A stretch of DNA of 64,000 nucleotides from an uncultured candidate division Zixibacteria bacterium. GTDB taxonomy: Bacteria > Zixibacteria > MSB-5A5 > GN15 > FEB-12. Each line of letters begins with the position of its first letter. Positions within the stretch are counted from its first letter, which is position 1. The notes beneath the pieces are model-generated. The model made no database searches and had not been told where the DNA came from. It saw nothing but the letters and a program-made list of their open reading frames with translations. Where the stretch lies: positions 640,001 to 704,000 of the forward strand of contig CAWDXE010000001.1 in assembly GCA_963806185.1 (NCBI GenBank). Reading direction: 5' to 3'. The position numbers and the translations under genes are program-made. Shown here in pieces: positions 1 to 64,000 of the stretch.

Positions 1-1
1 G

Positions 2-1057
2 GGTGAGATAGACCTGCTCGTTGTAGATCAGTCAGGCAGGTTGAAATCATCGTCCGTGTTGGGAAACGACTGGCTGGCGACCGAAAAAGAACGTGCGGTG
101 GCAGTTTGGGCTTTCGAACACGGTCGCGCCGCCGGCTGGGCAACCGATACGCTGCCCATGGCAGCTGCAATGTACCTGCCGCTACGGGGCACGAGCGGAC
201 CGAGCATGGGAGTCATGGCCTTTCGACCGAAGACAGACCGCCGACTGACCCAGGACGAAGAGAACCTTTTGTCCGCCATTGCTCATCAACTTGTGCTGTC
301 GGTCGAACGCGATCGTCTGCAGGAGGCGGCACAGCAGGCCGAGCGGCTCAGGGATTCAGAACGGCTGCTGCAGGCAGTAATTGATTCGATTTCCCACGAG
401 TTGCGGACTCCCCTGACGGCAATCGCAGGCAATGTGTCGGCACTGGCTTCAATGGATGTCACGGCGGACCCTAAAGGGCGTGAGGCAATTGTTAGCGACC
501 TCCTTAGCATCGTTGACAGACTTAATCGGGTGGTTGGCAACTTACTGGATATGTCGCGCTTTTCCGCAAGCGCGGTAGCATTGCAGGCCGATTGGCACGA
601 TATAGGCGATCTTATTGTCTCTTCCGTACGGGCGACGGAGCGGCAAACGTCGCACCATACGATACAAATGCGCATTGCAGAAAATCTCCCGCTCGCCTGG
701 GTCGACTATCGCCTCGTCCAACAAGCCATAGAGAACCTCATCGCAAACGCAGCAAATTACTCTCCGGCGGATAGCTTGGTCGAAATCAGTTGTGAGGCGT
801 TTGAAAACAGGTTTCTGATATCGGTCTGCGATCGCGGCCCTGGAATTCCGGAAGCTGCGTTACCCCATCTCTTCGAAAAATTCTACCGAGTTCCCGGAAC
901 ACCTTCAGGCGGAGTTGGGCTCGGTCTGGCGATCGCCAAAGCCATAGTCGAGGTACATGGCGGTTCGATCGGTGCCAGAAATCGACCGAATGGCGGTGCA
1001 GTGTTTTCCATCTCTCTGCCGGTGCGGACTCAGCCGGATATTCCGGGAGAAGCTTGA
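2..1057 (+). CDS. kdpD: Sensor histidine kinase KdpD, C-terminal part (5'-truncated by window edge)
   Basis: GAF-like segment 'AVAVWAFEHGRAAGWATDTLP..AMYLPL', H-box 'SISHELRTPL', N/G boxes 'NLIANAANYS', 'DRGPGIP', 'GVGLGLAI'; the frame is open back to position 2; kdpE follows. Confidence 0.9.
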   Translation, partial: GEIDLLVVDQSGRLKSSSVLGNDWLATEKERAVAVWAFEHGRAAGWATDTLPMAAAMYLPLRGTSGPSMGVMAFRPKTDRRLTQDEENLLSAIAHQLVLSVERDRLQEAAQQAERLRDSERLLQAVIDSISHELRTPLTAIAGNVSALASMDVTADPKGREAIVSDLLSIVDRLNRVVGNLLDMSRFSASAVALQADWHDIGDLIVSSVRATERQTSHHTIQMRIAENLPLAWVDYRLVQQAIENLIANAANYSPADSLVEISCEAFENRFLISVCDRGPGIPEAALPHLFEKFYRVPGTPSGGVGLGLAIAKAIVEVHGGSIGARNRPNGGAVFSISLPVRTQPDIPGEA

Positions 1058-1061
1058 TCAC

Positions 1062-1784
1062 ATGAGCAACCCAGCGAAAATCCTGGTCATTGATGACGAA
1101 ACGGCCATCCGCCGCTTCCTGCGGATCAGTCTCGAGGCCGAGGGCTTTCAAGTAATTGAGGCAACAAGCGGTAAGGAGGGTCTGGCAATGGCCGCCAGTC
1201 ACGTGCCGCAAGTGATCGTCCTCGACCTCGGATTGCCGGACATGGACGGCGGAGAAGTCTTGCACCAGCTTCGGGAGTGGACCGATATGCCGGTTATAAT
1301 TTTGACGGTCCGCGATGACGAGCGCACCAAGGTCGCGCTTCTCGATGCCGGAGCTGACGATTACTTGACAAAGCCTTTTGGTGTGCCGGAGCTGCTGGCG
1401 CGCGTTCGAGTGGCGTTGAGGCATCGCCAGCCCGAGGCGTCGAGCCCTGTGTTTCGGAATGGACGGCTGTGCATGGACTTTCCCGACCGTACGGTGACCG
1501 TGGACGGTGAGCCGGTGAAACTCACGGTCATAGAGTTTAACCTGTTGGCCCTGCTGGCGCGTAATGTCGGCAAGCTGGTAACGCAGAAACAGTTGTTGCG
1601 GGAGATTTGGGGGCCGGGGGCGACCGGACAGTCCCAGTATTTGCGAGTATACGTGGGCAATTTGCGTAAGAAGCTTGAGGTCGATCCAGCCCGACCAACA
1701 TTGTTATTGACCGAACCTGCAATCGGCTACCGGATGGCGATGCCTGACCAGGGGCCAGACAGTCTGACAGAGAAATCCCACTGA
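1062..1784 (+). CDS. kdpE: OmpR-family response regulator KdpE
   Basis: Receiver 'ILVIDDE..LDLGLPDMDG..GADDYLTKPF' plus winged helix 'YLRVYVGNLRKKLEVDPARP..LLTEPAIGYR'; ATG 4 nt after the kdpD stop (the 957 start in the ORF track is an overextension). Confidence 0.92.
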   Translation: MSNPAKILVIDDETAIRRFLRISLEAEGFQVIEATSGKEGLAMAASHVPQVIVLDLGLPDMDGGEVLHQLREWTDMPVIILTVRDDERTKVALLDAGADDYLTKPFGVPELLARVRVALRHRQPEASSPVFRNGRLCMDFPDRTVTVDGEPVKLTVIEFNLLALLARNVGKLVTQKQLLREIWGPGATGQSQYLRVYVGNLRKKLEVDPARPTLLLTEPAIGYRMAMPDQGPDSLTEKSH

Positions 1785-1786
1785 GC

Positions 1787-1840
1787 TCAGGCTACGTTCC
1801 CCTCCATCCAGTTGCAGAACGCGTCTCGTAGACCCCGCCA
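1787..1840 (+). repeat. Junction repeat family A, copy A1 (att-like, tRNA-3'-like end)
   Basis: tcaggctacgttcccctccatccagttgcagaacgcgtctcgtagaccccgcca; minus strand reads WRGLRDAFCNWMEGNVA*. Confidence 0.85.
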
Positions 1841-2103
1841 GTATCCTAATGCGTAGTTAGACATACGCTTCCACTTATCCGGACTGTTAAATACACGGAA
1901 CTCAATCCATCGAAATTGAGTCGCATATTGCATGCGCGCACAAGAAGCACAACGGCTATCAAGCGAAGCTCGCTAAAGCCATTATTATCTATTCCACGAC
2001 TCGTCTGACGACATACCGATAGCCGAAAATTGCTCTAGGGCTGGCTAATGTTCTAAATTAACCTGATTGAACCGTTGACCGATGACGTGGAAGGAATTTT
2101 CAG

Positions 2104-3117
2104 ATGTCGGAATTCTCAGTAGCTGAGAAGCAGTTACTAATCGGGGTCAGGAGCATCGTGCTCAGAAGGGAGTCACCCGATAGATCTGCACTTGATGATT
2201 TCGGGAAGCGATTCTTCGATGATGATCTTGTGGATTGGACCGAAGCCTACGGAAGCCTCATAGCAAAGGGTTGTCTTCAATTCGACAACGGTCTCTACTC
2301 CTTATCGGACGAGGCTGCCAAGCTGGCGGCGGGATTTCGCAGAGAGAAGATGAGTTTCGGCTTCGATGAATGGATGATCAAATCCTGTGAGTGCAAAGCC
2401 TACTCGCGTTTCTGTGAACTTGTATATGGCATCGATCTCTGCCAGTGCAGCATGGTCGATCGGGAACAATTGGATAAACTCATGGAAGTACTTGATCTGA
2501 CTCCCGCCAACAGAGTGCTTGATCTCGGTTGCGGAGTGGGCAAAATCACCGAATACGTATCCGATAAGACAGGAGCGAATATCACGGGCGTGGATTTCGC
2601 AAAGGGTGTTATTGATCGAGCGAACGAGCGGACCGCAATGAAACGGGACCGATTGTCTTTCTGCGCCAGTGATATGAATGAGCTTGACTTCCCTGCCAAT
2701 TCGTTCGACACAATCATAGCGTTGGATACACTCTACTTTGTTGATGATCTCGATGAGACGATAGCGGCTATGAAGAAGATCCTTGGTGCAGCTGGGCAGA
2801 TGGGAGTGTTTTACAGCCAAATCATCAAGCCGGATGACTCAAGAGATCTTCTCGATGCGGATTCCACCCGGCTCGCAAAGGCCTTGCACAATAGCGGGCT
2901 TTCATACAGGACGTGGTGTTTCACGGACAGCGAGCATGAGATTTGGTGCAAGGAAAAGAGAATAGCTGAGGAATTGAAAGCCGACTTTGAGAGCGAGGGA
3001 TACTTGGATTTGTGCGAAAGCCGGGCCAAGGAGGCGGAGCAGCTGCTCGGAATAATCAAAGATGGTCGAGAAAGCCGACACCTTTACCACATAAAACTCG
3101 CTAACGTCGAGAACTAA
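2104..3117 (+). CDS. Class I SAM-dependent methyltransferase
   Basis: Motif I 'VLDLGCGVG', 'ITGVDF', 'FPANSFDTIIALDTLYF'; RBS-like ggaagga upstream. Confidence 0.85.
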   Translation: MSEFSVAEKQLLIGVRSIVLRRESPDRSALDDFGKRFFDDDLVDWTEAYGSLIAKGCLQFDNGLYSLSDEAAKLAAGFRREKMSFGFDEWMIKSCECKAYSRFCELVYGIDLCQCSMVDREQLDKLMEVLDLTPANRVLDLGCGVGKITEYVSDKTGANITGVDFAKGVIDRANERTAMKRDRLSFCASDMNELDFPANSFDTIIALDTLYFVDDLDETIAAMKKILGAAGQMGVFYSQIIKPDDSRDLLDADSTRLAKALHNSGLSYRTWCFTDSEHEIWCKEKRIAEELKADFESEGYLDLCESRAKEAEQLLGIIKDGRESRHLYHIKLANVEN

Positions 3118-3347
3118 ACTTGTACACATAAGCTCATCGGTTTATTCGTGGTCCATTTCCCTCCAAGGGGACAACGGACGTGCTCCTATGCTGACATGTT
3201 TCTTCTACCGCTTGTTGGTCGTCGTGCTTGGCGAATGGTGCGAGACTTCCAACTTCGGTTGGACCTACCGATTGTGCGTATGGCAGAGTAGGAGGCTAAA
3301 CGGAGGGCCCGTGGCAGTCCAGGGAAAGTGCAATCGGGGCTGCTCAG

Positions 3348-3401
3348 TCACGCCGGATACTCGATGACCCAGTTGCGGAACGCGTCTCGTAGACCCCGCC
3401 A
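3348..3401 (+). repeat. Junction repeat family A, copy A2
   Basis: tcacgccggatactcgatgacccagttgcggaacgcgtctcgtagaccccgcca; minus strand reads WRGLRDAFRNWVIEYPA*. Confidence 0.85.
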
Positions 3402-3723
3402 TTATCGTCGATCCATTTAAGCCATTGTAATCACCATTCATTCCTTACTATCGCCATCCATCTGTCTCTACTTTTGAGGCAACGCGAATCCCCAAGCAGT
3501 TCCTGCCATGCGACGGTTGTCAGCCGGCAAGGAACAATTACCAGCGGCGGTGAGAGACGAGATGTTCTGCTTTCTGGTTCTCGTTCAATTTTGATTGGAG
3601 ATTGTTGTGCATTACGGTCCCCTTCAACGTCCAGATATCCTGACAATACATTCCGGGCGCGCTCGTGGTGGGTGCCATGGCATCTCTTCACCGACGCGTC
3701 ATGTTTTCGTCACGGCTTCCGGC

Positions 3724-4977
3724 TTACGATTTGTCGAGGCTACGGATTTTCACATAGAGCGCAATCGCCAGTATGGTGATGAGAAGAGAAGAGATTCCGA
3801 GACCCCATCGGCGGAAATAGTATTCGCGGACAAGTGCTGCAGCGCCGGTTTGTACCGTTTTGGACTTTGCGAGGCCGTCAGTCGCATACGGAATCAAAGT
3901 GTCGAGGTTGAACGCATGGATAGACGACCGCATGTGAATCTCGACTTGGTCGGCATCCTTGAGGGCAAATTCGATATCGGTTACCATCATACCCCGCCTC
4001 GACGCTTCGTTGACCCTGGACCGCGATGAATCAATCGCGTTTGCCAGAGTCGCATAGAGTGTACTCATGCTGTCGATTTTTGCCGCCGCCGTTGTGCCAT
4101 CGCCGGCAGAGTGGCAGTTGCCGCAAAGTTGGCCGTCTCCCAGGCCTATGAGGGTCCTTGTCGGTGTGGTGATACCGTGATTGCTGTGGCACGTCTCGCA
4201 CATTGGCAAGCCCTGCGCCGCGAATGCCTCATAATGTGGTGATAACGCATACAGGTCGGCCTCGATCGCGTGACACATTCCACATACGGCCGATAAAGAA
4301 CTGGCCCCGGGTGGTGCTGCGCCGTGGTTCCCATGGCAATCGTTACAGACGGGCGCGCTCAGATCCATCTTCACGAATACTGCTTTGCCGTGAACTGATT
4401 TGCGGTAAAGCTCTTCCTGATCGGTAGGTATCCCGTATTCGGCCATGTAGTCGGCGTTGCTATGGCAGGCACCGCATGTAGAGGGAATGTTAGCCGGGTT
4501 CGTCGTCGAATAGGGCATGGCGGCGTCACCGATCTTGTGGGCCGTATGGCAGGAAACGCAGGTGGCCACCTTGGAATCGTTTTTCTGAAACAGCCGCTGG
4601 CCGTGAATCGAGGTCTTGTACTTGTCGAACTGATCAATCGGCAGTTTGGGGTTATGTTCGTGCATATAACGGGCGTCACCGTGGCAACGACTGCAAAACT
4701 CCGGTATTGCCGATCTTCCGGGCACACCCCGCCAGCCGGCGGAAGCTCGAACGGCGTCCATGTCATCCAGGGCGGGATTGCCGCCATGACAGTCGGAACA
4801 GTTCAGGCCTTTCTGGGCGTGGATATCGAGAGAGAAATCGTGCGCGGGTCCTTCGTCGCCTTCCAGCTCCAGGTGACAGATCACGCATTGACTCTGTCTG
4901 CTGCCCTGCGGCCAGACCGGTGCGGCCAGCGTGACGCAGAGAATTCCGCCCATGATGAAAAGCTTGCGGGACATCAT
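3724..4977 (-). CDS. Membrane-anchored multiheme (9 CxxCH) cytochrome c
   Basis: Signal peptide MMSRKLFIMGGILCVTLAAPVW; CVICH, CSDCH, CSRCH, CVSCH, CGACH, CNDCH, CGMCH, CETCH, CGNCH; C-terminal TM helix; ATGA overlap with the cytochrome b stop. Confidence 0.9.
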   Translation of the reverse strand: MMSRKLFIMGGILCVTLAAPVWPQGSRQSQCVICHLELEGDEGPAHDFSLDIHAQKGLNCSDCHGGNPALDDMDAVRASAGWRGVPGRSAIPEFCSRCHGDARYMHEHNPKLPIDQFDKYKTSIHGQRLFQKNDSKVATCVSCHTAHKIGDAAMPYSTTNPANIPSTCGACHSNADYMAEYGIPTDQEELYRKSVHGKAVFVKMDLSAPVCNDCHGNHGAAPPGASSLSAVCGMCHAIEADLYALSPHYEAFAAQGLPMCETCHSNHGITTPTRTLIGLGDGQLCGNCHSAGDGTTAAAKIDSMSTLYATLANAIDSSRSRVNEASRRGMMVTDIEFALKDADQVEIHMRSSIHAFNLDTLIPYATDGLAKSKTVQTGAAALVREYYFRRWGLGISSLLITILAIALYVKIRSLDKS

Positions 4978-6098
4978 TTGATCCAATACCCCACCAAGGT
5001 CATGACTACTATGAACGCCACCACGAAAACTCCGAAACTCATCCACCGTCGTGACGGCTCGTTGCGACTGGACCGCTTGTCCAGGAAGGGGACAAGAAGC
5101 CAGAGCAAACCGCCGAGCGACATGAGCAACATGCCGAACTGTTCGCCTTCGAGAAACAGGACTTTGGCCGGTAACAGCTTCAATGCCTGAAAAGCAAACA
5201 TGAAGTACCACTCCGGACGAATCACATCCGGTGGAGGCGCGAAGGGATCGGCCTTGTTACCGAGCGGCCAGTGAAAGACGCCAACGCCATCCGGAAACAC
5301 GACCGCAAGCAGCGCGAGGACGTTCAGCGCAACTAACCAGAGCAGAAGGTCGCGGTACAGGAAATTCGGAAAGAACTTCATGTACTTCTTCTTATCAGTC
5401 GCTTTATTCTCCCAGCCGATCGGCTCGCTCATTCCCTGACGCTGGACAAACAGCAGATGGATCGCGAGAACGGCGGTGAAGAGTGCCGGAAGAATGGCCA
5501 CGTGCAGTCCGAAAAAGCGGCCAATGGTCGCCCCGGTTACTTCCTCTCCTCCCCGCAGGATTACGAGCAAGTACTGACCAACGAATGGAATGGCGTGCAT
5601 CATTCCCGTTCCGACCCGGGTTGCGAAATATGACAGTTCGTTCCACGGTAGCAGATACCCGGAGAATCCAAAAGTGAGAGCAAGGCCGAGCAGGGCGATG
5701 CCGCTAAACCAGGTCAATTCTCTGGGAGGGCGATACGCCCGAGTAAAGAACACTGTGAACATATGAAGGAACGCCACGAAGATCATCAGATTCGCCGACC
5801 ATGAATGCAGAGAGCGAATTAACCAGCCGAAGCTGACCTCACTGATGATAAACTTCACCGATTCGTATGCCGAGTCCGCCCCCGGGCGGTAATACATCAG
5901 CAGGAGAATGCCGGTGCCGACCTGAATCAAGAACAGGAATATCGTCAGGCCGCCCAGATAGTAGAAGATTGAATGCCCGTGTACGGGCACAGTCTTATGG
6001 TCCATGTATTGGACCAAATCCTGAATCTTCAGGCGCTCGTCAAGCCAGGAGAATAGTCGTTGACGGCGGCCCGACGGCGCACTGGCTGGCGCAGCCAT
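4974..6098 (-). CDS. Cytochrome b of a Rieske/cytochrome b complex (b6-like N-domain fused to subunit IV-like domain)
   Basis: 'QVGTGILLLMYYRP', heme His pairs 'SLHSWSAN..FLHMF' and 'GLHVAILP..AIHLLF', 'GYLLPW', Qo motif 'PEWYF'. Confidence 0.93.
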   Translation of the reverse strand: MAAPASAPSGRRQRLFSWLDERLKIQDLVQYMDHKTVPVHGHSIFYYLGGLTIFLFLIQVGTGILLLMYYRPGADSAYESVKFIISEVSFGWLIRSLHSWSANLMIFVAFLHMFTVFFTRAYRPPRELTWFSGIALLGLALTFGFSGYLLPWNELSYFATRVGTGMMHAIPFVGQYLLVILRGGEEVTGATIGRFFGLHVAILPALFTAVLAIHLLFVQRQGMSEPIGWENKATDKKKYMKFFPNFLYRDLLLWLVALNVLALLAVVFPDGVGVFHWPLGNKADPFAPPPDVIRPEWYFMFAFQALKLLPAKVLFLEGEQFGMLLMSLGGLLWLLVPFLDKRSSRNEPSRRWMSFGVFVVAFIVVMTLVGYWIK

Positions 6099-6574
6099 CA
6101 GACAGGTTCCTTCGACACAAAGATTTCGGCACCTACTTCGTTCACCAGAAACACCTCCAAGGGCCGGGGTGGCGGCCCCGAGATATTTTTACCGTCAAGA
6201 CTATACCGACCATTGTGGCATGCACACCAGAGGACGCCTTCTTCGGGGCGATTCTGCACGGTGCAGTCGAGGTGGGTACACTGAGCCGAGAGTGCGCGAA
6301 GTTCGCCATTCGGCGTTAGAATGATGATGCCGAGCTTCTGTCCAAAGCGAAACGTTTTGGCACGTTTTGCCTCGGCCTCGATATCCTTTCGGCCAAACGG
6401 AAGTTTAACTTGATTGACTCTTGCTTCGCCCGAGGTAGGCGGGAGTAGGAAACGTATGGTCGGGTAAAGAATGGATGCTGATACGGCAATAGCGAAGAAG
6501 CCGATAAGACGATCAAGAAACCCGCGTCTCGTCAACCGTTCATTTGGGCTGTCGTTTGGCGCTGTCAAATGCAT
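6098..6574 (-). CDS. Rieske [2Fe-2S] protein
   Basis: Tat motif 'TRRGFL' plus TM helix; boxes 'CTHLDC' and 'CACHNGRY'; 'GPPPRPL'. Confidence 0.93.
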   Translation of the reverse strand: MHLTAPNDSPNERLTRRGFLDRLIGFFAIAVSASILYPTIRFLLPPTSGEARVNQVKLPFGRKDIEAEAKRAKTFRFGQKLGIIILTPNGELRALSAQCTHLDCTVQNRPEEGVLWCACHNGRYSLDGKNISGPPPRPLEVFLVNEVGAEIFVSKEPV

Positions 6575-6627
6575 ACACAGATGGTGCGATCTCTTCCCGG
6601 TTGTCGAGCAATTCAGCGTGCTCAGTG

Positions 6628-6789
6628 TCAGATGTTGACGCGATCATCCTCCGGTCTATCTTTTGGAGGTTCCTGCTGATCGTCTCCCGGGTCCTTCCGG
6701 CCTGAGATCATTCGTACGATGACCCACATGACCACGAACCCGAACAGGGCGATCGCTATCGGAGTTATCAAAGTTGCCAACGAATCCAT
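6628..6789 (-). CDS. Small single-TM protein heading the Rieske/cytochrome b operon
   Basis: GGAGG RBS, 53 aa MDSLATLITPIAIALFGFVVMWVIVRM followed by an acidic tail; co-oriented with the operon. Confidence 0.55.
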   Translation of the reverse strand: MDSLATLITPIAIALFGFVVMWVIVRMISGRKDPGDDQQEPPKDRPEDDRVNI

Positions 6790-7455
6790 AAACGCCTCCG
6801 CCGCCAAACACATGAGCGCAGTCTGTGAGACGTGTGACTACTATCCAAAACAACCGCGCGTTATGATTCTGGCTCAGAAGCAATCGACATGATGCAAAAC
6901 CCTGCTGACCCGGGAGATCCTGTAAGATCGGCGTCACACCTGCATACTGGGCCGCAAAATCAAAGGTCAGGATTTGAGAATGAAACCCCACAAGTATCCC
7001 TTGGGTCTCTGACCATCATGTCTAAGTCGATTCTCCCTCGGGAGTTCGATATGCCATTAATGTCGACATACAGAACCAAGTTTGTCAAGTTTTTTTTTCC
7101 AGCGCCTCGTCCTATGTCATTGCCCGCCCACACACACGCGGGCTATACATTGAGATGGCGGGCACTATGAAGGGAATGTGACGGAACTGTTACACTTGCC
7201 GTATGCTCCTTTTAGCGATTGGATTGATACCGGAGACCACGAATCTGAAGGATGATCTGAATCCAGATTTTAGAGTCTTGAGATGCGCGGGGGGACCGAA
7301 AGAAGCGACATCAAATCACTGATCGGTCAGCATTAGCCCAGCAGGATACACTGTCGGGTCGACTTGTCTTCAACCAGTGGGGTAGCGAACCCATTGTTGT
7401 AAAGTGGCTTATTGGTACCTCGAAGGTTTGATACGTCCGCCCGGGGGAGCCAACA

Positions 7456-7501
7456 CTAGGCCGAACTTTCAATTTCCTGGTTGCAGAACGCGTCTCGTAG
7501 A
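7456..7501 (+). repeat. Junction repeat family A, copy A3 (3' end degenerate)
   Basis: ctaggccgaactttcaatttcctggttgcagaacgcgtctcgtaga; minus strand reads LRDAFCNQEIESSA*. Confidence 0.78.
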
Positions 7502-7619
7502 TTCTGAGTATAAATCAGAATAATACATTTTTGATATGCGACAGTGCCACGCTGGCCAACAGCGCCTCCAAAATCACGAACGATTTCCGCCATGAAAGGC
7601 TAGCTATCGGAGCACAGAC

Positions 7620-9410
7620 CTATTTCTGAACAAGGTTCATGGTGCCTCCCGTGCCAACACTAACGAGTTCGGCCAGCGCTTCTTCCAGCTTCGAGAGTCG
7701 GGCCTTTAGTGCCGCATTCTCGGCTTTCATCTGCTCTTTCTCCCTCTCCAACGTTTGGATGGCAATCATCATGACTCCGGCCATATCGCCGGAGTTAATG
7801 CTGACTGAGTCTCCTGACAGACCTACACAGTCGTGTCCGAAAGCGGCATAGAACTCCTGCGCGACAGGACCATAATGGCGGAACCGGGTTGGATCGTTCC
7901 CCTTGTAGTTCCAACTCGTCAGGCTCAGTCCGCGAATCTTTCGAAGGACTTCTCCACCGTCCACGGGCTGGAAGTTCTCCTTTTGATTTTTGTCCGAAGT
8001 GAAAGTGTAAGCCACTTGCCCCTCAATAACAGTGACAGACGAGTTCCCCAGCCGGATCTTGTTACTGGCGTTCACGTTGGCGTTGTAGCCGATCGCCGTG
8101 GCGTTAAACAAGGCGTCGCTCGCAACATCCGCTGAATAACCTACCGCAGTGTTTTGGCGGCCAGTAGCATTGGTCAGAAGCGCGTTACTGCCGCAGGCGG
8201 CGTTGGAATAGCCGGTTGTGTTGTTTTCAAGTGCGCTGCCCCCGTAGGCCGTGTTGCTGTTGCCGGTGCTGTTTCGATAGAGCGCAGATTGGCCGCTGGC
8301 AGTGTTGCCTCCGCCAACAGTGTTGAAATAGAGTGCCCGGTATCCACTGGCGGTATTTGCAGAGCCGCTGGTATTGGAATAAAGCACTTTAGTTCCGCTG
8401 GCAGAATTGTAGCTGCCGCTCGTGTCAGAGTAGAGCGCCCCCAGACCACTGGCTGTGTTGGAGCGGCCGGTCGTGTTGCTATTGAGCGCAAGTTCCCCGA
8501 TCGCGGTATTGCTATCGCCAGAAATGTTGTTCTCCATTGCGCCTAGCCCGGTCGCGGTATTGTAAGTGCCGGAGACATTGCTTCTGAGCGCGTATTCCCC
8601 GGTGGCTGTATTGCCGTCGCCGGTAGTGTTGTTCTGCAATGCACCGAGACCAGTAGCGGAGTTGTAGTTGCCACTGGTATTTTGGGCGAGCGCACTTGTA
8701 CCAATGGCAACATTGTTGTTTCCAATCGTATTGCTACGGAGCGCAAACTCCCCGCTGGCGGTGTTACCGTGGCCAGTGGTGTTGAGGTTGAGCGCATTGC
8801 TTCCGTTGGCAGTGTTGAAGTAGCCGGTAGTGTTGCTAGACAGCGCATTCGGCCCAGTACCAACGTTGTCAGTGCCGGTCATCGTCAGGTTCCCCGTGTT
8901 TAGACCTACGAAGACGTTGTTGGTGCCGAAATTGTGGAGGAACAGTGTACCTCCTTTAACAATATTGCCGGTTGTTGCCGCTGAAGAGTCGAGATTGATA
9001 TTCCCGCTGATGCTCCCACCGGACGATCCATCAATCGTACTGACTCGATACGCGAACGGCACCGTGACAAGGCTCGTGCGGGGACTTAGCTCCGGATCGG
9101 CTCCGACTCTGACACCCAGGTAGCGTTTCGTGCTGCTGAAGACGGTGTCGGTGACGGGCGTCACCGTTCCGAGCAGGACGGCAAAAAGTCCACCCGAAGT
9201 GGTAACAGACTGCGTTTCGGTCCACTTGCTTGTGCCGCCGATAGCAGCATTGTAGATCGTAAACACGACCGAGTAGCTTCCGTCCGGCACTGTCATGCCG
9301 CCGGCTGTGGTCAGGCGACCCTGATAGTTTAAGGAAGTCGGTGTGACGGAGTAGGCACTCGATATTGTCAACACCAGGAAGGCGCACAAAGAATTGATTG
9401 AATGTTTCAT
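7620..9410 (-). CDS. Secreted trimeric beta-helix/fibre protein with C-terminal intramolecular chaperone (peptidase S74-like) domain
   Basis: Signal peptide; 'LNYQGRLT' N-domain; many 'NTAxGxxALxxNTTG' repeats; 'TSDKNQKENF..WNYK..HYGPVAQEF..AFG' chaperone motif plus coiled coil. Confidence 0.85.
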   Translation of the reverse strand: MKHSINSLCAFLVLTISSAYSVTPTSLNYQGRLTTAGGMTVPDGSYSVVFTIYNAAIGGTSKWTETQSVTTSGGLFAVLLGTVTPVTDTVFSSTKRYLGVRVGADPELSPRTSLVTVPFAYRVSTIDGSSGGSISGNINLDSSAATTGNIVKGGTLFLHNFGTNNVFVGLNTGNLTMTGTDNVGTGPNALSSNTTGYFNTANGSNALNLNTTGHGNTASGEFALRSNTIGNNNVAIGTSALAQNTSGNYNSATGLGALQNNTTGDGNTATGEYALRSNVSGTYNTATGLGAMENNISGDSNTAIGELALNSNTTGRSNTASGLGALYSDTSGSYNSASGTKVLYSNTSGSANTASGYRALYFNTVGGGNTASGQSALYRNSTGNSNTAYGGSALENNTTGYSNAACGSNALLTNATGRQNTAVGYSADVASDALFNATAIGYNANVNASNKIRLGNSSVTVIEGQVAYTFTSDKNQKENFQPVDGGEVLRKIRGLSLTSWNYKGNDPTRFRHYGPVAQEFYAAFGHDCVGLSGDSVSINSGDMAGVMMIAIQTLEREKEQMKAENAALKARLSKLEEALAELVSVGTGGTMNLVQK

Positions 9411-9709
9411 ACACTTAGGCCTTTATGAAAGTGAGCGGACTGAATTCAGCGTTGCGCGGACAAGTACTGCCCATATTATCCTCAATATAGTCGGATGCAC
9501 GAGCTTTCCTATGGAAATGAATTTGTGTCACCGGAAGAGCGGGTTAGCGTTGGCTCTGTGCATTGTAGCTTATCACGACCATGATTTTCGGCCGATTGGT
9601 AGGGCAACAATCCCGCTAAACGGCAATGTGCCTCGTGAAACGTATCGAACTCTCGAAGTTGAGACCAAACTGGCCGAGTCATAACGGCATCGCAAGAAAC
9701 GGTACTGCA

Positions 9710-9801
9710 TTCGATGGTGAATCTGTCTCGGCAGGAGTCTACTTGTATCGCCTCACAGCTGGCAATGTTGCTGAGACAAAAAGAGGCTGTTGCTCAAGTA
9801 T
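9710..9801 (+). pseudogene. Orphan 3' remnant of a secretion C-terminal sorting domain (FlgD/T9SS-type CTD)
   Basis: Reads FDGESVSAGVYLYRLTAGNVAETK, then LLLK after a 1-nt frameshift; matches the end of the intact S8 protease CTD in this window (SSGVYLYRLSAG..TRKMLLVK*); no gene body upstream. Confidence 0.6.
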
Positions 9802-10028
9802 GGGCTGGGCGACTGTGATACCAGAGGCAAGTTTGTCGCTCTGCCCTTCTCCATTCTGTGAAATGCCAACAATTCCGCATCTAATCCCACTGTTATCCAT
9901 CGTGGCCCACCAATTCGAGCACATTGTGAACGGATGGGAAACCGAAAAGTCATGGGTTCTGGACGATCAGAGAAGCCAGACTGGGTGCGGTCGTGCCAGG
10001 TCGCGCCAGACCGCACAACGTGACTTAG

Positions 10029-10073
10029 TCAGGCCGCATTTCGATAACCCAGTTTCGGAACGCGTCTCGTAGA
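10029..10073 (+). repeat. Junction repeat family A, copy A4
   Basis: tcaggccgcatttcgataacccagtttcggaacgcgtctcgtaga; minus strand reads LRDAFRNWVIE, then (N)AA* after a 1-nt deletion. Confidence 0.82.
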
Positions 10074-10208
10074 GCCTGTTTATATCGCCACAGTTGATCC
10101 ATGGTGATACTTACGGCAAGACTTCAAGGTCTTCCCCCAATCATTCGATTTGGCTGACTTCATCCGACACGAATGTTCCCAGTCGGACAAATTGTGTTCC
10201 CGCAGGAT

Positions 10209-10751
10209 TCAATAAAGCGCCAGATTCACCGTAGCGTGGAGGGCTGTGAAGGAGTCACCTGTGGTGCCTCCATCTGTCAGATTTGCGCCGACCTCCATTT
10301 GGAAATGTCGGCCAAATTGATAGCCTCCGCCAACCGAGACTCCCACCCCTTCGAAGCCTACTCCTCCATATTCGCCGGTCAGTACTGCAAGGATTTCAAC
10401 GGTTGGTCCGCCAAAGACATAAAACGACCGACTGGTAGGGTTGGCATAATATCGAACGATCACTGAAGGTGCATTCCACATGAGAATGAGGTCGTTTGTT
10501 GGATGAATCGTAGAGTGACCGGAGTAAAGAACAAGCAGTTGATCCGAGATTCCCACGCCAATATCAAGTGTCGTCTCGATTCCATTCAGGTTTTGTTGGT
10601 CTGCTCCTATGTCGTGCGGAGACGTAATTGCTCCCCATCCGGCTCCGAATCCGAGATAAAAGCCCGTCCGTTTACCGTCAAACGCGGTCGCTGAGGAAAC
10701 GATCGTCAACAGAAATAGCATTCCGAGCGCGAATCGACCCTTTGGTATCAT
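10209..10751 (-). CDS. Small outer-membrane beta-barrel-like protein
   Basis: Signal peptide, 'FDGKRTGFYLGFGAGWG', alternating amphipathic strands, C-terminal aromatic residue. Confidence 0.6.
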   Translation of the reverse strand: MIPKGRFALGMLFLLTIVSSATAFDGKRTGFYLGFGAGWGAITSPHDIGADQQNLNGIETTLDIGVGISDQLLVLYSGHSTIHPTNDLILMWNAPSVIVRYYANPTSRSFYVFGGPTVEILAVLTGEYGGVGFEGVGVSVGGGYQFGRHFQMEVGANLTDGGTTGDSFTALHATVNLALY

Positions 10752-10839
10752 GATAAAATCCTTTCTTCACGCCAGTTCTTCCGTGGCGTCGGACACAGAT
10801 AACTCCAAGTCACATCTTCGCGCTCCGGCGGTTTATCAT

Positions 10840-13200
10840 TCATTGACACGCCGCCAGTGGAGTGAAATTAATAAACAGGTTGTGAATTAGCGCGGTCAGG
10901 TCGCCGACGTCCACTCCTCCGATTCCGTCGCAGTTGGCCTCAGCATCACAACAGAGCGGAGTGAAATTGATGAAGAGATTGTCTACGAGAGTGGTCAGGT
11001 CGCCGACGTCGACTTGACCCATCGCGTCACAATCGACATTGCCGGTGGCCCCGATACAGCAAGGATAAGCGTTCAGCTTTGTAACAAATACATCGTTGAA
11101 ACCACTCATGGAGGCCTGGAGTGGATTTTGAAGCGGGAAATTGGCGGAGTAAGTACGACCCATCACATAGGCGCTTCCCCCAGCGTCAATTGCGATTCCA
11201 GTGCCAAATTCATCGTCACTTCCGCCAAGAAACGTGCTGTAGACCAGCCCCGTACCCGCACTGTTCAATTTGGTGACAAAGGCATCGTCGTAGCCGCCAT
11301 GGAACATTTGGTAAGGGTCTTGGACGGGAAAATCTTCGGAATTAACACGCCCCGTTATATAGGCGTTGCCGGCAGCGTCAACCGCGATGTCGTTGGCGTA
11401 ATCATAGTCTCCGCTACTCCCCCCGAGATAGGTGCTGTAGACCAACCCACTGCCGACACTGTTGAGTTTGGTTACGAAGGCATCGGAGTAACCATCTTCA
11501 ACGGGCTGAAATGCATTTTCGATAGGGAAGTCAGTTGAATTGGTTCGACCGGTCATGTAGGCGTTCCCACTGGAATCGACTGCAACCCCGTAGCAGTAGT
11601 CTTCATCGTTCCCTCCGAGGTACGTACTATAAACCAGTCCGTTGCCCGTGGTGTTGAACTTGGTTACAAAGGCATCGACGTAAAAAACAAATGAGGCCTG
11701 GAATGGATTCTGGGTTGGGAAATCCGTCGAATAGGTGTATCCAGTTACATATGCATTCCCGTGAACATCCAGTGCGATTCCAGTACCTTGATCGTAGTCA
11801 GCTCCACCAAGAAAGGTGCTGTAGATCAGTCCACTGCCAGTGCTGTTGAATTTGGAGACGAAGGCATCGTAGTTGCCATCAAGGGAGCCGATGGACGCTT
11901 GGAAGGGATTCTGGGTAGGGAAATTCGCGGATTGGGTATTGCCCATGACAAAGGCATTGCCTTCAGCATCCGCCGCTATGTCGACGCTCCAATCAGCGCC
12001 GTTGGCTCCAAGGTACGTACTGTAAATCAGCCCAGTGCCAACACTGTTGAATTTGGTGACAAAGGCATCGGCGGTATCAATGCTTCCAAGAGCCGACTGG
12101 AAGGGATTCAGGGTCGGGAAGTTCGCGGAAGCGGTAACGCCAGTTACATAGGCATTCCCACCAGAGTCGACCACGATACCAAGGCCTCTGTCATAGCCAC
12201 TTCCCCCGAGATAAGTACTGTAGATCAATCCAACGCCGCTGCTGCCGATCTTAGTTATGAAAGCGTCGGTATAACCAATACCACCGTTGGATGCCTGGAA
12301 AGGACTTTGGGTAGGAAAGTTCGCAGAATAGGTTCCACCCGTTACATAGGCATTCCCTGCGACGTCGGTTGCAATGCCACCCTCCTCATTTTCGGAATTT
12401 CCTCCGCCAAGATAGGTGCTGTAGACTAAACTCACTGCATCTGCGCTTGAGGGAGCCGGCGAACACTGTGTCCGTGAATCAGATTCTGGCTGGTCCGCCA
12501 ACAGAACACCATTAAAGCGATGCTCACCCAGGGACGTCTGGACCCTCGCGAAGTTATCCCTCTGCACCACGGCGCTAATCGTTCCGCGATACTCGACTTT
12601 GACCTGTGCCAATTCGTCGGCGGAGAATGCTGCCATTTCCAAATTCAATCGACCATCAATGGCCGAACACGTCACGTCAACCCCCGGATACAGCCCATGC
12701 ATCGTAAGAGCGCTGTAGTTGGGGACCTCCGTTCGCCATTTCGAGTGATCATTGCCAATGAAATAGTTACACGTGTATTGCTGTTCCTCAAGGCCCATGA
12801 CCTCCACCGTTTCACTGGCACCAACAAACTCCGCCTTGATCATGGCCGTTTCGATGCTGTCGTGATCGTGATTGAACTTGCCGGGTAAGGCCTGGATGAT
12901 GTCAGCGGCAGGATCAGTGGCTGCGGCGGCCGCCGAAGATCTCTCCACTGTCCGGAAGAACTGATACCAGATACCATTCTTCGTGAACCACATCGTCGCC
13001 CCACTGGCATTGGCTCGGTACAGAATGCTATCGGGCCACTGGCCAAGATTCTTGGTAAATGCCAACGGTGAATCACCGAGGCTGCTAAGAACAGTGGACT
13101 TTTCTGGGACCGGCCGTGGATTGTCAGCCCACGCCGTCGCCACCAATACGAACGCCAGGATGCCCAGGAGGGGAATCGGAGTCAGTGCTCGATCGAACAT
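10840..13200 (-). CDS. Secreted SBBP (beta-propeller) repeat protein with dockerin-like C-terminal domain
   Basis: 'AFTKNLGQW' N-domain; repeats 'LVYSTYLGG..D.G.GIAVD..GNAYVTG.T.S.NFPTQNPFQ..DAFVTK'; CTD 'CC..GNVDCD..VDVGDLT.L..NLFINFTPL' twice; start chosen at MFDRAL (signal peptide). Confidence 0.88.
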   Translation of the reverse strand: MFDRALTPIPLLGILAFVLVATAWADNPRPVPEKSTVLSSLGDSPLAFTKNLGQWPDSILYRANASGATMWFTKNGIWYQFFRTVERSSAAAAATDPAADIIQALPGKFNHDHDSIETAMIKAEFVGASETVEVMGLEEQQYTCNYFIGNDHSKWRTEVPNYSALTMHGLYPGVDVTCSAIDGRLNLEMAAFSADELAQVKVEYRGTISAVVQRDNFARVQTSLGEHRFNGVLLADQPESDSRTQCSPAPSSADAVSLVYSTYLGGGNSENEEGGIATDVAGNAYVTGGTYSANFPTQSPFQASNGGIGYTDAFITKIGSSGVGLIYSTYLGGSGYDRGLGIVVDSGGNAYVTGVTASANFPTLNPFQSALGSIDTADAFVTKFNSVGTGLIYSTYLGANGADWSVDIAADAEGNAFVMGNTQSANFPTQNPFQASIGSLDGNYDAFVSKFNSTGSGLIYSTFLGGADYDQGTGIALDVHGNAYVTGYTYSTDFPTQNPFQASFVFYVDAFVTKFNTTGNGLVYSTYLGGNDEDYCYGVAVDSSGNAYMTGRTNSTDFPIENAFQPVEDGYSDAFVTKLNSVGSGLVYSTYLGGSSGDYDYANDIAVDAAGNAYITGRVNSEDFPVQDPYQMFHGGYDDAFVTKLNSAGTGLVYSTFLGGSDDEFGTGIAIDAGGSAYVMGRTYSANFPLQNPLQASMSGFNDVFVTKLNAYPCCIGATGNVDCDAMGQVDVGDLTTLVDNLFINFTPLCCDAEANCDGIGGVDVGDLTALIHNLFINFTPLAACQ

Positions 13201-13262
13201 CGGATGCTCTCTTTCTGTTTTCCTCCACAATGACGCGATGCATCTTTATCGTATATTCATCC

Positions 13263-15617
13263 TCACTGACACCCCGCCAGTGGTGTAAAATTGATAAACA
13301 GATTGTCAATAAGCCTGGTTAGGTCGCCAACGTCCACGCCTCCGCTGCCGTCGCAGTTGGCCTCGTCATCACAGCAGAGCGGAGTGAAATTGATGAATAG
13401 ATTATCAATGAGCGTGGTCAGGTCGCCGACGTCGACTTGATCCATCGCGTCGCAATCGACATTTCCCGAGGGGCCTGAGCAACAAGAATACGATCCAAAC
13501 TTTACTACAAAGGCATCGTAAGGCCGGTTTGTACTACCACCTCCAAATAAAGCCTGGAATGGATCCCGGGTTGGAAAATCCGAGGAGTAGGTTTCTCCCG
13601 ATAAAAAGGCATTCCCACCTGTGTCCACCGCGATGCCAAAGCCATAATCATAGCCATACGTACCTAGATATGTGCTGTAGACTAGTCCATTTCCGGCCTT
13701 GTTGAGTTTGGTGACAAATGCATCGGCAGTGCCGCCGTTGGACGCCTGAAATGGGCTCAAGATGGGATAGTTCTCAGACCCGGTACCGCCAGTTACATAG
13801 GCATGACCAGCGACATCGACCGCGATACCACTTCCCTGATCCCCGAGATTTCCTCCGAGGTAGGTGCTGTAAATCAGTCCACCGCCGGCACTGCTGAGCT
13901 TAGTCACAAAGGCATCGGATGTCCCACTAAGCGAGGCCTGAAGCGGATTCTGAGTAGGAAAGTTCGCCGATAGTGTGTAGCCCGTTACATATGCATTTCC
14001 CACCACGTCTACAGCAATTCCAAAGCCATACTCAGCCCCACTTCCTCCGAGATACGTGCCGTAAACAAGACCGTTACCGGAGCTATTTAGCCTGGCGACA
14101 AATACGTCCCTGTATCCGCCTCCCAGGGAGTCCTGAAAGGAATTCTGGGTGGGAAAGTTCGTGGATTCAGTCAAACCCATGACACAGACTTTCCCTGCGG
14201 AATCGACACCAATTCCATTGGCCCAATCATCGCCATCTCCCCCGAGATAGGTGCTGTAGATCAGTCCACTGCCAGCATTGTTTAGTTTGGTGACAAAAGC
14301 ATCGAAGGTACTGCCGAGAGAATCCTGGAAAGGATTCTTGGTGGGGAAGTTTTCGGACGTTACAACGCCCGTTACATAGGCATTTCCTTCGGCGTCAATC
14401 GCGATACCGCCTCCACCATCGTCGCGAATCCCTCCAAGAAACGTACTGTAAATCAGTGCACTGCCGTCATTGGTGATTTTGAGAACAAAAGCGTCGTTGT
14501 CGCCTCCTTTGAGCGCTTGGAATGGAGCCTGAGTCGGGAAATTTGCGGAATTGGTGCTGCCCGCCACACAGGCATTACCCTCGGCGTCGACCGCGATGCC
14601 TCGGCCGTAATCACTGTTACTTCCCCCAAAGTAAGAGCTGTAAACGAGTCCACTTCCGACAGTATTTAATTTGGCGACAAATGCATCGGACGAGCCACTA
14701 TCGATGTAAGCCTGATACGGATTCTGAGTCGGGAAATTCACGGAATAGGTCGAACCCGTTACATATGCATTTCCCTCGGTGTTGACAGCAACACTATACC
14801 CATAATCTCCGTCTTTCCCCCCAAGAAACGTACTGTATACCAGAGTCACTCCGCTGGCGGCCGACGTTGCGGATGAAATTTTGCTTGCCGATCTTGATTC
14901 AAACGCATCGGCCAACAAGGCACTTTTAAAGTGATGTTCGCCGAGCGACGTCTGAATGGTCGTGACATTGTCCCTCTGAAATGTTGAATCAACAGCCCCT
15001 TGGTAGTCGACTTTGACCCGAGCGAGAGCACCATTGGATGAGGCTTTCACCTCCTCTTGCAAATTACCGTTCCTGACCACGAATGTGATGTCCACCCCCG
15101 GGTAGAGCCCGCGCATCGTAAGAGCACTGTAATTGGGGACGTTCGTGCGCCACTTAGAGTGATCATTACCCATGAAGTAATTGCATTTGTAATCTTGTTC
15201 ATTGAGGCCAACAACTTCGACCGCCTCACTGGCGCCGACAAACTCCGCCTTAATCATGGTCGTTTCGATGCTGTCGCGAATGAGTCTGCCGGATGAAGCG
15301 TGAATTGCGTCAGCGGCAGGTTCAGTGGCTGCGGTGGCCGCCGAAGATCTCTCCACTGTCCGGGAAAACTGGTACCAGATACCGTTCTTGGTGAACCACA
15401 TCGTCGCACCATTGGCATTGGCCCGGAACAGAATGCTGTCTGGCCACTGGCCAAGATTCTTGGTGAACGCCATCGGCTTGAATGTGAGATCTTGCGAGCT
15501 TTGACTCGATTCTTTGTGTTGGATTGAGTCGATCGTCGAATTGGCCACGGCAACACTTGACACCAGGCCGAAAGTGGCTGCGACCAGGACCAACCGATTC
15601 ACGGTGGCAATAACCAT
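13263..15617 (-). CDS. Secreted SBBP repeat protein with dockerin-like C-terminal domain (paralog of 10840..13200)
   Basis: Same architecture; N-domain and CTD visibly similar to the neighbour at DNA level. Confidence 0.88.
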   Translation of the reverse strand: MVIATVNRLVLVAATFGLVSSVAVANSTIDSIQHKESSQSSQDLTFKPMAFTKNLGQWPDSILFRANANGATMWFTKNGIWYQFSRTVERSSAATAATEPAADAIHASSGRLIRDSIETTMIKAEFVGASEAVEVVGLNEQDYKCNYFMGNDHSKWRTNVPNYSALTMRGLYPGVDITFVVRNGNLQEEVKASSNGALARVKVDYQGAVDSTFQRDNVTTIQTSLGEHHFKSALLADAFESRSASKISSATSAASGVTLVYSTFLGGKDGDYGYSVAVNTEGNAYVTGSTYSVNFPTQNPYQAYIDSGSSDAFVAKLNTVGSGLVYSSYFGGSNSDYGRGIAVDAEGNACVAGSTNSANFPTQAPFQALKGGDNDAFVLKITNDGSALIYSTFLGGIRDDGGGGIAIDAEGNAYVTGVVTSENFPTKNPFQDSLGSTFDAFVTKLNNAGSGLIYSTYLGGDGDDWANGIGVDSAGKVCVMGLTESTNFPTQNSFQDSLGGGYRDVFVARLNSSGNGLVYGTYLGGSGAEYGFGIAVDVVGNAYVTGYTLSANFPTQNPLQASLSGTSDAFVTKLSSAGGGLIYSTYLGGNLGDQGSGIAVDVAGHAYVTGGTGSENYPILSPFQASNGGTADAFVTKLNKAGNGLVYSTYLGTYGYDYGFGIAVDTGGNAFLSGETYSSDFPTRDPFQALFGGGSTNRPYDAFVVKFGSYSCCSGPSGNVDCDAMDQVDVGDLTTLIDNLFINFTPLCCDDEANCDGSGGVDVGDLTRLIDNLFINFTPLAGCQ

Positions 15618-16009
15618 GATAGATTACTTTCTCCCAGAGGTTCTATGTGTGCGATGGAATCTTTGGGTCGAACGTGATTGAGAACGTACCAGCTTCAGTA
15701 AGGGTACTGATTCAGTATAGATTGAAACGGTCAGGTTACAAGACTTATTTTATCGAATTAGTGGTAATCGGAGGGAAGAGGCGCGAAGAAAGGTAATTTC
15801 TCAAGTGATTGGGGCTAGGAACCACGATAGCCCAAGGATGTAACCTGAAGATTACGAAAGAGATAGCGGTGTATACGGGTACGCCAGCCAGGGAAGGTGA
15901 AATGTCAGTGGTGGTCCCGCTCAGATTCCGAATTAGCGCTCAACAGGTAACTGTTAAAATCGACCGTCAAGTTCTTGGTCAACGACACCCGAGCGCTTGA
16001 CGGGATTTG

Positions 16010-16062
16010 TCAGGCCGCGTTTTCGATCACCCAGTTGCAGAACGCGTCTCGTCAACCCCGCA
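16010..16062 (+). repeat. Junction repeat family A, copy A5
   Basis: tcaggccgcgttttcgatcacccagttgcagaacgcgtctcgtcaaccccgca; minus strand reads RDAFCNWVIENAA*. Confidence 0.85.
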
Positions 16063-16078
16063 TTGATTGAAATGCAGT

Positions 16079-16109
16079 CCCCCTCGAAAAGGCCAGTCGG
16101 GGGGTTTTT
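16079..16109 (+). terminator. Rho-independent terminator directly after repeat A5
   Basis: ccccctcga-aaaggccag-tcgggggg followed by ttttt. Confidence 0.7.
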
Positions 16110-16195
16110 GTTTGTGGACCACCCGCAGCCGAGCTATGGGGTACCAAGTTTGAACCGCACGTCAGGCTCGGCCGTGCCAGTTATCGCGCCCGAGG

Positions 16196-16543
16196 TTAAT
16201 CCTGCCTGACTATATCGACTGAGATCTCCACTGCCGGAATCGTTCCTCTGTTCTCGAGCCAGTGTGTGGTGTTTCTATCCTCGGGCCAGCCCAGTCCCGG
16301 CCCATAGCCCGTAGCGACTCCATTTCGATGGTCAGTAATCGTTCCTTGCAGAATGTAGACTGTGCCAGGTCTGCCTTTATGGTCGTGAATCGGGCCGAAG
16401 ACGCCACCAGGCTCGATGGTCACCATACGCATTCGAAGTTGGCGCCCTTCCATGCCTTCGATCTCAGGGCCAAGGTCAACCGTAGCAAGTAACTTCACCG
16501 TAACACCTTTTGTCTCAGGTGCCACCTGTTCGTTACTCATCAT
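16196..16543 (-). CDS. Cupin-domain protein
   Basis: 'VTIEPGG..PIHDH..RPGTVYILQG', 'HWLENRG..AVEISVDI'; GAGGAG RBS. Confidence 0.85.
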   Translation of the reverse strand: MMSNEQVAPETKGVTVKLLATVDLGPEIEGMEGRQLRMRMVTIEPGGVFGPIHDHKGRPGTVYILQGTITDHRNGVATGYGPGLGWPEDRNTTHWLENRGTIPAVEISVDIVRQD

Positions 16544-16827
16544 GCTCTCCTCTCTATACCGTCAGGGCCTAACGGGAAGTAGATTCATTACTATCTGCCT
16601 TAGAATATGGATTATATCCACATTATCCACGATAGATCACAATATACCCGGCACCGGGGGACGTCGCAAGCGTATATACGGCAGCGGTCAATTGGTCGGC
16701 GGAATGGGCGGTCCTGATGGAGGACACGCCCAGGAGAAAAGTGAAAGCCCCGGTGTTTGGAGTGTTGAAATCCCTTAGTCGAATTGGATTCGAATGTCAT
16801 CCAACAACTGCCGTCATATCTGGCGCA

Positions 16828-16890
16828 TTACGGTCGGACCGGGAATCTTAAGGCGAAAAAAGTCTGGACAGAGTGAGGTTGGGCCCGCCA
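16828..16890 (+). repeat. Junction repeat family B, copy B1
   Basis: gggaatc..aaagtctggacagagtgaggttgggcccgcca(ttatc); minus strand reads WRAQPHSVQTFFALRFPVRP*. Confidence 0.72.
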
Positions 16891-17817
16891 TTATCATTTA
16901 AATAGCCCCATGCTATCTATACGACCATGCGTAATTGTGCATCCCGCCCCCCGTCCGCACTTGAAATCCATTTGGGTTAACAGAGATTTCCGGCGCCACG
17001 ATCGGCTCACCATCTGATTCTATAGACATTTAGCGCGCGGGGCGACCGACGCCCCCACGTTTCAAGACTCCCTCACTCACTGAACTTGCCGGGTAGCGTT
17101 CCTGGATTCGCATAGAACCTCGCTGCATCTGAAGTGTCCGTAGAGATCCGCGCGGCCACTTGCGCATCAGGTCCTCGCTGATTCGTAGAAGAAGGATTTC
17201 AGTGTACTCATAAAGTGTGGTCGCCAGACACTTACCGCATTGGGTCACACCGACAGTATGTCACTTGTTTTCCGCGCCGGTGTTGTGACAACCGTGACTC
17301 TTTCGGACAACACACCCTCTCCAGTCTACAGCTCACAACCGCTTTGGACAGTGTCCTTGGGGCTTTGAGTACCATCACTGCCTCCGGCGGCTCCTGGGAT
17401 TTGCCTACTCTGCGAATCCAACTGCTGACGGATCAGGGCATCAGTGTCTGGGTTCGGCTTCCGGGCCGGGGTACTTGGTTAGAATTCGTCGTCGTACGGG
17501 GCTAAGATAGAGGACACGTTTAATCCTTCTTGTCCCTTATCTTTGTCGTTGACAACCGGAGCTTTTTTACCATATTTATAGTAGGTGATTGAGCAGGTCA
17601 TCTTATACTCCGGACCGAGTACATCCGACGACAATTACTCTCCGGTGACCCCGACACGTAATACGTTACGAAATAGACACATCGGTAAGAGCTCCGCTCA
17701 TCACAGTTTGTGTGGTGAGGTGTCGAGCGTGGGTTGTGATGTGCTCTAAAATACGTGGATGGCTGCACCTACGAAACGAGCGACAATTGAAATCTCTAGA
17801 TAGTTCGAGGTGACACA

Positions 17818-19797
17818 ATGAATCGGTTTTCAATTTGGCTGGCCACAGCAGTGCTCTGGCTGCTGGCAACGTCGGTCTGGGCACTGGACCCTCATTTTCT
17901 TGCCCCTGTCGATTACACGGTCGGAAGTAATCCGCAGAGTTTGTGCATTGCCGACTTCAACAAGGACGGCAAGCCCGACCTTGCGACAGTCAACACTCTT
18001 GGCAATGACGTCTCGATACTGATGAACAACGGTGACGGCACGTTCGCCGCGGCCGTAAGTTATGCCGTTGGCACCCATCCGACGGCCGCTTGTATCATCG
18101 ACGTAGACGACGATAGTTGGCCGGATCTGGCAGTGACTAATTATGGTTCAGCCAGCATTTCGATTCTGATGAATCTGACTGATGGCACCTTCGACCCGGC
18201 GGTCAATTACAATTGTGGCATTCAACCCAACTCCATCTGTGCCGCCGACCTTGACGGCGACCTGAAGATTGACCTCGCAGTGGCAAACTTCGGTTCCGGC
18301 GACGTTTCAGTGATGATAAATCTCAACAACTCGAAGTTCCCGACAGCCGTTAGTTATGCAACCGGGAATAATCCCTTTTCCATTTGCTCCGCCGATTTCA
18401 ATGCCGACGGCAGGCCCGACCTGGCGGTGGTGAATGCCTCTGACAACAACGTGTCGATCCTCAGAAACACGGGAAGCGGGATTTATGCCGCCGCAGTAAA
18501 CTACCCGGTCGGAACCTATCCTGTGTCGATCGCTGCTGCCGATGTCAACGCGAACGGAACTGCGGATCTGGCCGTGGCCAATTCCGGATCAAACACGGCA
18601 TCGATACTCATCAACAATGGGGGCGGCGTATTTGCCGCGGCTGTTGACTACGACGCTGGAAGTTCACCCTCTTCAATTCTGGCGGCCGATCTGGACAAGG
18701 ACGGAAGGCCGGATCTGGCTGTGGCTAACATGACGGTCGACAGCATCTCTGTCCTGCGCAACAACGGCAACGGAACATATTCCGCCGCATTAACCCACGT
18801 CGCAGGGCTCGGACCGCAGTCGATCGGCAGTGCCGATATGAACGGCGACCTCATGCCCGACCTGGCAGTGGCCAACAGTTCTTCCTGGACCGTCTCGGTG
18901 CTGATAGGAGTTCGCCAGTGGAAGATAACCGCCTCGGCGGGTGCGAACGGGGCAATAGCGCCTACTGGAATCGTGGGCGTCTACGAAGGGACAGACCAAA
19001 CATTCGCGGTCAATCCGAACACCGGATACCACGTCGCCAATGTGATCGTCGATGGTTTGTCCATCGGACCGGTCACCAGTCATACGTTTTTCGGCATTGC
19101 CGGCAATCACACGATCAGTGCGACTTTTGCCATCAATACGTATACCATCACAGCATCAGCTGGTCCCAATGGATCGATTACCCCAAGCGGTATCACTGTC
19201 GTCAACTACGGTGGCGGTCAGACGTATAACATTGTGCCGGCAAGTTGTTACCATGTGTTGGATGTCACGGTGGACAGCGTTTCCGTTGGACCAGTGACGA
19301 CTTATCCATACACGAATGTGTCGGCAAATCACACCATTGAAGCGACGTTTGCAATCAACGTACACACGATTACAGCGACGGCCGGGATCCACGGTTCAAT
19401 CAATCCGAGCGGTCCCGTATCGGTTAACTGCGGATCGGACAAATCGTTTACCATAGTTCCGGACTCAGCTTTCTACGTAAAGGATGTCATGGTTGATGAC
19501 GTCAGTGTCGGAGCAGTGACCAATCACACGATCACTCATGCCGTCAAAGACTATACCATCGCGGCGACCTTCAGCTGTTGTGGCAATCTGACCGGCAACG
19601 TGGACTGCTCGACCGGTGACGGCGTCGACATCGGTGATCTAACGGCCTTGATAGACAATTTATTTATCACCTTCACGCCGCTGTGCTGCGAAGCAGAGGC
19701 CAACTGTGATGGCGTTGGTGGAGTGGATATTGGCGATCTCACGGCGCTGATTGACAACTTGTTCATCACTTTCACGCAGCTGGCGGCATGTCAGTAG
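17818..19797 (+). CDS. Secreted FG-GAP/VCBS-repeat protein with three Ig-like repeats and dockerin-like CTD
   Basis: Signal peptide; repeats 'ADFNxDGxPDLAVxN..VSILxNxGxGTF'; 'ITASAGxNGxIxPxG..Y.V.DV.VD..SVG' three times; CTD. Confidence 0.88.
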   Translation: MNRFSIWLATAVLWLLATSVWALDPHFLAPVDYTVGSNPQSLCIADFNKDGKPDLATVNTLGNDVSILMNNGDGTFAAAVSYAVGTHPTAACIIDVDDDSWPDLAVTNYGSASISILMNLTDGTFDPAVNYNCGIQPNSICAADLDGDLKIDLAVANFGSGDVSVMINLNNSKFPTAVSYATGNNPFSICSADFNADGRPDLAVVNASDNNVSILRNTGSGIYAAAVNYPVGTYPVSIAAADVNANGTADLAVANSGSNTASILINNGGGVFAAAVDYDAGSSPSSILAADLDKDGRPDLAVANMTVDSISVLRNNGNGTYSAALTHVAGLGPQSIGSADMNGDLMPDLAVANSSSWTVSVLIGVRQWKITASAGANGAIAPTGIVGVYEGTDQTFAVNPNTGYHVANVIVDGLSIGPVTSHTFFGIAGNHTISATFAINTYTITASAGPNGSITPSGITVVNYGGGQTYNIVPASCYHVLDVTVDSVSVGPVTTYPYTNVSANHTIEATFAINVHTITATAGIHGSINPSGPVSVNCGSDKSFTIVPDSAFYVKDVMVDDVSVGAVTNHTITHAVKDYTIAATFSCCGNLTGNVDCSTGDGVDIGDLTALIDNLFITFTPLCCEAEANCDGVGGVDIGDLTALIDNLFITFTQLAACQ

Positions 19798-19810
19798 AAT
19801 CTATCGAACG

Positions 19811-19842
19811 GAGGGCTGGCTTCGTTGGTGAAGCCAGTTCTC
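19811..19842. terminator. Hairpin between convergent genes (probable bidirectional terminator)
   Basis: gagggctggcttcg-ttgg-tgaagccagttctc. Confidence 0.55.
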
Positions 19843-19934
19843 CACGGTTCAGTCTCACAGCACCCAACAGTTGCTACGCGGCGTTTCTCAACCCGCCCGC
19901 GCCCCTCAAGCAGACCGGCGCAATCGGTCTTGGT

Positions 19935-20348
19935 TCAGTTGGCCTTCTGAACTCTGAAATTTACGGTACCTGTTACGCGGGTGAACCGCACCCTAAGTGT
20001 CCAGGGACCGGGTTCCGCGATTCCTCTCTGAGTTGTGCCAAAAGTTCCATTGGCGGTCAGGTCATGGCTATAGACCTGAGTGCCGAGAGAATCCAGTATT
20101 TCCAACGTCATCGTGCCGGAGGCGCCCGCGCTGGTAGACTGATTGACGGTAGCCGTATCGCCGGTGTTTCGCCAAGTGTAGTCCTTGGAGAAAGTGACGT
20201 TCTTCATGGCGGTCGCCTGGAACTGGAAGTTGTCTACCACATTTGTGATCTCCGGCTGATAGGGGGCTAATGGACTTGTCGACTTATCACTGCATCCTGC
20301 AGCAGCGACAACCAAGAGCAGCAGGCATGAGAAGATTGTGACTCTCAT
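19935..20348 (-). CDS. Hypothetical lipoprotein
   Basis: Lipobox 'VAAAGC'; beta-rich mature part; AAGGAG RBS. Confidence 0.7.
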   Translation of the reverse strand: MRVTIFSCLLLLVVAAAGCSDKSTSPLAPYQPEITNVVDNFQFQATAMKNVTFSKDYTWRNTGDTATVNQSTSAGASGTMTLEILDSLGTQVYSHDLTANGTFGTTQRGIAEPGPWTLRVRFTRVTGTVNFRVQKAN

Positions 20349-20530
20349 GATGATTTCTCCTTTCTTAAATACGAATCTGCGGTCTCATTAGATTACATGA
20401 CCAACCCACAGCCCGCCCATACGTCGAACCTCAGAATTCCGAATCCGTCGCGTCACTGCCAATTGCATTGCTCGAACTCCGAAATAAGACAGCCAGGAAA
20501 TCTGCCGGCCACTTCCCACATCTACCCGCC

Positions 20531-21631
20531 TCAGAACCGCAGATCCAAACCAATCCCGCCCGTCAGATCAAGATAGTCATACACCCAGTAGTTCGACTGC
20601 TTGTGATAATTGCGGAGATGTCCTACAAGGGTTACCAGGTCACTGAGCTGGTATCGGTGCTCAAACTGAAAATCGGCGTAGTCGATGTGCACCCGGTTGA
20701 GACGGCCGATACTGCTGTTCCAGTAGTTGGGGTAATCTTTGTTCTTGAATTCGAATGAGATTCGGGTTTGATGCCGACCGCCGGGATACAGTTTGAGATC
20801 GATCTGATACCGGCGCTGCATGTAACCGTAGAAATTCTCGAAATTATCATTGCGATCGATGTACTGCAGCGTGACGCCGACTTCATTCTTGCGCCAGAAT
20901 TGACACGTTCCGGCAATAAGGGTGCTGTTCTCCCGGAAGCTGCGAATCTCGAATGGCCGATTTACGAACGCACCGTATCTGACGGTGTACGTCCGCCGCT
21001 TGTCGTAAGTTCGTCGCTCCGACGCGAATTCGGCGCGTAATTCCACCCGGTCACCCATCGGCACATGCGCCCCGACCTGAACGTCTCGACTAATGTAGTC
21101 GTAGGAAGTCAGTCCCGGTTCCTCGTCATAGTTCTCACCCTGATACGTAAAGCTCTGGTCAAAGCGAACGCCAAACAGTTCAACCCGATTCCAGAGACCA
21201 AAGGTGCTTTCCCATCGTTTCAACGTTCGTGACTGAAGAGTCCCGGTGTCGTCTATCAGATCCTTGTTGCGGCGTCCCACCGAAACCTCACCCCCCACTC
21301 TGCCATTTTTCGCATAGCGATAAGTCGGTTCATACGCGAAGCCAAGCGAACTTCTGTTTCGGTTGCTGTAGCTCGGATATGCATCCAGGTCTGTCGACAC
21401 TGTTACGCGCTGGCTCAGCCTTGGCGTGAGCCGAAGCTGCCAGTTAAGGTCGGCAGCCAGTTGATTCAGGAAGGCCGACGTCTGAATCGAATCGGCATAG
21501 GCATGATAGATATTGGATTCGTATGCGCCCTGATAGGAGGTGGAGAACTCCCATCGCGACTTCGACTTTACCTTGGCAAAACCACTGGTCGCCAGCAACA
21601 GCGCACAGACTAAGATGACGGGTGATCGCAT
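20531..21631 (-). CDS. Outer-membrane beta-barrel protein
   Basis: Signal peptide, 'YESNIY' start motif, alternating strands, C-terminal 'GIGLDLRF'. Confidence 0.7.
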   Translation of the reverse strand: MRSPVILVCALLLATSGFAKVKSKSRWEFSTSYQGAYESNIYHAYADSIQTSAFLNQLAADLNWQLRLTPRLSQRVTVSTDLDAYPSYSNRNRSSLGFAYEPTYRYAKNGRVGGEVSVGRRNKDLIDDTGTLQSRTLKRWESTFGLWNRVELFGVRFDQSFTYQGENYDEEPGLTSYDYISRDVQVGAHVPMGDRVELRAEFASERRTYDKRRTYTVRYGAFVNRPFEIRSFRENSTLIAGTCQFWRKNEVGVTLQYIDRNDNFENFYGYMQRRYQIDLKLYPGGRHQTRISFEFKNKDYPNYWNSSIGRLNRVHIDYADFQFEHRYQLSDLVTLVGHLRNYHKQSNYWVYDYLDLTGGIGLDLRF

Positions 21632-21650
21632 AGGTGTATGTTCCTGTGTG

Positions 21651-23372
21651 TTATTGGCCCATCAGAGCCTGGTACTCGCGATTGAACTTTTCCGATTCCG
21701 GCTTGGCTTCAGCCGCCTTGGCATACGCCTCTCGGGCTTTGTCTTTCAGATCCAGCTTCAGATATATCTGCCCGAGTTTCCAGTATGATTTCCAGTTGTC
21801 TGAATCGTTCTCTATTGCCTTCTGAAGTAGCTGCACCGCTTCAGTCAGGCTACCGCTCTTTTCTTCCAGAATCGCCAGATTGTGATACGCTTTAGCGTAA
21901 GTCGGGTCGCGCTTGATTGCCTCGCGCAAGTCAGCCCGGGCGTCATCGATTCGGTTGAGTTCACTGAAAGCTTTAGCGCGGTTGAAGTAGGATTCCGGTG
22001 AATGAGTTAACCCTATTAATCGGGTCAAATAGACCGCCGCAGAGTCATACTCTTCAAGTTTCAGGTAGGTGGTGCCGAGATTGTTAAGCCCTTTTGTATT
22101 CACCGGATCCTGATCGAGCAAGGTGTGATAGGCCGCGGCCGCATCCTCCGACTTGTCCTGCTTACTGGAACACAGCGCCAGATTGAAGAGGGCCTTCAGG
22201 TTTTCCGGATCGAGTTCCACCACATTGCGGTAGGCGATTTCGGCTGAATCGAACCGCTGACGATCATAATAGAGCTGCGCCAGACTGAAATATGCCTTTG
22301 AATAGTTCGGCTTGAGCGCTACCGCCGCCCGGTAATGTCTCAAGGCACTATCGGGCTGATTCGCCTTTTCAAACAGCAGCGCCAGGTTATAGTGCGCTTC
22401 ATGATAACTGCTGTCATACTTGATTGCCGCGCGGTACGCCTCGGCGGCTTTATCGAATCGTTCCAGATGGTTGTTGGCGATGGCCAGGTTGAAATAGGTT
22501 GCGGCGTCAGTTGGCTCGATCACAATCGCCTTCTCATACGCGCCGACAGCCTTGTCATACTGCTCCACCTTGCTGTAACAGACGCCGAGATTCTTGAACA
22601 CGCGCGACTTCTTCATCCCCAGCGATGCCACCTTCTCAAAATCGCTCGCGGCTTCGGCGTACTTGCCGTCGTTCATGCGAATGAGGGCCAGGTTGTAGCG
22701 CGCTTCCGTGTATCCAGGCCGCAAGCGCAAGGCGTCGAGATAGCTCTTCTCGGCCTGCTTGTCGTTCTTCAGTCGATGATAAACCAGCGCCAAATTGTAG
22801 TGTGCCGGTGCCGACTCGGCCGACTTGCGAATCTCCGTCGCCTTCTTAAACCAGGTGATCGCGTCATCGTTTGATCCGATGGACATGTACAGCGTGGCCA
22901 GGTTGTAGTTCGGCTTATAGTAGAATGGCCGGAGCGCGATGGCTTGTTTATACGATCTTATGGCATCGCCCATCTTTTCGGTGCGATGATATACGATCCC
23001 CAAGTTGTACCACGCACGCGCGTACCCGGTATCGATTTCAAGCGCCTTCTTCAGGTACGGAATAGCGTCGCTGTACGCCTTCTTGGTGATGAGCACTGAG
23101 GCCGAGTCGTTGTAGGCAACCGCCTGCGGATTGCGACTATTGGTCATCTCATCGTCAGCGTCTGTCGACGAAGAATCGGCTGTAGAATCGACCACCGGCT
23201 GCGATTCAATCTCCGATGCGGTCGACCCCTGCGTGATCGGAGCAGCCGCTTGAGCGGTGACGTGAATGACTTCGCGCCGCTTGTCGTCAATCGAGCCGCT
23301 CTTTTCCACGGCGAAAACGACAACCGCCGCGGCGCAGATCCAGGCAATGATATTAATGATATAGTACTTCAT
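21651..23372 (-). CDS. Exported tetratricopeptide-repeat protein
   Basis: N-terminal hydrophobic segment, then many 'A.YNLA..Y......A...Y..A....P' TPR units. Confidence 0.88.
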   Translation of the reverse strand: MKYYIINIIAWICAAAVVVFAVEKSGSIDDKRREVIHVTAQAAAPITQGSTASEIESQPVVDSTADSSSTDADDEMTNSRNPQAVAYNDSASVLITKKAYSDAIPYLKKALEIDTGYARAWYNLGIVYHRTEKMGDAIRSYKQAIALRPFYYKPNYNLATLYMSIGSNDDAITWFKKATEIRKSAESAPAHYNLALVYHRLKNDKQAEKSYLDALRLRPGYTEARYNLALIRMNDGKYAEAASDFEKVASLGMKKSRVFKNLGVCYSKVEQYDKAVGAYEKAIVIEPTDAATYFNLAIANNHLERFDKAAEAYRAAIKYDSSYHEAHYNLALLFEKANQPDSALRHYRAAVALKPNYSKAYFSLAQLYYDRQRFDSAEIAYRNVVELDPENLKALFNLALCSSKQDKSEDAAAAYHTLLDQDPVNTKGLNNLGTTYLKLEEYDSAAVYLTRLIGLTHSPESYFNRAKAFSELNRIDDARADLREAIKRDPTYAKAYHNLAILEEKSGSLTEAVQLLQKAIENDSDNWKSYWKLGQIYLKLDLKDKAREAYAKAAEAKPESEKFNREYQALMGQ

Positions 23373-24244
23373 AGTCTCTTCCGTAAACCGGCCTGATTGG
23401 CCAGTTGAATATTCAGTCCCGGGCGGGCGTTTACTTCCAGAATCAATGGCCCCTGAACAGCATCGCAGACGAAATCCACGCCGATATACCCCAGTCCGAC
23501 AATTTCGCTTACGCGCGACCCTATCTCGAGCATTTCCATGAAATAGGGAATCGGCTGACCCGCCAGCGGCGCGCTCGACTCCGGATGATGCCTGATGATA
23601 TCGTTGTGGTGTACGCCATCAAGCGACAGCCCGGTGGCGATGTCGATCCCTACCCCGATACCTCCTTGGTGAAGATTCGCCTTGCCATCCGACTCCTTGG
23701 TCGGCAGGCGGCACATTGCCATAATGCACCGATCCAACTTGTATATCAGGCGGATATCACCAACTCCTTCGATCCCCTCCGGGATGAATGGCCGCAACTC
23801 GGGGTGATTGACTACGGTCTCTTCGAAATAGCACGTGTCAGCCACATTATCCAGGGAGAACGCACCGTTCAGTATCTGTAAGACATGGAAAGATACATCC
23901 TCAGCTGTCCACTCTTCCCCGGACGATTGATAACCACTCTCCGTGCGCTTGACGAGCTTGATCCCGTTACCGCCGTAACCGGTATTCGGCTTGATGACAA
24001 AGTTCGGAAATTCGCGCACGACTACTTCCCAACGCGCCAGTGACCTGGGATCGATAACCTCGTGATACGTTCGTGGAGTCGGAATGCCCGCCTTGGACAA
24101 CAACTCCTTACAACGCAACTTGTCGTCGACATTCGGAAAGAATCGACGTTCGTTGTGGGTGTAGATCAAGTCAAGATTGCGGGCGTTGATCCCCAGAACT
24201 CCTTTGCGCGAGGGTAGCCAATTGGTCAGTCTATCTTTCAGCAT
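23369..24244 (-). CDS. Alpha-L-glutamate ligase-like ATP-grasp protein (RimK-related)
   Basis: 'GVLGINARN..IY..N.RR.FPNVDDKL.CK', 'FVIKP..GYGGNGI', 'GDIR', 'RLPT..SDGKANLHQGG', 'GYIGVD', 'LEVNARPGLNIQLAN'; true start MLKDRL (the 24877 start overlaps the upstream gene). Confidence 0.9.
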   Translation of the reverse strand: MLKDRLTNWLPSRKGVLGINARNLDLIYTHNERRFFPNVDDKLRCKELLSKAGIPTPRTYHEVIDPRSLARWEVVVREFPNFVIKPNTGYGGNGIKLVKRTESGYQSSGEEWTAEDVSFHVLQILNGAFSLDNVADTCYFEETVVNHPELRPFIPEGIEGVGDIRLIYKLDRCIMAMCRLPTKESDGKANLHQGGIGVGIDIATGLSLDGVHHNDIIRHHPESSAPLAGQPIPYFMEMLEIGSRVSEIVGLGYIGVDFVCDAVQGPLILEVNARPGLNIQLANQAGLRKRL

Positions 24245-24246
24245 GC

Positions 24247-25848
24247 TCAAGCCCGTATCAACAGATGTTTGAATCGAACATATTCCATGAGGCGAAATCC
24301 GGAATACCTCCCGATGTAGATGTAGAGCGCTATGACAACGAGTATCAGCTCCGGAAAGCTTATCACTAATGACTGGAGGAAGCGCCACGACATGAGGCCG
24401 TAGGCCACCGCCGCGACCGCGAGCGTCAGGGCGGCAGTCCGTGCGGCATGCTTTACGCCGAATTCTTCCGTTACCAACGAGAATCGTTCGACCGTCAGCG
24501 TCAGTATCACCATGGGAAACAGCGCAACTCTGGCAACGTCGAGCCAGCCCAGGCGAACGCCCAGAATGGTGATGCCGAGTATGAACAGCACCAACGAGGA
24601 GAGGATGATGGCCAGCCGTGGGGTATGGAGCAACTGCAGTCGGGATAGGACTAATCGCACCAACGCGCCAAAAGCAATGATGGTCGCAAACAGCGCAACG
24701 CCGATAGTCAGGCCGGTATCTCGAAAACCGATCGCCAACAGGGCAGGCATGAACGTGCCAAAGGTTTCGATGCCGATAAGGTTGCGAAAGAGTACCACTG
24801 CCAGAATACCGATCGGCAACATGATGATAATGCGTAGTAGTTCGAGCGAGATAGCGACTCGCTTGAAGGTCGCCCATATATTGAGAATATCGAGCGGGCT
24901 TTCGCCGGCCGTGGTTATCCCGGCACTGTTCTGAACCAGTCGCTTTTTCAGATTGAAGAAGTACTTGAAATTGATGTCTTTCGTGTGCGTGATCGCCGGT
25001 TTCTCGCCGTAATACAATATGAGATAATCGGACGGGATTTCCGCAAAGTACTTGTTGGTCGGGCAGAAGGGCACCCAGTAACCGGCTATATACGCTTCCA
25101 CCCAGATGTGTGTTGCCCGTGACTGCCCCTGGCTCAGTATCTTTCCTCCTACCAGACGCGTCGGCAATCCAATATGACGGGCCAGGGCAGCAAATAGCCG
25201 CGCTTTACCGCCGCATGACGCTTCTCCCAGATGGTACGCGGTCAGCGCATCCGTAGTCCCCGAGTACTGCACATACTTCAACCCGAAGGTGGTGAAGTTG
25301 TAGATAGCGCGTGTATTTGCAAGCACCGTACTATCGGGCGAAAGGGCCAACGAATCGGCCAACCTTGCCATCTCAGGGCTGTCGGATTGAATGGCGGTGT
25401 CGGTCAATAGATACCTGGCAACCGAGTCGGGAACGGATTCACTTGATATCAGAGTGGAATCGATGACGAATTTCTGGTTCTTCGTTATCACCGTCGCCGT
25501 GTAGGTAAGCCGCCGCCGCCCGTCCACGCCGTCAGAACGCCAGACCCCGAGCCGATCTCCATCGATCGTCTCCACTTCGAATTTCAGATCGCCTGAATTG
25601 AACGCCTCGTCCGAGACGGACTGGTTGGTTAGATTCTGCGGGAGAGCCATCGCAATGTCTACCGCTGAGCCGTGACCGTCAAACTCCATCACCGTCTCCA
25701 GGTAGTAGCTCTCGGTCTGGACGATGGCATCAAGCGTATACCCAAGATAGGCGATCTTGAAAAACGCCATGGCGGAGGCCGCCGTCACCAGCAATGCCGG
25801 CAGTACACCGACCAGCCATCGCGAATTGTGGCGAATTCTCACGGACAT
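24247..25848 (-). CDS. Transglutaminase-like domain fused to a 7-TM domain (usual partner of this ATP-grasp family)
   Basis: 'ASCGGKARLFAALAR..GLPTRLVGG', 'HIWVEAY..YWVPFCPT'; 7TM part 'RNLIGIETFGTFMPALLA', 'ALFPMVILT..VERF', 'GRYSGFRLMEY.RF'. Confidence 0.88.
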   Translation of the reverse strand: MSVRIRHNSRWLVGVLPALLVTAASAMAFFKIAYLGYTLDAIVQTESYYLETVMEFDGHGSAVDIAMALPQNLTNQSVSDEAFNSGDLKFEVETIDGDRLGVWRSDGVDGRRRLTYTATVITKNQKFVIDSTLISSESVPDSVARYLLTDTAIQSDSPEMARLADSLALSPDSTVLANTRAIYNFTTFGLKYVQYSGTTDALTAYHLGEASCGGKARLFAALARHIGLPTRLVGGKILSQGQSRATHIWVEAYIAGYWVPFCPTNKYFAEIPSDYLILYYGEKPAITHTKDINFKYFFNLKKRLVQNSAGITTAGESPLDILNIWATFKRVAISLELLRIIIMLPIGILAVVLFRNLIGIETFGTFMPALLAIGFRDTGLTIGVALFATIIAFGALVRLVLSRLQLLHTPRLAIILSSLVLFILGITILGVRLGWLDVARVALFPMVILTLTVERFSLVTEEFGVKHAARTAALTLAVAAVAYGLMSWRFLQSLVISFPELILVVIALYIYIGRYSGFRLMEYVRFKHLLIRA

Positions 25849-27371
25849 GACGCGGCCCCTACGATATCACGACGAGTCACGGCCGATCCCGCCTTGGAGC
25901 AGTTCGGATATTGCGTAATCACCGTGCAGTATTCGGAATGGGCAGGGGCATTGTTGGATGATCCATTGAGCTGCTCGTAACAACGGCCCGCCCAGTAGTG
26001 AGCGTCGCCTGCATCCTTTGCGGTAGGATAGCCGTTGTAGTAAGCCTGATAAGCGGTCAGTGCGTTCGTGTAGTCCGCATCATTATAGTAGGCGGTGGCA
26101 ATTCTGTATTTGGCGTCGGAGACAAAGTCGTTGGTCGGATACGTAGCGATAAACGACTGGTAGAGCGTAACGGCGGTCGGGAAGTTACCCAGATTGTATT
26201 CACAGTTGGCCTTGTAATAGGCCGCGTGTGGGGCGTAGGACGAGGTCGGAAATTTCACCCGCACCGAATCGAAGTCATCGCGGGCCTGAATAAACGTGTT
26301 GGTCTCCATCTTGTATTTGCATTGCGCCCGGTAGTACCAGCACTCGGCAATCTTATCTCCCGTTGGATAGGCACTGATGGCCGTATTGAATTGCGTCAGG
26401 GCCTGCGAATAATTGTCCTGATTGTAATATGACATCCCCTTGTAATAACTGGCCCGCTCGGCGTTCAGTGTGTTGGGATACTGCGTGATAACCTTGGTAA
26501 ACTGCGTGATCGCCGAGGTCCACTGGTCGGTGCTGTAATAGAGATACGCTGAACCGTAAATCGCATCAGGCGCATTCAGTGAGCTCGGGTAGGTGGTTTC
26601 CACCGCCAGGTAGGCCGCGATGGCTGACGAATAACTGGCAAGGGCTTCGTATTCGCGTCCAACTCGATACTGAGCCTGCGGGGCGATGAATCGGGTGGCG
26701 TAATTGGTCACGACGAACTGAAAATCCGCCAGCGCACTGTTAAAATTCCGCTTGGCGTCCTTGTAGGCTCCGCGCCAATAGTAGGCATCCGGAACCAGGC
26801 TGTCGGCAGGAAACGTACTTATCAGGACGGAAAAATTATTGATCGCTGAATCGTACATATTCTGCTGACCAAATGCCAGGCCGATACGATAGCGACTCAC
26901 CGCCGCATATGGTCCGGTCGGATTACCGGAAATCAGGTTGCGAAGACGCGCTATGGCACTGTCGGTATGATCGTACGTATACATCCGCATCGCCTCGCCG
27001 AACAGTTGCGCCACCGTGTTGTTGCTTGCCGCCAGTGTCACTGTCGGATTGGATACGGTTTGCCCGGCTGTCGTCACGGCGACACCGGCCAGATTCTGAT
27101 CCGCGTATCCGGCTTTCGAGAATGTCAGCGTGTAGGTACCATATGGCACGCCGACAATCGTATAGCTGCCGGCGCTATTCGTGGCACCGATAATGCCGGT
27201 ATTCCCGACATACACGAATATCCCCGCATGGTTGCCTGTACCTGATAACGTCGCCGTTCCAGTCACGGTACCGGACGGAATGAGGTCAACATTCACAAAT
27301 GTCGTGTCTGCCTGGGCCAGGGTTGTGCAAAGACTGATGGCCGTCAAAGTAAGAAACAGGACTCGCTTCAT
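25839..27371 (-). CDS. Exported protein with a carboxypeptidase-regulatory-like domain and BamD/CpoB-like TPR array
   Basis: Signal peptide; 'TN..G.YTI.GVP.GTYTLTFSKAGY'; repeats 'A...F..VI..YP......DA.Y..G'. Confidence 0.82.
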   Translation of the reverse strand: MKRVLFLTLTAISLCTTLAQADTTFVNVDLIPSGTVTGTATLSGTGNHAGIFVYVGNTGIIGATNSAGSYTIVGVPYGTYTLTFSKAGYADQNLAGVAVTTAGQTVSNPTVTLAASNNTVAQLFGEAMRMYTYDHTDSAIARLRNLISGNPTGPYAAVSRYRIGLAFGQQNMYDSAINNFSVLISTFPADSLVPDAYYWRGAYKDAKRNFNSALADFQFVVTNYATRFIAPQAQYRVGREYEALASYSSAIAAYLAVETTYPSSLNAPDAIYGSAYLYYSTDQWTSAITQFTKVITQYPNTLNAERASYYKGMSYYNQDNYSQALTQFNTAISAYPTGDKIAECWYYRAQCKYKMETNTFIQARDDFDSVRVKFPTSSYAPHAAYYKANCEYNLGNFPTAVTLYQSFIATYPTNDFVSDAKYRIATAYYNDADYTNALTAYQAYYNGYPTAKDAGDAHYWAGRCYEQLNGSSNNAPAHSEYCTVITQYPNCSKAGSAVTRRDIVGAASCP

Positions 27372-27418
27372 GGTTTGCTCCCTATATTCTCAGTCGTCAT
27401 TTTCCGGTTGATAACCGC

Positions 27419-27922
27419 TCACTGGCACGCCGGCAGCGGAGTGAAATTGATGAAAAGATTGTCGATAAGTGCGGTCAGATCGCCGATATCGACATTGCCG
27501 GTTGGATCGCCATCGCAGTTGGCCTCCTTCACACAACACAGCGGCGTGAAGGTGATAAACAAATTGTCTATCAAGCCGGTCAAATCGCCGATGTCGACAC
27601 CGTCGCCCGGCGAGCAGTCAACATTGCCGACTGTCGCCACACAACAGGTGCCAACGGCAACATTCGTGCGGATGAGTGGTTGGTAGTTGGAGCGCCCAAC
27701 CAGAAAGGTATACGCCCCGTCAGGCACGTTCGGGAATAAGTACTTTCCGGTTACGTCCGTCTGGGTGCTGTCTCCTGTCTGCAGTATCTTGACCACCACG
27801 TTTGGAACCGGCTGGGCCGTCACGGAGTTCTTTACAACTCCGCTGACCGTCCGAGCGGCTACGTGTGTCCCGACTATGCTGACAAAGACAAGGATGAGAA
27901 TCAGTTGGAAGAACTTTGACAT
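27419..27922 (-). CDS. Small secreted protein with a carboxypeptidase-regulatory-like domain and dockerin-like CTD
   Basis: Signal peptide; 'VSGVV....T.QPVPNV.V....TD..GKY.F.NVPDG.Y'; CTD. Confidence 0.85.
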   Translation of the reverse strand: MSKFFQLILILVFVSIVGTHVAARTVSGVVKNSVTAQPVPNVVVKILQTGDSTQTDVTGKYLFPNVPDGAYTFLVGRSNYQPLIRTNVAVGTCCVATVGNVDCSPGDGVDIGDLTGLIDNLFITFTPLCCVKEANCDGDPTGNVDIGDLTALIDNLFINFTPLPACQ

Positions 27923-28193
27923 GCTTAGGCCCGTAGCTAAGGGTTCAAAGAATCGATGATTGGCTGTCTTTCAATCAAGAACAGCACGGGTCCAATTTGG
28001 TGCATTTTCAAGCGAAGATTTCTGAAAAAACTTCGCTGGCGACTTACTTTAGTGCGAGACCGGGCGATGGAGATATTCCCCGAACCCGAGCGCCAAATGC
28101 CTATCACGCGTCTATCTAACCAAGATATCAATTATCGGCATTTCGTCAAGAAGGCAATAGTCCCATGCTGCCGAAGCAGTAATATGGATTATG

Positions 28194-29300
28194 TTACTCT
28201 GTGATACGATCTTTATGGCCTTCAAAGAGAGATTGATAAGCGGCATATCGTGGTAGATTCGGCCCCGCGTACAGTCGTTTCGGCCAGGCGAGCAACATCA
28301 CGGCCAGCACGTTTCGATGCTCCCCCTGAGCCAGATCGGTGTTGCCGAGTACGGACGGAATCATACGGTTCTTTGCATCGTACGCTTTGACAATCGCCTT
28401 GCGGCAGGCGTCGACCAGCGGGTTCTGTTCCTGCCGGGTGAGGCAAAAGCATAGACCTACCTCGGCGATAATATCCGGCGTGGCTTCTTGCAGGATTCGC
28501 CGACTCCTCGCGGCGAAGTAAGAAGTGATTCCGCCATATGCAGAAGAGTCAACCCATTCCTGATAGTAGCAGCTTGCAGCGAGAACGATGTGAGTTAAGG
28601 CATATAGCTTGTCGCCAAACTCGTCGGCATCAAGATTGCGATCGAGCGAGTCCGGGAAAACGCTTTCTACCACGGCCCGGTACGAATCTCGAAAATCAGC
28701 TGCACCCAGCGCCTGGAGGTAATAGACGTAGTTTACCGCCTGCGGAGCGAAGACACGAACGACGGCTGTGTCGAGGAGAAACGGGGCAAAATTGTGTGCC
28801 GCTACCACCTGCTTGGCGCGTTCGAAGAGTCCGGAGAACCGCGAAGAATCGAGCCCGTACTCAAAGAGCTTGTTAGTCTGTGTCAGAACGTTGAGATAGA
28901 TCAGCTCCCCTTCCCATTTCTTGAGCACCTCACCCCGCATTTGTGCCTTTCGGGTATTGCGGGAGAACGGCTGGAACAGACCGGCCGTCCGTTGCTCGCA
29001 GTAGTCCGGATCCCCGAGCGAATCCAAGTCGCGCTCGAGTTGATCGATGGTCAGGCTGACATCAAAGAGGATCGGATAGATGAGCGAGGTATCACCGGTG
29101 GTACGGTAGATTCGCACGGCATAGTGGCGTTGGATATCGGGATCCAACGTGTGCAGGGAGGACTCGAATCCGGTCCTGATCTCTCCCGCAATCCGTGCAT
29201 ATATGTCTTTCGCATTTATGGTCGGGCAGTATCCCACACACATTGCAACCAGAAGCAGGGATGCAACGGGACTGAGCCAGCGAATGAAGGATGACTTCAT
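28194..29300 (-). CDS. DUF3541-like exported protein
   Basis: 'QRHYAVRIYRTTGD', 'YALTHIVLAAS.YYQ', 'DIIAEVGLCF', 'GEHRNVLAVMLL' recalled as DUF3541 motifs; signal peptide from MKSSFIRW. Confidence 0.65.
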   Translation of the reverse strand: MKSSFIRWLSPVASLLLVAMCVGYCPTINAKDIYARIAGEIRTGFESSLHTLDPDIQRHYAVRIYRTTGDTSLIYPILFDVSLTIDQLERDLDSLGDPDYCEQRTAGLFQPFSRNTRKAQMRGEVLKKWEGELIYLNVLTQTNKLFEYGLDSSRFSGLFERAKQVVAAHNFAPFLLDTAVVRVFAPQAVNYVYYLQALGAADFRDSYRAVVESVFPDSLDRNLDADEFGDKLYALTHIVLAASCYYQEWVDSSAYGGITSYFAARSRRILQEATPDIIAEVGLCFCLTRQEQNPLVDACRKAIVKAYDAKNRMIPSVLGNTDLAQGEHRNVLAVMLLAWPKRLYAGPNLPRYAAYQSLFEGHKDRITE

Positions 29301-29456
29301 TAATAGAAGATCAGGCAAACTCGCCAATTGTCAAGTTAAGAAACCACCGTAACGTTATCCCCTTTAAGCAATTGGCCACGACCTCTTCCTCCGATTGAGC
29401 AGCTGTCATAACATTATAATGAGGAGGGAGCTTATCACTTTGTCGGCCTGATGGTC

Positions 29457-29507
29457 TCAGGCAGTCCCTATCACCCGGTTGCGGAACGCGTCTCGTAGAC
29501 TCCGCCA
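29457..29507 (+). repeat. Junction repeat family A, copy A6
   Basis: tcaggcagtccctatcacccggttgcggaacgcgtctcgtagactccgcca(ctatc); minus strand reads WRSLRDAFRNRVIGTA*. Confidence 0.85.
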
Positions 29508-29554
29508 CTATCTTATCTCTATAATCACCAACGAGTTGCCGTGATATCAAAAAT

Positions 29555-29578
29555 CCGACCTCAGTCTCTGAAGACTCT
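29555..29578 (-). repeat. Inverted family-B arm at the left end of the hgc module
   Basis: ccgacctcagtctctgaagactct matches the reverse complement of 36204..36227 at 20/24 positions. Confidence 0.7.
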
Positions 29579-29597
29579 GCGAAATCCTGGATAGGCC

Positions 29598-29626
29598 TTG
29601 ACCAAAAATGGGAATTCGCCGATATT
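29598..29626 (+). promoter_or_regulatory. Sigma70-type promoter of arsR-hgc operon
   Basis: TTGACC-17 nt-GATATT, 9 nt before the arsR ATG; no RBS, so possibly leaderless. Confidence 0.6.
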
Positions 29627-29647
29627 GTTCGATATATGTCGAACAAT
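29624..29647. promoter_or_regulatory. ArsR/SmtB-type operator (11-2-11 inverted repeat)
   Basis: ATTGTTCGATA-TA-TGTCGAACAAT with one mismatch, overlapping the -10 box and the arsR start codon. Confidence 0.72.
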
Positions 29648-29992
29648 CGAAATAAGAAGATCGGCGACTATACCCGGATGTTCGCCGCTCTATCAAACCC
29701 ACACCGGGCAGCGATTCTCCTGCGCCTGGCCAATTGTTGCTGTGGTGATGCCATTAGTTGCAGCCACGATGAGATGCGAACCTGCGTCGGCGACGTCGCC
29801 AAACATCTCAAGATCGCGGCGTCCACGGTTTCACACCACATCAAAGAACTGCACCAAGCCGGATTGATCAAGATGGAGCGTTGTGGGAGAACCGTCAAAT
29901 GTTGCGTTGATGCTGAAGCCGTGCGAGAATTGGCCAATTTTCTCGATCGAGCGGTGAAGCAAGCACCGAAACCTGAACGAAAGAAAGCCTGA
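29636..29992 (+). CDS. arsR: ArsR/SmtB-family Cys-rich transcriptional repressor
   Basis: 'MFAALSNPHRAAIL..L', 'CCC', 'CVGDVA..L.IAASTVSHHIKEL..AGLI', 'CC'. Confidence 0.88.
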   Translation: MSNNRNKKIGDYTRMFAALSNPHRAAILLRLANCCCGDAISCSHDEMRTCVGDVAKHLKIAASTVSHHIKELHQAGLIKMERCGRTVKCCVDAEAVRELANFLDRAVKQAPKPERKKA

Positions 29993-30008
29993 GAGACGGA
30001 GGATCGAC

Positions 30009-30605
30009 GTGGACGATAACGGTAATTTCAATCAACCCGGTTGCTGTGAAGATGGCCAATGCTGCCCGCCAACACCAAGCGGCGAAAGTCGTAGGCCTGG
30101 CCTATGGAAAATCTGGATTTTCTCGGGGGTAATTCTGCTGGCGTGTACCGTGGCGGCGTATTCTTTGTTTTGGCGAAGCGACAAGACAGCGGCTTCGGCC
30201 TGTTGCCCGCCTGGTTCAGCAGCGGCTGCCGCGTGCGGCCAGGCCGCGACCAATCCCGGTTTCGACCACACGGCTGCCCCGATTGGTCTGTCACTTGTTG
30301 TTCTAACTAAAACAGGTGAGGCACTCTCCGGTGAAAAGCTGGCCATGATCGGCGAAGTGCGGACGTCCCTTGAGTCACATGACGCACGACTGCAATTCGA
30401 AACGCTTGAGTCAGGAGACACCGCCTTCCTGAAGCTCGTGAATCAGTATGGAATTACCGCACTTCCCGCGGTGATCGTGACGGGGCAAGACAAAGTCCTC
30501 GTGCTCAGTGAAAGACAGGTAAACGCCAATACGATCCTGAGCGTCTTCAATCCAGTCCCGGCGTCAGCCGCAACTGATTCAACGTCAAAGAGCGGATCAC
30601 TGTAG
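30009..30605 (+). CDS. Membrane-anchored Cys-rich protein with a possible thioredoxin-like C-domain
   Basis: GTG start after GGAGG; 'GCCEDGQCCPP', TM helix, 'ACCPP..AC', C-terminal 'LVNQYGITALPAVIV' (cis-Pro loop-like). Confidence 0.6.
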   Translation: MDDNGNFNQPGCCEDGQCCPPTPSGESRRPGLWKIWIFSGVILLACTVAAYSLFWRSDKTAASACCPPGSAAAAACGQAATNPGFDHTAAPIGLSLVVLTKTGEALSGEKLAMIGEVRTSLESHDARLQFETLESGDTAFLKLVNQYGITALPAVIVTGQDKVLVLSERQVNANTILSVFNPVPASAATDSTSKSGSL

Positions 30606-30610
30606 GAAGG

Positions 30611-31312
30611 ATGTCGATGGACTGGGTTGAACAGGTGCTGAAATCCTCGAGTTTCACCTTCGCCGCACTTCCCGCAGCCTTGGTACTCGGTCTTTTCACT
30701 GCGGTAACGTCCTGCTGCAATTTTGGAGTAATCGCTGCCGTCGTTGGCTTCGCAGGTAGTCGCGACGAAAGTCATAGTCGGCAAGATGCTCTATTCACGA
30801 CTATTGCCTTCACGCTTGGTACCATCGTTTCACTTTCCCTCATGGGGCTGGCGATCGGGCACATCACTGGGTTGGCAGGAACGAGTCTCCAACGGTACGG
30901 TACCGGTTTCATGGGCTTTGCCCTGATTTTCGCGGGGCTGGCGGCACTGAGGGTTCTGCCATTTCGTCTCCCATCCGTGGACTTGTCGAAGGTAAAGCGG
31001 CCAAGCGATCGCGCTGGCTCTACTGCATTTGGATTGGTGATAGGTACGGCGAGCATAGCTTGCACGATGGCCTGTTGCGGACCTCTTCTGCCGCTGGTGT
31101 TTGGTATGAGTGCCGCGCACGGGGGAGCACTTTGGGGTGCTGCCATCCTCGGCTTGTTCGCGATAGGATACAGTTTCCCCTTGGCTGCCCTGATGCTTGG
31201 CGTGGGTCTGGGAAGAACGATGGCAATCGCTCAGAAGGCAATCAAACCCATTCGCATGATAGCCGGAATAGGACTTGTCGCCGTCGGCTTCTGGCTGCTG
31301 GCGACTATGTAG
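30611..31312 (+). CDS. CcdA/DsbD-like transmembrane thiol-redox protein
   Basis: Six hydrophobic segments; 'LGLFTAVTSCC' and 'ACCGPLL' Cys motifs; 'LFAIGYSFP'. Confidence 0.72.
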   Translation: MSMDWVEQVLKSSSFTFAALPAALVLGLFTAVTSCCNFGVIAAVVGFAGSRDESHSRQDALFTTIAFTLGTIVSLSLMGLAIGHITGLAGTSLQRYGTGFMGFALIFAGLAALRVLPFRLPSVDLSKVKRPSDRAGSTAFGLVIGTASIACTMACCGPLLPLVFGMSAAHGGALWGAAILGLFAIGYSFPLAALMLGVGLGRTMAIAQKAIKPIRMIAGIGLVAVGFWLLATM

Positions 31313-31324
31313 GCACGTATAAGC

Positions 31325-32482
31325 ATGACCGATTCAAAAAGGTGCGACAAAGAAATTCGTATTGCAGGATGCTGCAACCCTCAGGTGGAAATCGTGAAGC
31401 TCGTTGATCGCCAGCCCGTGCCCATCTCAGAGCCGATTCCAAGGCTACCTTGGATAATCGGGGCGATGGAAACTCCAGCTGGTAAGGTCCCGGTTGTCCG
31501 ATCGAAATTGCAGCCAGCCGATATATTTGGCTCGTGGAAAGCGCGCTGGGGTATTCGACGCATGAGCTATCGTATTCGACCGCGTCTCTATGCAGTCGGC
31601 AATCCTACGGACGTTTCTCCAGTATTCGTGACCGCCAACTACAAGATGAGCTTTGACCGCCTGCGATCGCAGCTCGATGGAATCGACGGGTGGATTTTGG
31701 TACTCGACACCAAGGGAATCAACGTCTGGTGCGCTGCCGGTAAAGGCACGTTCGGGACGGCCGAGCTCATGAACCGACTCGAAGCCGTAGGCCTCAAGAA
31801 GATAGTCTCTCATCGTAGATTGATTGTCCCTCAACTCGGCGCCACCGGCGTCAGCGCACACATAGTTCGCGAGGGGAGTGGTTTTCATGTCTTTTACGGT
31901 CCCGTGCGTGCCAGGGACATTCGCGTTTTCATGCAAGCGGGAATGAAAGCGACTCCCGACATGCGACGCATCACCTTTACTTTCACGGAGCGCATCGTCC
32001 TCGTACCGGTCGATATTGTGGGCAATCTCAAATACGCACTCTTCGCCGCCGCCTGTCTTCTTCTTCTGTCCGGATTAGGGGCGAACTGGTATTCCCTCGA
32101 CCGCGTGGCTAAGTATGGTCTGACCAACGCGGCATTGGTGGTGTTGGCGGTGCTTTGCGGTGCCGTTCTGCCCGCGGTATTGGTCCCCTGGTTACCCGGC
32201 CGGGCGTTTTCGGTTAAGGGGGCATTCGCCGGAATTGTCCCGATGCTTGGCCTGGTGTTTCTCCACTGGCTGCACCCGGAAATCTTCCGCAGTTGGCTGA
32301 ACTATGCGAGTTGGCTCCTCTTCTTCCCGGCACTATCCAGTTTCATTGGCATGAATTTCACGGGCAGCTCAACGTACACGTCGCTGTCGGGCGTCAAGAA
32401 AGAGATGCGCGTCGCCCTGCCAGTGCAAATCGGCGCGGCCGTGTGCGGCTTGGTACTGTGGATCACAGGATTATTCGTATGA
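31325..32482 (+). CDS. hgcA: Mercury methylation corrinoid protein HgcA
   Basis: Cap-helix motif 'TKGINVWCAAGKGTFG', 'VTANYKMSFD', 'PQLGATGV', 'GPVRA.DI', C-terminal TMs with 'NFTGSSTYTSLSGVKKEM'. Confidence 0.97.
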   Translation: MTDSKRCDKEIRIAGCCNPQVEIVKLVDRQPVPISEPIPRLPWIIGAMETPAGKVPVVRSKLQPADIFGSWKARWGIRRMSYRIRPRLYAVGNPTDVSPVFVTANYKMSFDRLRSQLDGIDGWILVLDTKGINVWCAAGKGTFGTAELMNRLEAVGLKKIVSHRRLIVPQLGATGVSAHIVREGSGFHVFYGPVRARDIRVFMQAGMKATPDMRRITFTFTERIVLVPVDIVGNLKYALFAAACLLLLSGLGANWYSLDRVAKYGLTNAALVVLAVLCGAVLPAVLVPWLPGRAFSVKGAFAGIVPMLGLVFLHWLHPEIFRSWLNYASWLLFFPALSSFIGMNFTGSSTYTSLSGVKKEMRVALPVQIGAAVCGLVLWITGLFV

Positions 32483-32775
32483 GAACAATGTATCTTCCTG
32501 AAGTTGTCACTCTCGAATTCTATGTCGAGAAATGCAATGGGTGCGGCATGTGTGTTCAGGTTTGTCCGCACGCCGTCTTTGCAATCGAGAATAAACGAGC
32601 AAAGCTCATAGATCGCGATGCCTGCATGGAATGTGGCGCCTGCGCCTTGAATTGCCCGGTAGGTGCGATTAGCGTTAGAGCGGGAGTCGGCTGTGCTGCG
32701 GGTATTTTGAACGGAGCACTGCGTGGAACTGAACCCACTTGCGATTGCGGAGAGGACACGGGGAATTGCTGCTGA
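32479..32775 (+). CDS. hgcB: Mercury methylation 2[4Fe-4S] ferredoxin HgcB
   Basis: 'CNGCGMCVQVCPH', 'CMECGACALNCP', 'GVGCA', C-terminal 'CDC..CC'; ATGA overlap with the hgcA stop. Confidence 0.96.
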   Translation: MRTMYLPEVVTLEFYVEKCNGCGMCVQVCPHAVFAIENKRAKLIDRDACMECGACALNCPVGAISVRAGVGCAAGILNGALRGTEPTCDCGEDTGNCC

Positions 32776-32893
32776 AACGATATTCCGACTCCTATAGACT
32801 CTTTTCCAGTCACCGTCAATCCGTCCCCGACATCACCTGTATTTGATTCTCTTACAACGCGTTTCATCTATCACGGCATAGTGTAATGCTATT

Positions 32894-32997
32894 GGGAATC
32901 GGAACTTCACAAAAGTTTGGAGAAAGTGAGGTCGGGGCCGCCATGATAGTCTCCTCCATACTAATAAATGACAAACACACGAGAGGGCCGACCTCAC
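32894..32997 (+). repeat. Junction repeat family B, copy B2, with symmetric inverted arm
   Basis: gggaatc..aaagtttggagaaagtgaggtcggggccgcca; GTGAGGTCGG (32926-32935) and CCGACCTCAC (32988-32997) form a perfect 10-bp IR; minus strand reads WRPRPHFLQTFVKFRFP. Confidence 0.75.
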
Positions 32998-33068
32998 GCT
33001 CGCAGAACGACTGCCTGTCATCGAGAGAGATCGATTCTGTTCGCGGTAGCGATTTGATAATCAAGAGC

Positions 33069-33971
33069 CTATGCGATCTCAGCAACAGCCATCTGACGCA
33101 AGCTGGTGATGTCGCGAAGCGGTGAATTGCCGAAAAGTCGGCTATACTCGCGACTGAACTGGGACTGGCTCTCGTAGCCGACCTGAAAGGCTGCGGTCGC
33201 TGCATCCAGACGTTCAATAAGCATCAACCGCCGGGCTTCGTTCAAACGCAACCACTTTTGATACTGAAGCGGACTCATAGCAGTCAAGGCGCGGAAATGA
33301 TGATGGAAGGTCGATGGACTCATGTTGACTTGCGTCGCAAGGTCATCGATACGCAGGGACTGTGTGAAATTCCCCTTCAGCCAGTCGATCGCCCGCGCCA
33401 CCTGACGGCTCTGGCTCCCCGCCGATGCCATCTGGCGCAGACGAGCTCCCTGATCGCCCACAAGCAAACGGTATAAAATCTCTCGCTGGATAATCGGCGC
33501 GAGAATCGGAATATCCTGCGGTTCATCAAGCAAATCTATCAATCGTTGCAAAGCAGCCAGAAGAGGCGATGTGATCTCGCCGTTCGCCATGCCACGGCTT
33601 GACTTCTGGGCGGGCGGCGAGGGAAGATTGCTGTCAACCATTAGTTGTGAAATCTCGCGGCGGTCCAGCTTCAATACAAGTCCTAAACACGGCTTCTCCC
33701 GGCTCGCCTTGATAACTTGTACGACCGTGGGGATGTCCACTGACGTGACCAGAAAGTGACGCGAGTCATACACATATGAGTCCTCTCCCAGAAACACGCG
33801 TTTGGCGCCTTGCACGACCACACAGATACTCGGCTCGTACATGGCGCTCACCGGTTCAGTCGGCTTCTCCCGACGATACAACATCAGTCCCGGGATCGCG
33901 GTCGTGAGCCGCTCCCCCTTCTCAGTCCATCGGGCAATGCTCCTTACGAGCCCTTCAGTCCAACCTTTCAT
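33069..33971 (-). CDS. AraC-family regulator (YqhC-like)
   Basis: 'MYEPSICVVVQGAK', 'REILYRLL', HTH 'NMSPSTFHHHFRALTAMSPLQYQK..RL.EAR..VGYES.SQFSREY.R.FG'. Confidence 0.92.
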   Translation of the reverse strand: MKGWTEGLVRSIARWTEKGERLTTAIPGLMLYRREKPTEPVSAMYEPSICVVVQGAKRVFLGEDSYVYDSRHFLVTSVDIPTVVQVIKASREKPCLGLVLKLDRREISQLMVDSNLPSPPAQKSSRGMANGEITSPLLAALQRLIDLLDEPQDIPILAPIIQREILYRLLVGDQGARLRQMASAGSQSRQVARAIDWLKGNFTQSLRIDDLATQVNMSPSTFHHHFRALTAMSPLQYQKWLRLNEARRLMLIERLDAATAAFQVGYESQSQFSREYSRLFGNSPLRDITSLRQMAVAEIA

Positions 33972-34121
33972 GCGGGAAAGGTACTAAACGACACCAGGGT
34001 GAACAACACAATTTTTGCACCCCTCGGAGGATTAGGCAAGAATCAAACAGGATTGCTATGTCTAACTTCATCTGAATTGCAGTATGATAGGTCAAAAGAA
34101 ATTGAAAAGGAGAACAACGAT

Positions 34122-35171
34122 ATGTATAACGCAAAGGCATTCTCCGCGGTCAGCCCGACGTCAGGGTTGGCATCTACGAAGATTCCTCGGCGAAACCCAA
34201 CCGAACACGACGTGCAGATTGACATACTTTTCTGCGGAGTCTGCCACTCGGATCTTCACACTGTCCGCAACGAATGGGGCGGAACGGTCTATCCGTGCGT
34301 TCCAGGGCATGAAATAGTCGGACGCGTCACCAAGGTCGGTTCCCACGTCACCAATTTCAAGCCTGGCGACATGGTGGCAGTTGGTTGTCTGGTCGGATCC
34401 GACCGAACCTGTCCGGAATGTCAGGCTGGCTTGGAGCAATACTGCGCCCATTGGGTAGGTACCTATAATTCACCGGATGAACACACGGGCCCCGTTACTT
34501 ACGGCGGCTATTCGGATAGCATAGTGGTCGATGATCACTTCGTCCTGCGAGTGCCCACCAATCTTGGTCTTGCCGGCACCGCGCCCCTCTTGTGCGCCGG
34601 GATCACCACCTACTCGCCCTTACGCCATTGGGGTGTCACCAAAGGGAAGAAAGTCGGCGTAGTCGGACTTGGCGGATTGGGTCATATGGGAGTGAAGTTC
34701 GCGCATGCCTTCGGCGCTCACGTTGTCGTCTTTACCACTTCGGGTGGCAAGATTGAAGACGCTCGTCGGCTAGGTGCAGATGAGGTAGTGGTTTCTCGCA
34801 ATGGCGATGAAATGCAGAAACACGCGCGCAGCTTTGATTTCATTCTCGATACTGTCTCAGCCGACCACGACATCAATGCCTACATGAATCTCCTGCATCG
34901 CGACGGCAATCTGACTCTCGTGGGTGCCCCGGAGAAACCGCTTGCGGTTGCCGCTTTTCCACTGATTCTGCAGCGCCGCAGCTTTTCCGGCTCGCTCATT
35001 GGCGGTATTGCCGAGACGCAAGAGATGCTCGATTTCTGCGGCAAGAATAATATTACCGCCGATGTCGAAGTCATCCCTATCCAGAAAGTCAATGAAGCCT
35101 ACGAACGAATGCTCAAGTCCGACGTGAAGTACCGCTTCTCGATTGATATGGCCTCGCTTAAATCGGAGTAA
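34122..35171 (+). CDS. Zn-dependent NAD(P)H alcohol/aldehyde dehydrogenase (YahK/cinnamyl-ADH-like)
   Basis: 'CGVCHSDLH', 'PGHEIVG', 'PLLCAGITTYSPL', 'GLGGLGHMG'; AAGGAG RBS before the ATG at 34122. Confidence 0.93.
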   Translation: MYNAKAFSAVSPTSGLASTKIPRRNPTEHDVQIDILFCGVCHSDLHTVRNEWGGTVYPCVPGHEIVGRVTKVGSHVTNFKPGDMVAVGCLVGSDRTCPECQAGLEQYCAHWVGTYNSPDEHTGPVTYGGYSDSIVVDDHFVLRVPTNLGLAGTAPLLCAGITTYSPLRHWGVTKGKKVGVVGLGGLGHMGVKFAHAFGAHVVVFTTSGGKIEDARRLGADEVVVSRNGDEMQKHARSFDFILDTVSADHDINAYMNLLHRDGNLTLVGAPEKPLAVAAFPLILQRRSFSGSLIGGIAETQEMLDFCGKNNITADVEVIPIQKVNEAYERMLKSDVKYRFSIDMASLKSE

Positions 35172-36188
<1,017 letters not shown>

Positions 36189-36203
36189 ACAAAACGTCGC
36201 TTT

Positions 36204-36235
36204 AGAGTCTGGGGGGACTGAGGTCGGGATCGCGT
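36204..36235 (+). repeat. Junction repeat family B, copy B3
   Basis: agagtctggggggactgaggtcgggatcgcg; aligns with B1/B2 (agtctgg....agtgaggtcggg) and is followed by a homolog of the A5 downstream flank. Confidence 0.68.
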
Positions 36236-36248
36236 TGATCAAAATTCC

Positions 36249-36280
36249 GCCCCTTTGAGGAGTATGTCGAAGGGGCTTTT
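36249..36280 (+). terminator. Rho-independent terminator (homolog of 16079..16109)
   Basis: gcccctttga-ggagtatg-tcgaaggggc followed by tttt. Confidence 0.72.
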
Positions 36281-36420
36281 GTATGTGGGACAAAGCGTTC
36301 CGCGCATTAAGGTCTAGTTCGAGAGTGACGTTGTAAGCATTTCGATCTTTTCTGATTCATGTTGAGCGAAGCACTAACCTTAGCGCTGTATTATTTCCGG
36401 GGATGAGCGTGAAATTGCTC

Positions 36421-36449
36421 TTGACCTGGGGTGCAAATGTCGATATATA
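36421..36449 (+). promoter_or_regulatory. Putative sigma70 promoter of the rrf2-nos cluster
   Basis: TTGACC-17 nt-TATATA about 30 nt upstream of the GTG start. Confidence 0.45.
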
Positions 36450-36480
36450 GGATATAAGACTCTTAAATCTGGAACTGGTT

Positions 36481-36915
36481 GTGCTATTTTCAAAAGGGTG
36501 TACCTACGCAATTCGAGCCGCCCTGCTTGTCTCGGTCAAGGAGACTAGTGACGGGCGGAAGTTCATCCCTATACGTGAGCTCGCGGACGAACTGGAACTC
36601 TCCTTCCATTTCCTCACCAAGATCATGCAGGTGCTCACCGAAGCACGGATTATGGAGTCGTTTCGCGGTCCGAACGGTGGCGTCGGTCTGGCCCGACCAG
36701 CCAGGGAGATCACTCTTGTGGATGTCATCGCGGCTGTGGACGGCATGGCCCTCTTCAAGGAGTGCGCCCTGGGACTCCCGGGTTGCGGTGAAAGAACCCC
36801 CTGCCCGCTCCACGTAGCCTGGGCAAAACGGCGCGAAGATCTGAAGCGGATGTTTGAAAAAACAACGCTGGCAAGCCTCGCGAAAGATTTGGATACCAAC
36901 TCATTTAGGAACTAA
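36481..36915 (+). CDS. Rrf2-family Fe-S transcriptional regulator
   Basis: 'YAIRAAL', 'FLTKIMQ.L', 'SFRGPNGG..LARP..EITL.DV..AVDG', 'CALGLPGC..PCPLH'. Confidence 0.9.
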   Translation: MLFSKGCTYAIRAALLVSVKETSDGRKFIPIRELADELELSFHFLTKIMQVLTEARIMESFRGPNGGVGLARPAREITLVDVIAAVDGMALFKECALGLPGCGERTPCPLHVAWAKRREDLKRMFEKTTLASLAKDLDTNSFRN

Positions 36916-37054
36916 TGGAAAGAGATGAGCGGGATGTTGTCGATACGATGCGTTCATATTTCGGATATCACACTCCGAAATCCGCTATTCATCCTCCAAC
37001 CCACGTTGCCAATCAATTCAGTCATTTCATCAAATAACCGAAGGATTATCTCTC

Positions 37055-37597
37055 ATGCGCAAGACCTTCACCTCGCGGGCAGTCATCATCCTGGCCTCCC
37101 TGGTTGGCTGCTGCATAATCGGCGGCTGTTCCTCCTCGCCCGAAACCGACGCCGAACGTCAGGCTCGATGGGCACATGGCAATCTGACAGAGTGGGAAAC
37201 GGAAAACGGCATCGGTCCGATATCGGCCGATGTACAACTCAGCGCAATTGACGCAGCCATGGCCGAACAGGGCAGGCAGCACTTCGCGCAGAAGTGCGCC
37301 ACTTGCCACTATCTCGATATGCGCAAAACCGGCCCGGCGCTGCGTGACGTTACCAAGCGTCGGAGTGCCGCCTACGTGCTCAACCAAGTGCAGAATCCTG
37401 AAACGATGGGCAAAGTGCATCCGGAAGGAAAGAAACTGGTGGCTCAGTATGCACAGTATATGACGATTCAGGGGATTACTCCGGAGATCGCCCGACAGCT
37501 ACTGGAATTTCTGCGCTCTGAGGCTGACAGGCCGGCCGTTGCCGCAGAGCAGCAGCCGGGTTTTGGAGTTCCCGCGCCACCTGCAACCGGCAAGTAA
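37055..37597 (+). CDS. Monoheme cytochrome c lipoprotein of clade II nos clusters
   Basis: 'GIGPI', 'CATCH', 'TGPALRDVTKRRS..YVLN..QNP..M'; directly upstream of nosZ. Confidence 0.85.
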   Translation: MRKTFTSRAVIILASLVGCCIIGGCSSSPETDAERQARWAHGNLTEWETENGIGPISADVQLSAIDAAMAEQGRQHFAQKCATCHYLDMRKTGPALRDVTKRRSAAYVLNQVQNPETMGKVHPEGKKLVAQYAQYMTIQGITPEIARQLLEFLRSEADRPAVAAEQQPGFGVPAPPATGK

Positions 37598-37646
37598 GAA
37601 TCAGATTGCAGGAGAAAGATGTCATTTCCCGAGAGGAGGATATAAG

Positions 37647-39560
37647 ATGCTTCAAGGTAAACGACTGGTGCCGGCTGGATTTGTTCTTCTGCTGGCAATT
37701 GGGCTGGGTTCCGGCTGCTCCAGGAAACAGGAAGCGGGCGGTTTCGGCGACGCCGCCGCAAAAGTGTATGTGGCGCCGGGCAGCTACGACGAGTTCTATG
37801 CCTTCATGTCTGGTGGCTTCAGTGGTCAAGTCTCGGTGTATGGACTGCCGTCCGGAAGGCTCTTGAAGGTTATTCCGGTGTTTGGGCAGGATCCGGAGAA
37901 GGGCTACGGGTACTCCGAGGAAACAAAACCACTCCTCATGACCACGCACGGATTCGTTCCGTGGGATGATGCGCACCATCCTCAGCTGTCGATGACCGAT
38001 GGGCAGACGGATGGCCGATGGCTCTTCATCAATGGTAACAACACGCCGCGAATTGCACGAATCGATTTGACTACCTTCGAGACCGTTGAGACAATTGAAA
38101 TACCCAATTCCGGCGGTAATCACGGCTCACCGTACCTGACCCCCGGCACGGAGTATGTTGTCGCATCGACCCGCTTCAGCGTGCCCATCCCGCAGAAAGA
38201 CGTACCGATAAGTTCCTACAAGGAGAACTTCAAGGGAACTATCTCCTATGTCAAAGTGGATTCGGCCACCGGTCGAATGAAGATCGCGTTCCAGATTCTG
38301 GTTCCGGGAATCAACTATGACCTTTCGCGTTCCGGCAAGGGCCCGTCATATGGCTGGTCGTTCTTCACTTCCTATAATACAGAACAGGCCAATACCCAGC
38401 TTGAAGTGAACGCCTCGCAAAACGACAAGGACTTTGTGGCGGCTGTTAACTGGAAGCTGGCCGAACAGCTGATCGCGCAGGGAAAAGGGCAGATCTGGAA
38501 AGCACCGCATTATCACAACTATATGGACAGCGCGGATGTCGGTAAGAGCGAGGTGATCTCTGAAGTTCCGATGCTTGTCGCCAAGGACAACCCGGGACTG
38601 GTCTATTTTCTTCCGACGCCCAAGTCGCCGCACGGTTGTGATGTCGATCCGTCGGGAGAGTACATCGTGGCCTCCGGAAAACTGGCGGCCCTCATTCCGG
38701 TGCACTCCTTCAGCAAGTTTCAGACAGCGGTCGCAAACAAGGAATTCGACGGAGAATTCGACGGCATTCCGATTCTCAAATATGAATCGGTATTGGCCGG
38801 TGAGGTGAAGGAGCCTGGTCTCGGGCCGCTGCACACCGAGTTTGACGGCAAAGGTTTCGGTTATACCTCGATGTTCCTCTCTTCCGAAATCGTCAAGTGG
38901 AAGATCGGGACGTGGGAAGTGGTCGATCGCATACCGACCTATTACTCCATCGGGCACCTGATGATCCCCGGCGGCGACACGAAACAGCCGTACGGCAAGT
39001 ATGTCATCGCCCTCAACAAGATCACCAAGGATCGTTACCTGCCAACCGGTCCCGAGCTTGCACAGGCGGCGCAACTGATCGATATCAGCGGCGACAAGAT
39101 GAAACTGCTGCTCGATTTTCCGACCATTGGCGAGCCGCACTATGCGCAGGCCTGCCCAGCGTCACTTATCAAGGATAAGTCGGTTCGCTGGTATCCGATC
39201 GAAAATAACCACAATCCATACGCAATTCATGCTGAAGGAGAGGCGCGGGTGGAACGGGATGGACGGAACGTGCACGTCTATATAAGCACCATACGCACTC
39301 ACTTTGCCCCTGACAACATCGAGGGGGTCAAGGTCGGAGACAAGGTCTATTTCCACGTTACCAACCTGGAGCAGGACTGGGATGTGCCGCACGGCTTTGC
39401 GGTCATGGGCTCGAACAACTCGGAGTTGTTGATTATGCCCGGCCAGACACGGACTATCCTGTGGGAGCCTAAGGAAGTCGGCGTGATCCCGTTCTACTGC
39501 ACCGATTTCTGCTCCGCTCTGCATCAGGAAATGCAGGGTTGGATTCGCGTGTCGATTTGA
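37647..39560 (+). CDS. nosZ: Clade II (Sec-dependent) nitrous oxide reductase
   Basis: Lipoprotein-type signal with no RR motif; 'SGGFSGQ..VYGLPSGR', CuZ His motifs DAHH, GNHG, SPHG, PLHT, EPHY; CuA 'CTDFCSALHQEM'; GGAGG RBS. Confidence 0.97.
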   Translation: MLQGKRLVPAGFVLLLAIGLGSGCSRKQEAGGFGDAAAKVYVAPGSYDEFYAFMSGGFSGQVSVYGLPSGRLLKVIPVFGQDPEKGYGYSEETKPLLMTTHGFVPWDDAHHPQLSMTDGQTDGRWLFINGNNTPRIARIDLTTFETVETIEIPNSGGNHGSPYLTPGTEYVVASTRFSVPIPQKDVPISSYKENFKGTISYVKVDSATGRMKIAFQILVPGINYDLSRSGKGPSYGWSFFTSYNTEQANTQLEVNASQNDKDFVAAVNWKLAEQLIAQGKGQIWKAPHYHNYMDSADVGKSEVISEVPMLVAKDNPGLVYFLPTPKSPHGCDVDPSGEYIVASGKLAALIPVHSFSKFQTAVANKEFDGEFDGIPILKYESVLAGEVKEPGLGPLHTEFDGKGFGYTSMFLSSEIVKWKIGTWEVVDRIPTYYSIGHLMIPGGDTKQPYGKYVIALNKITKDRYLPTGPELAQAAQLIDISGDKMKLLLDFPTIGEPHYAQACPASLIKDKSVRWYPIENNHNPYAIHAEGEARVERDGRNVHVYISTIRTHFAPDNIEGVKVGDKVYFHVTNLEQDWDVPHGFAVMGSNNSELLIMPGQTRTILWEPKEVGVIPFYCTDFCSALHQEMQGWIRVSI

Positions 39561-39577
39561 CAACGAAAGAGATGTGA

Positions 39578-40738
39578 GTGAAACCTGACATTCCAATAGG
39601 CGATCCCGCAAATGCCGCGGGGTCGCTTGCCCGGTCGAACCCCCGTCATGACGGTGCGGGTCGGCGCCGGCGCATGCATCCCGGACTGCGAGTGCTGCTG
39701 GCTGTTGCTGCTCTGCTGCTGTCTCTCACCTACTTCTTTCCGCTTTGGGAGATATCGTTGGACGCTCCCCAGTATCCGGAGGGGCTCGGCCTGGAGATTT
39801 GGATCAATCAGATGCAGGGGCAACACCCGGGTGATCTGAACAAGATCAACAATTTGAATCATTATATAGGGATGAAGCACATCCAGCCGAAATCCATTCC
39901 GGAGCTGAAAATCATGCCCTGGATTATGCGTGGCGTGATGATTATTGGCCTCATAGCCGCAGCGACCGGACGACGATCGATTCTGATACTCTGGCTCCTC
40001 GTGTTCCTGGTGATGGCCATTGCGGGGCTCGTTGATTTCTATATGTGGGGGTATGATTACGGGCACAATCTCGACACGCAACATGCCATCATCAAGGTCC
40101 CGGGGATGAGCTATCAGCCCCCGTTGATCGGCTCCAAGAAATTACTGAATTTCAAGGCGATCTCACTTCCGGGTATCGGGGGATGGTTTGCCATCGCTTC
40201 GTTCGTCATTGGTGCTTTGATCTGGCTGTATGATCGGAGGCGATTCGGTCGCCGAGCTCGGGTCACAGCGGGTGCGATGGCTGGGGTAACAGTGGGTCTG
40301 ATGTTCCTGCTCGCACTCGGCTGCGGTACAACCGGACCGACGCCCATTCAGTATGGAGTAGACCAGTGCGATTACTGCAGGATGACCATCGCGGACCGGA
40401 GATTCGGCACAGAATTGATCACCGACAAAGGAAAGTCGCACAAATACGATTCTATCGAGTGTCTTGCCGCCGCCGAGTTGAAGTCGGCACAGGATGCAAA
40501 GAAGATACGCTCTCAGTGGGTGACCGACTTTGCACATCCGGGAACCTTCCTGGACGTGCGGGCCGCTACGTTCGTTGCCACCGAGCGGCAAAAGAGTCCC
40601 ATGGGCGTGGGACTAGTTGCGGTTGGCACAGACTCCGACGCCGCTGTTCTCATACAATCGGTGGGCGGAGCCGTGGTCGACTGGAACGGCGCAAAGCGCC
40701 TGGTGGCAGAAACATGGAAACTCTCGGAAGAAGAATGA
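39578..40738 (+). CDS. nosL: NosB-like membrane protein fused to NosL copper chaperone
   Basis: N-part 'PLW.I.L.APQYPEGL..INNLNHYIGMK', 'WGYDYGHNLD..YQPPLIG.K.LLNF'; C-part 'CDYCRMTI', 'YDSIEC', 'SPMG'; start could also be the ATG at 39674. Confidence 0.85.
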   Translation: MKPDIPIGDPANAAGSLARSNPRHDGAGRRRRMHPGLRVLLAVAALLLSLTYFFPLWEISLDAPQYPEGLGLEIWINQMQGQHPGDLNKINNLNHYIGMKHIQPKSIPELKIMPWIMRGVMIIGLIAAATGRRSILILWLLVFLVMAIAGLVDFYMWGYDYGHNLDTQHAIIKVPGMSYQPPLIGSKKLLNFKAISLPGIGGWFAIASFVIGALIWLYDRRRFGRRARVTAGAMAGVTVGLMFLLALGCGTTGPTPIQYGVDQCDYCRMTIADRRFGTELITDKGKSHKYDSIECLAAAELKSAQDAKKIRSQWVTDFAHPGTFLDVRAATFVATERQKSPMGVGLVAVGTDSDAAVLIQSVGGAVVDWNGAKRLVAETWKLSEEE

Positions 40739-42027
40739 GGCGTCGGATGTCGCGCGATTCTCGGCTCTTCCCGCTGTCATTTCGCCGGCTGATTATCCTG
40801 TTCTGGATCAGCGGCGCAATAGAACTCCTGGGATCTTTCGACAGTAATGCGTCCACCATTCACGTGCAGCCTGCCGGTCATGTGCGATCGATCGCCGAAG
40901 CGATCGCCGGGGCCTCCCCAGGCGACACCATACGAGTCGCCGCCGGACGCTACGAGGAATTCGACCTGCACATCACCAAGCCGATGACGCTGCTTGGTCA
41001 GGCCTGGCCGGTCATTGATGCGAACGGACGAGGTCCTATTTTCGAGATAACCGCCCCGGGGGTGACTGTCTCGGGCTTTGAGTTACGCGGTGTGCCGGTG
41101 AGTTTTGTGAAAGAGTATGCCGCCATCCTTGTGAGCAACTCAGCCGATTGTGAAATTCGCGGCAATCGCTTCATTGACGATTTCTTTGCCGTCTATCTGG
41201 CAAAATCCCAGTTTTGCCGCATTCTTGACAATGCAATCACGGGATCAGCGAAGGAGCTCACCACAGCCGGCAATGGCATCCATCTCTGGAGTTGCTCCAA
41301 CATCGATATTACCAACAACGTGATTCGGGGACACCGTGACGGCATCTACTTCGAATTCGTGACCCACAGCGCGATAGTGAACAACTCGAGCGAAGACAAC
41401 CTCCGATACGGATTGCACTTCATGTTTTCGGATACCTGCCGGTACGAACGGAATCGCTTCATTCACAACGGGGCCGGCGTCGCCGTTATGTATACGGATT
41501 TCGTCGACATGATCGACAACACCTTCGAGGACAACTGGGGTGGCGCATCCTACGGCCTGCTCCTGAAGGATATCAAGGCCAGCCGGGTGCTTCACAATCA
41601 GTTCACGCGCAATTCAATCGGAATCCACATGGAAGGCTCGGATTACGTTCACATTGAAAGGAATCGTTTTACCGCCAACGGATGGGCCATAAAGATCATG
41701 GCCAACTGCGTGCAAAGTTCGATTGAACAGAATGACTTCATCGACAATTCCTTTCAGGTAGCGACCAACAGCCGTCACACCTTCAGCAGCTTCTCGGGCA
41801 ACTACTGGAGCCCGTACTGTGGCTTTGATCTGGATCGGGACGGGTATGGTGATGAGCCCTACCGTCCGGTAAGCCTTTACAGCTTATTGGTGGAGTCGGA
41901 TCCATCCACGCTCGTGTTAGTGCGAAGCCTGCTCATCGATGTTCTGAATCTGGCTGAACGAATGGTGCCGACCTTCACTCCGGAAGCGCTGGTTGATACC
42001 AAACCGCGCATGAGGCCCGTTACATGA
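40735..42027 (+). CDS. nosD: NosD periplasmic maturation protein
   Basis: CASH beta-helix 'GNGIHLW', 'HRDGIYFEF', 'RYGLHFMFS', 'GNYWS.Y.G.DLD.DGYGD.PYRP'; ATGA overlap with the nosL stop. Confidence 0.93.
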   Translation: MRRRMSRDSRLFPLSFRRLIILFWISGAIELLGSFDSNASTIHVQPAGHVRSIAEAIAGASPGDTIRVAAGRYEEFDLHITKPMTLLGQAWPVIDANGRGPIFEITAPGVTVSGFELRGVPVSFVKEYAAILVSNSADCEIRGNRFIDDFFAVYLAKSQFCRILDNAITGSAKELTTAGNGIHLWSCSNIDITNNVIRGHRDGIYFEFVTHSAIVNNSSEDNLRYGLHFMFSDTCRYERNRFIHNGAGVAVMYTDFVDMIDNTFEDNWGGASYGLLLKDIKASRVLHNQFTRNSIGIHMEGSDYVHIERNRFTANGWAIKIMANCVQSSIEQNDFIDNSFQVATNSRHTFSSFSGNYWSPYCGFDLDRDGYGDEPYRPVSLYSLLVESDPSTLVLVRSLLIDVLNLAERMVPTFTPEALVDTKPRMRPVT

Positions 42028-42734
42028 TTGAGATCAGTCGCCTGCATAAACGTTTCGGACGATTCGTGGCGCTCCATGAGATTGACCTTTTCATCGAACG
42101 CGGAAAGGTTACCGGAATTATCGGACCCAACGGTTCGGGCAAATCTACGTTGATGAAATCATTGCTTGGACTGGTGACGCCGACGTCGGGCACCATCACC
42201 ATTAATGGCTATCTCCTGAATGGTGCGAGTGATTACCGCCGGTCGTTGGGGTACGTACCACAATTGGCTCGCTTCCCCCTGGATCTGACGGGACGGGAGG
42301 TTATTGACGTAGTCAAGGGTCTGCGGGATGAGGGCGCTCGCTTGGAGTCGGAACTCATTCGCCTATTCGGCCTGGAGTCGGAGATCTCGAAGCGGGTGCG
42401 GGCAATGTCGGGTGGTACCCGCCAGAAGCTGAGTGTGGTACTCGCCTGCATGTATGACCCTGCTCTGCTGATCTGCGATGAGCCTACGGCCGGACTCGAT
42501 CCAATTGCGAACACCCGACTGAAAGATCTGTTGCTCTCTTTGAAAGAGAAGAAACGGACCGTGCTCATCACAACCCACATCATGAGCGATTTGGAAGAGG
42601 TCGCCGACAATGTCGTGGTTCTGCTCGAAGGTCGAGTTCGCTTTGCCGGTGCGATCCGAGAATTGAAGCTGGCGACCGATGAACCACGCCTCGAGGCAGC
42701 CGTAGCCCGCCTGCTGGAAAAGGGGGCCGCGTGA
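42024..42734 (+). CDS. nosF: NosF ABC ATPase
   Basis: Walker A 'GPNGSGKST', signature 'MSGGTRQK', 'DEPTAGLDP'; between nosD and nosY. Confidence 0.92.
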   Translation: MIEISRLHKRFGRFVALHEIDLFIERGKVTGIIGPNGSGKSTLMKSLLGLVTPTSGTITINGYLLNGASDYRRSLGYVPQLARFPLDLTGREVIDVVKGLRDEGARLESELIRLFGLESEISKRVRAMSGGTRQKLSVVLACMYDPALLICDEPTAGLDPIANTRLKDLLLSLKEKKRTVLITTHIMSDLEEVADNVVVLLEGRVRFAGAIRELKLATDEPRLEAAVARLLEKGAA

Positions 42735-43522
42735 AATTGACTATGCACATGGCCTGGTACGCGATCCGGGACCTCATGCGTAATCGCTGGGGTCTGCTCT
42801 ACACGGCGTTCTTTGCGGTGCTCACCGTCGGCCTGTTCCAACTGCAGGCGCAATCGGCCAAGGTTGCCGTCAGCCTCATGAGTATCTGTCTTTTTCTCAT
42901 CCCGCTGGTCGCTTCAATATTCGGTACGATCTATTTCTACAATTCGCGTGAATTTGTAGAACTGGTATTGACTCAGCCGGTTGCTCGCAGAACTGTCTTT
43001 CTCGGTATGTTTCTGGGGTTGTCGTTCGCTCTGGTAGCCGGATTTGTTCTCGGCGTTGGTATTCCCACAGTTATATTGGGCGACTGGTCGAGTGGCCAGC
43101 TTGTCTCAATGACTCTTCTGTTAACGGTTGGTTCACTCCTGACCGTCATCTTCCTGGCTATCTCATTCTTGCTGGCGATCATTTTTGATGATCGGGGCAA
43201 GGGGCTGGCCGCAGTGCTGGCGGTCTGGCTCTTCACCGCTCTCGTGTACGACGGGCTGGTGCTATTAGCCGCCATGACTTTCTCGGATTATCCGCTCGAA
43301 ACGCCACTCCTGGTGGCCTCAATGGCCAATCCGATCGACCTGGCGCGGGTTACCTTGCTCATTCAGACGGATTGGGCCGCTCTCATGGGCTACACCGGAG
43401 CCGTCTTCAATCGCTTTTTCGGGACAGCTCTCGGAGTTACGATTGCAGCAATTTCGTTGGGACTCTGGACGGCGGTGCCGTTACTCGCGGGCATTCGGAA
43501 GTTTAGACTCAAAGATCTTTAG
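42731..43522 (+). CDS. nosY: NosY ABC permease
   Basis: 'IPLVASIFGTIYFYNSREF.EL.L.QP', 'YDGL', 'NPIDLARV..L..D..ALMGYTGAVF'. Confidence 0.9.
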   Translation: MKLTMHMAWYAIRDLMRNRWGLLYTAFFAVLTVGLFQLQAQSAKVAVSLMSICLFLIPLVASIFGTIYFYNSREFVELVLTQPVARRTVFLGMFLGLSFALVAGFVLGVGIPTVILGDWSSGQLVSMTLLLTVGSLLTVIFLAISFLLAIIFDDRGKGLAAVLAVWLFTALVYDGLVLLAAMTFSDYPLETPLLVASMANPIDLARVTLLIQTDWAALMGYTGAVFNRFFGTALGVTIAAISLGLWTAVPLLAGIRKFRLKDL

Positions 43523-43593
43523 ACGTTTCAGGCTTTGGGGTCGTTCCGGAACCTGCAACGTATTCGTCTCAAATTCGGAGGATATGGTCAGTT

Positions 43594-45096
43594 ATGCAAT
43601 TGATGCAGTCAGCGAAGAATATGATTAATCGGCTGAAGACGGCACATTCACAGAGCGTCGCATCACTCTACTTACTCACCTTCGGCCTTTTCACACTCGT
43701 CGGTGCCTGTGCGGCTCTGGCGATGCAGCTCGAGCTCTGGAGTGCTTCCTCAACATTGTTCAGTGGCCAGCTATTTGCGCGCCTGCTCACCCAGCACGGT
43801 ATGGTGATGACCTTCGTCGTACTCATACCCCTGATCCCGGCAGTGCTCGGCAACTTCATCTTGCCGTCAGCTGTGGGCTCGCGCGACATGGCCATGAGGA
43901 GATCAAACATAGCCGGTTGGTTTATGCATCTGGTCGGCGCCATTGCGATAGTTGTGGCAGTGGAGTTGGGTGCTTATGACACCGGCTGGACCATGAACAC
44001 GCCGCCCGGTTCGTCAAAGAGCTTCCAGTTGCTCATCGTCGGTCTTGGCCTGATTGCCGTGTCCACCCTTTTGCTCAACCTCGCGATTGCCAGAATCGTT
44101 CTGTCGCGCAAGTATCGCACCATACCTCTCGGTAAGCTTCCGGTACTGGCATGGTTCTTCCTGATCGGCTCTTTGGTTGTACTCATTGTCAGCCCGGTGC
44201 GGATCTTCACGCTGGCACTGTTGTCTCTTCACCAATTTGGCCACACGCCGGTCTTTTCGCTGCTGGACGCCGGCGGCATCATTCGGTATGAACACCTGTT
44301 CTGGGCTTATGCGGGACCGGCGACTTATGCCGCTGTCCTTCCGGCACTGGGCGTCACTTTTGAGGTTCTGGCCGCTTGTGCCGGCACTCCTTTGTTTGCC
44401 CGTCGCGTCGTCATCGTGGCTGCTGTCATATTGGGTCAGCTCGGCCTGGTTTCGTGGGGTCAGCACCTGCTTGTAACAACTGATTCGGAGCTGTTGGCAT
44501 TGACCGGCAGCCTGTTCGGTTTGCTTACTGCCGTTCCGACCTCACTGATACTCCTGAGCTGGTTGATGATGTTGTCTCGGGCAAGAAGTTGGCAGTCGGT
44601 TCCGCTGCTGATCACCTGGCTCCAGACTAGTCTCATAGCACTCGGCGGGCTCGCAGGGATCGTGCTTGCTATTCCTTCGACAGGTCTGACATTTCACAAT
44701 AGTTATTTGACAACCGGCCATCTCCACCTGGTCGCCCTTGGCCTTGTCCTTCTATCATTCCTGGCCGGTCTCATCCACTGGTGGCCTTCCTTCATGCAAA
44801 GGCGCATCGCGCCCGCGGCCGGACGGGCCGTCGCTATCACCATCGTGGTTGGGATCATGACGACTTATCTCCCCATGCTCATCAATGGTGTCGGGGGATC
44901 GCCGAAAGCGCTCAATGTCTATCCCGTTCAATATGAACCGATGCACATGGTATCGACCGCCGGTACGGTCATCCTTCTGGCGGGTCTGCTTGGCGCCGTA
45001 TGGCTTTTTGCTCGAGGCATTCTTGGTGGAAGATTGTCGACTCAGTCAGTAAGGACAGTCTCAAGTGGTGAAGTTGTCTTCCTCGATATACAGTAA
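43594..45096 (+). CDS. Divergent heme-copper oxidase subunit I homolog lacking two CuB ligands
   Basis: About 12 TM with 'QHG..M.F', 'LGNF.LP..G.RDMA', 'GWT', 'HNSY..GHLH'; canonical YSHPxVY and WxHH appear as YAGPATY and WGQH. Confidence 0.85.
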   Translation: MQLMQSAKNMINRLKTAHSQSVASLYLLTFGLFTLVGACAALAMQLELWSASSTLFSGQLFARLLTQHGMVMTFVVLIPLIPAVLGNFILPSAVGSRDMAMRRSNIAGWFMHLVGAIAIVVAVELGAYDTGWTMNTPPGSSKSFQLLIVGLGLIAVSTLLLNLAIARIVLSRKYRTIPLGKLPVLAWFFLIGSLVVLIVSPVRIFTLALLSLHQFGHTPVFSLLDAGGIIRYEHLFWAYAGPATYAAVLPALGVTFEVLAACAGTPLFARRVVIVAAVILGQLGLVSWGQHLLVTTDSELLALTGSLFGLLTAVPTSLILLSWLMMLSRARSWQSVPLLITWLQTSLIALGGLAGIVLAIPSTGLTFHNSYLTTGHLHLVALGLVLLSFLAGLIHWWPSFMQRRIAPAAGRAVAITIVVGIMTTYLPMLINGVGGSPKALNVYPVQYEPMHMVSTAGTVILLAGLLGAVWLFARGILGGRLSTQSVRTVSSGEVVFLDIQ

Positions 45097-45119
45097 CCAA
45101 TAAAACAGGAGGAGTAGCG

Positions 45120-45740
45120 ATGAAGAAAGCATCCGGGCCCCGCACATCTCTCATCCAGGTTCTGGTAGAAGAACACCGACACATCAAGCTAGGCTTGTCC
45201 ATTCTCAACGCCATGCACAAACGCATAACAAGACGCCTTGCCGTCCCCCCGGCAGACCTCGCGACATTGGTCCGCTTCATAAGTGAGTACGCCGACAAGA
45301 TTCATCACCACGGCGAAGAGGAACTGCTGTTCCCGGCGCTGGAGCGGACGTCCAATCGGCAATTGAAGCAGATGGCGGGAAAACTGGGGACTCAACATCT
45401 CATGGGTCGATTATTTGTGAGTGAGATGAAGGATGCCCTCAGGGAGGCTCGGACCAATCGAAGAGGTTGGCGGAACTGCTTTCTGGAGAACGCCAGGGCG
45501 TATCACACACTGCTGACTATTCATATCTGCGATGAAAACAATATGTTCTTTCCGTTGGCCGAGAAAGCACTCAGTCGTGCGAAGGCGACTGTAGGGTCTA
45601 CTCCCGAGGCATTGGCTCCAAGTAAGAAGAGATGGGAAGCGCGTGTGGAGCGGCTGTACCAAAAGTACTGTCCAGGGGTCTCATCTCCCTGTGGCGGCGG
45701 GTCGTCGACGGCCAGCTGTGATTGCGAGAATCGAACCTAA
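45120..45740 (+). CDS. Hemerythrin (HHE) domain protein
   Basis: 'EEHRHI', 'YADKIHHHGEEELLFPAL', 'QH..GR', 'HICDENNMFFPLAE'; GGAGG RBS. Confidence 0.85.
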   Translation: MKKASGPRTSLIQVLVEEHRHIKLGLSILNAMHKRITRRLAVPPADLATLVRFISEYADKIHHHGEEELLFPALERTSNRQLKQMAGKLGTQHLMGRLFVSEMKDALREARTNRRGWRNCFLENARAYHTLLTIHICDENNMFFPLAEKALSRAKATVGSTPEALAPSKKRWEARVERLYQKYCPGVSSPCGGGSSTASCDCENRT

Positions 45741-45992
45741 ATCAGGTAGGCGATTGCCTGCGTCAAAAGTTGTCGTTCAGCCACAGCGACATTCCATCGG
45801 CCCACTGGGGCAATCCCAGTTGGGTATAGATACGTCCGCCCGCATCCCCACCTGATTATTTCGCGGGATTCTAAGCCTTTCCCAACACTTCGCTAACACA
45901 CGCTCGACAATTTCCCTGCATCCAATGGTCCGGCCGCCATGGCTATTTTCCGATCGGCCGCGCCGCAACATCAGGATTTGTGAGGGAATCGT

Positions 45993-48926
45993 ATGGAAGG
46001 TGTTAAGGGAAGACCGTCTGCTCACGTCGGCCGGCAATTGCTGCTATTCATCACGCTTGTCGCTCTGGTCGCAACGTCAGTCATCGCCAATAGCGCGATT
46101 GACCCCGTAGGCGCAGGCAGTATCAGCGGAACGGTGGTTGATGCACAGTCGGGCGAGCCTCTTGTTGGCGTCAGTGTGGCGGTGAACGGCACGAAGCTGG
46201 GCGCCATGACTGATCCGGACGGGCGATTCATGGTCCGCAGCGTTCCCGCGGGCCAATACGCTCTTACGGTTTCGTCAATCGGATATGCCAGGCTCTCGAT
46301 CACTGAGCTCACCCTAACGGACCGTCAGTTAATACAATTGTCCCTGAAACTCACTCCTGAATCTGTTCGACTACACAATGAAATCACGGTCACGGCAAGA
46401 GCCCTGCGCAATACCGAGGCTTCATTGCTCAAGCAACGCCGGCAATCGCAGACGGTCACTGACGCTATCAGCAGCGACGAAATGTCCCGGTCTGCCAGCG
46501 GCAATGCAGCGTTGGCGATGACCAAAGTGGTTGGCGCATCCCTGGTGGCCGGCAAATATGTGTATGTCCGCGGACTGGGCGATCGTTACGGCAATACGCA
46601 ACTCAACGGCAGCCAGCTCCCCAGCCCAGATCCGGAGAAGCAGGCGGCGCCGCTGGACCTCATTCCTTCCGGTCTGCTCGACAACATCGTCGTAACCAAG
46701 AGTTTCAGCCCGGATATGTCAGGGAATTTCACCGGCGGTAGCGTGAACCTGACGACTAAAGACTTTCCCGAGTCTCGGACCATGTCGTTCAGCGCCGGCA
46801 GTTCCTATAATACGCTCTCTACTTTCGAAAATGGGTTGAGTTACTCAGGCGGCAAGCGCGACTGGCTCGGCTTTGATGATGGCTCGCGCGACGTGCCGAG
46901 CGTTCTGCAGGATCCGGACAACATCGCCAGGATGCCGAATGGCCGCGTGATCTTCAAGGATAGCGCCCAAGCTCACCTGGTCGACCAGGCATCTCGCGCT
47001 TTCAGCAAGCAACTCACTCCGACCAAGACGCAAGCGCCTCTCAACCAGAGCTACAGCTTCGCTTTTGGAAATACCTATCAGATGTTCGGTCGTCCGCTCG
47101 GGCTGACCAGCAGTCTTTCCTATACGCGTAACCACACCTATTATGAAGGCGGTCAGCGCAACTTCTACGAGGCCGCGGAAATACAGCCCGGCCAGGTGAT
47201 CCTTGAGCCGCAGGACATCTTTACCGACTCCCGCAGTACTGACGACGTACTGTGGGGAACGCTGGGTGGTATCACCTTCAGTCTGGCCCCCAATCACAAG
47301 ATTGGCGTAAACATCGTTTACGATCGCAGCGGTTCCTCAGAGGCGCGGTATCTTCAGGGATACTCGCTCGAACGGGCCGACAGCAACACGATCTATCGGT
47401 CCCGCGTACTCGGCTACACCGAACGCACCCTGTCCACAGTGCAGCTTCGGGGCGAGCACATTTTCAAGCATGTTCGTCCATCTTGGCAGATCAGCCGCTC
47501 CAATATTCGCGAGGAGCAGCCGGACCTTCGCCAGTCACCGGACGAGTATTATATCGATCGCGAAAGTGACCCGATCGATACCTTTTATCAGTTCGGCTCC
47601 AACTACGCCCCGCCGGCCCGATTCTGGCGCAATACCCACGAAACCAATGATGAGTACAAGCTCGACGTGGCCGTGCCGGTAAGCCATCGCTTGAATTTCA
47701 AACTGGGGTCCAATTACCTTGAGAAGTCCCGCACCAACCGCCAGACACAGTTTAACCTGATCGAAAGCTCACTGCGGTACAACGATTACGGCGACTTTGA
47801 CGAATATCTTCAGCACGCCGGACTCATCGACAGCGTCTCGCTGGACAACCCACGCACGCCGGAAATAGAACCCGGTTATCGATACACCTTTGCATCGTAC
47901 TGGACAAACTCGACATTCCTTCGCGATCAGTACGACGCGTATCAAAAGATCAACGCCAATTACATCATGGCCAACTTCGAGGTTGCGGGACCATTCACGC
48001 TCAGTGGCGGCATTCGGTACGAAAATACGCTCATGAAATCACAGAACCAGGATCCGGCTTCAAGGACCGGATTCATTCACCAGACAGACTGGCTACCGGC
48101 AGTGACACTCAAGTACCAGATCTCCGAAGCCATGAATGCCCGTTTGGCCTACGGCCGCACCTTGGCCCGACCCAGCCTGCGCGAAATGTCGGCCTTTTCA
48201 ACGGAGGAGTTCGCCGGCGCTCGCTTCTTCTCGGGCAATCCGGATCTCAAAATCACCAGGGTCAGGAATTACGACCTGCGCTGGGAATGGTATCAACGGC
48301 CTGGAGAGATATTGGCGGTCAGTGGCTTCTACAAGTCATTCACCAATCCAGTCGAGATTCGGTATTTCGGCACCAACGGTGAGCGGCAACCGGCCAACGT
48401 CGACCGAGCCAAAAGCGTGGGTGCGGAATTTGAATTTCGCAAACGTCTCGATCAGTTGTCCGGAGGGCTTCGACACTTCGAATTGGGCGGAAACCTGACG
48501 CTGGTCCATAGCGAGGTTTCGATTCCCGACGGCGAACTCGCGCTCATGCGCATGCTCGACCCGACCGCCGAAGCCACTCGACCAATGGCCTATCAGTCGC
48601 CCTATGTAGTCAACGTCAGCCTCAGCTACTCACACGACCGCCTCGGCCTGAGCACGGCCGTCTACTGCAATATCGTAGGTCGTCGTTTTTACTACAACTC
48701 GTCGAACCAAACTCCCGATGTCTACGAACTCGGCCGCACGTCGTTGGATATCACGGCCTCTCAGCGTCTGATGGGCGGCATTTCTCTGAAAGTTGCCGCC
48801 AGGAATCTGACCAATGACGATTTCCGTGCCGTCTACCTGCAAACAGGCAGCAATGCCCAGTCCGTATTCGAGCAGCGTGATCTCGGCCGTACTTATTCAT
48901 TCGGCCTGAGCGCCCAAGTCTTCTGA
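45993..48926 (+). CDS. TonB-dependent receptor with N-terminal carboxypeptidase-regulatory-like domain
   Basis: 'GTVVD..SGEPL.GV.V..GT..G..TD.DGRF', plug 'YVRGLGDRY..LNG..PSP..PLDLIP', 'GNPDL', C-terminal F; exact start uncertain. Confidence 0.92.
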   Translation: MEGVKGRPSAHVGRQLLLFITLVALVATSVIANSAIDPVGAGSISGTVVDAQSGEPLVGVSVAVNGTKLGAMTDPDGRFMVRSVPAGQYALTVSSIGYARLSITELTLTDRQLIQLSLKLTPESVRLHNEITVTARALRNTEASLLKQRRQSQTVTDAISSDEMSRSASGNAALAMTKVVGASLVAGKYVYVRGLGDRYGNTQLNGSQLPSPDPEKQAAPLDLIPSGLLDNIVVTKSFSPDMSGNFTGGSVNLTTKDFPESRTMSFSAGSSYNTLSTFENGLSYSGGKRDWLGFDDGSRDVPSVLQDPDNIARMPNGRVIFKDSAQAHLVDQASRAFSKQLTPTKTQAPLNQSYSFAFGNTYQMFGRPLGLTSSLSYTRNHTYYEGGQRNFYEAAEIQPGQVILEPQDIFTDSRSTDDVLWGTLGGITFSLAPNHKIGVNIVYDRSGSSEARYLQGYSLERADSNTIYRSRVLGYTERTLSTVQLRGEHIFKHVRPSWQISRSNIREEQPDLRQSPDEYYIDRESDPIDTFYQFGSNYAPPARFWRNTHETNDEYKLDVAVPVSHRLNFKLGSNYLEKSRTNRQTQFNLIESSLRYNDYGDFDEYLQHAGLIDSVSLDNPRTPEIEPGYRYTFASYWTNSTFLRDQYDAYQKINANYIMANFEVAGPFTLSGGIRYENTLMKSQNQDPASRTGFIHQTDWLPAVTLKYQISEAMNARLAYGRTLARPSLREMSAFSTEEFAGARFFSGNPDLKITRVRNYDLRWEWYQRPGEILAVSGFYKSFTNPVEIRYFGTNGERQPANVDRAKSVGAEFEFRKRLDQLSGGLRHFELGGNLTLVHSEVSIPDGELALMRMLDPTAEATRPMAYQSPYVVNVSLSYSHDRLGLSTAVYCNIVGRRFYYNSSNQTPDVYELGRTSLDITASQRLMGGISLKVAARNLTNDDFRAVYLQTGSNAQSVFEQRDLGRTYSFGLSAQVF

Positions 48927-49211
48927 TTAATGGAAAACGAACAGAACATGCATACAACTCTACCTTCTCGCGGCCAACTTGTCACGCGTAAACCAGCCCT
49001 CAGCGGAATGCGGGGGAACTGGGCGCGTGCAACACGAAATACGGCTGCGCACTCGAGAGCCAAGCGACAGTCGCAACCCGCGCGGTTTTCATCGATGGAC
49101 AGGCCCACGGGCCGGAAATAGGAGGTAGATGATTTCGCACTTGCAGAATAATTCGACTGGACGAATTGGCTTATTGGGTCACACAATTCACAGTAGCGGA
49201 GGATACATTTC

Positions 49212-50963
49212 ATGTTGCGTAAAGCTCTCTTGACGTTCACGCTCCTGCTCGCACCGGCGTTCGCCTTTGGACAGGTGTCCGAGGCCGGCAAACCGGTCAA
49301 GCAGGTATTCGACGCCGACATAGTCGGCGCAATGACTTTTCACGCGGACACCGTTTATGTCCTGAATGGATTTGTCTTTGTCGACTCCGGCGAAGTGCTC
49401 ACCGTTCAATCCGGCACCATCATCAAGGGTCAGCCGGGCACGGGCGCCAACGCCACCGCGCTGATTGTCTCGCGTTTCGGCAAGCTCATGGCTGCCGGTA
49501 CACAGTCTGCGCCTATTATCTTCACGGCTCTCTCTGATGACGTGGATAATCCGACTGATCTGCCCGACGATGCCTCATCGAAGGGTCTCTGGGGTGGCGT
49601 CGTTCTCCTGGGCCTGTCGCACATAAGTGTGGCCGGCGACTCAAATTTTGTGGAGGGTATTCCTGTCGCGACCTACGGCGCTCGCATAGCCTACGGTCCG
49701 GGGAGTAGTTACACTGGCAATGATGACGATAATTCCGGCGTCTTGCAGTACGTGTCCATCCGCTATCCCGGTTCCGTATTGGCGCCCAATAACGAGATCA
49801 ACGGTCTGACGTTTGGGGCAGTGGGTCGCGGAACCACCATCGACCACATTGAGGTGTTTTATTCGGCGGATGATTCCTACGAGTGGTTTGGCGGTACCGT
49901 CAATTGCCGCTATCTCGTATCTGCTTTTGACGACGATGACGCGTTTGACACGGATGAAGGGTATCGCGGCGTGCGCCAATTCGTGTTCGAGATAAAAGAC
50001 CCGCGCTGGGGTGACCGGCTGACCGAAAACGACGGCGGTAACGCCAATTGTTTCTCGTGCACGCCGTATGCGCGGGCGGTTTTGGCCAATGCCACCATGA
50101 TAGGACAGGGAGCCTCCGGTTCAAGCGGTGGCACACGCGACCGCATGACTTGGCGTGACTACGCCGGCGCGTACATTTATAACAACATATTTACCGAGGT
50201 TCCGAAAGATTTCTTGGAGATCGAAGTAAAGGGTGGCGATGCAGGCATCGATGGAATCACATCCTCGACTCGCTGGTTGCCGAGCGGCCAGGGTTCGCTG
50301 GTCGATTTTGCGGGAACACCGCAATTCGATTTCGTGAAGAACTTCTTCTTCAAGGCAGGCAACGCCGGCCCGACCCGCCAGCGGATTTACGCAACCGGGG
50401 ATTCAACCACGGCTCCGTTGTCAACTTCCCGCGTCCGAAGCGACATCTTCACCGCCGGTGACACGACCATCACCGGTAAGAATCAGGTGCTGGATCCAGA
50501 AATCCAGTTTATCGATTGGACCCGCAGTCAATTGCTCGATCCCCGTGTCAAGACGACCGGTCCGGCCGCAACCGGAGCCGCTGCGGTTCCGGCATACGCT
50601 GACCCCAGCGGGTTCATTCAACCAGTTACCTATCGCGGTGCCTTTGATCCGAGCCAATCGCTCACTTCCAGCTGGATTTGGGGCTGGAGTTTCCTCTCCT
50701 TCGGCGGTTTCCTGAATCCGACGGGTGGCGGTTGCTGCATCGCCAACGTGGGGAATGTCGATAACGACCCTGGGGATCAAGTCGATATCGGCGACTTGAC
50801 AGCCCTGATCAACAACCTGTTCATCACCTTCGAGCCAATAGCTTGCGTAGCCGAAGCCAATTGCGATGGCGACCCAGGCAACAACATCGACATCGGTGAT
50901 CTTACCGCCCTGATCAACAACCTGTTCATTACCTTTGATCCGCTTCCTGCTTGCCAGAACTAG
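49212..50963 (+). CDS. Secreted beta-helix protein (usual TonB-receptor partner type) with dockerin-like CTD
   Basis: Signal peptide; 'PIIFT', 'WGGVVLLG', 'DNSG.LQYV.I.Y.G...NEINGLT.G.VG.GT.IDHIEV..DD..EWFGG'; CTD. Confidence 0.82.
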   Translation: MLRKALLTFTLLLAPAFAFGQVSEAGKPVKQVFDADIVGAMTFHADTVYVLNGFVFVDSGEVLTVQSGTIIKGQPGTGANATALIVSRFGKLMAAGTQSAPIIFTALSDDVDNPTDLPDDASSKGLWGGVVLLGLSHISVAGDSNFVEGIPVATYGARIAYGPGSSYTGNDDDNSGVLQYVSIRYPGSVLAPNNEINGLTFGAVGRGTTIDHIEVFYSADDSYEWFGGTVNCRYLVSAFDDDDAFDTDEGYRGVRQFVFEIKDPRWGDRLTENDGGNANCFSCTPYARAVLANATMIGQGASGSSGGTRDRMTWRDYAGAYIYNNIFTEVPKDFLEIEVKGGDAGIDGITSSTRWLPSGQGSLVDFAGTPQFDFVKNFFFKAGNAGPTRQRIYATGDSTTAPLSTSRVRSDIFTAGDTTITGKNQVLDPEIQFIDWTRSQLLDPRVKTTGPAATGAAAVPAYADPSGFIQPVTYRGAFDPSQSLTSSWIWGWSFLSFGGFLNPTGGGCCIANVGNVDNDPGDQVDIGDLTALINNLFITFEPIACVAEANCDGDPGNNIDIGDLTALINNLFITFDPLPACQN

Positions 50964-51023
50964 GGAGTGATGGGCAAAAGAATAATCTGACGTAACAAGT
51001 TCCCTCTTCCATCCTGTTCACGC

Positions 51024-51055
51024 CGGCCACCTTCGCAGTCATGCGGGGGTGGCCG
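51024..51055 (+). terminator. Stem-loop after 49212..50963
   Basis: cggccaccttcgca-gtca-tgcgggggtggccg. Confidence 0.55.
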
Positions 51056-51379
51056 TAATTGTGCCCCGTGACTTCTGACCAGGCAGAAGACGTCTCATAA
51101 ACGCAGTTATTAACTACAACCTCTATCCCGTTTAGTCTGCTTCGCACTCTGTTGTCACTTCCTGGCCAATGCCTGACATTCAACGCACCATCGGGCGAGC
51201 CTTCCTCACGCCTACGCCCTGTTTTTGCTTGCATACAAAGGACACTGATTCGTCTGTACATAGAGTTGTGTGCGGTGGGTTATACCCGGGGCATGGAATG
51301 CGCCTCCAACCGGAGCAGCGAGCGGTAGCTGAGCTACGGAATTGACCGTCAGGTAGGTCCTTCATAACTCGCACCACTC

Positions 51380-52351
51380 GTGAATGACAGTTCAACCAAG
51401 GAGCCCCATTACGTGAGACAGTCTTCGTGGCATACGGCATATCTAGCCTCTTATCTTCTGGTCGCCCTGGCCGTTAGTGGAATGGCCCAAACTGATAAAC
51501 GCGACATACTCAACGTGCCCTTTACACAGGAAAGGCATCGCGTCATCATTCCGACATCGGTGAACGGTTCGCGGCCACTCAAGCTGATACTCGATACTGG
51601 TATGAAATTTGACGGCGTATACCTGTTTCATCGAGAGGCGATAAACCTCATCGATACTACCGGAGCTATCGAAGTTCGGGTTGGCGGTGCCGGAAGTGGT
51701 GAAGCCTCCAAAGCGACCATGATCGAGACCGGTCGCCTGGTCTTTGGCGATGTCTCTCTTTCCAACCAGCGTATAGTGATCTCGCACAGCGATCAGACTC
51801 AGACCTTTTCAACCGATGGCGTGATCGGGTGGAATCTGTTTGGTCACTACATTGTCGAGATCGATTATGATCAGGAGCTGATTTTCCTGCACGACACAGC
51901 GCAAGTGCTGTCAGATTCGAATTGGCAGGTCATTTCGATTGACCTGAAGAAGGACCTTCCGTTTCTCCCGGTGACGGTTGAGGTCACGGCGGGCGAGGTA
52001 GTCCCGATGAGCGTGTACATTGACCTGGCGTCCGAAGAAGCTCTCGAGTTGCTCGTTCACGGAAAACAGAAATTCACGATGCCCGATAGCCTCACCGAGA
52101 GTCATCTCGGAGTGGGCTTGAGTGGTGACATATACGGCCAATATGGAAAGACATTACGGGTGAGCATCGGCAAGTACGAGCTGAGCGGCGTGCGCACAGC
52201 TTTCGCCCCCGCCCAAACAAGATCGAAGCAGGAAGGCGCCGATGGTATTCTTGGAAACAACTTCATACGGCGCTTCAATGTCATCTTTGACTACCCCCAT
52301 AAACGCCTGTATCTAAGGCCCAACAAGGCATTTAGCTCGCCGTTTGACTGA
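51380..52351 (+). CDS. Two-domain retropepsin-like aspartic protease
   Basis: 'LILDTG'..'DGVIG'..'IDY' and second lobe 'VYIDLA'..'DGILG.NF..RFNV.FDY'; start uncertain. Confidence 0.78.
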   Translation: MNDSSTKEPHYVRQSSWHTAYLASYLLVALAVSGMAQTDKRDILNVPFTQERHRVIIPTSVNGSRPLKLILDTGMKFDGVYLFHREAINLIDTTGAIEVRVGGAGSGEASKATMIETGRLVFGDVSLSNQRIVISHSDQTQTFSTDGVIGWNLFGHYIVEIDYDQELIFLHDTAQVLSDSNWQVISIDLKKDLPFLPVTVEVTAGEVVPMSVYIDLASEEALELLVHGKQKFTMPDSLTESHLGVGLSGDIYGQYGKTLRVSIGKYELSGVRTAFAPAQTRSKQEGADGILGNNFIRRFNVIFDYPHKRLYLRPNKAFSSPFD

Positions 52352-52515
52352 ACATTGTACCGGAAAGAAGCCCATGAAAAGCTGTGCAGAGAGAGCTGCC
52401 CTGATGGGGCAAGTTGGCCGGCACGAGTCATTGCAGCGACTCATCCGGTGAGCCCATTCCTGCCCGCGCTCCTGCTGAACGCAATCTACGAGTAACAGGG
52501 TCCAGTCCCTGTACG

Positions 52516-52989
52516 TCACCCTTTCTTGTTCAATGGCAACGTGAACTTCGCGGCCTTATACCATCCGCGCGCCACTGACGGCACTAGTTTGAATACGGTG
52601 TGATCCGGTGAATCGTAGCCGCCCTGATAATACTGCTCCCATCCCTTCTGCCAGATCGCCTTCTTAATCTTCAAATCCTTGACAATTTGTATCCGTCCGC
52701 CAAGCATGAGACCGTGAAACTTCTTCGAGTCGCAGTAATAGACGGAGACGTATGGATGCTTCATCACGTGTTTTACCTTGTCCGAAGACGTATTGGTAGT
52801 GAAATAGGCGACCAGTTCCCCCTTTTGCGCCGCAAAGAACTTGACCAGGGACGGGTAGTCCCTGCGATTTCTCAAATTGAGCATTGCCCGGGTGAAGGGA
52901 ATGCCATGTCCGCTCACGGTCGTGAAGTAGACTGATGCCGAGGTCTGCAACAGACGTCGGCTTGATTCAAGGAGTTGTTTCCGGTTCAT
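52516..52989 (-). CDS. Pyridoxamine 5'-phosphate oxidase-like (general stress protein 26 type) flavin-binding protein
   Basis: 'G.P.TRAM', 'YFTTNTSS.KV....P..SVYYC....GLML.G', 'K.AIW..GW..YY..G..PD..V'. Confidence 0.85.
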   Translation of the reverse strand: MNRKQLLESSRRLLQTSASVYFTTVSGHGIPFTRAMLNLRNRRDYPSLVKFFAAQKGELVAYFTTNTSSDKVKHVMKHPYVSVYYCDSKKFHGLMLGGRIQIVKDLKIKKAIWQKGWEQYYQGGYDSPDHTVFKLVPSVARGWYKAAKFTLPLNKKG

Positions 52990-53359
52990 AAAGGCTCCGC
53001 ATCTTATTGGTGATTCCTAAATCCGATACCCAATCGCGGCCGTAATGTCAATCAGAATAATGGTGTCGGGAGTCCGGTTTTCCGCAGAGCCGATGATTGC
53101 CATGTTCTCCTTCGGTCCGGAAACGACCAAGAGCGCCAAATCTCGCCTCTGTGCCAGGGTCAGAGTGATCACTCTTCCCGAGATGACTCCGAAAACTCAG
53201 AGTTGACTTGCCACGGGAATTTGTTCATTCTGCTAAATGATTATGCGAAACTCGGATGCGTGCTTTCTCGCATTGTACAGGCTTGCGACTATGGATCTCG
53301 CGTCGAGGAACGGAAGCTATGCCGACGGGTCCAGCCTGTAGGTTGTTGCAGGTAATATT

Positions 53360-56300
53360 ATGTCGTCTACTCGATCAAAACTCTTGTTGGTTCTTCGAAG
53401 CTACAGCCAGTTCGGATTCCAGATATCCCGAAAATCATGGGACTGGCTGGAACTTCCGGAACTCATGAGTTCGCCTCCCGGTGAAACACCTGCAGCAGAG
53501 ATCTACCAGTTGCGTCGGTTGGCCGATCGAGTCAACGAGAAACGTTCCCAGGGCGCTCAATCACCTGACCTGATTCACGGGGGCGAGTTGGCTTCCGTAA
53601 GCTTCATTGTCGATGCGTTTCGCTACGTCATGGAAGTATATAGCCAGAACGAACAACCCGGCGTGATACACCGGGGGCTTGACGCGACCGCTCAACAGCT
53701 TGGCCCGGTGACGGTGACCGAACCTCCCCCTTCGTTCGTCAGGCTCTTTCCTCCGATTCCGGTGCTTCAGGGCAGTCAGACCGTCGCGGAATACGTGAAC
53801 GGCGCCATGAGTGCCTCGCTGTCCTTCGACCGAATCGTGCGTGAGATAATCCTCTTGTCTCTCTCCACGTCAGACCCGGCTTTCCGGCCGTTTCAGGTCC
53901 TGTTCGATGACCGCGACCTCAAGGGCGAGGCGCCGTATGTTCCATTGGTGAAGGGGTTGGAACAGTTTTTCGCCCAGCAGTCGCCGTTCGCACCGGTCGG
54001 CCTCACGCTTTTTGATTGCCTGTATGCACCCATACGCGCCTACCCCACCTCCTTGCGAGACCAGGTCAATTACATCCGCACTCACTGGGCCCATTTTCTC
54101 CCGGAGGAGCTCCTGGCAAGAGCGCAGCTGGCGCTCGATGTCCTGGAGGAGGAGCAGACCCTTCGCGGCCATGGCCCCGGCTTAAGCGAACCACTCCGGT
54201 TTGACAGTGATATTCACCGGAAGTACCTCGGCTATTCTGAAACGGCCGCCTTCAGCCAGGATGCAGACTGGATGTCCAACACCATCCTGATTGCCAAGAC
54301 GGTCTATGTGTGGCTGTATCAGCTCTCGCGCAAGTATCAGCGTGATATTCATCTGTTGAGCGATATCCCCGACGAGGAGCTCGACCGTCTTTCGGCCTGG
54401 GGGATTACCGGACTGTGGCTAATCGGTATCTGGGAACGATCGTCGGCGTCGCGCCACATAAAGCAGATCATGGGCAATCCTGAGGCGGCATCGTCAGCGT
54501 ACTCGCTATATGATTATGTCATAGCCTACGATTTGGGCGGCGAAGAGGCTTTTCAACAGCTTAAGCATCGTGCCTGGCAGCGTGGCATCCGGCTGGCCAG
54601 TGATATGGTCCCCAATCACATGGGGATTTACTCAAAGTGGATGATCGAGCATCCCCAGTGGTTCATGCAGAGCGACTACCCGCCCTTCCCGGCATATCAA
54701 TTTACCGGCGTCGATCTATCCGAAGATCAACGAGTCTGCATTCAAATTGAGGACGGCTATTGGCAGCATCGCGACGCTGCGGTAGTTTTCAAGCGAATTG
54801 ATCGATGGACAGGTGATACGAGGTATATCTATCACGGCAATGACGGCACCAGTATGCCGTGGAATGACACCGCGCAGTTGAATTTCCTGTTGCCCGATGT
54901 GCGCGAGGCGGTCATCCAGATGATTCTCCACGTAGCTCGCAAATTCCCGATCATCCGTTTTGACGCCGCCATGACGCTGGCGAAAAAGCATTTCCAGCGA
55001 CTGTGGTTTCCTCAGCCGGGCGACGGCGGGGCTATCCCCTCCCGTGCCGGGCTCGGCATGACCAGGGAGGATTTCGACCTTGTCATGCCCAAGGAGTTCT
55101 GGCGGGAAGTGGTTGATCGAATGGCTCATGAACTGCCGGACACGCTTCTTCTGGCCGAGGCCTTCTGGCTGATGGAAGGGTACTTTGTCCGGACGCTGGG
55201 TATGCACCGGGTCTACAACAGCGCTTTCATGAACATGCTCCAGACGGAAGACAACGCCAACTATCGCATGACGATCAAGAATGTGCTGGAATTCAGCCCC
55301 GAAGTACTCAAGCGCCTCGTCAATTTCATGAACAACCCCGACGAGCGCACGGCGGTGGATCAATTCGGCCGGGATGACAAGTACTATGGTGTAGCCGTCA
55401 TGATGGTCACCATGCCCGGGCTGCCTATGTTCGGTCACGGTCAGATTGAGGGGCTGGCCGAAAAGTACGGCATGGAGTATCGACGCGCGTATTGGGATGA
55501 ACCTGTTGACGAGGCTATGGTGCATCGTCACGAGACTGAGATATTCCCGCTCATGCGACGGCGTCACATCTTCAGTGGAGCCACCAATTTTGCTCTCTTC
55601 GACTTCATTACACCGGGCGGTTGGGTTGATGAAAACGTTTTTGCGTATTCCAACCGGGTTGGCTCAGAGCGCGCCATTATCATATACAACAATGCGTATA
55701 CTACTACCCGCGGCGCTATTCACCGGTCTACCGCCATCAATATTGGCGATGGCGCTCAAACGACGCTGGTCCGTCGCACATTGGCTGAAGCGCTTGATCT
55801 CAACACCGGTGACAATTCGATCTACGCGTTTCGGGATTATCGGACCGGGTTGGAGTACATCCGCTCGGGTCGCCAACTGTCCGAACAGGGGCTGTTTGCG
55901 GAGTTGCACGCCTATCAGTATCACGCGTTCCTGGACTTTCGACATCTTGATGACTCGAACGGCAGTTGGCGTGAGCTGGAGCGACGCCTCGGTGGCGCCG
56001 GCGTCTCCAATCTCGAGGATGTCTACCGCGAGTTGCAGGTCGAGCCGATTCTCGGACCCTACCGGGAACTCATGAATGCGGCGGTAGTACGTGAGCTTCT
56101 GACCGACCGTTCCAAGGTACCCGACCAGGTTGGGACGGCCATCAGGATTTTTTTCGAATCGGTCGGGCGAGCCACAAACTCTCCTGCTCAGGTCGAACCA
56201 CTGGTTCAGAGGTTTATGACACGCTTGAAGATCAAGGAGTCGAGCCGGCCTGCCCCCGTCACGAAAGTGAAATCACGCAAACCGAAGGTCGAGGACTCGC

Positions 56301-56839
56301 GCGGGGAACGGCTGGCGGCATCGGAACTTGCGCATGTCGCTTTCGCCTGGCTAACCCTTGAGCCGCTCGGAGAATTCCGCGCCGATCAACGTTCTGCGCC
56401 ACCGCCCGGACTTGCCGCGGCCCGGGTCGACCAATGGCTGCTACTGAGACCGATCAAGGCGGCCTTTGAAGAGTGGCTGTCGGACGGTGACACGGCTTAC
56501 TGGGATTCGCGCCTGGTGCTATTACTGCTATCGCATCCTGACTTGCTCACCCCTGGAGGGAGCCGCGCTATCGGTGAGTCCTTCAGGCAAGCCCTTCTCG
56601 ACACTGCAGTTCGCGACTACTTACAGGTTAACACGTATGAAAATGTGCTCTGGCTGAATAAGGACCGGCTGGAGCGGCTGACAGCGGCCCTGTACATGAC
56701 GACTCAGCTCGATACCAAGTCCGGACTCCCATCTTCGAAGACAACTGCCGCGGGGGCCAGGAAGAATGCCCAACGGCTGCTTGCTGCAGCAGACACTGCC
56801 GGCTACAGGGTTGAGACAATGATCGAACTTCTGGGTTGA
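53360..56839 (+). CDS. Large GH13 alpha-amylase-family protein
   Basis: 'LWLIGIW', region I 'DMVPNH', region II 'RFDAAM', region III 'AEAFW', region IV 'NNPDE', 'PGLPMF..GQ.EG'. Confidence 0.88.
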   Translation: MSSTRSKLLLVLRSYSQFGFQISRKSWDWLELPELMSSPPGETPAAEIYQLRRLADRVNEKRSQGAQSPDLIHGGELASVSFIVDAFRYVMEVYSQNEQPGVIHRGLDATAQQLGPVTVTEPPPSFVRLFPPIPVLQGSQTVAEYVNGAMSASLSFDRIVREIILLSLSTSDPAFRPFQVLFDDRDLKGEAPYVPLVKGLEQFFAQQSPFAPVGLTLFDCLYAPIRAYPTSLRDQVNYIRTHWAHFLPEELLARAQLALDVLEEEQTLRGHGPGLSEPLRFDSDIHRKYLGYSETAAFSQDADWMSNTILIAKTVYVWLYQLSRKYQRDIHLLSDIPDEELDRLSAWGITGLWLIGIWERSSASRHIKQIMGNPEAASSAYSLYDYVIAYDLGGEEAFQQLKHRAWQRGIRLASDMVPNHMGIYSKWMIEHPQWFMQSDYPPFPAYQFTGVDLSEDQRVCIQIEDGYWQHRDAAVVFKRIDRWTGDTRYIYHGNDGTSMPWNDTAQLNFLLPDVREAVIQMILHVARKFPIIRFDAAMTLAKKHFQRLWFPQPGDGGAIPSRAGLGMTREDFDLVMPKEFWREVVDRMAHELPDTLLLAEAFWLMEGYFVRTLGMHRVYNSAFMNMLQTEDNANYRMTIKNVLEFSPEVLKRLVNFMNNPDERTAVDQFGRDDKYYGVAVMMVTMPGLPMFGHGQIEGLAEKYGMEYRRAYWDEPVDEAMVHRHETEIFPLMRRRHIFSGATNFALFDFITPGGWVDENVFAYSNRVGSERAIIIYNNAYTTTRGAIHRSTAINIGDGAQTTLVRRTLAEALDLNTGDNSIYAFRDYRTGLEYIRSGRQLSEQGLFAELHAYQYHAFLDFRHLDDSNGSWRELERRLGGAGVSNLEDVYRELQVEPILGPYRELMNAAVVRELLTDRSKVPDQVGTAIRIFFESVGRATNSPAQVEPLVQRFMTRLKIKESSRPAPVTKVKSRKPKVEDSRGERLAASELAHVAFAWLTLEPLGEFRADQRSAPPPGLAAARVDQWLLLRPIKAAFEEWLSDGDTAYWDSRLVLLLLSHPDLLTPGGSRAIGESFRQALLDTAVRDYLQVNTYENVLWLNKDRLERLTAALYMTTQLDTKSGLPSSKTTAAGARKNAQRLLAAADTAGYRVETMIELLG

Positions 56840-56842
56840 AGC

Positions 56843-57169
56843 ATGAATTACACGGACTATGAACAGCGCTGTAAAGAGTTCACCGCTGCCGAGTGGCAGG
56901 CGCTGGAGGTACACCGGTACTACCTGTCGGAGCGGGCGGGACATGATGTCGGCATAGTCGCGACAGTCGAAGACTGGCTGCTTCACTATTCGGCTGACTG
57001 GCGCAAAGGAAGATTGCAGAAGGATCTCGACGACCAGGCCAAAGAGATTATGAAGCACAAGTGGATCGAATCCGAGAAGGCGGGAATTGACCTGGGGGAC
57101 TCGGCCGTTCTTGATTGGGTGCGAAAACACGCCTGCGAATGGCGGTGCTGGCGTGACCAGAGCCGGTAG
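56843..57169 (+). CDS. DUF4032-like protein (two internal repeats)
   Basis: 'HRYYLSERAGHDVG..DW' and 'HKWIESEKAGIDLG..DW'. Confidence 0.75.
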   Translation: MNYTDYEQRCKEFTAAEWQALEVHRYYLSERAGHDVGIVATVEDWLLHYSADWRKGRLQKDLDDQAKEIMKHKWIESEKAGIDLGDSAVLDWVRKHACEWRCWRDQSR

Positions 57170-57562
57170 GCGATTGGCTTGACCGGGCACCCGCCCGGCT
57201 GATACATTTTGATACAATCCTCTTCTTCCATTAGGGCAGCATCGCCCTTATCCATATTCTCATTAGTTCACGTTAAGAGACTAGCACACTGTCTGGCGCA
57301 TGAAGTCAAATCCGCGATCCTATCCGATGCTGTTTCTATGGCCGTCCATGAGAATTGCCATGGCAGTGCGCGTGTCGTTTCCGAATTAGGTAATTGACCG
57401 ATTATCATCCAGGGCAATTGCGGCGCTTCTGGGTGTTCGGGATGGCCGCATAGCCTCAACTATTGAATCAAGGGAGGAATCTCAATGGCAGAGTTTTGAT
57501 GCGTTTTGGTTATCCGTGTAACACAACCCTCACAGTGTTCATGAAAGGAAGAAGGTAGGTCA

Positions 57563-60166
57563 ATGAGAGTAATAACTACATTACTATTGGTTGTTGTATT
57601 AGTCAACTTCGCCTTCGCCGCCGAGGACTTCAAAATCGGACAGACGTGTTCCTCTCCGACGACCGACGAATACGCCCCGGGCGAAATCATTGTGAAGTTC
57701 CATGACGGCGTAACCCGCTCGGAAGTCAGCGCCGTACTGGCCGATCTCGGCACCTCTCTCATTTCAACCAACACTCAGATTGGGATCAATCTACTGGCCA
57801 TCCCGGCCGACAAGACGGTCGAAGAAATGGTTGCGGCTTACAGGAGCCGTCCGGACGTCGAGTACGCCGAACCGAACTATATTGCCCATGCGTTCATGAC
57901 CCCGAACGATCCTTACTACACGTATCAGTGGCATATGCCTTTGATCAACATGCCGGCCGCCTGGGATCAGTCGACCGGTTCGGGTGTGGTCGTAGCAGTG
58001 ATTGACTGCGGCGTCGCCTACGAGACTTATGGCGCGTACACGCAGGCCCCTGATCTGGCCGGCACCACGTTTGTCCAGGGGTACGATTACGTAAATAACG
58101 ACACCCACCCGAATGACGACTGCGCCCACGGGACACACGTAGCGGGCACGATCGCTCAGACGACCAACAACAGCCTTGGGGTGACCGGCGTTGCGTTCAA
58201 CTGCAGTATCATGCCGGTGAAGGTCCTCGATGCGTCGGGAAATGGCACCTATACCGCCATCGTTAACGGCATCACCTATGCGGCCGATCATGGAGCCAAG
58301 GTGATCAATATGAGTCTTGGCGGCTCGTCCGGCTCTACTGCCCTGCAAAACGCCGTAATTTATGCCTACAATCTCGGCGTCACGATCGTTTGCGCCGCCG
58401 GAAATACAGGGACATCGGTCCCGCAGTATCCCGCGTCGTACACTCAGTGCATCTCCGTCTCCGCAGTCCGCTATGACAAGACGTATACTTCGTACACGTC
58501 ATATGGCTCCAACATCGACATCTGCGCCCCAGGCGGCGACGTGACCATCGATCAGAACGGTGATGGCTATGTCGACGGCGTGCTACAGCAGACACACGAC
58601 GGAACCAATTATGGAACCTTTGGCTACTACTTCTACGAAGGCACGTCGATGGCCTGTCCGCACGTGGCCGGCGTGGCCGCTCTGTTGATTGCCAAGAACG
58701 GCGGCACTATGACCCCCGCCGCTGTGCGTGCTGCCCTGCAGAACACCGCTCAGGACCTCGGCGCCACCGGCTGGGATCAGTATTACGGCTACGGTTTCCT
58801 TAACGCCAACGCCGCCCTGCTGTCGATTTCGACCAACAATCCACCGGTCGCTGCCTTCTCCGGCACGCCGACTTCTGGCACCTATCCGTTGGCGGTCACC
58901 TTCACCGACGCCTCGACCTACACTCCGACCAGTTGGGCATGGGACTTCGGCGACGGCGGTACCTCAACTGCCCAGAATCCCTCGCATACCTACACTGCGG
59001 CGGGTACATATACGGTCGTCCTTACGGCCACCAATGCCTATGGTTCCGACAGCGAGACCAAGGCCGGCTACATCACCGTGACGGCTCCGAATACGAATCC
59101 ACCGGTGGCCGCCTTCTCGGGCACGCCGACCTCGGGCAACGTGCCGCTGGCGGTGACCTTCACCGATGCCTCGACCAACACTCCGACGAGTTGGGCTTGG
59201 GACTTCGGTGATGGCGGCACTTCAACCGCCCAGAATCCCTCGCACACCTATACGGTGGCAGGAACTTACACCGTCACCTTGACGGCTACCAATGCCTACG
59301 GTTCTGATGGCGAGACCAAAACCGGCTACATCACGGCGTCCGCGGTGACCTCGCAGTGTGACGATTTCGCTGACGGCAATTACACTGGCTGGATCAACGC
59401 ATCCGGCACCTGGTCAGCGGCGAACTATTATCTGAAGGGTAACTCGACCACGACCACGGCCAGGTTGATATCACCCTTCGGCACGTTCTCGACCAATACG
59501 ATCACGTGCAATGTGCGGATGAACACCGGGCGGACAAACCGCAAGGCACGTATCATTTTTGGCTACACCAGCAGCACCAATTATCGCTATGCAGAATTTG
59601 ACGATGTCAACAATCGCGTCTACATCGGTGAGATTCTGAACGGCACCACATATACTCGAGCAAACGGAAGCTACACCTTCAGCTCGGCTACCTGGTACGC
59701 CGTCACGGTCAGCGTCGCGTCCAGTGGCACTGTTACCGCCAAGGTTGGCACCACCACGGTCGTATCCTACGCCTTCTCCGTTCGTACGGGGTCGGTTGGC
59801 GTCGGCTATAACCGATCCAACAGCGACTTCGATGACTACTGCGTGAGCGCGACAGCAAGCTGGGAGGATCAGGAGGCGCCGGTGGCCTCGTCGCTGACTC
59901 CAAGTACCTATGAGCTGGCGCAGAACTATCCGAACCCGTTTAACCCCGCCACAACCGTCAGTTTCACCCTGCCGGCGGCCGGTCAGGTTTCTCTCGAGGT
60001 CTACAACATTCTTGGTCAGCGCGTTGCTGTCCTCGCCGACGGCTACTTCGGTGCCGGCACCCATCAGGTAACCTGGGATGCTTCCAGTGTCTCCAGCGGT
60101 GTCTACCTGTATCGTCTGTCTGCCGGCGACTTCAATCAAACCCGCAAGATGCTCCTCGTGAAGTAG
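57563..60166 (+). CDS. Secreted S8 (subtilisin) serine protease with two PKD domains and a FlgD/T9SS-type C-terminal sorting domain
   Basis: Triad 'VAVIDCG', 'HGTHVAGTI', 'GTSMACPHVAG'; 'WDFGDG' PKD twice; 'LAQNYPNPFNP..YNILGQ.V..SSGVYLYRL..KMLLVK'. Confidence 0.93.
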   Translation: MRVITTLLLVVVLVNFAFAAEDFKIGQTCSSPTTDEYAPGEIIVKFHDGVTRSEVSAVLADLGTSLISTNTQIGINLLAIPADKTVEEMVAAYRSRPDVEYAEPNYIAHAFMTPNDPYYTYQWHMPLINMPAAWDQSTGSGVVVAVIDCGVAYETYGAYTQAPDLAGTTFVQGYDYVNNDTHPNDDCAHGTHVAGTIAQTTNNSLGVTGVAFNCSIMPVKVLDASGNGTYTAIVNGITYAADHGAKVINMSLGGSSGSTALQNAVIYAYNLGVTIVCAAGNTGTSVPQYPASYTQCISVSAVRYDKTYTSYTSYGSNIDICAPGGDVTIDQNGDGYVDGVLQQTHDGTNYGTFGYYFYEGTSMACPHVAGVAALLIAKNGGTMTPAAVRAALQNTAQDLGATGWDQYYGYGFLNANAALLSISTNNPPVAAFSGTPTSGTYPLAVTFTDASTYTPTSWAWDFGDGGTSTAQNPSHTYTAAGTYTVVLTATNAYGSDSETKAGYITVTAPNTNPPVAAFSGTPTSGNVPLAVTFTDASTNTPTSWAWDFGDGGTSTAQNPSHTYTVAGTYTVTLTATNAYGSDGETKTGYITASAVTSQCDDFADGNYTGWINASGTWSAANYYLKGNSTTTTARLISPFGTFSTNTITCNVRMNTGRTNRKARIIFGYTSSTNYRYAEFDDVNNRVYIGEILNGTTYTRANGSYTFSSATWYAVTVSVASSGTVTAKVGTTTVVSYAFSVRTGSVGVGYNRSNSDFDDYCVSATASWEDQEAPVASSLTPSTYELAQNYPNPFNPATTVSFTLPAAGQVSLEVYNILGQRVAVLADGYFGAGTHQVTWDASSVSSGVYLYRLSAGDFNQTRKMLLVK
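58838..59334 (+). repeat. Tandem 258-bp intragenic PKD duplication
   Basis: aatccaccggt.. units start at 58838 and 59096 and are near-identical at protein level. Confidence 0.85.
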
Positions 60167-60199
60167 TATCTCTCCGGGTTTCCGTTCGTCCAGTACGCA

Positions 60200-60232
60200 G
60201 CCGGGCGAGTCAGATGACTCGCCCGGTTCTTA
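60200..60232 (+). terminator. Rho-independent terminator
   Basis: ccgggcgagtca-ga-tgactcgcccgg followed by ttctt. Confidence 0.75.
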
Positions 60233-60340
60233 TTGCCTGAATTGGCCGGCTGTTGATATCGAGCGGCAAACATCTTATCTTGAAACTTAACTGTGCTGCA
60301 CATGTACGACGGCACACAACGCAGGGCTGGAGTTCCCACT

Positions 60341-61084
60341 ATGCTCAGGAAAATTATACTCGCTGTAATCGTTATCGTAGTTGCCGGGCTGGCCGTGGCA
60401 TATTTCGTTCGCAATATGCTGGTCGAGAAGGCAGTCGAAGCGGGCTCGACGTATGCTCTCGGAGTCCAATCCAACCTCGGTTCGGCATCTCTCGAAATCG
60501 GCGGCGGGAGCCTGGGAATGAAGAACCTCGCGATCAGAAATCCGGATGGGTTTACAGCGGAACACTTTCTGACCCTGCGGCGGGGTGTACTTGATGTCGA
60601 CGCCGGATCGGTGTTGGACAAAGAGGTCGTGGTAGATTCCTTCATTATCGCAGGTATCACGCTCAATCTTGAGCAGATCGACAAGAAGGGGAATTATCAG
60701 GTACTGCTGGACAATATCAAGCGCCTTGATATTTCTTCATCGGGAGAATCCCAGAAATTCCGTATCGGCCTGATCGCTCTGCGGGACATAAACGTCACCG
60801 GATCGCTGAGCCTGTTGGGGAAGAACGTGGAGAAGTCATTCACACTTGAGAATTTCTCGCTACGCAATGTCGGCAGTGACAACGGAGCTAAGATAAGCGA
60901 GGTGACCGCCCTGGTGGTGAAGACACTCATTACGAAAGCGCTCGCCGCCGGGGGCGGACTGCTTCCGGAGGGCTTTGGCAAAAATCTCGGTGACCTGAAA
61001 GACAAGGCCACGGAAGAGATCAAGACCGAGGCAACGGACAAGCTCAAGGACCTGGGCAAGTCGCTGACGGGGGGACCAGAATAG
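60341..61084 (+). CDS. AsmA-like protein
   Basis: N-terminal TM, 'AVE.....ALG......L....G......L.I.NP.GF', 'NY..L..N', 'L.NVG'. Confidence 0.7.
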   Translation: MLRKIILAVIVIVVAGLAVAYFVRNMLVEKAVEAGSTYALGVQSNLGSASLEIGGGSLGMKNLAIRNPDGFTAEHFLTLRRGVLDVDAGSVLDKEVVVDSFIIAGITLNLEQIDKKGNYQVLLDNIKRLDISSSGESQKFRIGLIALRDINVTGSLSLLGKNVEKSFTLENFSLRNVGSDNGAKISEVTALVVKTLITKALAAGGGLLPEGFGKNLGDLKDKATEEIKTEATDKLKDLGKSLTGGPE

Positions 61085-61122
61085 GACACGCCGATTCGTG
61101 AGTAAATCTGGATGAGAGTAAT

Positions 61123-62385
61123 CTAGATCACCCGACGTAAGATCAGCGTCGTGTCAAATGTGGTGGTGCCTCGGATACCGGACATATGAATTGACTGGTT
61201 CTCCCGCGTAAACATGCGTTCCATCTCAATAAACGAGAGCGAGGAACTGCTTCGACCTGCAATCATCGTGATCAGATCACCTCTCCTGATACCAGCTGCA
61301 TGGCCGGGAGAATTCGGCAGCACATCCTCGACTTCCTTTAGTCCGTTTCGGAGCGTTCGAAGTACCAGTCCCGCCATGTTCATCTCAAACGGATCATTGA
61401 AATGGGAATTCGGTTTCAGGTACATTCTCGAGTGAATGTAGTCAAAGGTCACTTTAAATCGACGCTGGGCGTCGAGTCCAAAGAAACCATTCTGTCCAAT
61501 AATATCCTTTACCTCATTGAATCCATCGGTCGGGTGAAGGACTATGCAATTGCGCATGCTCAGCGTACCAAAACGAACTGCGTCAAGCCTGGACCACTTG
61601 CCATGGACAGCACCCTTGATCCCCTCTGAAAAATAGCTCGAGGGTGCGTCTTCCGGAGGTTGCAGGTCCAGACCATCGTAGGAGTGAAGGGAAAACGGAA
61701 CATCGGCCCCTGTATCGACCAGCAGTTTCACCTTTCCGACTGTCTTCCCCTTCTCTTCGATCGTCGCAGTCATAACTGGAATCCCCTGCGAAAAGGTGAT
61801 GTCAAGGGCATCTCCTGCACCCTGCCCGTCAAACTGATTACACCTGTATAAGTTAAGAACGGTCTTCTCGTGATCGATTTCTACCACACAGGAGTTTAGT
61901 ATCGTTCCCCCTATGATCCCGCTGGCGAGCCATTTGTTGTATCTCCGACAGTCACGCGCGACAAGTACTTGTTGATCGTCAAAAGACACACCCGGAAGTG
62001 CTATCGTCGCCCCTTGAGCAACATCCGCAACCGAGGATCCGTCACCGGCTCCGCCCAGCGGGGTATATCCAACGTACGTCAGTCCCAATGCGGCACCTAC
62101 CGCGGAATCAATGATCAATACACCGTTCAAGGGAAAGCCGGAATCAAAAGCTACCTTCACCTCGACCGAATCGTTGATCTTAATTGTGAGATACATGTTA
62201 TTATCAACGACCTCGAATGGAATGCTGAAGGCGTCGGTTCCATTCGCGAAATGAACCTGAGATGGCTGCAATGGACCGGAAGAGGATCCCGGACTGCTCG
62301 ATCGGCAGGCGAATAGCGCCAAGAGACTGCATGCGAAGAGCGGTGCTATGCTGCTGATCTTCCGGGAGGTACCCAGTGATTTCAT
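61123..62385 (-). CDS. Lipoprotein with two retropepsin-like domains and a PDZ domain
   Basis: Lipobox 'LALFAC'; 'AFDSG', 'LVDTG', 'RFKVTFDY'; PDZ 'V.DV.PNSPG..AGIRRGD.I..I.G'; GGAGG RBS. Confidence 0.82.
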   Translation of the reverse strand: MKSLGTSRKISSIAPLFACSLLALFACRSSSPGSSSGPLQPSQVHFANGTDAFSIPFEVVDNNMYLTIKINDSVEVKVAFDSGFPLNGVLIIDSAVGAALGLTYVGYTPLGGAGDGSSVADVAQGATIALPGVSFDDQQVLVARDCRRYNKWLASGIIGGTILNSCVVEIDHEKTVLNLYRCNQFDGQGAGDALDITFSQGIPVMTATIEEKGKTVGKVKLLVDTGADVPFSLHSYDGLDLQPPEDAPSSYFSEGIKGAVHGKWSRLDAVRFGTLSMRNCIVLHPTDGFNEVKDIIGQNGFFGLDAQRRFKVTFDYIHSRMYLKPNSHFNDPFEMNMAGLVLRTLRNGLKEVEDVLPNSPGHAAGIRRGDLITMIAGRSSSSLSFIEMERMFTRENQSIHMSGIRGTTTFDTTLILRRVI

Positions 62386-62546
62386 CTCAACTCCTCCGTC
62401 AGGTTCCTGCACATGGAACGAGATATCTTCACTCTCACATACGCCTGTCATGGCCTAAGGTTTCGCTATTCGCTCATCTCCAAGGTGTAACGATGACCAT
62501 CAGGTCATGATCAAGACTATGTCAGGGACCCGCCGAATTGCTGCGC

Positions 62547-64000
62547 TCACTTCTCCAGCGGTGACCACTCGCCGATGTTCTCCACTACCACCTTGCACTT
62601 CCCCTGCGAGGTCCACCGTTCGTTGCCGTTGTATCCCCACTCCATATACTCGGAACCGCCTCCGCCGACAGTGGTGATCAGGCAGCTATTGGCCAGAAAC
62701 CCGAAAGATCCGGCCACATCCGCCGGCCATTTGCTGTCGCCCCGCGACGGATCGACGGGTATCCAGCCGTACCCGGGCAGAAAGACCTCGACCCACCGGT
62801 GAAAGACGTCGTCGTACGAGGCGTCGTCATTGCGTACCACGATCGCCCCGGCGTAACGGGCCGGCAGGCCGGCGGCACGACACATGGCGATATAGACAAA
62901 CGTGTATTCAGAGCAAGAGCCCGTCCCCCGTTTTAGCACGGCCGGCGCCACATTCCATCCGCCCACTCGTTCATAGGTGAGTTTGTCCACACAGTATTGT
63001 TGAATACGCCGCGCGATCCAGTACGGATTGGTCTCCTTCCCGACGGCCGCCTGCACGGCGTTACGAATAGTCGAGTCGCCGATAATGAACTTGGCGTCAT
63101 CGACAAGGTACTTATCGCGAATATCCTTTGGAATCTCTTCCAGCTTGCCGACCTTGGCCGGAAAAACGAAGAATCTCGTCTCGTACATCTTTGCAGAAAC
63201 GCTCATGCGTACATTGCTGAATTCGTCAGGCCCGAGATTCGCGAAACGGAAATGGGCTACCTTCTGCCCCCATTTGTCGGTGAGAATGTCAGTCGCCTGT
63301 GGTGCAAACTCAATTGTGCTTGTCAGCTCCTGACTCGCCGCGTTGCCCGGGATCGCCAGATAAACATCGAGCGTCTTCACCGTATCCGGACCGAAGTTGC
63401 GTACCTGATGTAGAAAATCAACCTTCTCGGCTTTCTCCTTTGTGCGCGCATACGCAACACCATCGTCGAGTTTGAGTTGATAGATGCGATCAGTTTGGTA
63501 ATCTACCGTCCAAAGGCTTTTGCCGTCCCATGCCATTCCACAGGCGTACGGACCCGGCGACGCAATGCTCAAGACAACATCTCCGCGGGCCGGCTCGACC
63601 ATCAAGAGCCGGTCGGCGAAGCGGTCGGCCACCCAGAGATAAGTCCCGTCAAACGAGAGGGCGTCCGAATGCGAGCTCGGAGATGGAATCGAGGATATCG
63701 TGGTACCGTCGTCCGTACTGATGAGATCGATCCTATCGTACCCGTCGCCGCAGATCCAGAGGTTTTTGCCGTCCCAGGCCAGTCCGCTTGGTTCGCTGAT
63801 TGGGCAGAGTATCGTCTTTTCCACTATCCGGCTGGCAGTGTTGATTGCGTACAAACGCATTTCCTCTGCATCGGCCACCCAAAGCAATCGGCCGTCAAAC
63901 GCCAGCCCTCGCGGGACATACCCAGGTGTGGGAATAGAATCTGTCACGGTTCCCGTCGCAGGGTCGACGGCGTAAATTTGATCGCTCCGTCGATCGACAC
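62547..64000 (-). CDS. Transglutaminase-like protein with N-terminal beta-propeller (5'-truncated by window edge)
   Basis: 'GLAFDG..LWV.D' repeats; triad 'GSCSEY', 'HRWVE', 'WIPVDP'; frame is open to the window end. Confidence 0.87.
   Translation of the reverse strand, partial: VDRRSDQIYAVDPATGTVTDSIPTPGYVPRGLAFDGRLLWVADAEEMRLYAINTASRIVEKTILCPISEPSGLAWDGKNLWICGDGYDRIDLISTDDGTTISSIPSPSSHSDALSFDGTYLWVADRFADRLLMVEPARGDVVLSIASPGPYACGMAWDGKSLWTVDYQTDRIYQLKLDDGVAYARTKEKAEKVDFLHQVRNFGPDTVKTLDVYLAIPGNAASQELTSTIEFAPQATDILTDKWGQKVAHFRFANLGPDEFSNVRMSVSAKMYETRFFVFPAKVGKLEEIPKDIRDKYLVDDAKFIIGDSTIRNAVQAAVGKETNPYWIARRIQQYCVDKLTYERVGGWNVAPAVLKRGTGSCSEYTFVYIAMCRAAGLPARYAGAIVVRNDDASYDDVFHRWVEVFLPGYGWIPVDPSRGDSKWPADVAGSFGFLANSCLITTVGGGGSEYMEWGYNGNERWTSQGKCKVVVENIGEWSPLEK

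Follow-up and report, generated by a model that had tools for sequence, protein, structure and literature searches.

The array of blocks behind tRNA-Asp

The window, a stretch of 64,000 nt, opens within an array of gene blocks behind a tRNA-Asp(GTC) gene, which sits 8.2 kb before the window start and on the same strand as the window's plus strand. Downstream of the intact tRNA-Asp, at distances of 10-38 kb, six displaced tRNA 3' fragments were found in the orientation of the tRNA gene, and the examined arrays of relatives showed the same layout. The distance from tRNA-Asp to the first junction (j1) is 9,987 nt. ARAGORN found no tRNA in the window, and an Rfam scan of positions 1-32000 gave no matches. 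The features are as follows (LSR, large serine recombinase):

1..1786, plus strand: end part of the tRNA-proximal block, with a Kdp-like potassium pump and two-component genes (assigned by eye from translations) and no LSR
1787..1840, minus strand: j1, WRGLRDAFCNWMEGNVA and stop (..WMEGNVA), an element arm encoding an LSR tail, fused to a tRNA-Asp-like 3' tip
1841..3347: cargo block j1-j2, with a SAM methyltransferase gene at 2104-3117
3348..3401, minus strand: j2, WRGLRDAFRNWVIEYPA and stop (..WVIEYPA)
3402..7419: cargo block j2-j3, with Rieske, cytochrome b and multiheme cytochrome c genes
7420..7452, minus strand: decayed junction of a second, tRNA-Asn-type family (WLPRADVSNL..), abutting the j3 stop
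7456..7509, minus strand: j3, LRDAFCNQEIESSA and stop (..QEIESSA), with the tRNA-side tip missing
7510..10028: cargo block j3-j4, with a repeat protein of 596 aa carrying an S74 chaperone domain
10029..10081, minus strand: j4, LRDAFRNWVIE, a 1-nt deletion in the tail, then NAA and stop in the neighbouring frame
10082..16009: cargo block j4-j5, with an OMP beta-barrel-like protein and two SBBP beta-propeller proteins
16010..16063, minus strand: j5, MRG, stop, RDAFCNWVIENAA and stop
16060..16115, minus strand: decayed LSR 3' end behind j5, 19/22 nt identical to the tRNA-proximal LSR end of locus L062
16116..29456: cargo block j5-j6, with cupin, FG-GAP, TPR, ATP-grasp, transglutaminase-like and DUF3541 genes
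29457..29507, minus strand: j6, WRSLRDAFRNRVIGTA and stop (..RVIGTA), shorter by one codon
29508..36202: block after j6, with ArsR-type regulator, DsbD-like, AraC and oxidoreductase genes, reaching to the next feature
36203..36379, minus strand: broken C-terminal remnant of an LSR of the same clade (~55% identity over ~50 aa), with internal stops

All six minus-strand peptides of the original prediction were recovered where it had placed them. Its Ala-stop ending held for the terminal Ala at j1, j2, j3, j5 and j6 (the last two residues being VA at j1, PA at j2, SA at j3 and TA at j6), but an in-frame Ala-Ala occurs only at j5, where a stop stands directly upstream of the tail. A 13-mer common to the junctions gave 6 exact matches, all on the plus strand, and 0 in each of 100 shuffles. 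When the whole genome was scanned in six frames for D-x-F-[RC]-[NT]..A followed by a stop, the 6 matches were 5 window copies and one copy behind tRNA-Asn. Lesions are present in j3, j4 and j6. Over 16 nt, j5 is identical to the 3' end of the host tRNA-Asp; the arm-side 365 nt of j2 share 91% identity with a junction arm of genome G036, and the Asn-type junction at 7420..7452 is similar to an intact-looking copy at G000 C1:491330-491400.

No intact LSR was found in any cargo block of the array, and a search of the window's own genome, G000 (82% complete), with PF07508 and PF00239 gave no match. The genome has only two PF00589 matches, both on contigs other than the array's, and the blocks do not have an integrase each, as the Islander criterion asks of islands. 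The decayed LSR end at 16060..16115 gave no match to a protein HMM; it is followed on the plus strand by a hairpin and T-run, which is visible by inspection although a consensus terminator scan called no terminator at j5. The remnant at 36203..36379 runs into the decayed tail (RPQSPQT) of a different family and is likely the outer junction of the array. No intact LSR gene stands behind any of the window's copies. We infer that they are relics undergoing decay or, at most, sites to which an LSR provided in trans could bind.

Alternatively, the junctions could form a still-active, integron-like cassette array in which blocks without an integrase are moved by an LSR acting in trans, so that conservation today would reflect continuing use; such activity fits the origin of the tail discussed below, but not plain decay in place. 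It would agree with an LSR remnant being detectable within 300 nt behind the junction in at most 9 of 142 junctions, with the many tRNA-proximal blocks across arrays that have no LSR, with the little information held by the flank beyond position 74, and with DNA homologous to the j1-j2 methyltransferase block adjoining the same junction type in G036 (90%) and G163 (74%). The damage to three of the window's junctions, the negative domain search of G000 and the LSR genes decaying in place at j5 and 36203-36379 argue the other way, and we regard an active array as rather doubtful. Contigs from two sequencing runs with a low share of this genome (no RNA run listed) were too sparse for excision joints. 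The junction motif was present in 62 of the 285 genomes of the phylum, where it can serve as a precise marker of island borders. Intact elements occur in genomes such as G040, G089 and G116.

The tail belongs to tRNA-targeting large serine recombinases

As had been proposed, the peptide forms the C-terminal end of an LSR, one that targets tRNA genes. The tailed full-length LSR has the C-terminus ..WRGLRDEFINWAIRNLAA and stop. This protein, P0179 (504 aa; PF00239, PF07508 and PF13408; serine-integrase fold; C-terminus ..TYKKPFSILAEGTQTQKWRGLRDEFINWAIRNLAA and stop), was the only full-length LSR with an Asp-type tail, and its DNA context was absent from the phylum search (best match 74%). P0184, which is 83% identical to P0179, stops at ..WRG. 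A second LSR frame, at L109, is open to the contig end and finishes ..KKRGLRDDFRNWVIKNSAA and stop; it shares 113 of 125 residues with P0177, whose own end is ..KKRG. The tail was also in frame with LSR remnants at L024, L083, L108, L160 and L016. P0179 and P0003 passed the cut-offs for all three domains, a Y-x-R-V-S motif is near-invariant, and the fold matched serine integrases with E about 1e-20.

The original prediction had named as support LSRs next to tRNA-Asp with the peptide at their extreme C-terminus. Besides the full-length LSR that ends in the peptide, LSRs next to tRNA-Asp were found to finish in tRNA-antisense residues. These LSRs overlap tRNA-Asp at L061, L062, L073, L077, L078 and other loci, and they end either ..RG or ..RGRRDSNSRP(H/P)A before the stop. 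In paired phage LSRs, one sequence gives way to another at the tRNA tip (L372/L377 versus L374-L376). The LSR reading frame crosses the att site, and its C-terminus differs between the excised and the integrated state, as seen in P0179/P0184, L109/P0177 and the viral pairs. The exact junction pattern had 0 matches in viral contigs; a looser pattern gave 49 viral loci, which were left out of the junction counts. We rejected a tyrosine recombinase as the source of the tail, since the PF00589 gene present upstream of many LSRs does not extend across the site.

The expected change of C-terminus on integration was borne out, but in most hosts the protein would be truncated at RG and stop, with no swap for another tail. 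A crossover in the T-loop, which the original prediction implied, did not hold for most copies, since 117 of 132 junctions have A at position 66, where 150 of 150 tRNA-type matches among those listed have C. Sequence comparison places the crossover most probably within the acceptor stem, at about tRNA positions 70-72. LRDAFRNW would then also be part of the element's arm, and truncation at RG and stop would follow in most hosts. A match to the tRNA past this point was seen in about 12 of 142 junctions, j5 among them.

Selection on the tail and a possible proteolysis switch

Selection was measured on 132 de-duplicated junctions, a set that includes a few chance matches and whose members are related, so that the counts are not independent. 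A stop was found 6-8 codons from the W in 114 of the 132 (TAA 53, TGA 44 and TAG 17). The tail had a pN/pS of 0.33 (n=61) and 0.30 (n=42), compared with about 1.0 beyond the stop, and the codon-position bias that the prediction called for was clear, with VIENAA-stop varying mainly at third positions. In RDxFRNW the synonymous positions free of the search pattern were almost invariant (29, 29 and 27 of 30). Protein-level selection acts on VIENAA-stop only, and the RDxFRNW core is under DNA-level constraint.

The near-invariance of RDxFRNW might suggest that the whole repeat is conserved solely as a recombinase DNA-binding site, with the peptide as a by-product, and the sense frame that shares third positions with the tail did show a similar pN/pS (0.38 and 0.29). 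A binding site does not account for changes in VIENAA-stop falling mostly at third positions, for all three stop codons being used at one fixed antisense-strand position, or for a tail in frame with real LSR bodies. This explanation is largely refuted for the tail, and we consider it very improbable.

The explanation that we favour, and hold to be probable, is that the repeats are scars of stacked elements, each encoding the last 15-16 residues of an LSR whose gene spans its own attachment site, and that the tail is likely an ssrA-like ClpXP tag lost on insertion. In the excised circle the degradation tag would be present and the LSR short-lived, and insertion would remove it; through proteolysis, the circle would have integrase for a brief pulse only. 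A new insertion at the tRNA tip would displace older blocks outward and leave an attP-like junction, which would give the tail back to any older LSR behind it.

The support for a degron is comparative. Of the closed tails across relatives, 102/118 end in Ala and 75/118 in a free Ala-Ala, as does one of the six window copies in frame, whereas only 2 of 1091 host frames of at least 400 aa end in Ala-Ala. The Asn-type tail, which is unrelated to the Asp-type, ends ..HMWSAA. Among viral LSRs, x-Ala ends were found in 8/10 without a T-arm and 2/20 with a T-arm, the classes having been set by a hairpin test that apparently mis-sorted L393. The host has clpP and clpX adjacent to each other, and the terminal Ala-Ala is described as critical for ClpXP recognition (PMC10862746, PMC7142297).

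Other observations fit a degron less well. The E. coli screen, as described, found that Ala-Ala is required but does not suffice, and that short polar residues are under-represented immediately ahead of it (PMC10862746 / PMC7142297). The commonest endings of closed tails are IENAA and ENSAA, where Asn or Ser precedes Ala-Ala, so these may be weak tags. The E. coli consensus is [LFYW][LAR]LAA, which may not be that of the host's ClpX; P0179 ends RNLAA and the host tag ends YAMAA. Non-Ala tails were found in 5 of 5 near-full-length LSRs of the phylum without a tRNA and in P0009 and P0010. Of the 28 representative tails classed as 'other long', only 7 end [AVCIL]A, the classes having been set by rough regular expressions. 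Where the host lacks the stop, the tail of the integrated form ends in Ala as well (RPHA, RPPA).

With the same att and tail origin, the tail could instead be a structural or regulatory helix that alters activity or directionality, its Ala-Ala being no degradation signal. The conservation of V, I, E and N matches that of the final two residues, Ala is missing from some attP-type tail families, and AlphaFold modelled residues 475-503 of P0179 as one helix. This model has low confidence in the tail (pLDDT about 55-66, with thin alignment cover) and does not discriminate between the explanations. Precedents exist in phage Mx8, where integration is reported to give int a new 3' end and to shift specificity (PMC6070905), and in DsiB, whose full function was proposed to be restricted to the circle (PMC3146451). 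On the other hand, a terminal x-Ala is the sole feature common to unrelated tails, and host proteins strongly avoid the Ala-Ala end. We judge a purely regulatory helix to be unlikely.

A wider reading, which we put forward tentatively, is that in a very large clade of tRNA-targeting LSRs (about 8,600 representatives at E<=1e-30) recombination acts as a proteolysis switch. The stop codon ending the integrated LSR would often be supplied by the tRNA antisense strand, a later insertion would re-tag the older integrase and so keep tandem arrays stable, a covarying hairpin (KPFxxxAxG) within the same coding region would terminate the tRNA transcript, and blocks without an integrase would accumulate at the tRNA tip in the manner of integron cassettes. 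If the tail is a degron, serine integrases would gain both directionality and dosage control without an extra gene. Database entries for LSRs of this clade mostly have tRNA-derived or truncated ends, so those who mine them for genome engineering unknowingly pick between two forms of the protein.

Comparison with known systems

The LSRs resemble SPbeta SprA/YokA, Bxb1, phiC31, A118/LI and TP901-1 in their Resolvase, Recombinase and zinc-ribbon domains, intact catalytic motif and matching fold; they differ in having tRNA 3' tips as targets and in genes that run across their own att site. According to a 2015 paper, tRNA genes were not known as targets of serine integrases (PMC4383910), and the main text of Durrant 2022 (PMC10083194) has 0 occurrences of 'tRNA'. 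In the papers that the literature search covered, no description of an att-toggled degron on a serine integrase was found.

A close arrangement is that of DsiB in Dehalococcoides (McMurdie et al. 2011, PMC3146451), described as an LSR on the reverse strand with its 3' end overlapping attL, in ssrA islands that form tandem stacks behind a small-RNA gene; the proper 3' end was suggested to come from the circle or a neighbouring island. That system targets tmRNA and crosses over in the T-loop, whereas here the target is tRNA-Asp and the crossover probably in the acceptor stem. In addition, 16 Dehalococcoides islands are said to retain the integration module, and the account of DsiB in that paper describes no conserved tail or degron (PMC3146451).

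In Myxococcus phage Mx8, attP is reported to lie inside int, and integration yields a new integrase C-terminus with altered behaviour; the effect is described as one on specificity or efficiency, not proteolysis (PMC6070905), and the enzyme is grouped with the tyrosine integrases (PMC4383910). The 'suicidal' integrases of archaeal SSV-type elements likewise have the att site in the integrase ORF, with tandem insertion restoring the attP form, but they are described as tyrosine recombinases split into two inactive parts, tandems not being observed in that account (PMC7253208). In the present elements the loss is limited to about 15 residues and tandems are frequent, and a degron would explain why tandems of att-spanning integrases persist, unlike those of SSV-type elements. 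In mycobacteriophage BPs, integration is described as stripping a C-terminal proteolysis tag from the gene that spans attP; that gene encodes the repressor, and the tagged BPs integrase is not split by attP (PMC3694055). A true degron would extend the BPs principle from repressor to integrase, since the ORF crossing the site here is that of the LSR and the toggled tag would sit on the serine integrase itself.

Ownership of the antisense peptide

Translation of the minus strand confirmed all six antisense peptides in the window, which spans C1:640001-704000 of the source genome, at the following junctions:

1787-1840, minus strand, junction j1
3348-3401, minus strand, junction j2
7456-7509, minus strand, junction j3
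10029-10081, minus strand, junction j4
16010-16063, minus strand, junction j5
29457-29507, minus strand, junction j6

The repeats have in common a 13-mer that occurred six times in the window, on the plus strand only, and in none of 100 shuffles. They were similar to the final 16-18 nt of tRNA-Asp(GTC), which lies with tRNA-Val 8.2 kb upstream of the window on the same strand as the repeats. A recombinase was absent from the cargo blocks between the repeats (1.6-13.4 kb), and PF07508 and PF00239 gave no matches in the source genome, which is 82% complete. A short remnant of a large serine recombinase (LSR) was retained at j5, with 19/22 nt identical to locus L062, and a longer broken remnant was found at 36203-36379. 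Because Ala-Ala was kept in frame only at j5 and lesions were present in j3, j4 and j6, the copies of the tail in the window are relics.

In many LSRs of the phylum, the C-terminus is encoded antisense to a tRNA 3' end, and those at tRNA-Asp end in ..MRGRRDSNSRP(H/P)A or ..RG before the stop. At several junctions, a decayed LSR end read in frame into the tail. A profile built from five such natural fragments recovered P0179, a full-length LSR with a serine-integrase fold that ends in ..QKWRGLRDEFINWAIRNLAA and a stop, as the original prediction of a stranded recombinase C-terminus had anticipated. P0184, with 83% identity to P0179, stops at WRG. The same pattern was seen in a second subfamily, where the L109 frame (open to the contig end) ends in ..KKRGLRDDFRNWVIKNSAA and a stop and matches P0177 (..KKRG-stop) at 113/125 residues; an LSR of this subfamily is located at tRNA-Asp in L457. 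We are almost certain that the tail is an LSR C-terminus originating at the att site.

The degenerate core pattern was matched in 62/285 genomes of the phylum, compared to 11 single matches (hand count) for the reversed pattern. In the relatives' arrays that were examined, the junctions lay downstream of tRNA-Asp in its orientation. Elsewhere, the pattern was matched in 113 metagenome and 97 genome-collection stretches, chance matches among them. The broken LSR end at 36203-36379 was joined to a decayed tail of the RPQ(YH)SPQT type, which is intact in P0009, P0191, L064 and L065 and whose last residue is not Ala. A left end lacking an LSR (antisense RWIEFRVxNSP-like) was conserved directly behind a junction in three records (window 1841-1920, L116 and L275/L450).

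Crossover position and a hairpin in the recombinase gene

Position 66 was C in 150/150 tRNA-type T-arm matches listed, of 191 matches, and A in 117/132 junctions; positions 67-69 were variable and C70-C72 near-invariant. This alignment places the crossover most likely in the acceptor stem, around positions 70-72. The match to the tRNA continued further 5' in about 12/142 junctions, including j5. An antisense TGA followed just past the crossover in about 116 of the 150 listed T-arm matches (hand count), so integration usually truncates the LSR. The original interpretation, supported by P0179, is thereby refined: the LSR gene does cross the att site, and the proposed exchange of tails is mostly a truncation. 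In agreement with the inferred crossover region, the phage LSRs L372 and L377 (..YKKCA-stop) diverged from L374-L376, whose tails are tRNA-type or tmRNA, precisely at the tip of the tRNA. In the attP form of these phage pairs, a T-loop-like hexamer was shifted outwards by five columns, reminiscent of the 5-bp offset between attP and attB at the LSR zinc-ribbon site. The viral contigs L375 and L376 carry near-identical LSRs, one at tRNA-Leu and the other at tmRNA, which suggests that these enzymes are not strict about which T-arm-bearing 3' end they target.

On the tRNA strand, the codons for the conserved motif KPFxxxA[KE]G, immediately ahead of the crossover, give a 9-bp hairpin with a T-rich run behind it:

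L061:2784-2822, tRNA strand, hairpin and T-rich run
L062:2016-2054, tRNA strand, hairpin and T-rich run
34 other loci, tRNA strand, hairpin and T-rich run
Window 36247-36285, hairpin site
Window 16077-16115, hairpin site

Across 37 related sequences, picked for their peptide motif, bases paired in 96% of cells, and 24 cells, confined to two pairs, had changes on both sides. None of 500 shuffles reached 24, and slid controls gave at most 4. The Lys/Glu change covaried with a synonymous position of the Phe codon. The hairpin, which lies inside the LSR gene, is probably either a terminator for the tRNA or a DNA palindrome.

Selection on the tail and the degron reading

Junctions were collected on two criteria, an acceptor-like tip and the DNA core, without using the tail, and de-duplicated to 132. 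A stop followed within 15 codons in 118/132, in 114 of these 6-8 codons from W (TAA 53, TGA 44, TAG 17). Ala was last in 102/118 closed tails and Ala-Ala in 75/118; among 57 core matches rejected as tip-less, 33 had no stop and 7/24 ended in Ala. Pairwise pN/pS of the tail codons was 0.33 (n=61) and 0.30 (n=42), in length classes picked by stop position from related copies with a few chance matches; beyond the stop it was 1.0 and 0.97, and four other frames gave 1.0-2.0. Codon-position bias, the absence of which would have spoken against the prediction, was therefore present. Since the sense frame sharing third positions scored alike (0.38 and 0.29), it is the stop codons and the LSR bodies in frame with the tail that identify the coding strand. 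Core synonymous positions left free by the search were almost invariant (29, 29 and 27 of 30), and RDxFRNW is thus conserved at the DNA level, probably as a binding site.

We lean towards the tail acting as a degron, that is, an ssrA-like ClpXP tag present in the circle and lost on insertion. Ala-Ala ended only 2/1091 host frames of at least 400 aa, clpP and clpX are neighbours in the source genome, the host tmRNA tag ends in YAMAA, and unrelated tails, among them that of the Asn-type junction described below, have a terminal x-Ala in common. Among viral LSRs, [AVCIL]A ended 8/10 without a T-arm (the other two lay at contig ends) and 2/20 with one. A native C-terminal Ala-Ala degron has been demonstrated (PMC7142297). 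Against a degron, none of five phylum LSRs without a T-arm ended in Ala, and the integrated tail also ends in Ala in hosts without the antisense stop; among phylum T-arm LSRs, 6/45 ended in Ala and 0/45 in [AVCIL]A. Among 150 representatives, classed by a rough regex with 9 excluded by length, [AVCIL]A ended only 7/28 'other long' tails, which also counts against it, and 3/90 tRNA-antisense tails. Also on this side, an E. coli screen (PMC10862746) found Ala-Ala to be required yet insufficient alone, and short polar residues preceding it were depleted there.

Integration model, other islands and known systems

In the proposed mechanism, the LSR gene in the circle reads through attP into the tail, and the tailed LSR would be rapidly degraded. 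Insertion at the tRNA tip leaves the tail at the element's far end and truncates the LSR gene. Repeated insertion builds a stack with attP-like inner junctions, which would re-tag older integrases. LSR sequence was still detectable behind at most 9/142 junctions, and the j1-j2 block recurred at junctions of the same kind in two other genomes; some blocks may thus have been mobilised without an integrase of their own.

Outside the window, a 1.4-kb tRNA-Asn island (source genome, C1:491170-492740) is closed by an Asn-type junction with the antisense tail ..LPRADVTRTFSAFIEHMWSAA, ending in ..HMWSAA and a stop. A seventh Asp-type copy directly abuts it, with about 157 bp of flank duplicated. A decayed Asn-type junction also abuts j3, so the two families lie back to back twice. 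Displaced tRNA or tmRNA 3' fragments downstream of tRNA-Leu 4568 and tRNA-Ser 79329 and 121911 (C7) and tRNA-Met 189656 (C5) mark other islands, and two full tRNA-Asp T-arm copies per contig (G027:C28, G105:C10, G123:C32, G142:C18, G162:C50 and L077) point to another element family, duplicating more of the tRNA. Further features were:

L448, L452 and L475, LSR-bearing islands at tRNA-Asp with a conserved module: LSR, 370-aa tyrosine-recombinase-like gene, 165-197-aa ORF, QueC-like gene and partner ORF, followed by restriction-modification genes; resembles a defence island
Window 36481-45740, just past the array, nitrous-oxide-reductase-like cluster: Rrf2, cytochrome c, nos propeller, NosL, NosD, ABC transporter, heme-copper oxidase subunit, hemerythrin
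Window 10824-11096, 13247-13519, 19593-19795, 27403-27629 and 50754-50941, DVGDLTALIDNLF-like C-terminal module common to several secreted proteins, presumably dockerin-like

An incomplete literature search found no description of a serine integrase with an att-toggled degron, and passages from PMC10111431, PMC12884075 and PMC10083194 contributed nothing further to the comparison. Integration-driven tag removal is already known for the BPs repressor (PMC3694055), and the layout seen here is anticipated by DsiB (PMC3146451), Mx8 Int (PMC6070905, PMC4383910) and the SSV integrases (PMC7253208).

Follow-up and report, generated by a model that had tools for sequence, protein, structure and literature searches.

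A mercury-methylation operon between likely serine recombinase-type attachment sites in a Zixiibacteriota tRNA-Asp array, a candidate vehicle for hgcAB

How the capacity for methylmercury production spreads is a matter of dispute, and horizontal spread has so far been argued from gene trees. McDaniel 2020 argued for extensive hgcA transfer, although in that study hgcA neither neighbored insertion sequences or transposases nor occurred on viral contigs. When 18,731 gammaproteobacterial plasmids were surveyed, not one carried the genes, and a low transfer risk was concluded; Lin et al. 2023 argued for mainly vertical descent of hgcA with loss. Our literature search found no reported vehicle for hgcAB. 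The locus described here raises the question of whether its operon lies on one. It is part of a 64,000-nucleotide stretch of DNA (the window) from an assembly that is 82% complete and whose host phylum is Zixiibacteriota, in agreement with the Zixibacteria-like host proposed by an earlier, sequence-only reading.

Borders and genes of the hgc unit

An operon filling the interval between the junctions A6 and B2 almost exactly had been described from the sequence alone, and this first observation is confirmed, with a corrected anatomy. The hgc unit measures 3,436 bp (29506-32941) and holds only arsR, an orf, a ccdA-like gene, hgcA and hgcB, which occupy 3,107 of the 3,436 bp from one CCGC core to the other (cf. 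Table 1). The left arm is separated from the promoter-like site by 18 bp, and the hgcB stop from the B arm by 57 bp. Inverted B arms had also been claimed for both ends of the unit. Those at 29555 and 32988 each outscored all 5,000 shuffles, and the former indeed stands at the left end, whereas the latter marks the downstream unit's left end. Since the A arm closes the upstream unit on its right and the 32988 arm belongs to the downstream neighbor, the ends of the hgc unit itself are an inverted (left) and a direct (right) B half-site. The CCGC core of A6 is common to this site and the tRNA-Asp 3' end. Read on the minus strand, A6 gives WRSLRDAFRNRVIGTA*, likely an orphan C-terminal tail of a serine recombinase, and the minus strand of B2 is open for 36 codons. 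The G+C content (0.546 in the hgc unit vs 0.564) carries no foreign mark.

Both mercury-methylation families scored above their curated cut-offs, and the motifs noticed in the sequence-only reading are present: the HgcA cap helix reads NVWCAAGK, which fits N(V/I)WCA(A/G)GK, and HgcB contains CMECGAC and a terminal CC. A crude Kyte-Doolittle scan gave four hydrophobic segments in the C-terminal membrane domain of HgcA, in line with the at least four helices required of it. The hgcB gene is adjacent to hgcA and unfused (the HgcAB fusion model NF043039 scored below cut-off), and its product has two CX2CX2CX3C motifs besides the terminal cysteines. The neighbors of the orf product in Atlas are thioredoxin/ArsD-like (below 0.9), which serves as a lead only. 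The promoter-like site is weak on its own, because four such sites were found against 2.3 expected. The palindrome that follows it is likely the ArsR operator; within this genome, its 16-bp core occurs only ahead of the two arsR copies.

Table 1. Features of the hgc unit and of the tRNA-Asp array (window positions unless preceded by C1; LSR, large serine recombinase)
Feature	Position	Strand	Remarks
tRNA-Val/tRNA-Asp	C1:631615-631848		~8.2 kb ahead of window start
Array site A1	1777..1840	+	site profile
Array site A2	3338..3401	+	site profile
Array site A3	7446..7509	+	core eroded
Array site A4	10018..10081	+	core eroded
Array site A5	16000..16063	+	exact 16-bp copy of host tRNA-Asp 3' end
Array site B1	16828..16890	+	site profile
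A6, attR-type scar closing upstream unit	29457..29505	-	A arm 29457-29501, CCGC core 29502-29505
Left (P'-type) arm of hgc unit, non-coding	29506..29579	+	inverted B half-site 29555-29579
Promoter-like site TTGACC-17-GATATT	29598..29626	+	9/12, consensus match only
Palindrome overlapping arsR start	29627..29644	n/a	same 16-bp core before arsR of second copy, G135 and G078
arsR, ArsR/SmtB-family regulator, cysteine-rich	29636..29992	+	NF033788 above cut-off
orf, 198-aa Cys-rich protein with hydrophobic stretch	30009..30605	+	no Pfam/NCBIfam match
CcdA/DsbD_TM-like membrane protein	30611..31312	+	weak ArsG match, far under cut-off
hgcA, mercury methylation corrinoid protein (predicted function)	31325..32482	+	NF040863 445 bits, cut-off 275
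hgcB, dicluster ferredoxin	32479..32775	+	NF040864 127 bits, cut-off 99
B2, right (P-type) arm of hgc unit	32833..32941	-	half-site 32911-32935, CCGC core 32938-32941
Inverted B half-site of next unit (araC-adh-akr, ending at B3)	32988..33012	+	
Array site B3	36173..36235	+	weak, 8.4 bits
LSR gene 3'-end stub, 48 codons	36215..36358	-	54% to G020 enzyme

Array sites behind tRNA-Asp and their recombinases

Nine array sites (A1-A6 and B1-B3), all on the same strand, lie downstream of tRNA-Asp. A site profile built without the sites of this genome returned 7 A and 4 B matches over 3.65 Mb and both strands, the weakest of the 4 B matches scoring 8.4 bits, while an Rfam scan and ARAGORN gave no match and no tRNA, respectively, in the 64-kb window. 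A and B are phylum-wide attR-type scars that end in the tRNA CCGC: the A pattern was found in 25 of 201 phylum genomes and the B pattern in 59 of 131 genomes of the order, with none for either reversed control. The reading frame of the A arm is kept (66 synonymous and 59 non-synonymous changes and 2 stops, vs 41/83/8 and 43/97/6 in the other frames); the B arms show no synonymous bias (81/279). Interpretations of A as an IS end, an attC or an RNA element were dropped, since the tRNA end and the reading frame account for it; the attC reading in particular is not needed, because the sites resemble the tRNA end and LSR gene tails.

Six of the 30 LSR loci inspected, all in relatives, adjoin tRNA-Asp, and in G020 the LSR C-terminus reads into tRNA-Asp and the next site is an A. 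A clade of 554-aa LSRs, 94-95% identical across two families, has an inverted B motif just past the core in attL, and the element bearing such an enzyme in G214 has only a weak B-like site (11.3 bits) at its end. In the assembly under study, profile searches with PF07508 and PF00239 found no LSR or resolvase gene at 82% completeness, and PF00589 returned only two tyrosine recombinases, on other contigs and XerC/XerD-like by eye; in five array-rich genomes, only fragments of tyrosine integrases were found within the arrays read. Across 164 junctions in 30 genomes, the median unit was 2.0 kb, and intact LSR genes numbered only three. The hgc unit, which has no recombinase, has a left and a right arm that may be cognate. 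Its left-arm type, non-coding and with an inverted B half-site, was seen at 15 of the 164 junctions, in 11 genomes, with the half-site at +43 to +47 in 14 cases and at +51 in one, and the next site was a B in 12 of 12. This pairing is statistically weak (p 0.038 when the present genome is counted; p 0.12, from 11/11 vs 78/101, when it is left out).

Arrival of the operon and its possible vehicle

The hgcA search covered 251 of the 285 phylum genomes. Nine of 94 other genomes of the host family carry hgcA, and the orf, used as a marker of the hgc module, was found in none of 107 family genomes. With GTDB group codes serving as families in place of a species tree, the AU test rejected HgcA monophyly of family f1 (p 1.5e-65), and the window HgcA clusters with sequences of families f4 and f5 (support 100/98). 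In three hgcA-positive relatives whose tRNA-Asp arrays were read (G078, G111 and G093), hgcA lies on contigs other than that of the array. The sequence-only reading had named syntenic, vertically inherited hgcAB among relatives as the finding that would refute it, and this pattern does not hold among the relatives. We are highly confident that hgcAB arrived horizontally at the window locus.

A second copy of the operon, 68% identical, sits in the same genome within a tRNA-Ser island of 16.3 kb (C7:79397-95718) that has arsenic-resistance genes. Furthermore, the operon is flanked by 49-bp direct repeats in G078 (C3:157466-161423) and by IS481-type ends and a 6-bp duplication of the target in G135 (C3:862-4251), so that four hgcAB loci with borders of mobile-element type share one operon design, including the ArsR-family regulator. 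Since such borders occur at three more places in the phylum, bounded units of this kind are likely vehicles for the horizontal spread of hgcAB. The proposal of a candidate vehicle stands, as a candidate only; a search of other hgcA loci for the same flanking motifs was negative (0 of 121 loci, many of which end at contig edges). Three of 42 phylum loci gave a match in a search for tRNA 3' fragments near hgcA. The one that counts is at the second operon copy of the present genome; the match in G036 bounds a small island without hgc, and that in G135 is weak and 12 kb distant. The search overlooked the degenerate fragment of G078. Self-BLAST of the flanks also matched at 3 of 42 loci, including an inverted 43-bp repeat in G137, and is insensitive, because it did not detect the two loci of the present genome. 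In G282, a 32-bp repeat near tRNA-Ala and past hgcB was rejected as a REP-like palindrome, with the operon following dnaX-recR; G243 showed no flank repeat and one doubtful A match. HgcA was not found in IMG/VR, PLSDB plasmids or INPHARED phages, and a metagenome scan with the ccdA-like protein retrieved one relative, on a 1-kb contig.

On balance, we favor the view that the operon arrived as a compact 3.4-kb recombinase-less unit at the 3' end of tRNA-Asp, with an LSR acting in trans. This view builds on the sites, the CCGC end common with tRNA-Asp, the LSR genes of relatives running into tRNA-Asp, and the foreign HgcA. In this model, a circular form with a B-type attP, made up of the B arm, the CCGC core, and the left arm with its inverted B half-site, would recombine with the tRNA-Asp end through an LSR supplied in trans, most plausibly one of the 554-aa clade, and later arrivals would push the unit outwards, leaving A6 as its left neighbor. 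Among the points against it, the inverted half-site lies ~45 bp farther from the core than in LSR-bearing attL, an offset that a plain symmetric attP does not explain, and LSR stubs follow both A5 and B3 in the window array, which shows that larger elements give rise to units by deletion as well. The weak arm pairing, the lack of synonymous bias in the B arms, the weak B-like end of the G214 element, and the 0 of 121 other hgcA loci with A/B sites count on the same side. As the assembly has no LSR gene, the hgc unit is probably dormant; movement would need a helper element or joint transfer with a neighbor (accretion). A single sequencing run (share 0.10) with a depth of about 2, too shallow to tell, gave two small contigs and no circle joint or empty site.

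The stubs bear directly on a different history, in which a larger self-mobile island integrated horizontally at tRNA-Asp and then lost its recombinase and other genes by deletion, leaving an immobile residue whose 3.4 kb never travelled. Stubs also follow sites in G111, G048, and G217, LSR-bearing elements span 17-63 kb, and the hgc unit lies far from tRNA-Asp, with seven junctions between; in the portion of McMurdie 2011 (PMC3146451) drawn on here, integrase-less ssrA islands are given both readings. However, the left arm of the hgc unit is of the non-coding type, with fixed spacing in 11 genomes and no LSR stub, none of 42 scanned ORFs (of 69) from units with such arms matched recombinase families at E 1e-12, and the unit ends, at 57 and 57 bits, show no erosion when set against other sites. 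We therefore regard this history as rather unlikely.

A transfer inside the lineage is improbable. In that scenario, homologous or illegitimate recombination would have copied or moved the operon, e.g., out of the arsenic island at tRNA-Ser, to a small unit already in place, and the att ends would never have carried it between cells. Although the two copies are mutual nearest by path and sisters in the careful tree, the sister branch is weak (96/62), and neither IS ends nor repeats at the flanks turned up in the hgc unit; moreover, 67% protein identity and fourfold sites near saturation (40/102) indicate that the second copy is not a recent duplication. We consider it very improbable that hgcAB is ancestral and patchy by loss, with incidental flanking sites or junctions that are assembly artefacts, and at the window locus this is already largely refuted. 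Some Zixiibacteriota HgcA groups do follow families (f14 forms one side of a branch, 90/88, and families cluster beyond shuffles), and no vehicle was shown at 38 of the 42 phylum loci tested, but the array is strain-variable cargo in every relative whose array was read, both copies sit in tRNA islands that make up ~3.7% of the assembly, f1 monophyly is rejected, and a contig of run X1, which may be the source sample, covers 29464-29705 with one difference.

Returning to the favored arrival as a bounded unit, a broader picture is possible, and we put it forward tentatively. The arsR-orf-ccdA-hgcA-hgcB operon may be a portable, self-regulated module that Zixiibacteriota loaded at least four times on different vehicles (an LSR unit at tRNA-Asp, a tRNA-Ser island, a tmRNA-type array, and an IS481-ended mini-transposon). 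The window unit would then represent an undescribed family of recombinase-less cassettes, still moved in trans by tRNA-Asp serine recombinases that build arrays of dozens of 1-4 kb units, the excised enzyme bearing a degradation tag that ends in AA and comes from the att site. The second operon copy in the tRNA-Ser island and the G078 and G135 loci with defined borders are new, and the analysis brings to light an array system at tRNA-Asp that extends across the phylum. That a single genome has two copies, divergent from each other and one of them amid arsenic-resistance genes, supports spread through co-selection with metal(loid) resistance. Exact junctions are now available for read searches, as are named recombinases for assay, namely tRNA-Asp LSRs of the 554-aa, G020 and G147 clades.

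Comparison with known systems

Integrons hold arrays of small recombinase-less gene cassettes, and SCC composite islands are tandem islands that LSRs insert at a host gene's 3' end. Unlike integron cassettes, the units described here have their own promoters and end in tRNA-end cores, and no IntI was found with PF00589. Compared with the arsR-hgcA-hgcB operon of Pseudodesulfovibrio mercurii ND132, as given in the part of bioRxiv 10.1101/2022.10.17.512643 used here, the present operon has two extra genes (orf and ccdA-like) between arsR and hgcA, and borders of mobile-element type. The tycheposons and island remnants of Prochlorococcus, according to the portion of bioRxiv 10.1101/2020.12.28.424599 drawn on, likewise include tRNA-targeted cargo elements whose newcomers push older ones into the island, with partial tRNAs and broken integrases left over; tycheposons, however, bring an integrase of their own, mostly of the tyrosine type, and in many cases replication genes, whereas the hgc unit has neither.

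The array architecture is already known from the Dehalococcoides ssrA-specific islands, including those with vcrABC. As far as the portion of McMurdie et al. 2011 (PMC3146451) used here describes them, both systems have tandem islands behind an RNA gene with biogeochemically important cargo, a ~540-aa reverse-strand serine recombinase whose 3' end overlaps attL (its completion on the circle or by a neighbor was proposed there), and many integrase-less units, which were read as cis-mobilizable elements. They differ in the target, tRNA-Asp here, in the common core (mostly 4-7 bp vs a 20-bp repeat), and in the several LSR clades, two arm types, units of mostly 1-4 kb, and hgcAB cargo found here. 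Same-strand repeats of the anchor 3' end bound variable cargo at tRNA-Asp, and a reverse-strand LSR overlapping attL is found in relatives (the 6 of 30 LSR loci), the present genome having a 48-codon stub only. The six-gene integration module described for ssrA islands in that portion (dsiB, dsiA, parB, mom, and others) is absent from the hgc unit, which has only its five operon genes and thus fits the integrase-less subclass of ssrA-type islands.

Contents and phylogeny of the hgc operon

The hgc unit is a real feature, and genes occupy 3,107 of the 3,436 bp between its CCGC cores (29502-29505 and 32938-32941). The five-gene layout arsR-orf-ccdA-like-hgcA-hgcB, previously read from the sequence alone, agreed in its positions with our gene calls. 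The 385-aa HgcA, which has NVWCAAGK, reached 445 bits against NF040863 (cut-off 275). HgcB, 98 aa long with two CX2CX2CX3C motifs and a terminal CC, reached 127 bits against NF040864 (cut-off 99), and the hgcA-hgcB fusion model scored under its cut-off. ArsR was above the cut-off of NF033788 and the product of the third gene resembles DsbD_TM/CcdA; a family search with the second gene, orf, matched no family. A promoter-like site and a palindrome overlap the arsR start. Judging from protein families and from strain ND132, this is probably an ArsR-autoregulated operon with a membrane thiol-redox pair alongside HgcAB.

The best GTDB-wide HgcA match (65%) came from Zixiibacteriota, the phylum of this genome, as expected from the Zixibacteria-like host proposed earlier. 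Of 251 phylum genomes, 42 have hgcA, as do 9 of the 94 other genomes of the host's family (f1), with a patchy distribution inside genera; the marker orf occurs in 0/107 family and 9/284 other phylum genomes. In a careful tree (50 rows, LG+G4; 72 GTDB-wide rows excluded, five being duplicates), with which a quick tree of 117 rows was concordant, the window HgcA clustered with the second copy of this genome, two sequences from family f5, one from f4, and L162 (support 100/98), and the f1 label required six changes. Monophyly of the 11 f1 sequences was rejected (AU p = 1.5e-65). This mixing with f4 and f5, judged by family codes in place of a species tree, supports the horizontal spread of HgcA advanced by the sequence-only reading. 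Taxonomic families nevertheless stayed more clustered among the HgcA sequences than in shuffles, so that elsewhere in the phylum vertical descent is at work.

Coordinates of the operon copies, array cargo and single sites (G000, this assembly, with C1 the contig of the window; other G numbers, phylum genomes; L, extracted loci; C, contigs)
Feature	Location	Details
Second copy of arsR-orf-ccdA-hgcA-hgcB	G000:C7:92194-95355	68-70% DNA identity to window copy
tRNA-Ser(CGA) island, second copy at far end	G000:C7:79329-95718	16.3 kb, 21-bp direct repeat
Five-gene operon of G135 (another order)	L127:856-5753 (G135:C3)	IS481-type left end 862, right end 4251
arsR-orf-ccdA-hgcA-hgcB unit of G078	L150:6967-10924 (G078:C3)	3.9 kb, perfect 49-bp direct repeats
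nosZ cluster after B3	window 36481-45740	Rrf2, cytochrome c, nosZ, nosL, nosD, nosF, nosY
Further array cargo	window 4974-6574, 7620-9410, 10840-19797	Rieske/cytochrome b pair, peptidase S74-domain repeat protein, two SBBP propeller proteins, cupin, FG-GAP protein
Array cargo of G132	L279:9281-11038	thiol-activated cytolysin-domain protein (PF01289) in one unit
Single A site in island behind tRNA-Asn	G000:C1:491400-492809	1.4 kb
Single B site behind tmRNA	G000:C1:972550-974996	2 kb behind
AA-ending A tail, example	window 3338-3401	

Sites and serine recombinases at tRNA-Asp

The tRNA-Val and tRNA-Asp genes lie about 8.2 kb upstream of the window start, and nine sites follow as the series A1-A5, B1, A6, B2, B3, with B3 being weak. 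The six A copies of the window are all on one strand, one more lies behind tRNA-Asn, and A5 contains an exact copy of the final 16 bp of tRNA-Asp. Profiles from other genomes found 7 A and 4 B sites in the full assembly, one B site lying behind tmRNA; the same arms thus occur at RNA genes other than tRNA-Asp. Among phylum genomes, 25 of 201 contained the A pattern; among order genomes, 59 of 131 contained the B pattern (reversed controls, 0). Translated on the minus strand, A gives WRGLRDAFRNWVIENAA followed by a stop. Among 47 distinct A arms, this coding frame showed 66 synonymous and 59 non-synonymous changes and 2 stops, the two other frames giving 41/83/8 and 43/97/6. In B, 34 codons are open before the first stop in 39 of 106 sites, and since its changes (81/279) are without synonymous bias, B appears to be constrained as DNA. 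In 22 of 39 copies the A tail, which varies in length and uses all three stop codons, has AA as its end, and this form resembles the genome's tmRNA tag GENNYAMAA; it may be a ClpXP tag, a putative degron, on the excised-form recombinase.

Large serine recombinases (LSRs, PF07508) were matched in 53 of 101 family genomes, and of 30 inspected loci 22 adjoin a tRNA gene and six adjoin tRNA-Asp. A 490-aa LSR gene in G020, on the minus strand, terminates within tRNA-Asp, and the following downstream site is A. We infer that A is an attR arm carrying the C-terminus that the enzyme has on the circular element. A 554-aa clade at tRNA-Asp is the likeliest B enzyme, because it has the inverted B motif directly past the core; its element in G214 has as far end a weak B-like site 63 kb away. 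Members of this clade (L078, L081, L292) are 94-95% identical between genomes from two families, which suggests recent spread. This assembly (82% complete) contains no PF07508 or PF00239 gene; its sole LSR trace is a 48-codon stub after B3, and two XerC/XerD-like genes were named by eye. Together, the LSRs at tRNA-Asp and the features of A and B identify both sites as attR-type scars of tandem integration at this gene.

Our survey took in 164 junctions from 30 genomes (36 regions, picked for having A or B), with a median unit of 2.0 kb and three intact LSR genes. An inverted B half-site was found in non-coding DNA at 15 of the junctions (11 genomes), 14 times at 43-47 bp past the core, about 45 bp further out than in LSR-bearing attL. 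A6 (+47) and B2 (+44) are among them, and each beats 5,000/5,000 shuffles. The next site was B at 12/12 such junctions versus 79/108 others (p = 0.038), or 11/11 versus 78/101 with this genome excluded (p = 0.12); one further pair of left arm (the DNA holding the half-site) and B lies in G214, and B2 is likewise followed by B3. On this pairing, the hgc unit begins on the left with the arm that follows A6 and closes on the right with B2. Of the inverted B arms once claimed for both ends, the left one stands, and that at 32988 is the start of the unit further downstream.

Small units (median 2 kb) also form arrays with A/B sites in G217 (24 B matches), G014:C5 (19 sites within 40 kb), G132:C6, G002:C75, G081:C5, and G143:C183, together with a third site type and empty units of 50-60 bp. 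Units with the same left-arm type in L273/L274 (G011:C24) and L298 (G214:C4) have genes for arsenic resistance and RND efflux as well as metal genes under MerR regulation, and the nosZ cluster recurs in reversed orientation between two A sites of the G020:C8 tRNA-Asp array. In L288/L289 (G012:C1), a stretch of at least 80 bp past tRNA-Asp recurs exactly behind a B site 1.1 kb further along, which looks like the doubling of one unit.

Other bounded copies of the operon

Only this genome among 251 has two full-length hgcA genes, the second HgcA sharing 259 of 384 residues with that of the window (fourfold sites, 40/102). The second copy ends about 340 bp short of the 21-bp repeat of the tRNA-Ser(CGA) end, in an island with arsD/arsA/acr3-like arsenic-resistance genes (named by eye) and no integrase; its ccdA-like gene is frameshifted, possibly through an assembly error. 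Both operon copies lie inside tRNA/tmRNA islands, of which the recognisable ones account for about 3.7% of the assembly. A bin with two hgcA copies has been reported before, and its own authors could not confirm it. The G135 operon has CCATCG on both outer sides and adjoins an IS481-like element with a frameshifted transposase. The 49-bp arm type of G078 lies upstream of tmRNA 3' repeats in four genomes, its proximal copy is without a tmRNA fragment, and we infer a contig link from this unit to tmRNA (contig C9).

Where arsR and ccdA lie upstream of hgcA, 4 of 12 loci had a vehicle, compared with 0 of the 30 remaining loci (p = 0.004; a post hoc test on non-independent loci), and most hgcAB loci examined showed no visible vehicle. 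The flanking motifs sought on the strength of the sequence-only reading did not recur, with A/B sites at 0 of 121 other hgcA loci. The G282 operon was rejected as vehicle-borne, and HgcA was not found in databases of viral contigs, plasmids, and phages. Sequencing run X1 gave two small contigs of >99% identity, one of them across the A6 junction; the circle joint was not among them.

Origin of the unit and known systems

The sites, the cores, the LSR genes at tRNA-Asp of relatives, the tight fit, and the foreign phylogeny are directly established. We consider it rather probable that the unit arrived by LSR integration in trans: a circle with B-type attP would have joined the CCGC end of tRNA-Asp, seven later junctions would have pushed it outwards, and it would be dormant today unless a helper comes. 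That the unit is the trimmed residue of a larger island we regard as unlikely, though a serious contender. Movement of the operon inside this genome into a pre-existing unit seems improbable, and vertical descent or an artefact very improbable.

McDaniel 2020 detected no hgcA close to IS or transposases or on viral contigs (PMC7438021), a survey of 18,731 plasmids had none (PMC9690531), Lin 2023 favors mainly vertical descent (PMC10083202), transfer is inferred from trees (PMC9948709), and hgcAB is already known in Zixibacteria (PMC12484752). Literature searches at the level of titles and abstract openings, covering few subscription papers, brought up neither an hgcAB unit with att or IS borders nor any account of arrays like these. 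With the hgc unit as a candidate vehicle, the tree-based dispute on hgcAB spread becomes testable at junction level. The closest known system is that of the Dehalococcoides ssrA islands, where recombinase genes overlap attL and 15 islands are integrase-less, comparable to the recombinase-less hgc unit (PMC3146451). Tycheposon islands are pushed outward, as proposed here for the tRNA-Asp array, and likewise leave remnants. Since both systems are alike in these respects, the architecture is of an already known kind.

Follow-up and report, generated by a model that had tools for sequence, protein, structure and literature searches.

A conserved CuB-less A2-type oxidase subunit I paralog located after nosY in clade II nos clusters of Zixibacteria

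The electron supply of the clade II nitrous oxide reductase NosZ is unsettled in nos clusters that contain neither nosR nor nosGH. Both are absent from the nos cluster of an uncultured Zixibacteria bacterium that is located in a 64,000-nucleotide stretch of DNA (hereafter, the window), and this cluster ends with a paralog of heme-copper oxidase subunit I that lacks the CuB site. What does an oxidase subunit without its copper site do behind the genes for N2O reduction? This A2-type paralog, for which we use the working name CoxL, is a concrete candidate for the electron supply of NosZ, and its locus, distribution, residues and possible functions are described below.

Locus and fold of CoxL

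The CoxL ORF encodes 500 residues and has no internal stop codon in the window sequence. It begins 71 nt after the nosY stop codon and is followed, after 23 nt, by the ATG of a hemerythrin gene. The two genes end a co-directional run of Rrf2, cytochrome c, nosZ, NosB-like/NosL fusion, nosD, nosF and nosY genes. The sequence thus confirms the intact CuB-less subunit I homolog that the original prediction had placed behind nosY. The operon consists of the following features.

36481..36915, + strand: Rrf2-family regulator with three Cys residues in the C-terminal half (TIGR00738 over cut-off, PF02082, sequence)
37055..37597, + strand: monoheme cytochrome c, probable lipoprotein (PF00034; lipoprotein signal read from the sequence)
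37647..39560, + strand: clade II (Sec-dependent) NosZ, its start being an ATG chosen inside a longer ORF (TIGR04246, 931.7 bits versus a cut-off of 625)
39578..40738, + strand: NosB-like membrane protein fused to NosL (NosL part, PF05573, residues 262–370)
40747..42027, + strand: NosD, start approximate (TIGR04247, 410.6 bits versus a cut-off of 300)
42024..42734, + strand: NosF, ABC ATPase, named by position (ABC ATPase families; synteny)
42731..43522, + strand: NosY, ABC permease, named by position (PF12679; synteny)
43594..45096, + strand: CoxL, CuB-less A2-type heme-copper oxidase subunit I paralog of 500 residues with 12 predicted membrane helices (PF00115, 234.9 bits)
45120..45740, + strand: HHE hemerythrin with an intact di-iron ligand pattern (PF01814)

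The N-terminal 220 residues of the NosL fusion protein have no family match in Pfam, and we take this membrane part to be NosB-like. The scanned neighbors of CoxL contain no subunit II or III gene, and the sole CoxB match in the genome at E 1e-10 is found ∼160 kb from CoxL (C1:519.7–520.7 kb). The GC and GC3 contents of CoxL (0.558 and 0.643) are in line with those of the nos genes (0.54–0.56 and 0.64–0.68). A promoter/terminator scan gave 3 promoter-like sites (5.6 expected) and 13 terminator-like sites (8.1 ± 3.3 expected from shuffles), none of which lies between nosY and coxL; neither count rises above the shuffle level.

PF00115 is the sole Pfam match of CoxL. Its TIGR02891 score (277 bits) is below the curated cut-off of 670.75, and its top profile matches are CtaD/CoxA proteins. 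An AlphaFold2 model calculated with a 36-sequence alignment displays 12 helices (pLDDT 88.3, pTM 0.90) and superposes on A-family subunit I with TM scores of 0.84–0.89. Among solved structures, the family profile matched 41 chains, every one of them from the A family. In trees built without B-family, C-family and NO reductase (NOR) sequences, the CoxL family is recovered as a single clade (SH-aLRT 100), the long stem of which branches among the A2-type CoxA proteins. By sequence and predicted fold, CoxL is an intact duplicate of an A-family (A2-type) oxidase subunit I. The named homologs nearest to the window protein carry the label Candidatus Zixiibacteriota and are annotated as ‘cbb3-type cytochrome c oxidase subunit I’ or ‘cytochrome c oxidase subunit 1’. 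A search of the ESM Atlas with CoxL returned generic COX1 clusters only.

Distribution in nos clusters and selection

A profile search of 285 genomes from the phylum of the window (Zixibacteria) identified 26 loci above the score band of canonical CoxA, including that of the window. The loci inspected beyond the window comprised 25 above-band loci, two odd matches and two canonical controls. All 25 fetched above-band loci and one odd match, a second copy in genome G005, sit directly after nosY and, with the window added, make up 27 main-family loci in 24 genomes. The other odd match (G081) is a different CuB-less paralog located away from nos genes. A far more diverged copy after nosY in G127 brings the numbers to at least 28 loci and 25 genomes, which are lower bounds because further degenerate copies could sit in the canonical score band. 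CoxL is positioned directly 3′ of nosY in 28 of the 28 loci found, in one case with a TonB receptor gene in between. Additional loci from other searches agree with this pattern but were kept out of the count as possible duplicates. The sequence identity in the main family decreases to 31%, and CoxL is full-length in 26 of the 28 loci.

CoxL does not accompany every nos cluster. nosZ is found in 42 of the 285 genomes, 25 with CoxL, 13 with a cluster that extends past nosY without CoxL (two of them with less than 1 kb of contig remaining) and 4 with a cluster that is cut off. The 13 CoxL-less clusters are divided into nine of the same type as the CoxL-containing clusters and four that belong to a second type and have Rieske/cytochrome b-like genes, which were found in the one cluster scanned and are matched by similar ORFs in the other three. 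No visible replacement for CoxL was observed in the nine same-type clusters. On a NosD+F+Y tree of 38 loci, which omits G067, G083 and one G005 copy, the distribution of CoxL needs five gains or losses. The CoxL gene is an accessory, optional part of the nos cluster.

The WG[Q/E]H type was also searched for with a DNA motif, which matches the window and many family loci and misses the family member G127; of the 351 genomes sampled in the G289 phylum, 0 contained it. Fused CoxL forms of 929–2650 residues were not detected at E 1e-40 among 7991 candidates, a result that counts as weak evidence. As far as searched, the CoxL family is limited to one phylum and always follows nosY.

CoxL is under purifying selection that is looser than that on the core nos genes. 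Nei–Gojobori dN/dS values of CoxL range from 0.07 to 0.25 in the 15 closest pairs (dS 0.19–1.05), and the window protein gives 0.14–0.15 against its three nearest relatives (dS 1.4–1.5). In the same 15 pairs, where measurable, the values are 0.01–0.06 for nosZ, 0.05–0.11 for nosD and 0.11–0.25 for the hemerythrin gene, and CoxL mostly exceeds nosD, nosF and nosY. The highest CoxL values (0.16–0.25) occur in the clade that has lost the most ligands. Damage was observed in G005, where one CoxL copy is shortened and an in-frame deletion has joined the other to the hemerythrin. A functional meaning of this fusion was rejected, as part of helix XII is missing from it together with the first helix of the hemerythrin. 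The homologs might have turned out to be a decaying coxA or to be unlinked to nos genes, as the original prediction allowed; instead, they are selectively maintained, and every family locus found follows nosY.

Heme, copper and channel residues

Residues were counted in 36 aligned CoxL family sequences, some of which are near-duplicates, and compared with those of 11 canonical CoxA sequences. The window protein retains H68, H376, H378, H291 and D98 of the aligned canonical CoxA, and also the cross-link Tyr Y245. Canonical H240 is replaced by G241, H290 by Q290, K319 by Ile and the PRR motif by PKA. The main positions are as follows.

43726..43728, + strand: Gln45, replacing the heme A formyl-contact Arg (Q in 29 and L in 7 of 36; R in 11/11 canonical)
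43795..43797, + strand: His68, first low-spin heme ligand (H in 36/36)
44200..44202, + strand: Arg203 in helix V, family-specific (R in 36/36; L in 11/11 canonical)
44314..44316, + strand: Gly241, replacing the CuB/cross-link His (G in 29 and N in 7 of 36; His in 11/11 canonical)
44461..44466, + strand: Gln290-His291, replacing the CuB His-His pair (290: Q 29, R 3, M 3, E 1; 291: H 28, N 5, S 3; n = 36)
44719..44721, + strand: His376, at the position of the high-spin heme ligand, retained in the window protein but not throughout the family (H in 26, Q in 7 and M in 3 of 36)
44725..44727, + strand: His378, second low-spin heme ligand (H in 36/36)
44902..44910, + strand: Pro-Lys-Ala, replacing PRR (439: A/G/S/N in 36/36; 438: K 16, R 16, S 3, Q 1)
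45067..45081, + strand: C-terminal GEVVF, a variant of the family GE[F/I]xY tail motif, which travels with the hemerythrin gene

The two low-spin heme ligands are invariant, and the binuclear site is dismantled to different extents across the family. The changes of His376 to Gln or Met fall in two separate clades of the CoxL tree. His291 and His376 are both missing in five sequences (Asn/Gln) and in three more (Ser/Met). The cross-link Tyr Y245 is present in 4 of 36 sequences and its partner His in none. No conserved acidic residue or other substitute metal ligand was observed in the 36 sequences. The proton channels are similarly affected, with the K-channel Lys K319 in 0 of 36 sequences and the D-channel residues D98, N87 and N105 in 10, 24 and 26, respectively. 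All of the substitutions named in the original prediction (CuB His, WGQH, AVPTSLI and PKA) are present relative to canonical CoxA, as are the heme His residues and D98 that it listed as retained. Two of its readings do not extend to the family: a diheme protein is unsupported as a family trait, given the Gln (7) and Met (3) residues at position 376, and the D-channel entry Asp is kept in too few sequences (10 of 36) to be meaningful. With two of the three CuB His residues lost, the known ligand rules support its conclusion that the protein is not an O2 or NO reductase, and judging from its residues CoxL likely cannot reduce either gas.

The remaining heme environment is altered in a family-specific manner. 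The canonical Arg at position 45, which we take to contact the formyl group of heme A, is Gln or Leu in CoxL. An Arg-to-Gln change at this position would, by mutagenesis, favor a formyl-free heme of lower potential. The PRR Arg pair presumably lies on the canonical route from CuA to heme, and one of its Arg residues is gone in 36 of 36 CoxL sequences. M72, W237, Y371, P437 and H451 are also invariant in the 36 sequences, and the new invariant residues peculiar to the family include L147, L151, P361 and R203. Arg203 aligns with yeast L203 and, by the yeast-to-Rhodobacter offset, appears to correspond to Leu246 of R. sphaeroides, which the accessible text of PMC4256069 describes as an O2-channel-forming residue.

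Canonical-invariant positions are retained at 9 of 20 sites in the low-spin pocket, 3 of 12 in the binuclear pocket and 20 of 113 in the helices elsewhere, based on pocket lists that we take to be standard. The best-kept regions are helices I–III and the periplasmic loops over the hemes (3-4, 9-10 and 11-12), and these loops retain 0.69–0.81 of the canonical conservation. Erosion is strongest in helix IX and in loops 5-6 and 7-8 (0.32–0.42), where subunit I of canonical oxidases presumably touches subunits II and III. The periplasmic loop 5-6 is conserved in canonical CoxA but has an identity of only 0.07 to it in the CoxL family. The quinol-site pattern that we assume for helices I and II of bo3/aa3-600-type quinol oxidases was not found in the 36 sequences, in which positions 63 and 67 vary freely and helix I has no conserved Asp or Arg.

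CoxL is not the only subunit I homolog with an incomplete copper site. One search yielded about 60 more A-family paralogs with an incomplete CuB site, which suggests that such ghost subunits arise repeatedly. Among 65 CuB-incomplete paralogs outside the CoxL family, a few of which are fragments, H68 is found in 59 and H378 in 58, so that retention of the low-spin ligands is what any such duplicate shows. A profile made from 30 other degenerate paralogs also scores canonical CoxA highly.

Candidate functions and known systems

The reading that we favor, tentatively and as something short of probable, is that CoxL acts as a one-heme membrane redox relay serving NosZ. The duplicate, after loss of its O2-reducing copper site, would help feed the NosZ encoded upstream or keep it active. 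A single bis-His heme would be bound near the periplasmic face and would probably be heme B or O with a lowered potential, given that the formyl-contact Arg is Gln or Leu; the second heme site of the window protein is likely vestigial. A redox helper for NosZ is suggested by the combination of a bis-His heme, no catalytic site, no proton path, a fixed place and the lack of nosR and nosGH in the cluster. CoxL would be a booster rather than a requirement, because related clusters lack it.

The genome offers a setting for such a relay. It carries a canonical caa3 operon of the A2 type, to which the genes for alternative complex III (ACIII) are linked, together with genes for heme A and heme O synthases. 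Genes for cbb3 and qNOR are present and are frameshifted in the assembly. In this 82% complete assembly, NirK has no match, and NapH/NosH has none above the cut-off. Three basal clusters (G115, G127 and G284) encode a nos cytochrome c that has an oxidase subunit IV domain fused to it, and the G284 nos cluster is located directly after an ACIII-caa3 operon. In Methylacidiphilum, a nos cluster lies inside the ACIII genes, according to the accessible text of bioRxiv 10.1101/2024.01.15.574570. The subunit IV fusions in the phylum indicate that nos electron supply is tied to oxidase-type membrane parts, and the G284 and Methylacidiphilum arrangements point the same way.

These arrangements argue for the relay, as do the fixed position after nosY in all 28 loci, the invariance of the low-spin ligands beside variable binuclear ligands, the invariant M72, Y371, P437 and H451, the good preservation of the low-spin pocket and the loops over the hemes, the ACIII beside caa3, the missing nosR and nosGH, and the presence of Rieske/cytochrome b-like genes in the second-type clusters without CoxL. 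Several observations count against it. Nine same-type clusters do without CoxL or a visible replacement, and five gains or losses are needed. Polar quinol-site residues are not conserved, the regions that contact subunits II and III are the most eroded, and one Arg of the CuA-to-heme route is gone throughout. The retained heme may be structural, since other CuB-incomplete paralogs keep the low-spin ligands too. The CoxL gene follows those for NosZ maturation, and its coupling is to the gene of a cytoplasmic hemerythrin rather than to that of the cytochrome c. Its dN/dS mostly lies above those of nosD, nosF and nosY. A more specific version, in which the subunit II-homologous CuA domain of NosZ docks on CoxL at the subunit II site and electrons pass in the reverse direction, from heme to CuA, in an ACIII-CoxL-NosZ supercomplex, is decidedly unlikely. 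If true, this assembly would be a terminal N2O reductase complex on a cytochrome oxidase chassis.

The strong coupling to hemerythrin raises an alternative that we consider unlikely yet worth weighing, in which CoxL and the hemerythrin act together as a guard that shields the oxygen-sensitive NosZ from O2 and NO. The cytoplasmic tail of CoxL would anchor the di-iron protein, and in copies with His376 the gas would be bound at the second heme. Of the 27 main-family loci, 21 are followed by a single-domain HHE hemerythrin gene, whose start codon frequently overlaps or abuts the CoxL stop codon, versus 0 of the 9 same-type clusters without CoxL, and H19, H62, H63, E66, E67, H93, H135 and E139 are invariant in 22 aligned hemerythrins. 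The GE[F/I]xY tail motif (GEVVF in the window) is conserved at the protein level and is found in 20 of 20 intact tails with the HHE hemerythrin and 0 of 6 family loci without it. Five of the six family loci without the HHE hemerythrin adjoin another hemerythrin-domain gene (RIC-type or DUF438-type), an Rrf2 regulator heads the operon, and the window genome pairs another hemerythrin with qNOR. A role of the tail motif as a ribosome-binding site was rejected, with synonymous positions varying and the motif lying 15–19 codons before the stop. The guard is opposed by the replacement of H376 with Gln or Met in 10 of 36 sequences, with the genome copies so changed retaining the hemerythrin behind them, and by the invariant Arg at the position of the O2-channel Leu, which PMC4256069 covers in its accessible text. 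These two points also weaken the original suggestion of a heme-based NO/O2 binder acting with the hemerythrin. Moreover, single deletions remove neighboring genes together, four of the six motif-less copies belong to one clade, the tail motif may be inherited from the Glu-Trp tail motif of canonical CoxA, and in G115 a DUF438 hemerythrin adjoins nosY with CoxL absent.

CoxL could also be a redox-silent scaffold with a structural heme that assembles with subunits III/IV or Nos membrane proteins and holds the cytochrome c and NosZ beside ACIII. Such a role would suit the subunit III-like regions fused to other CuB-incomplete paralogs (P0053, by a Pfam COX3 match; P0057 and P0087, by inspection), the subunit IV fusions in G115, G127 and G284, and the retention of R103, W187 and G95, which presumably lie near the subunit III lipid cleft. 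Among the matches listed, 22 of 25 CoxL hosts have a CoxA match in the canonical score band, a normal caa3 oxidase is also present in most hosts, and an ‘eNOR scaffold protein’ is named, with its role undescribed, in the accessible text of bioRxiv 10.64898/2026.01.22.701106. The scaffold is nonetheless distinctly unlikely: the canonical-conserved loop 5-6 is lost, no subunit III or IV gene is found in the operon, the family has gained invariant residues of its own including the buried Arg203, and G007 (89% complete) shows no canonical A-family CoxA. The position behind nosL-D-F-Y would also fit a membrane cupric reductase that gives Cu(I) to NosL, described as a Cu(I) chaperone in the accessible text of PMC6530538, for the NosZ copper centers, and the gene between nosY and coxL in G137 has its best match in a TonB copper receptor family (58.5 bits versus a cut-off of 472). 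We regard this as improbable, as no Cys is conserved in the family and M134 (35 of 36) is its single newly conserved Met, a copper-binding domain was found in 0 of the 16 longer degenerate paralogs scanned, and the question of the electron donor arises just as it does for the relay. A dispensable duplicate decaying slowly as a passenger at the operon end would explain the repeated loss, the stepwise erosion of ligands between clades, the two damaged G005 copies and the high dN/dS of the most ligand-poor clade; the dN/dS values of the 15 closest pairs and the window largely refute it, and full-length conservation in 26 of 28 loci at identities down to 31% and the fixation of new invariant residues make it very improbable. 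That CoxL reduces NO or O2 at a second-metal site of a new, unconventional kind is hardly credible, although the window copy retains H291, H376 and Y245 and gNOR shows that one His is replaceable (PMC11214002, accessible text). Two of the three CuB His residues are gone, one of them to Gly, without a conserved substitute, the five Asn/Gln and three Ser/Met sequences have neither H291 nor H376, the K and D channels are lost, and the genome has separate caa3, cbb3 and qNOR genes.

The relay remains the favored reading. The host organisms are N2O sinks. The natural CoxL series, with two hemes or one and with or without hemerythrin, allows the cofactors of an oxidase scaffold to be dissected. Oxidase labels on CoxL homologs overstate the oxygen-respiring capacity of their hosts.

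Among known systems, CoxL most resembles the A-family subunit I CtaD/CoxA (PF00115, TIGR02891; PDB 1ar1, 2gsm, 1occ and 2yev), with which it shares the 12-helix fold and the low-spin ligands, and it has the Tyr of the A2-type ‘YS’ motif (Y239) along with W237, Y371 and Y443. Unlike these proteins, CoxL has lost two CuB His residues, the K-channel Lys, the formyl-contact Arg and Arg439, its D-channel is variable, its high-spin ligand is optional, and its operon has no subunit II or III. The CuB-less or ligand-less subunit I homologs reportedly include the eNOR scaffold protein and the lone ctaD of Acetobacter. Like CoxL, they are kept beside working respiratory or heme-synthesis genes, the Acetobacter ctaD beside ctaB, but neither is reported in a nos operon in the accessible text of their sources (bioRxiv 10.64898/2026.01.22.701106; PMC5158111).

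The accessible text of PMC11214002 (Murali et al. 2024) lists the NOR families cNOR, qNOR, bNOR, eNOR, sNOR, nNOR and gNOR, along with putative NOD and N2O-reductase families. The NORs descend from the B or C families. Their second-metal site has three His residues together with Glu or another residue; gNOR, with one His changed to Asp, is described there as the first family in which so much as a single active-site His is exchanged. CoxL resembles these enzymes in its superfamily, its linkage to nitrogen-oxide respiration genes and its unconserved cross-link Tyr, but differs in its A-family descent and in having at most one metal-site His, and, unlike the putative N2O reductase family, which is close to cNOR, it has no close cNOR relation. 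The original prediction had left room for a characterized NOR family with alternative ligands; CoxL, as an A-family-derived protein, is no NOR described in that text and belongs neither to the A-family oxygen reductases nor to any of its NOR families.

The literature searched, which was mostly without subscription papers, showed no description of an A-family subunit that lacks CuB and belongs to a nos operon, and CoxL represents a real, conserved and apparently undescribed pseudo-oxidase family. Its closest functional counterparts may be NosR (clade I) and NosGH (clade II), membrane redox proteins that are proposed in the accessible text of PMC13685413 to pass electrons from the quinol pool and keep NosZ active. 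Like them, CoxL sits in the nos cluster and may work alike; unlike these flavin/Fe-S proteins, it matches PF00115 only and has an unrelated fold and cofactors.

CuB-incomplete CoxA paralogs

The G127 genome carries a CoxA paralog behind nosY that is far more diverged than the other copies, and the long branch of this paralog makes its placement in the tree unsure. The first CuB histidine and the tyrosine are retained, but WGQH is present. The genes on its 3' side are, in order, Rrf2, hemerythrin and qNOR. A CuB-less CoxA paralog from G081 lies outside the CoxL family and has no adjoining nos genes; by inspection, its neighbors look like a thioredoxin-domain protein and a ferritin-like protein.

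L086:9371-10846, CoxA paralog behind nosY (G127)
L081:7810-9312, CuB-less CoxA paralog outside the CoxL family (G081)

At least one CuB histidine is missing in 65 of the 213 aligned proteins outside the CoxL family (within P0041-P0179; a few are fragments), and most of these 65 proteins retain both low-spin heme ligands. Glutamine occupies the His376 position in 18 of the CuB-incomplete proteins of P0041-P0179, and three appear to be fused to subunit III.

Variant nos clusters

The cytochrome c of the nos cluster carries a fused COX4_pro (oxidase subunit IV) domain in three genomes; in one of these, G284, the cluster immediately follows the ACIII-caa3 operon. In G137, a TonB-receptor-like gene with a CPNRM motif lies between nosY and coxL; its best match is to copper receptors, but the match is weak.

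L086:2776-3549, cytochrome c-COX4_pro fusion in the nos cluster (G127)
L088:1813-2595, the same fusion (G115)
L089:15184-15951, the same fusion (G284)
L072:8528-10420, TonB-receptor-like gene (G137)

Clade II nos clusters of a second type occur at L097 (G257), L098 (G239), L099 (G144) and L100 (G256); in these, genes for a Rieske protein, cytochrome b and multiheme cytochrome c lie 5' of nosZ (Pfam-checked in G257 only). G005, G010 and G085 each contain two nos-coxL clusters, and both coxL copies of G005 are damaged.

Other genes of the G000 genome and the window

Two respiratory gene sets of G000 are frameshifted in the assembly. Several C4 genes adjoining the cbb3 operon are likewise split, which points to sequencing errors.

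G000:C1:783-786 kb, hemerythrin-qNOR pair
G000:C4:405-412 kb, cbb3 operon

Within the window, a TonB-dependent receptor gene is paired with a gene for a 583-aa secreted protein that has a repeated C-terminal motif and no matches in a Pfam scan; this gene pair is not kept 3' of coxL at the other loci compared. Elsewhere, four consecutive genes include one for a 385-aa CdhD-domain protein containing GINVWCAAGKG.

Window 45993-50963, TonB-dependent receptor and 583-aa secreted protein
Window 29636-32775, regulator, DsbD-like membrane protein, CdhD-domain protein and ferredoxin

The CdhD-domain protein and the ferredoxin resemble the hgcA-hgcB mercury-methylation pair.
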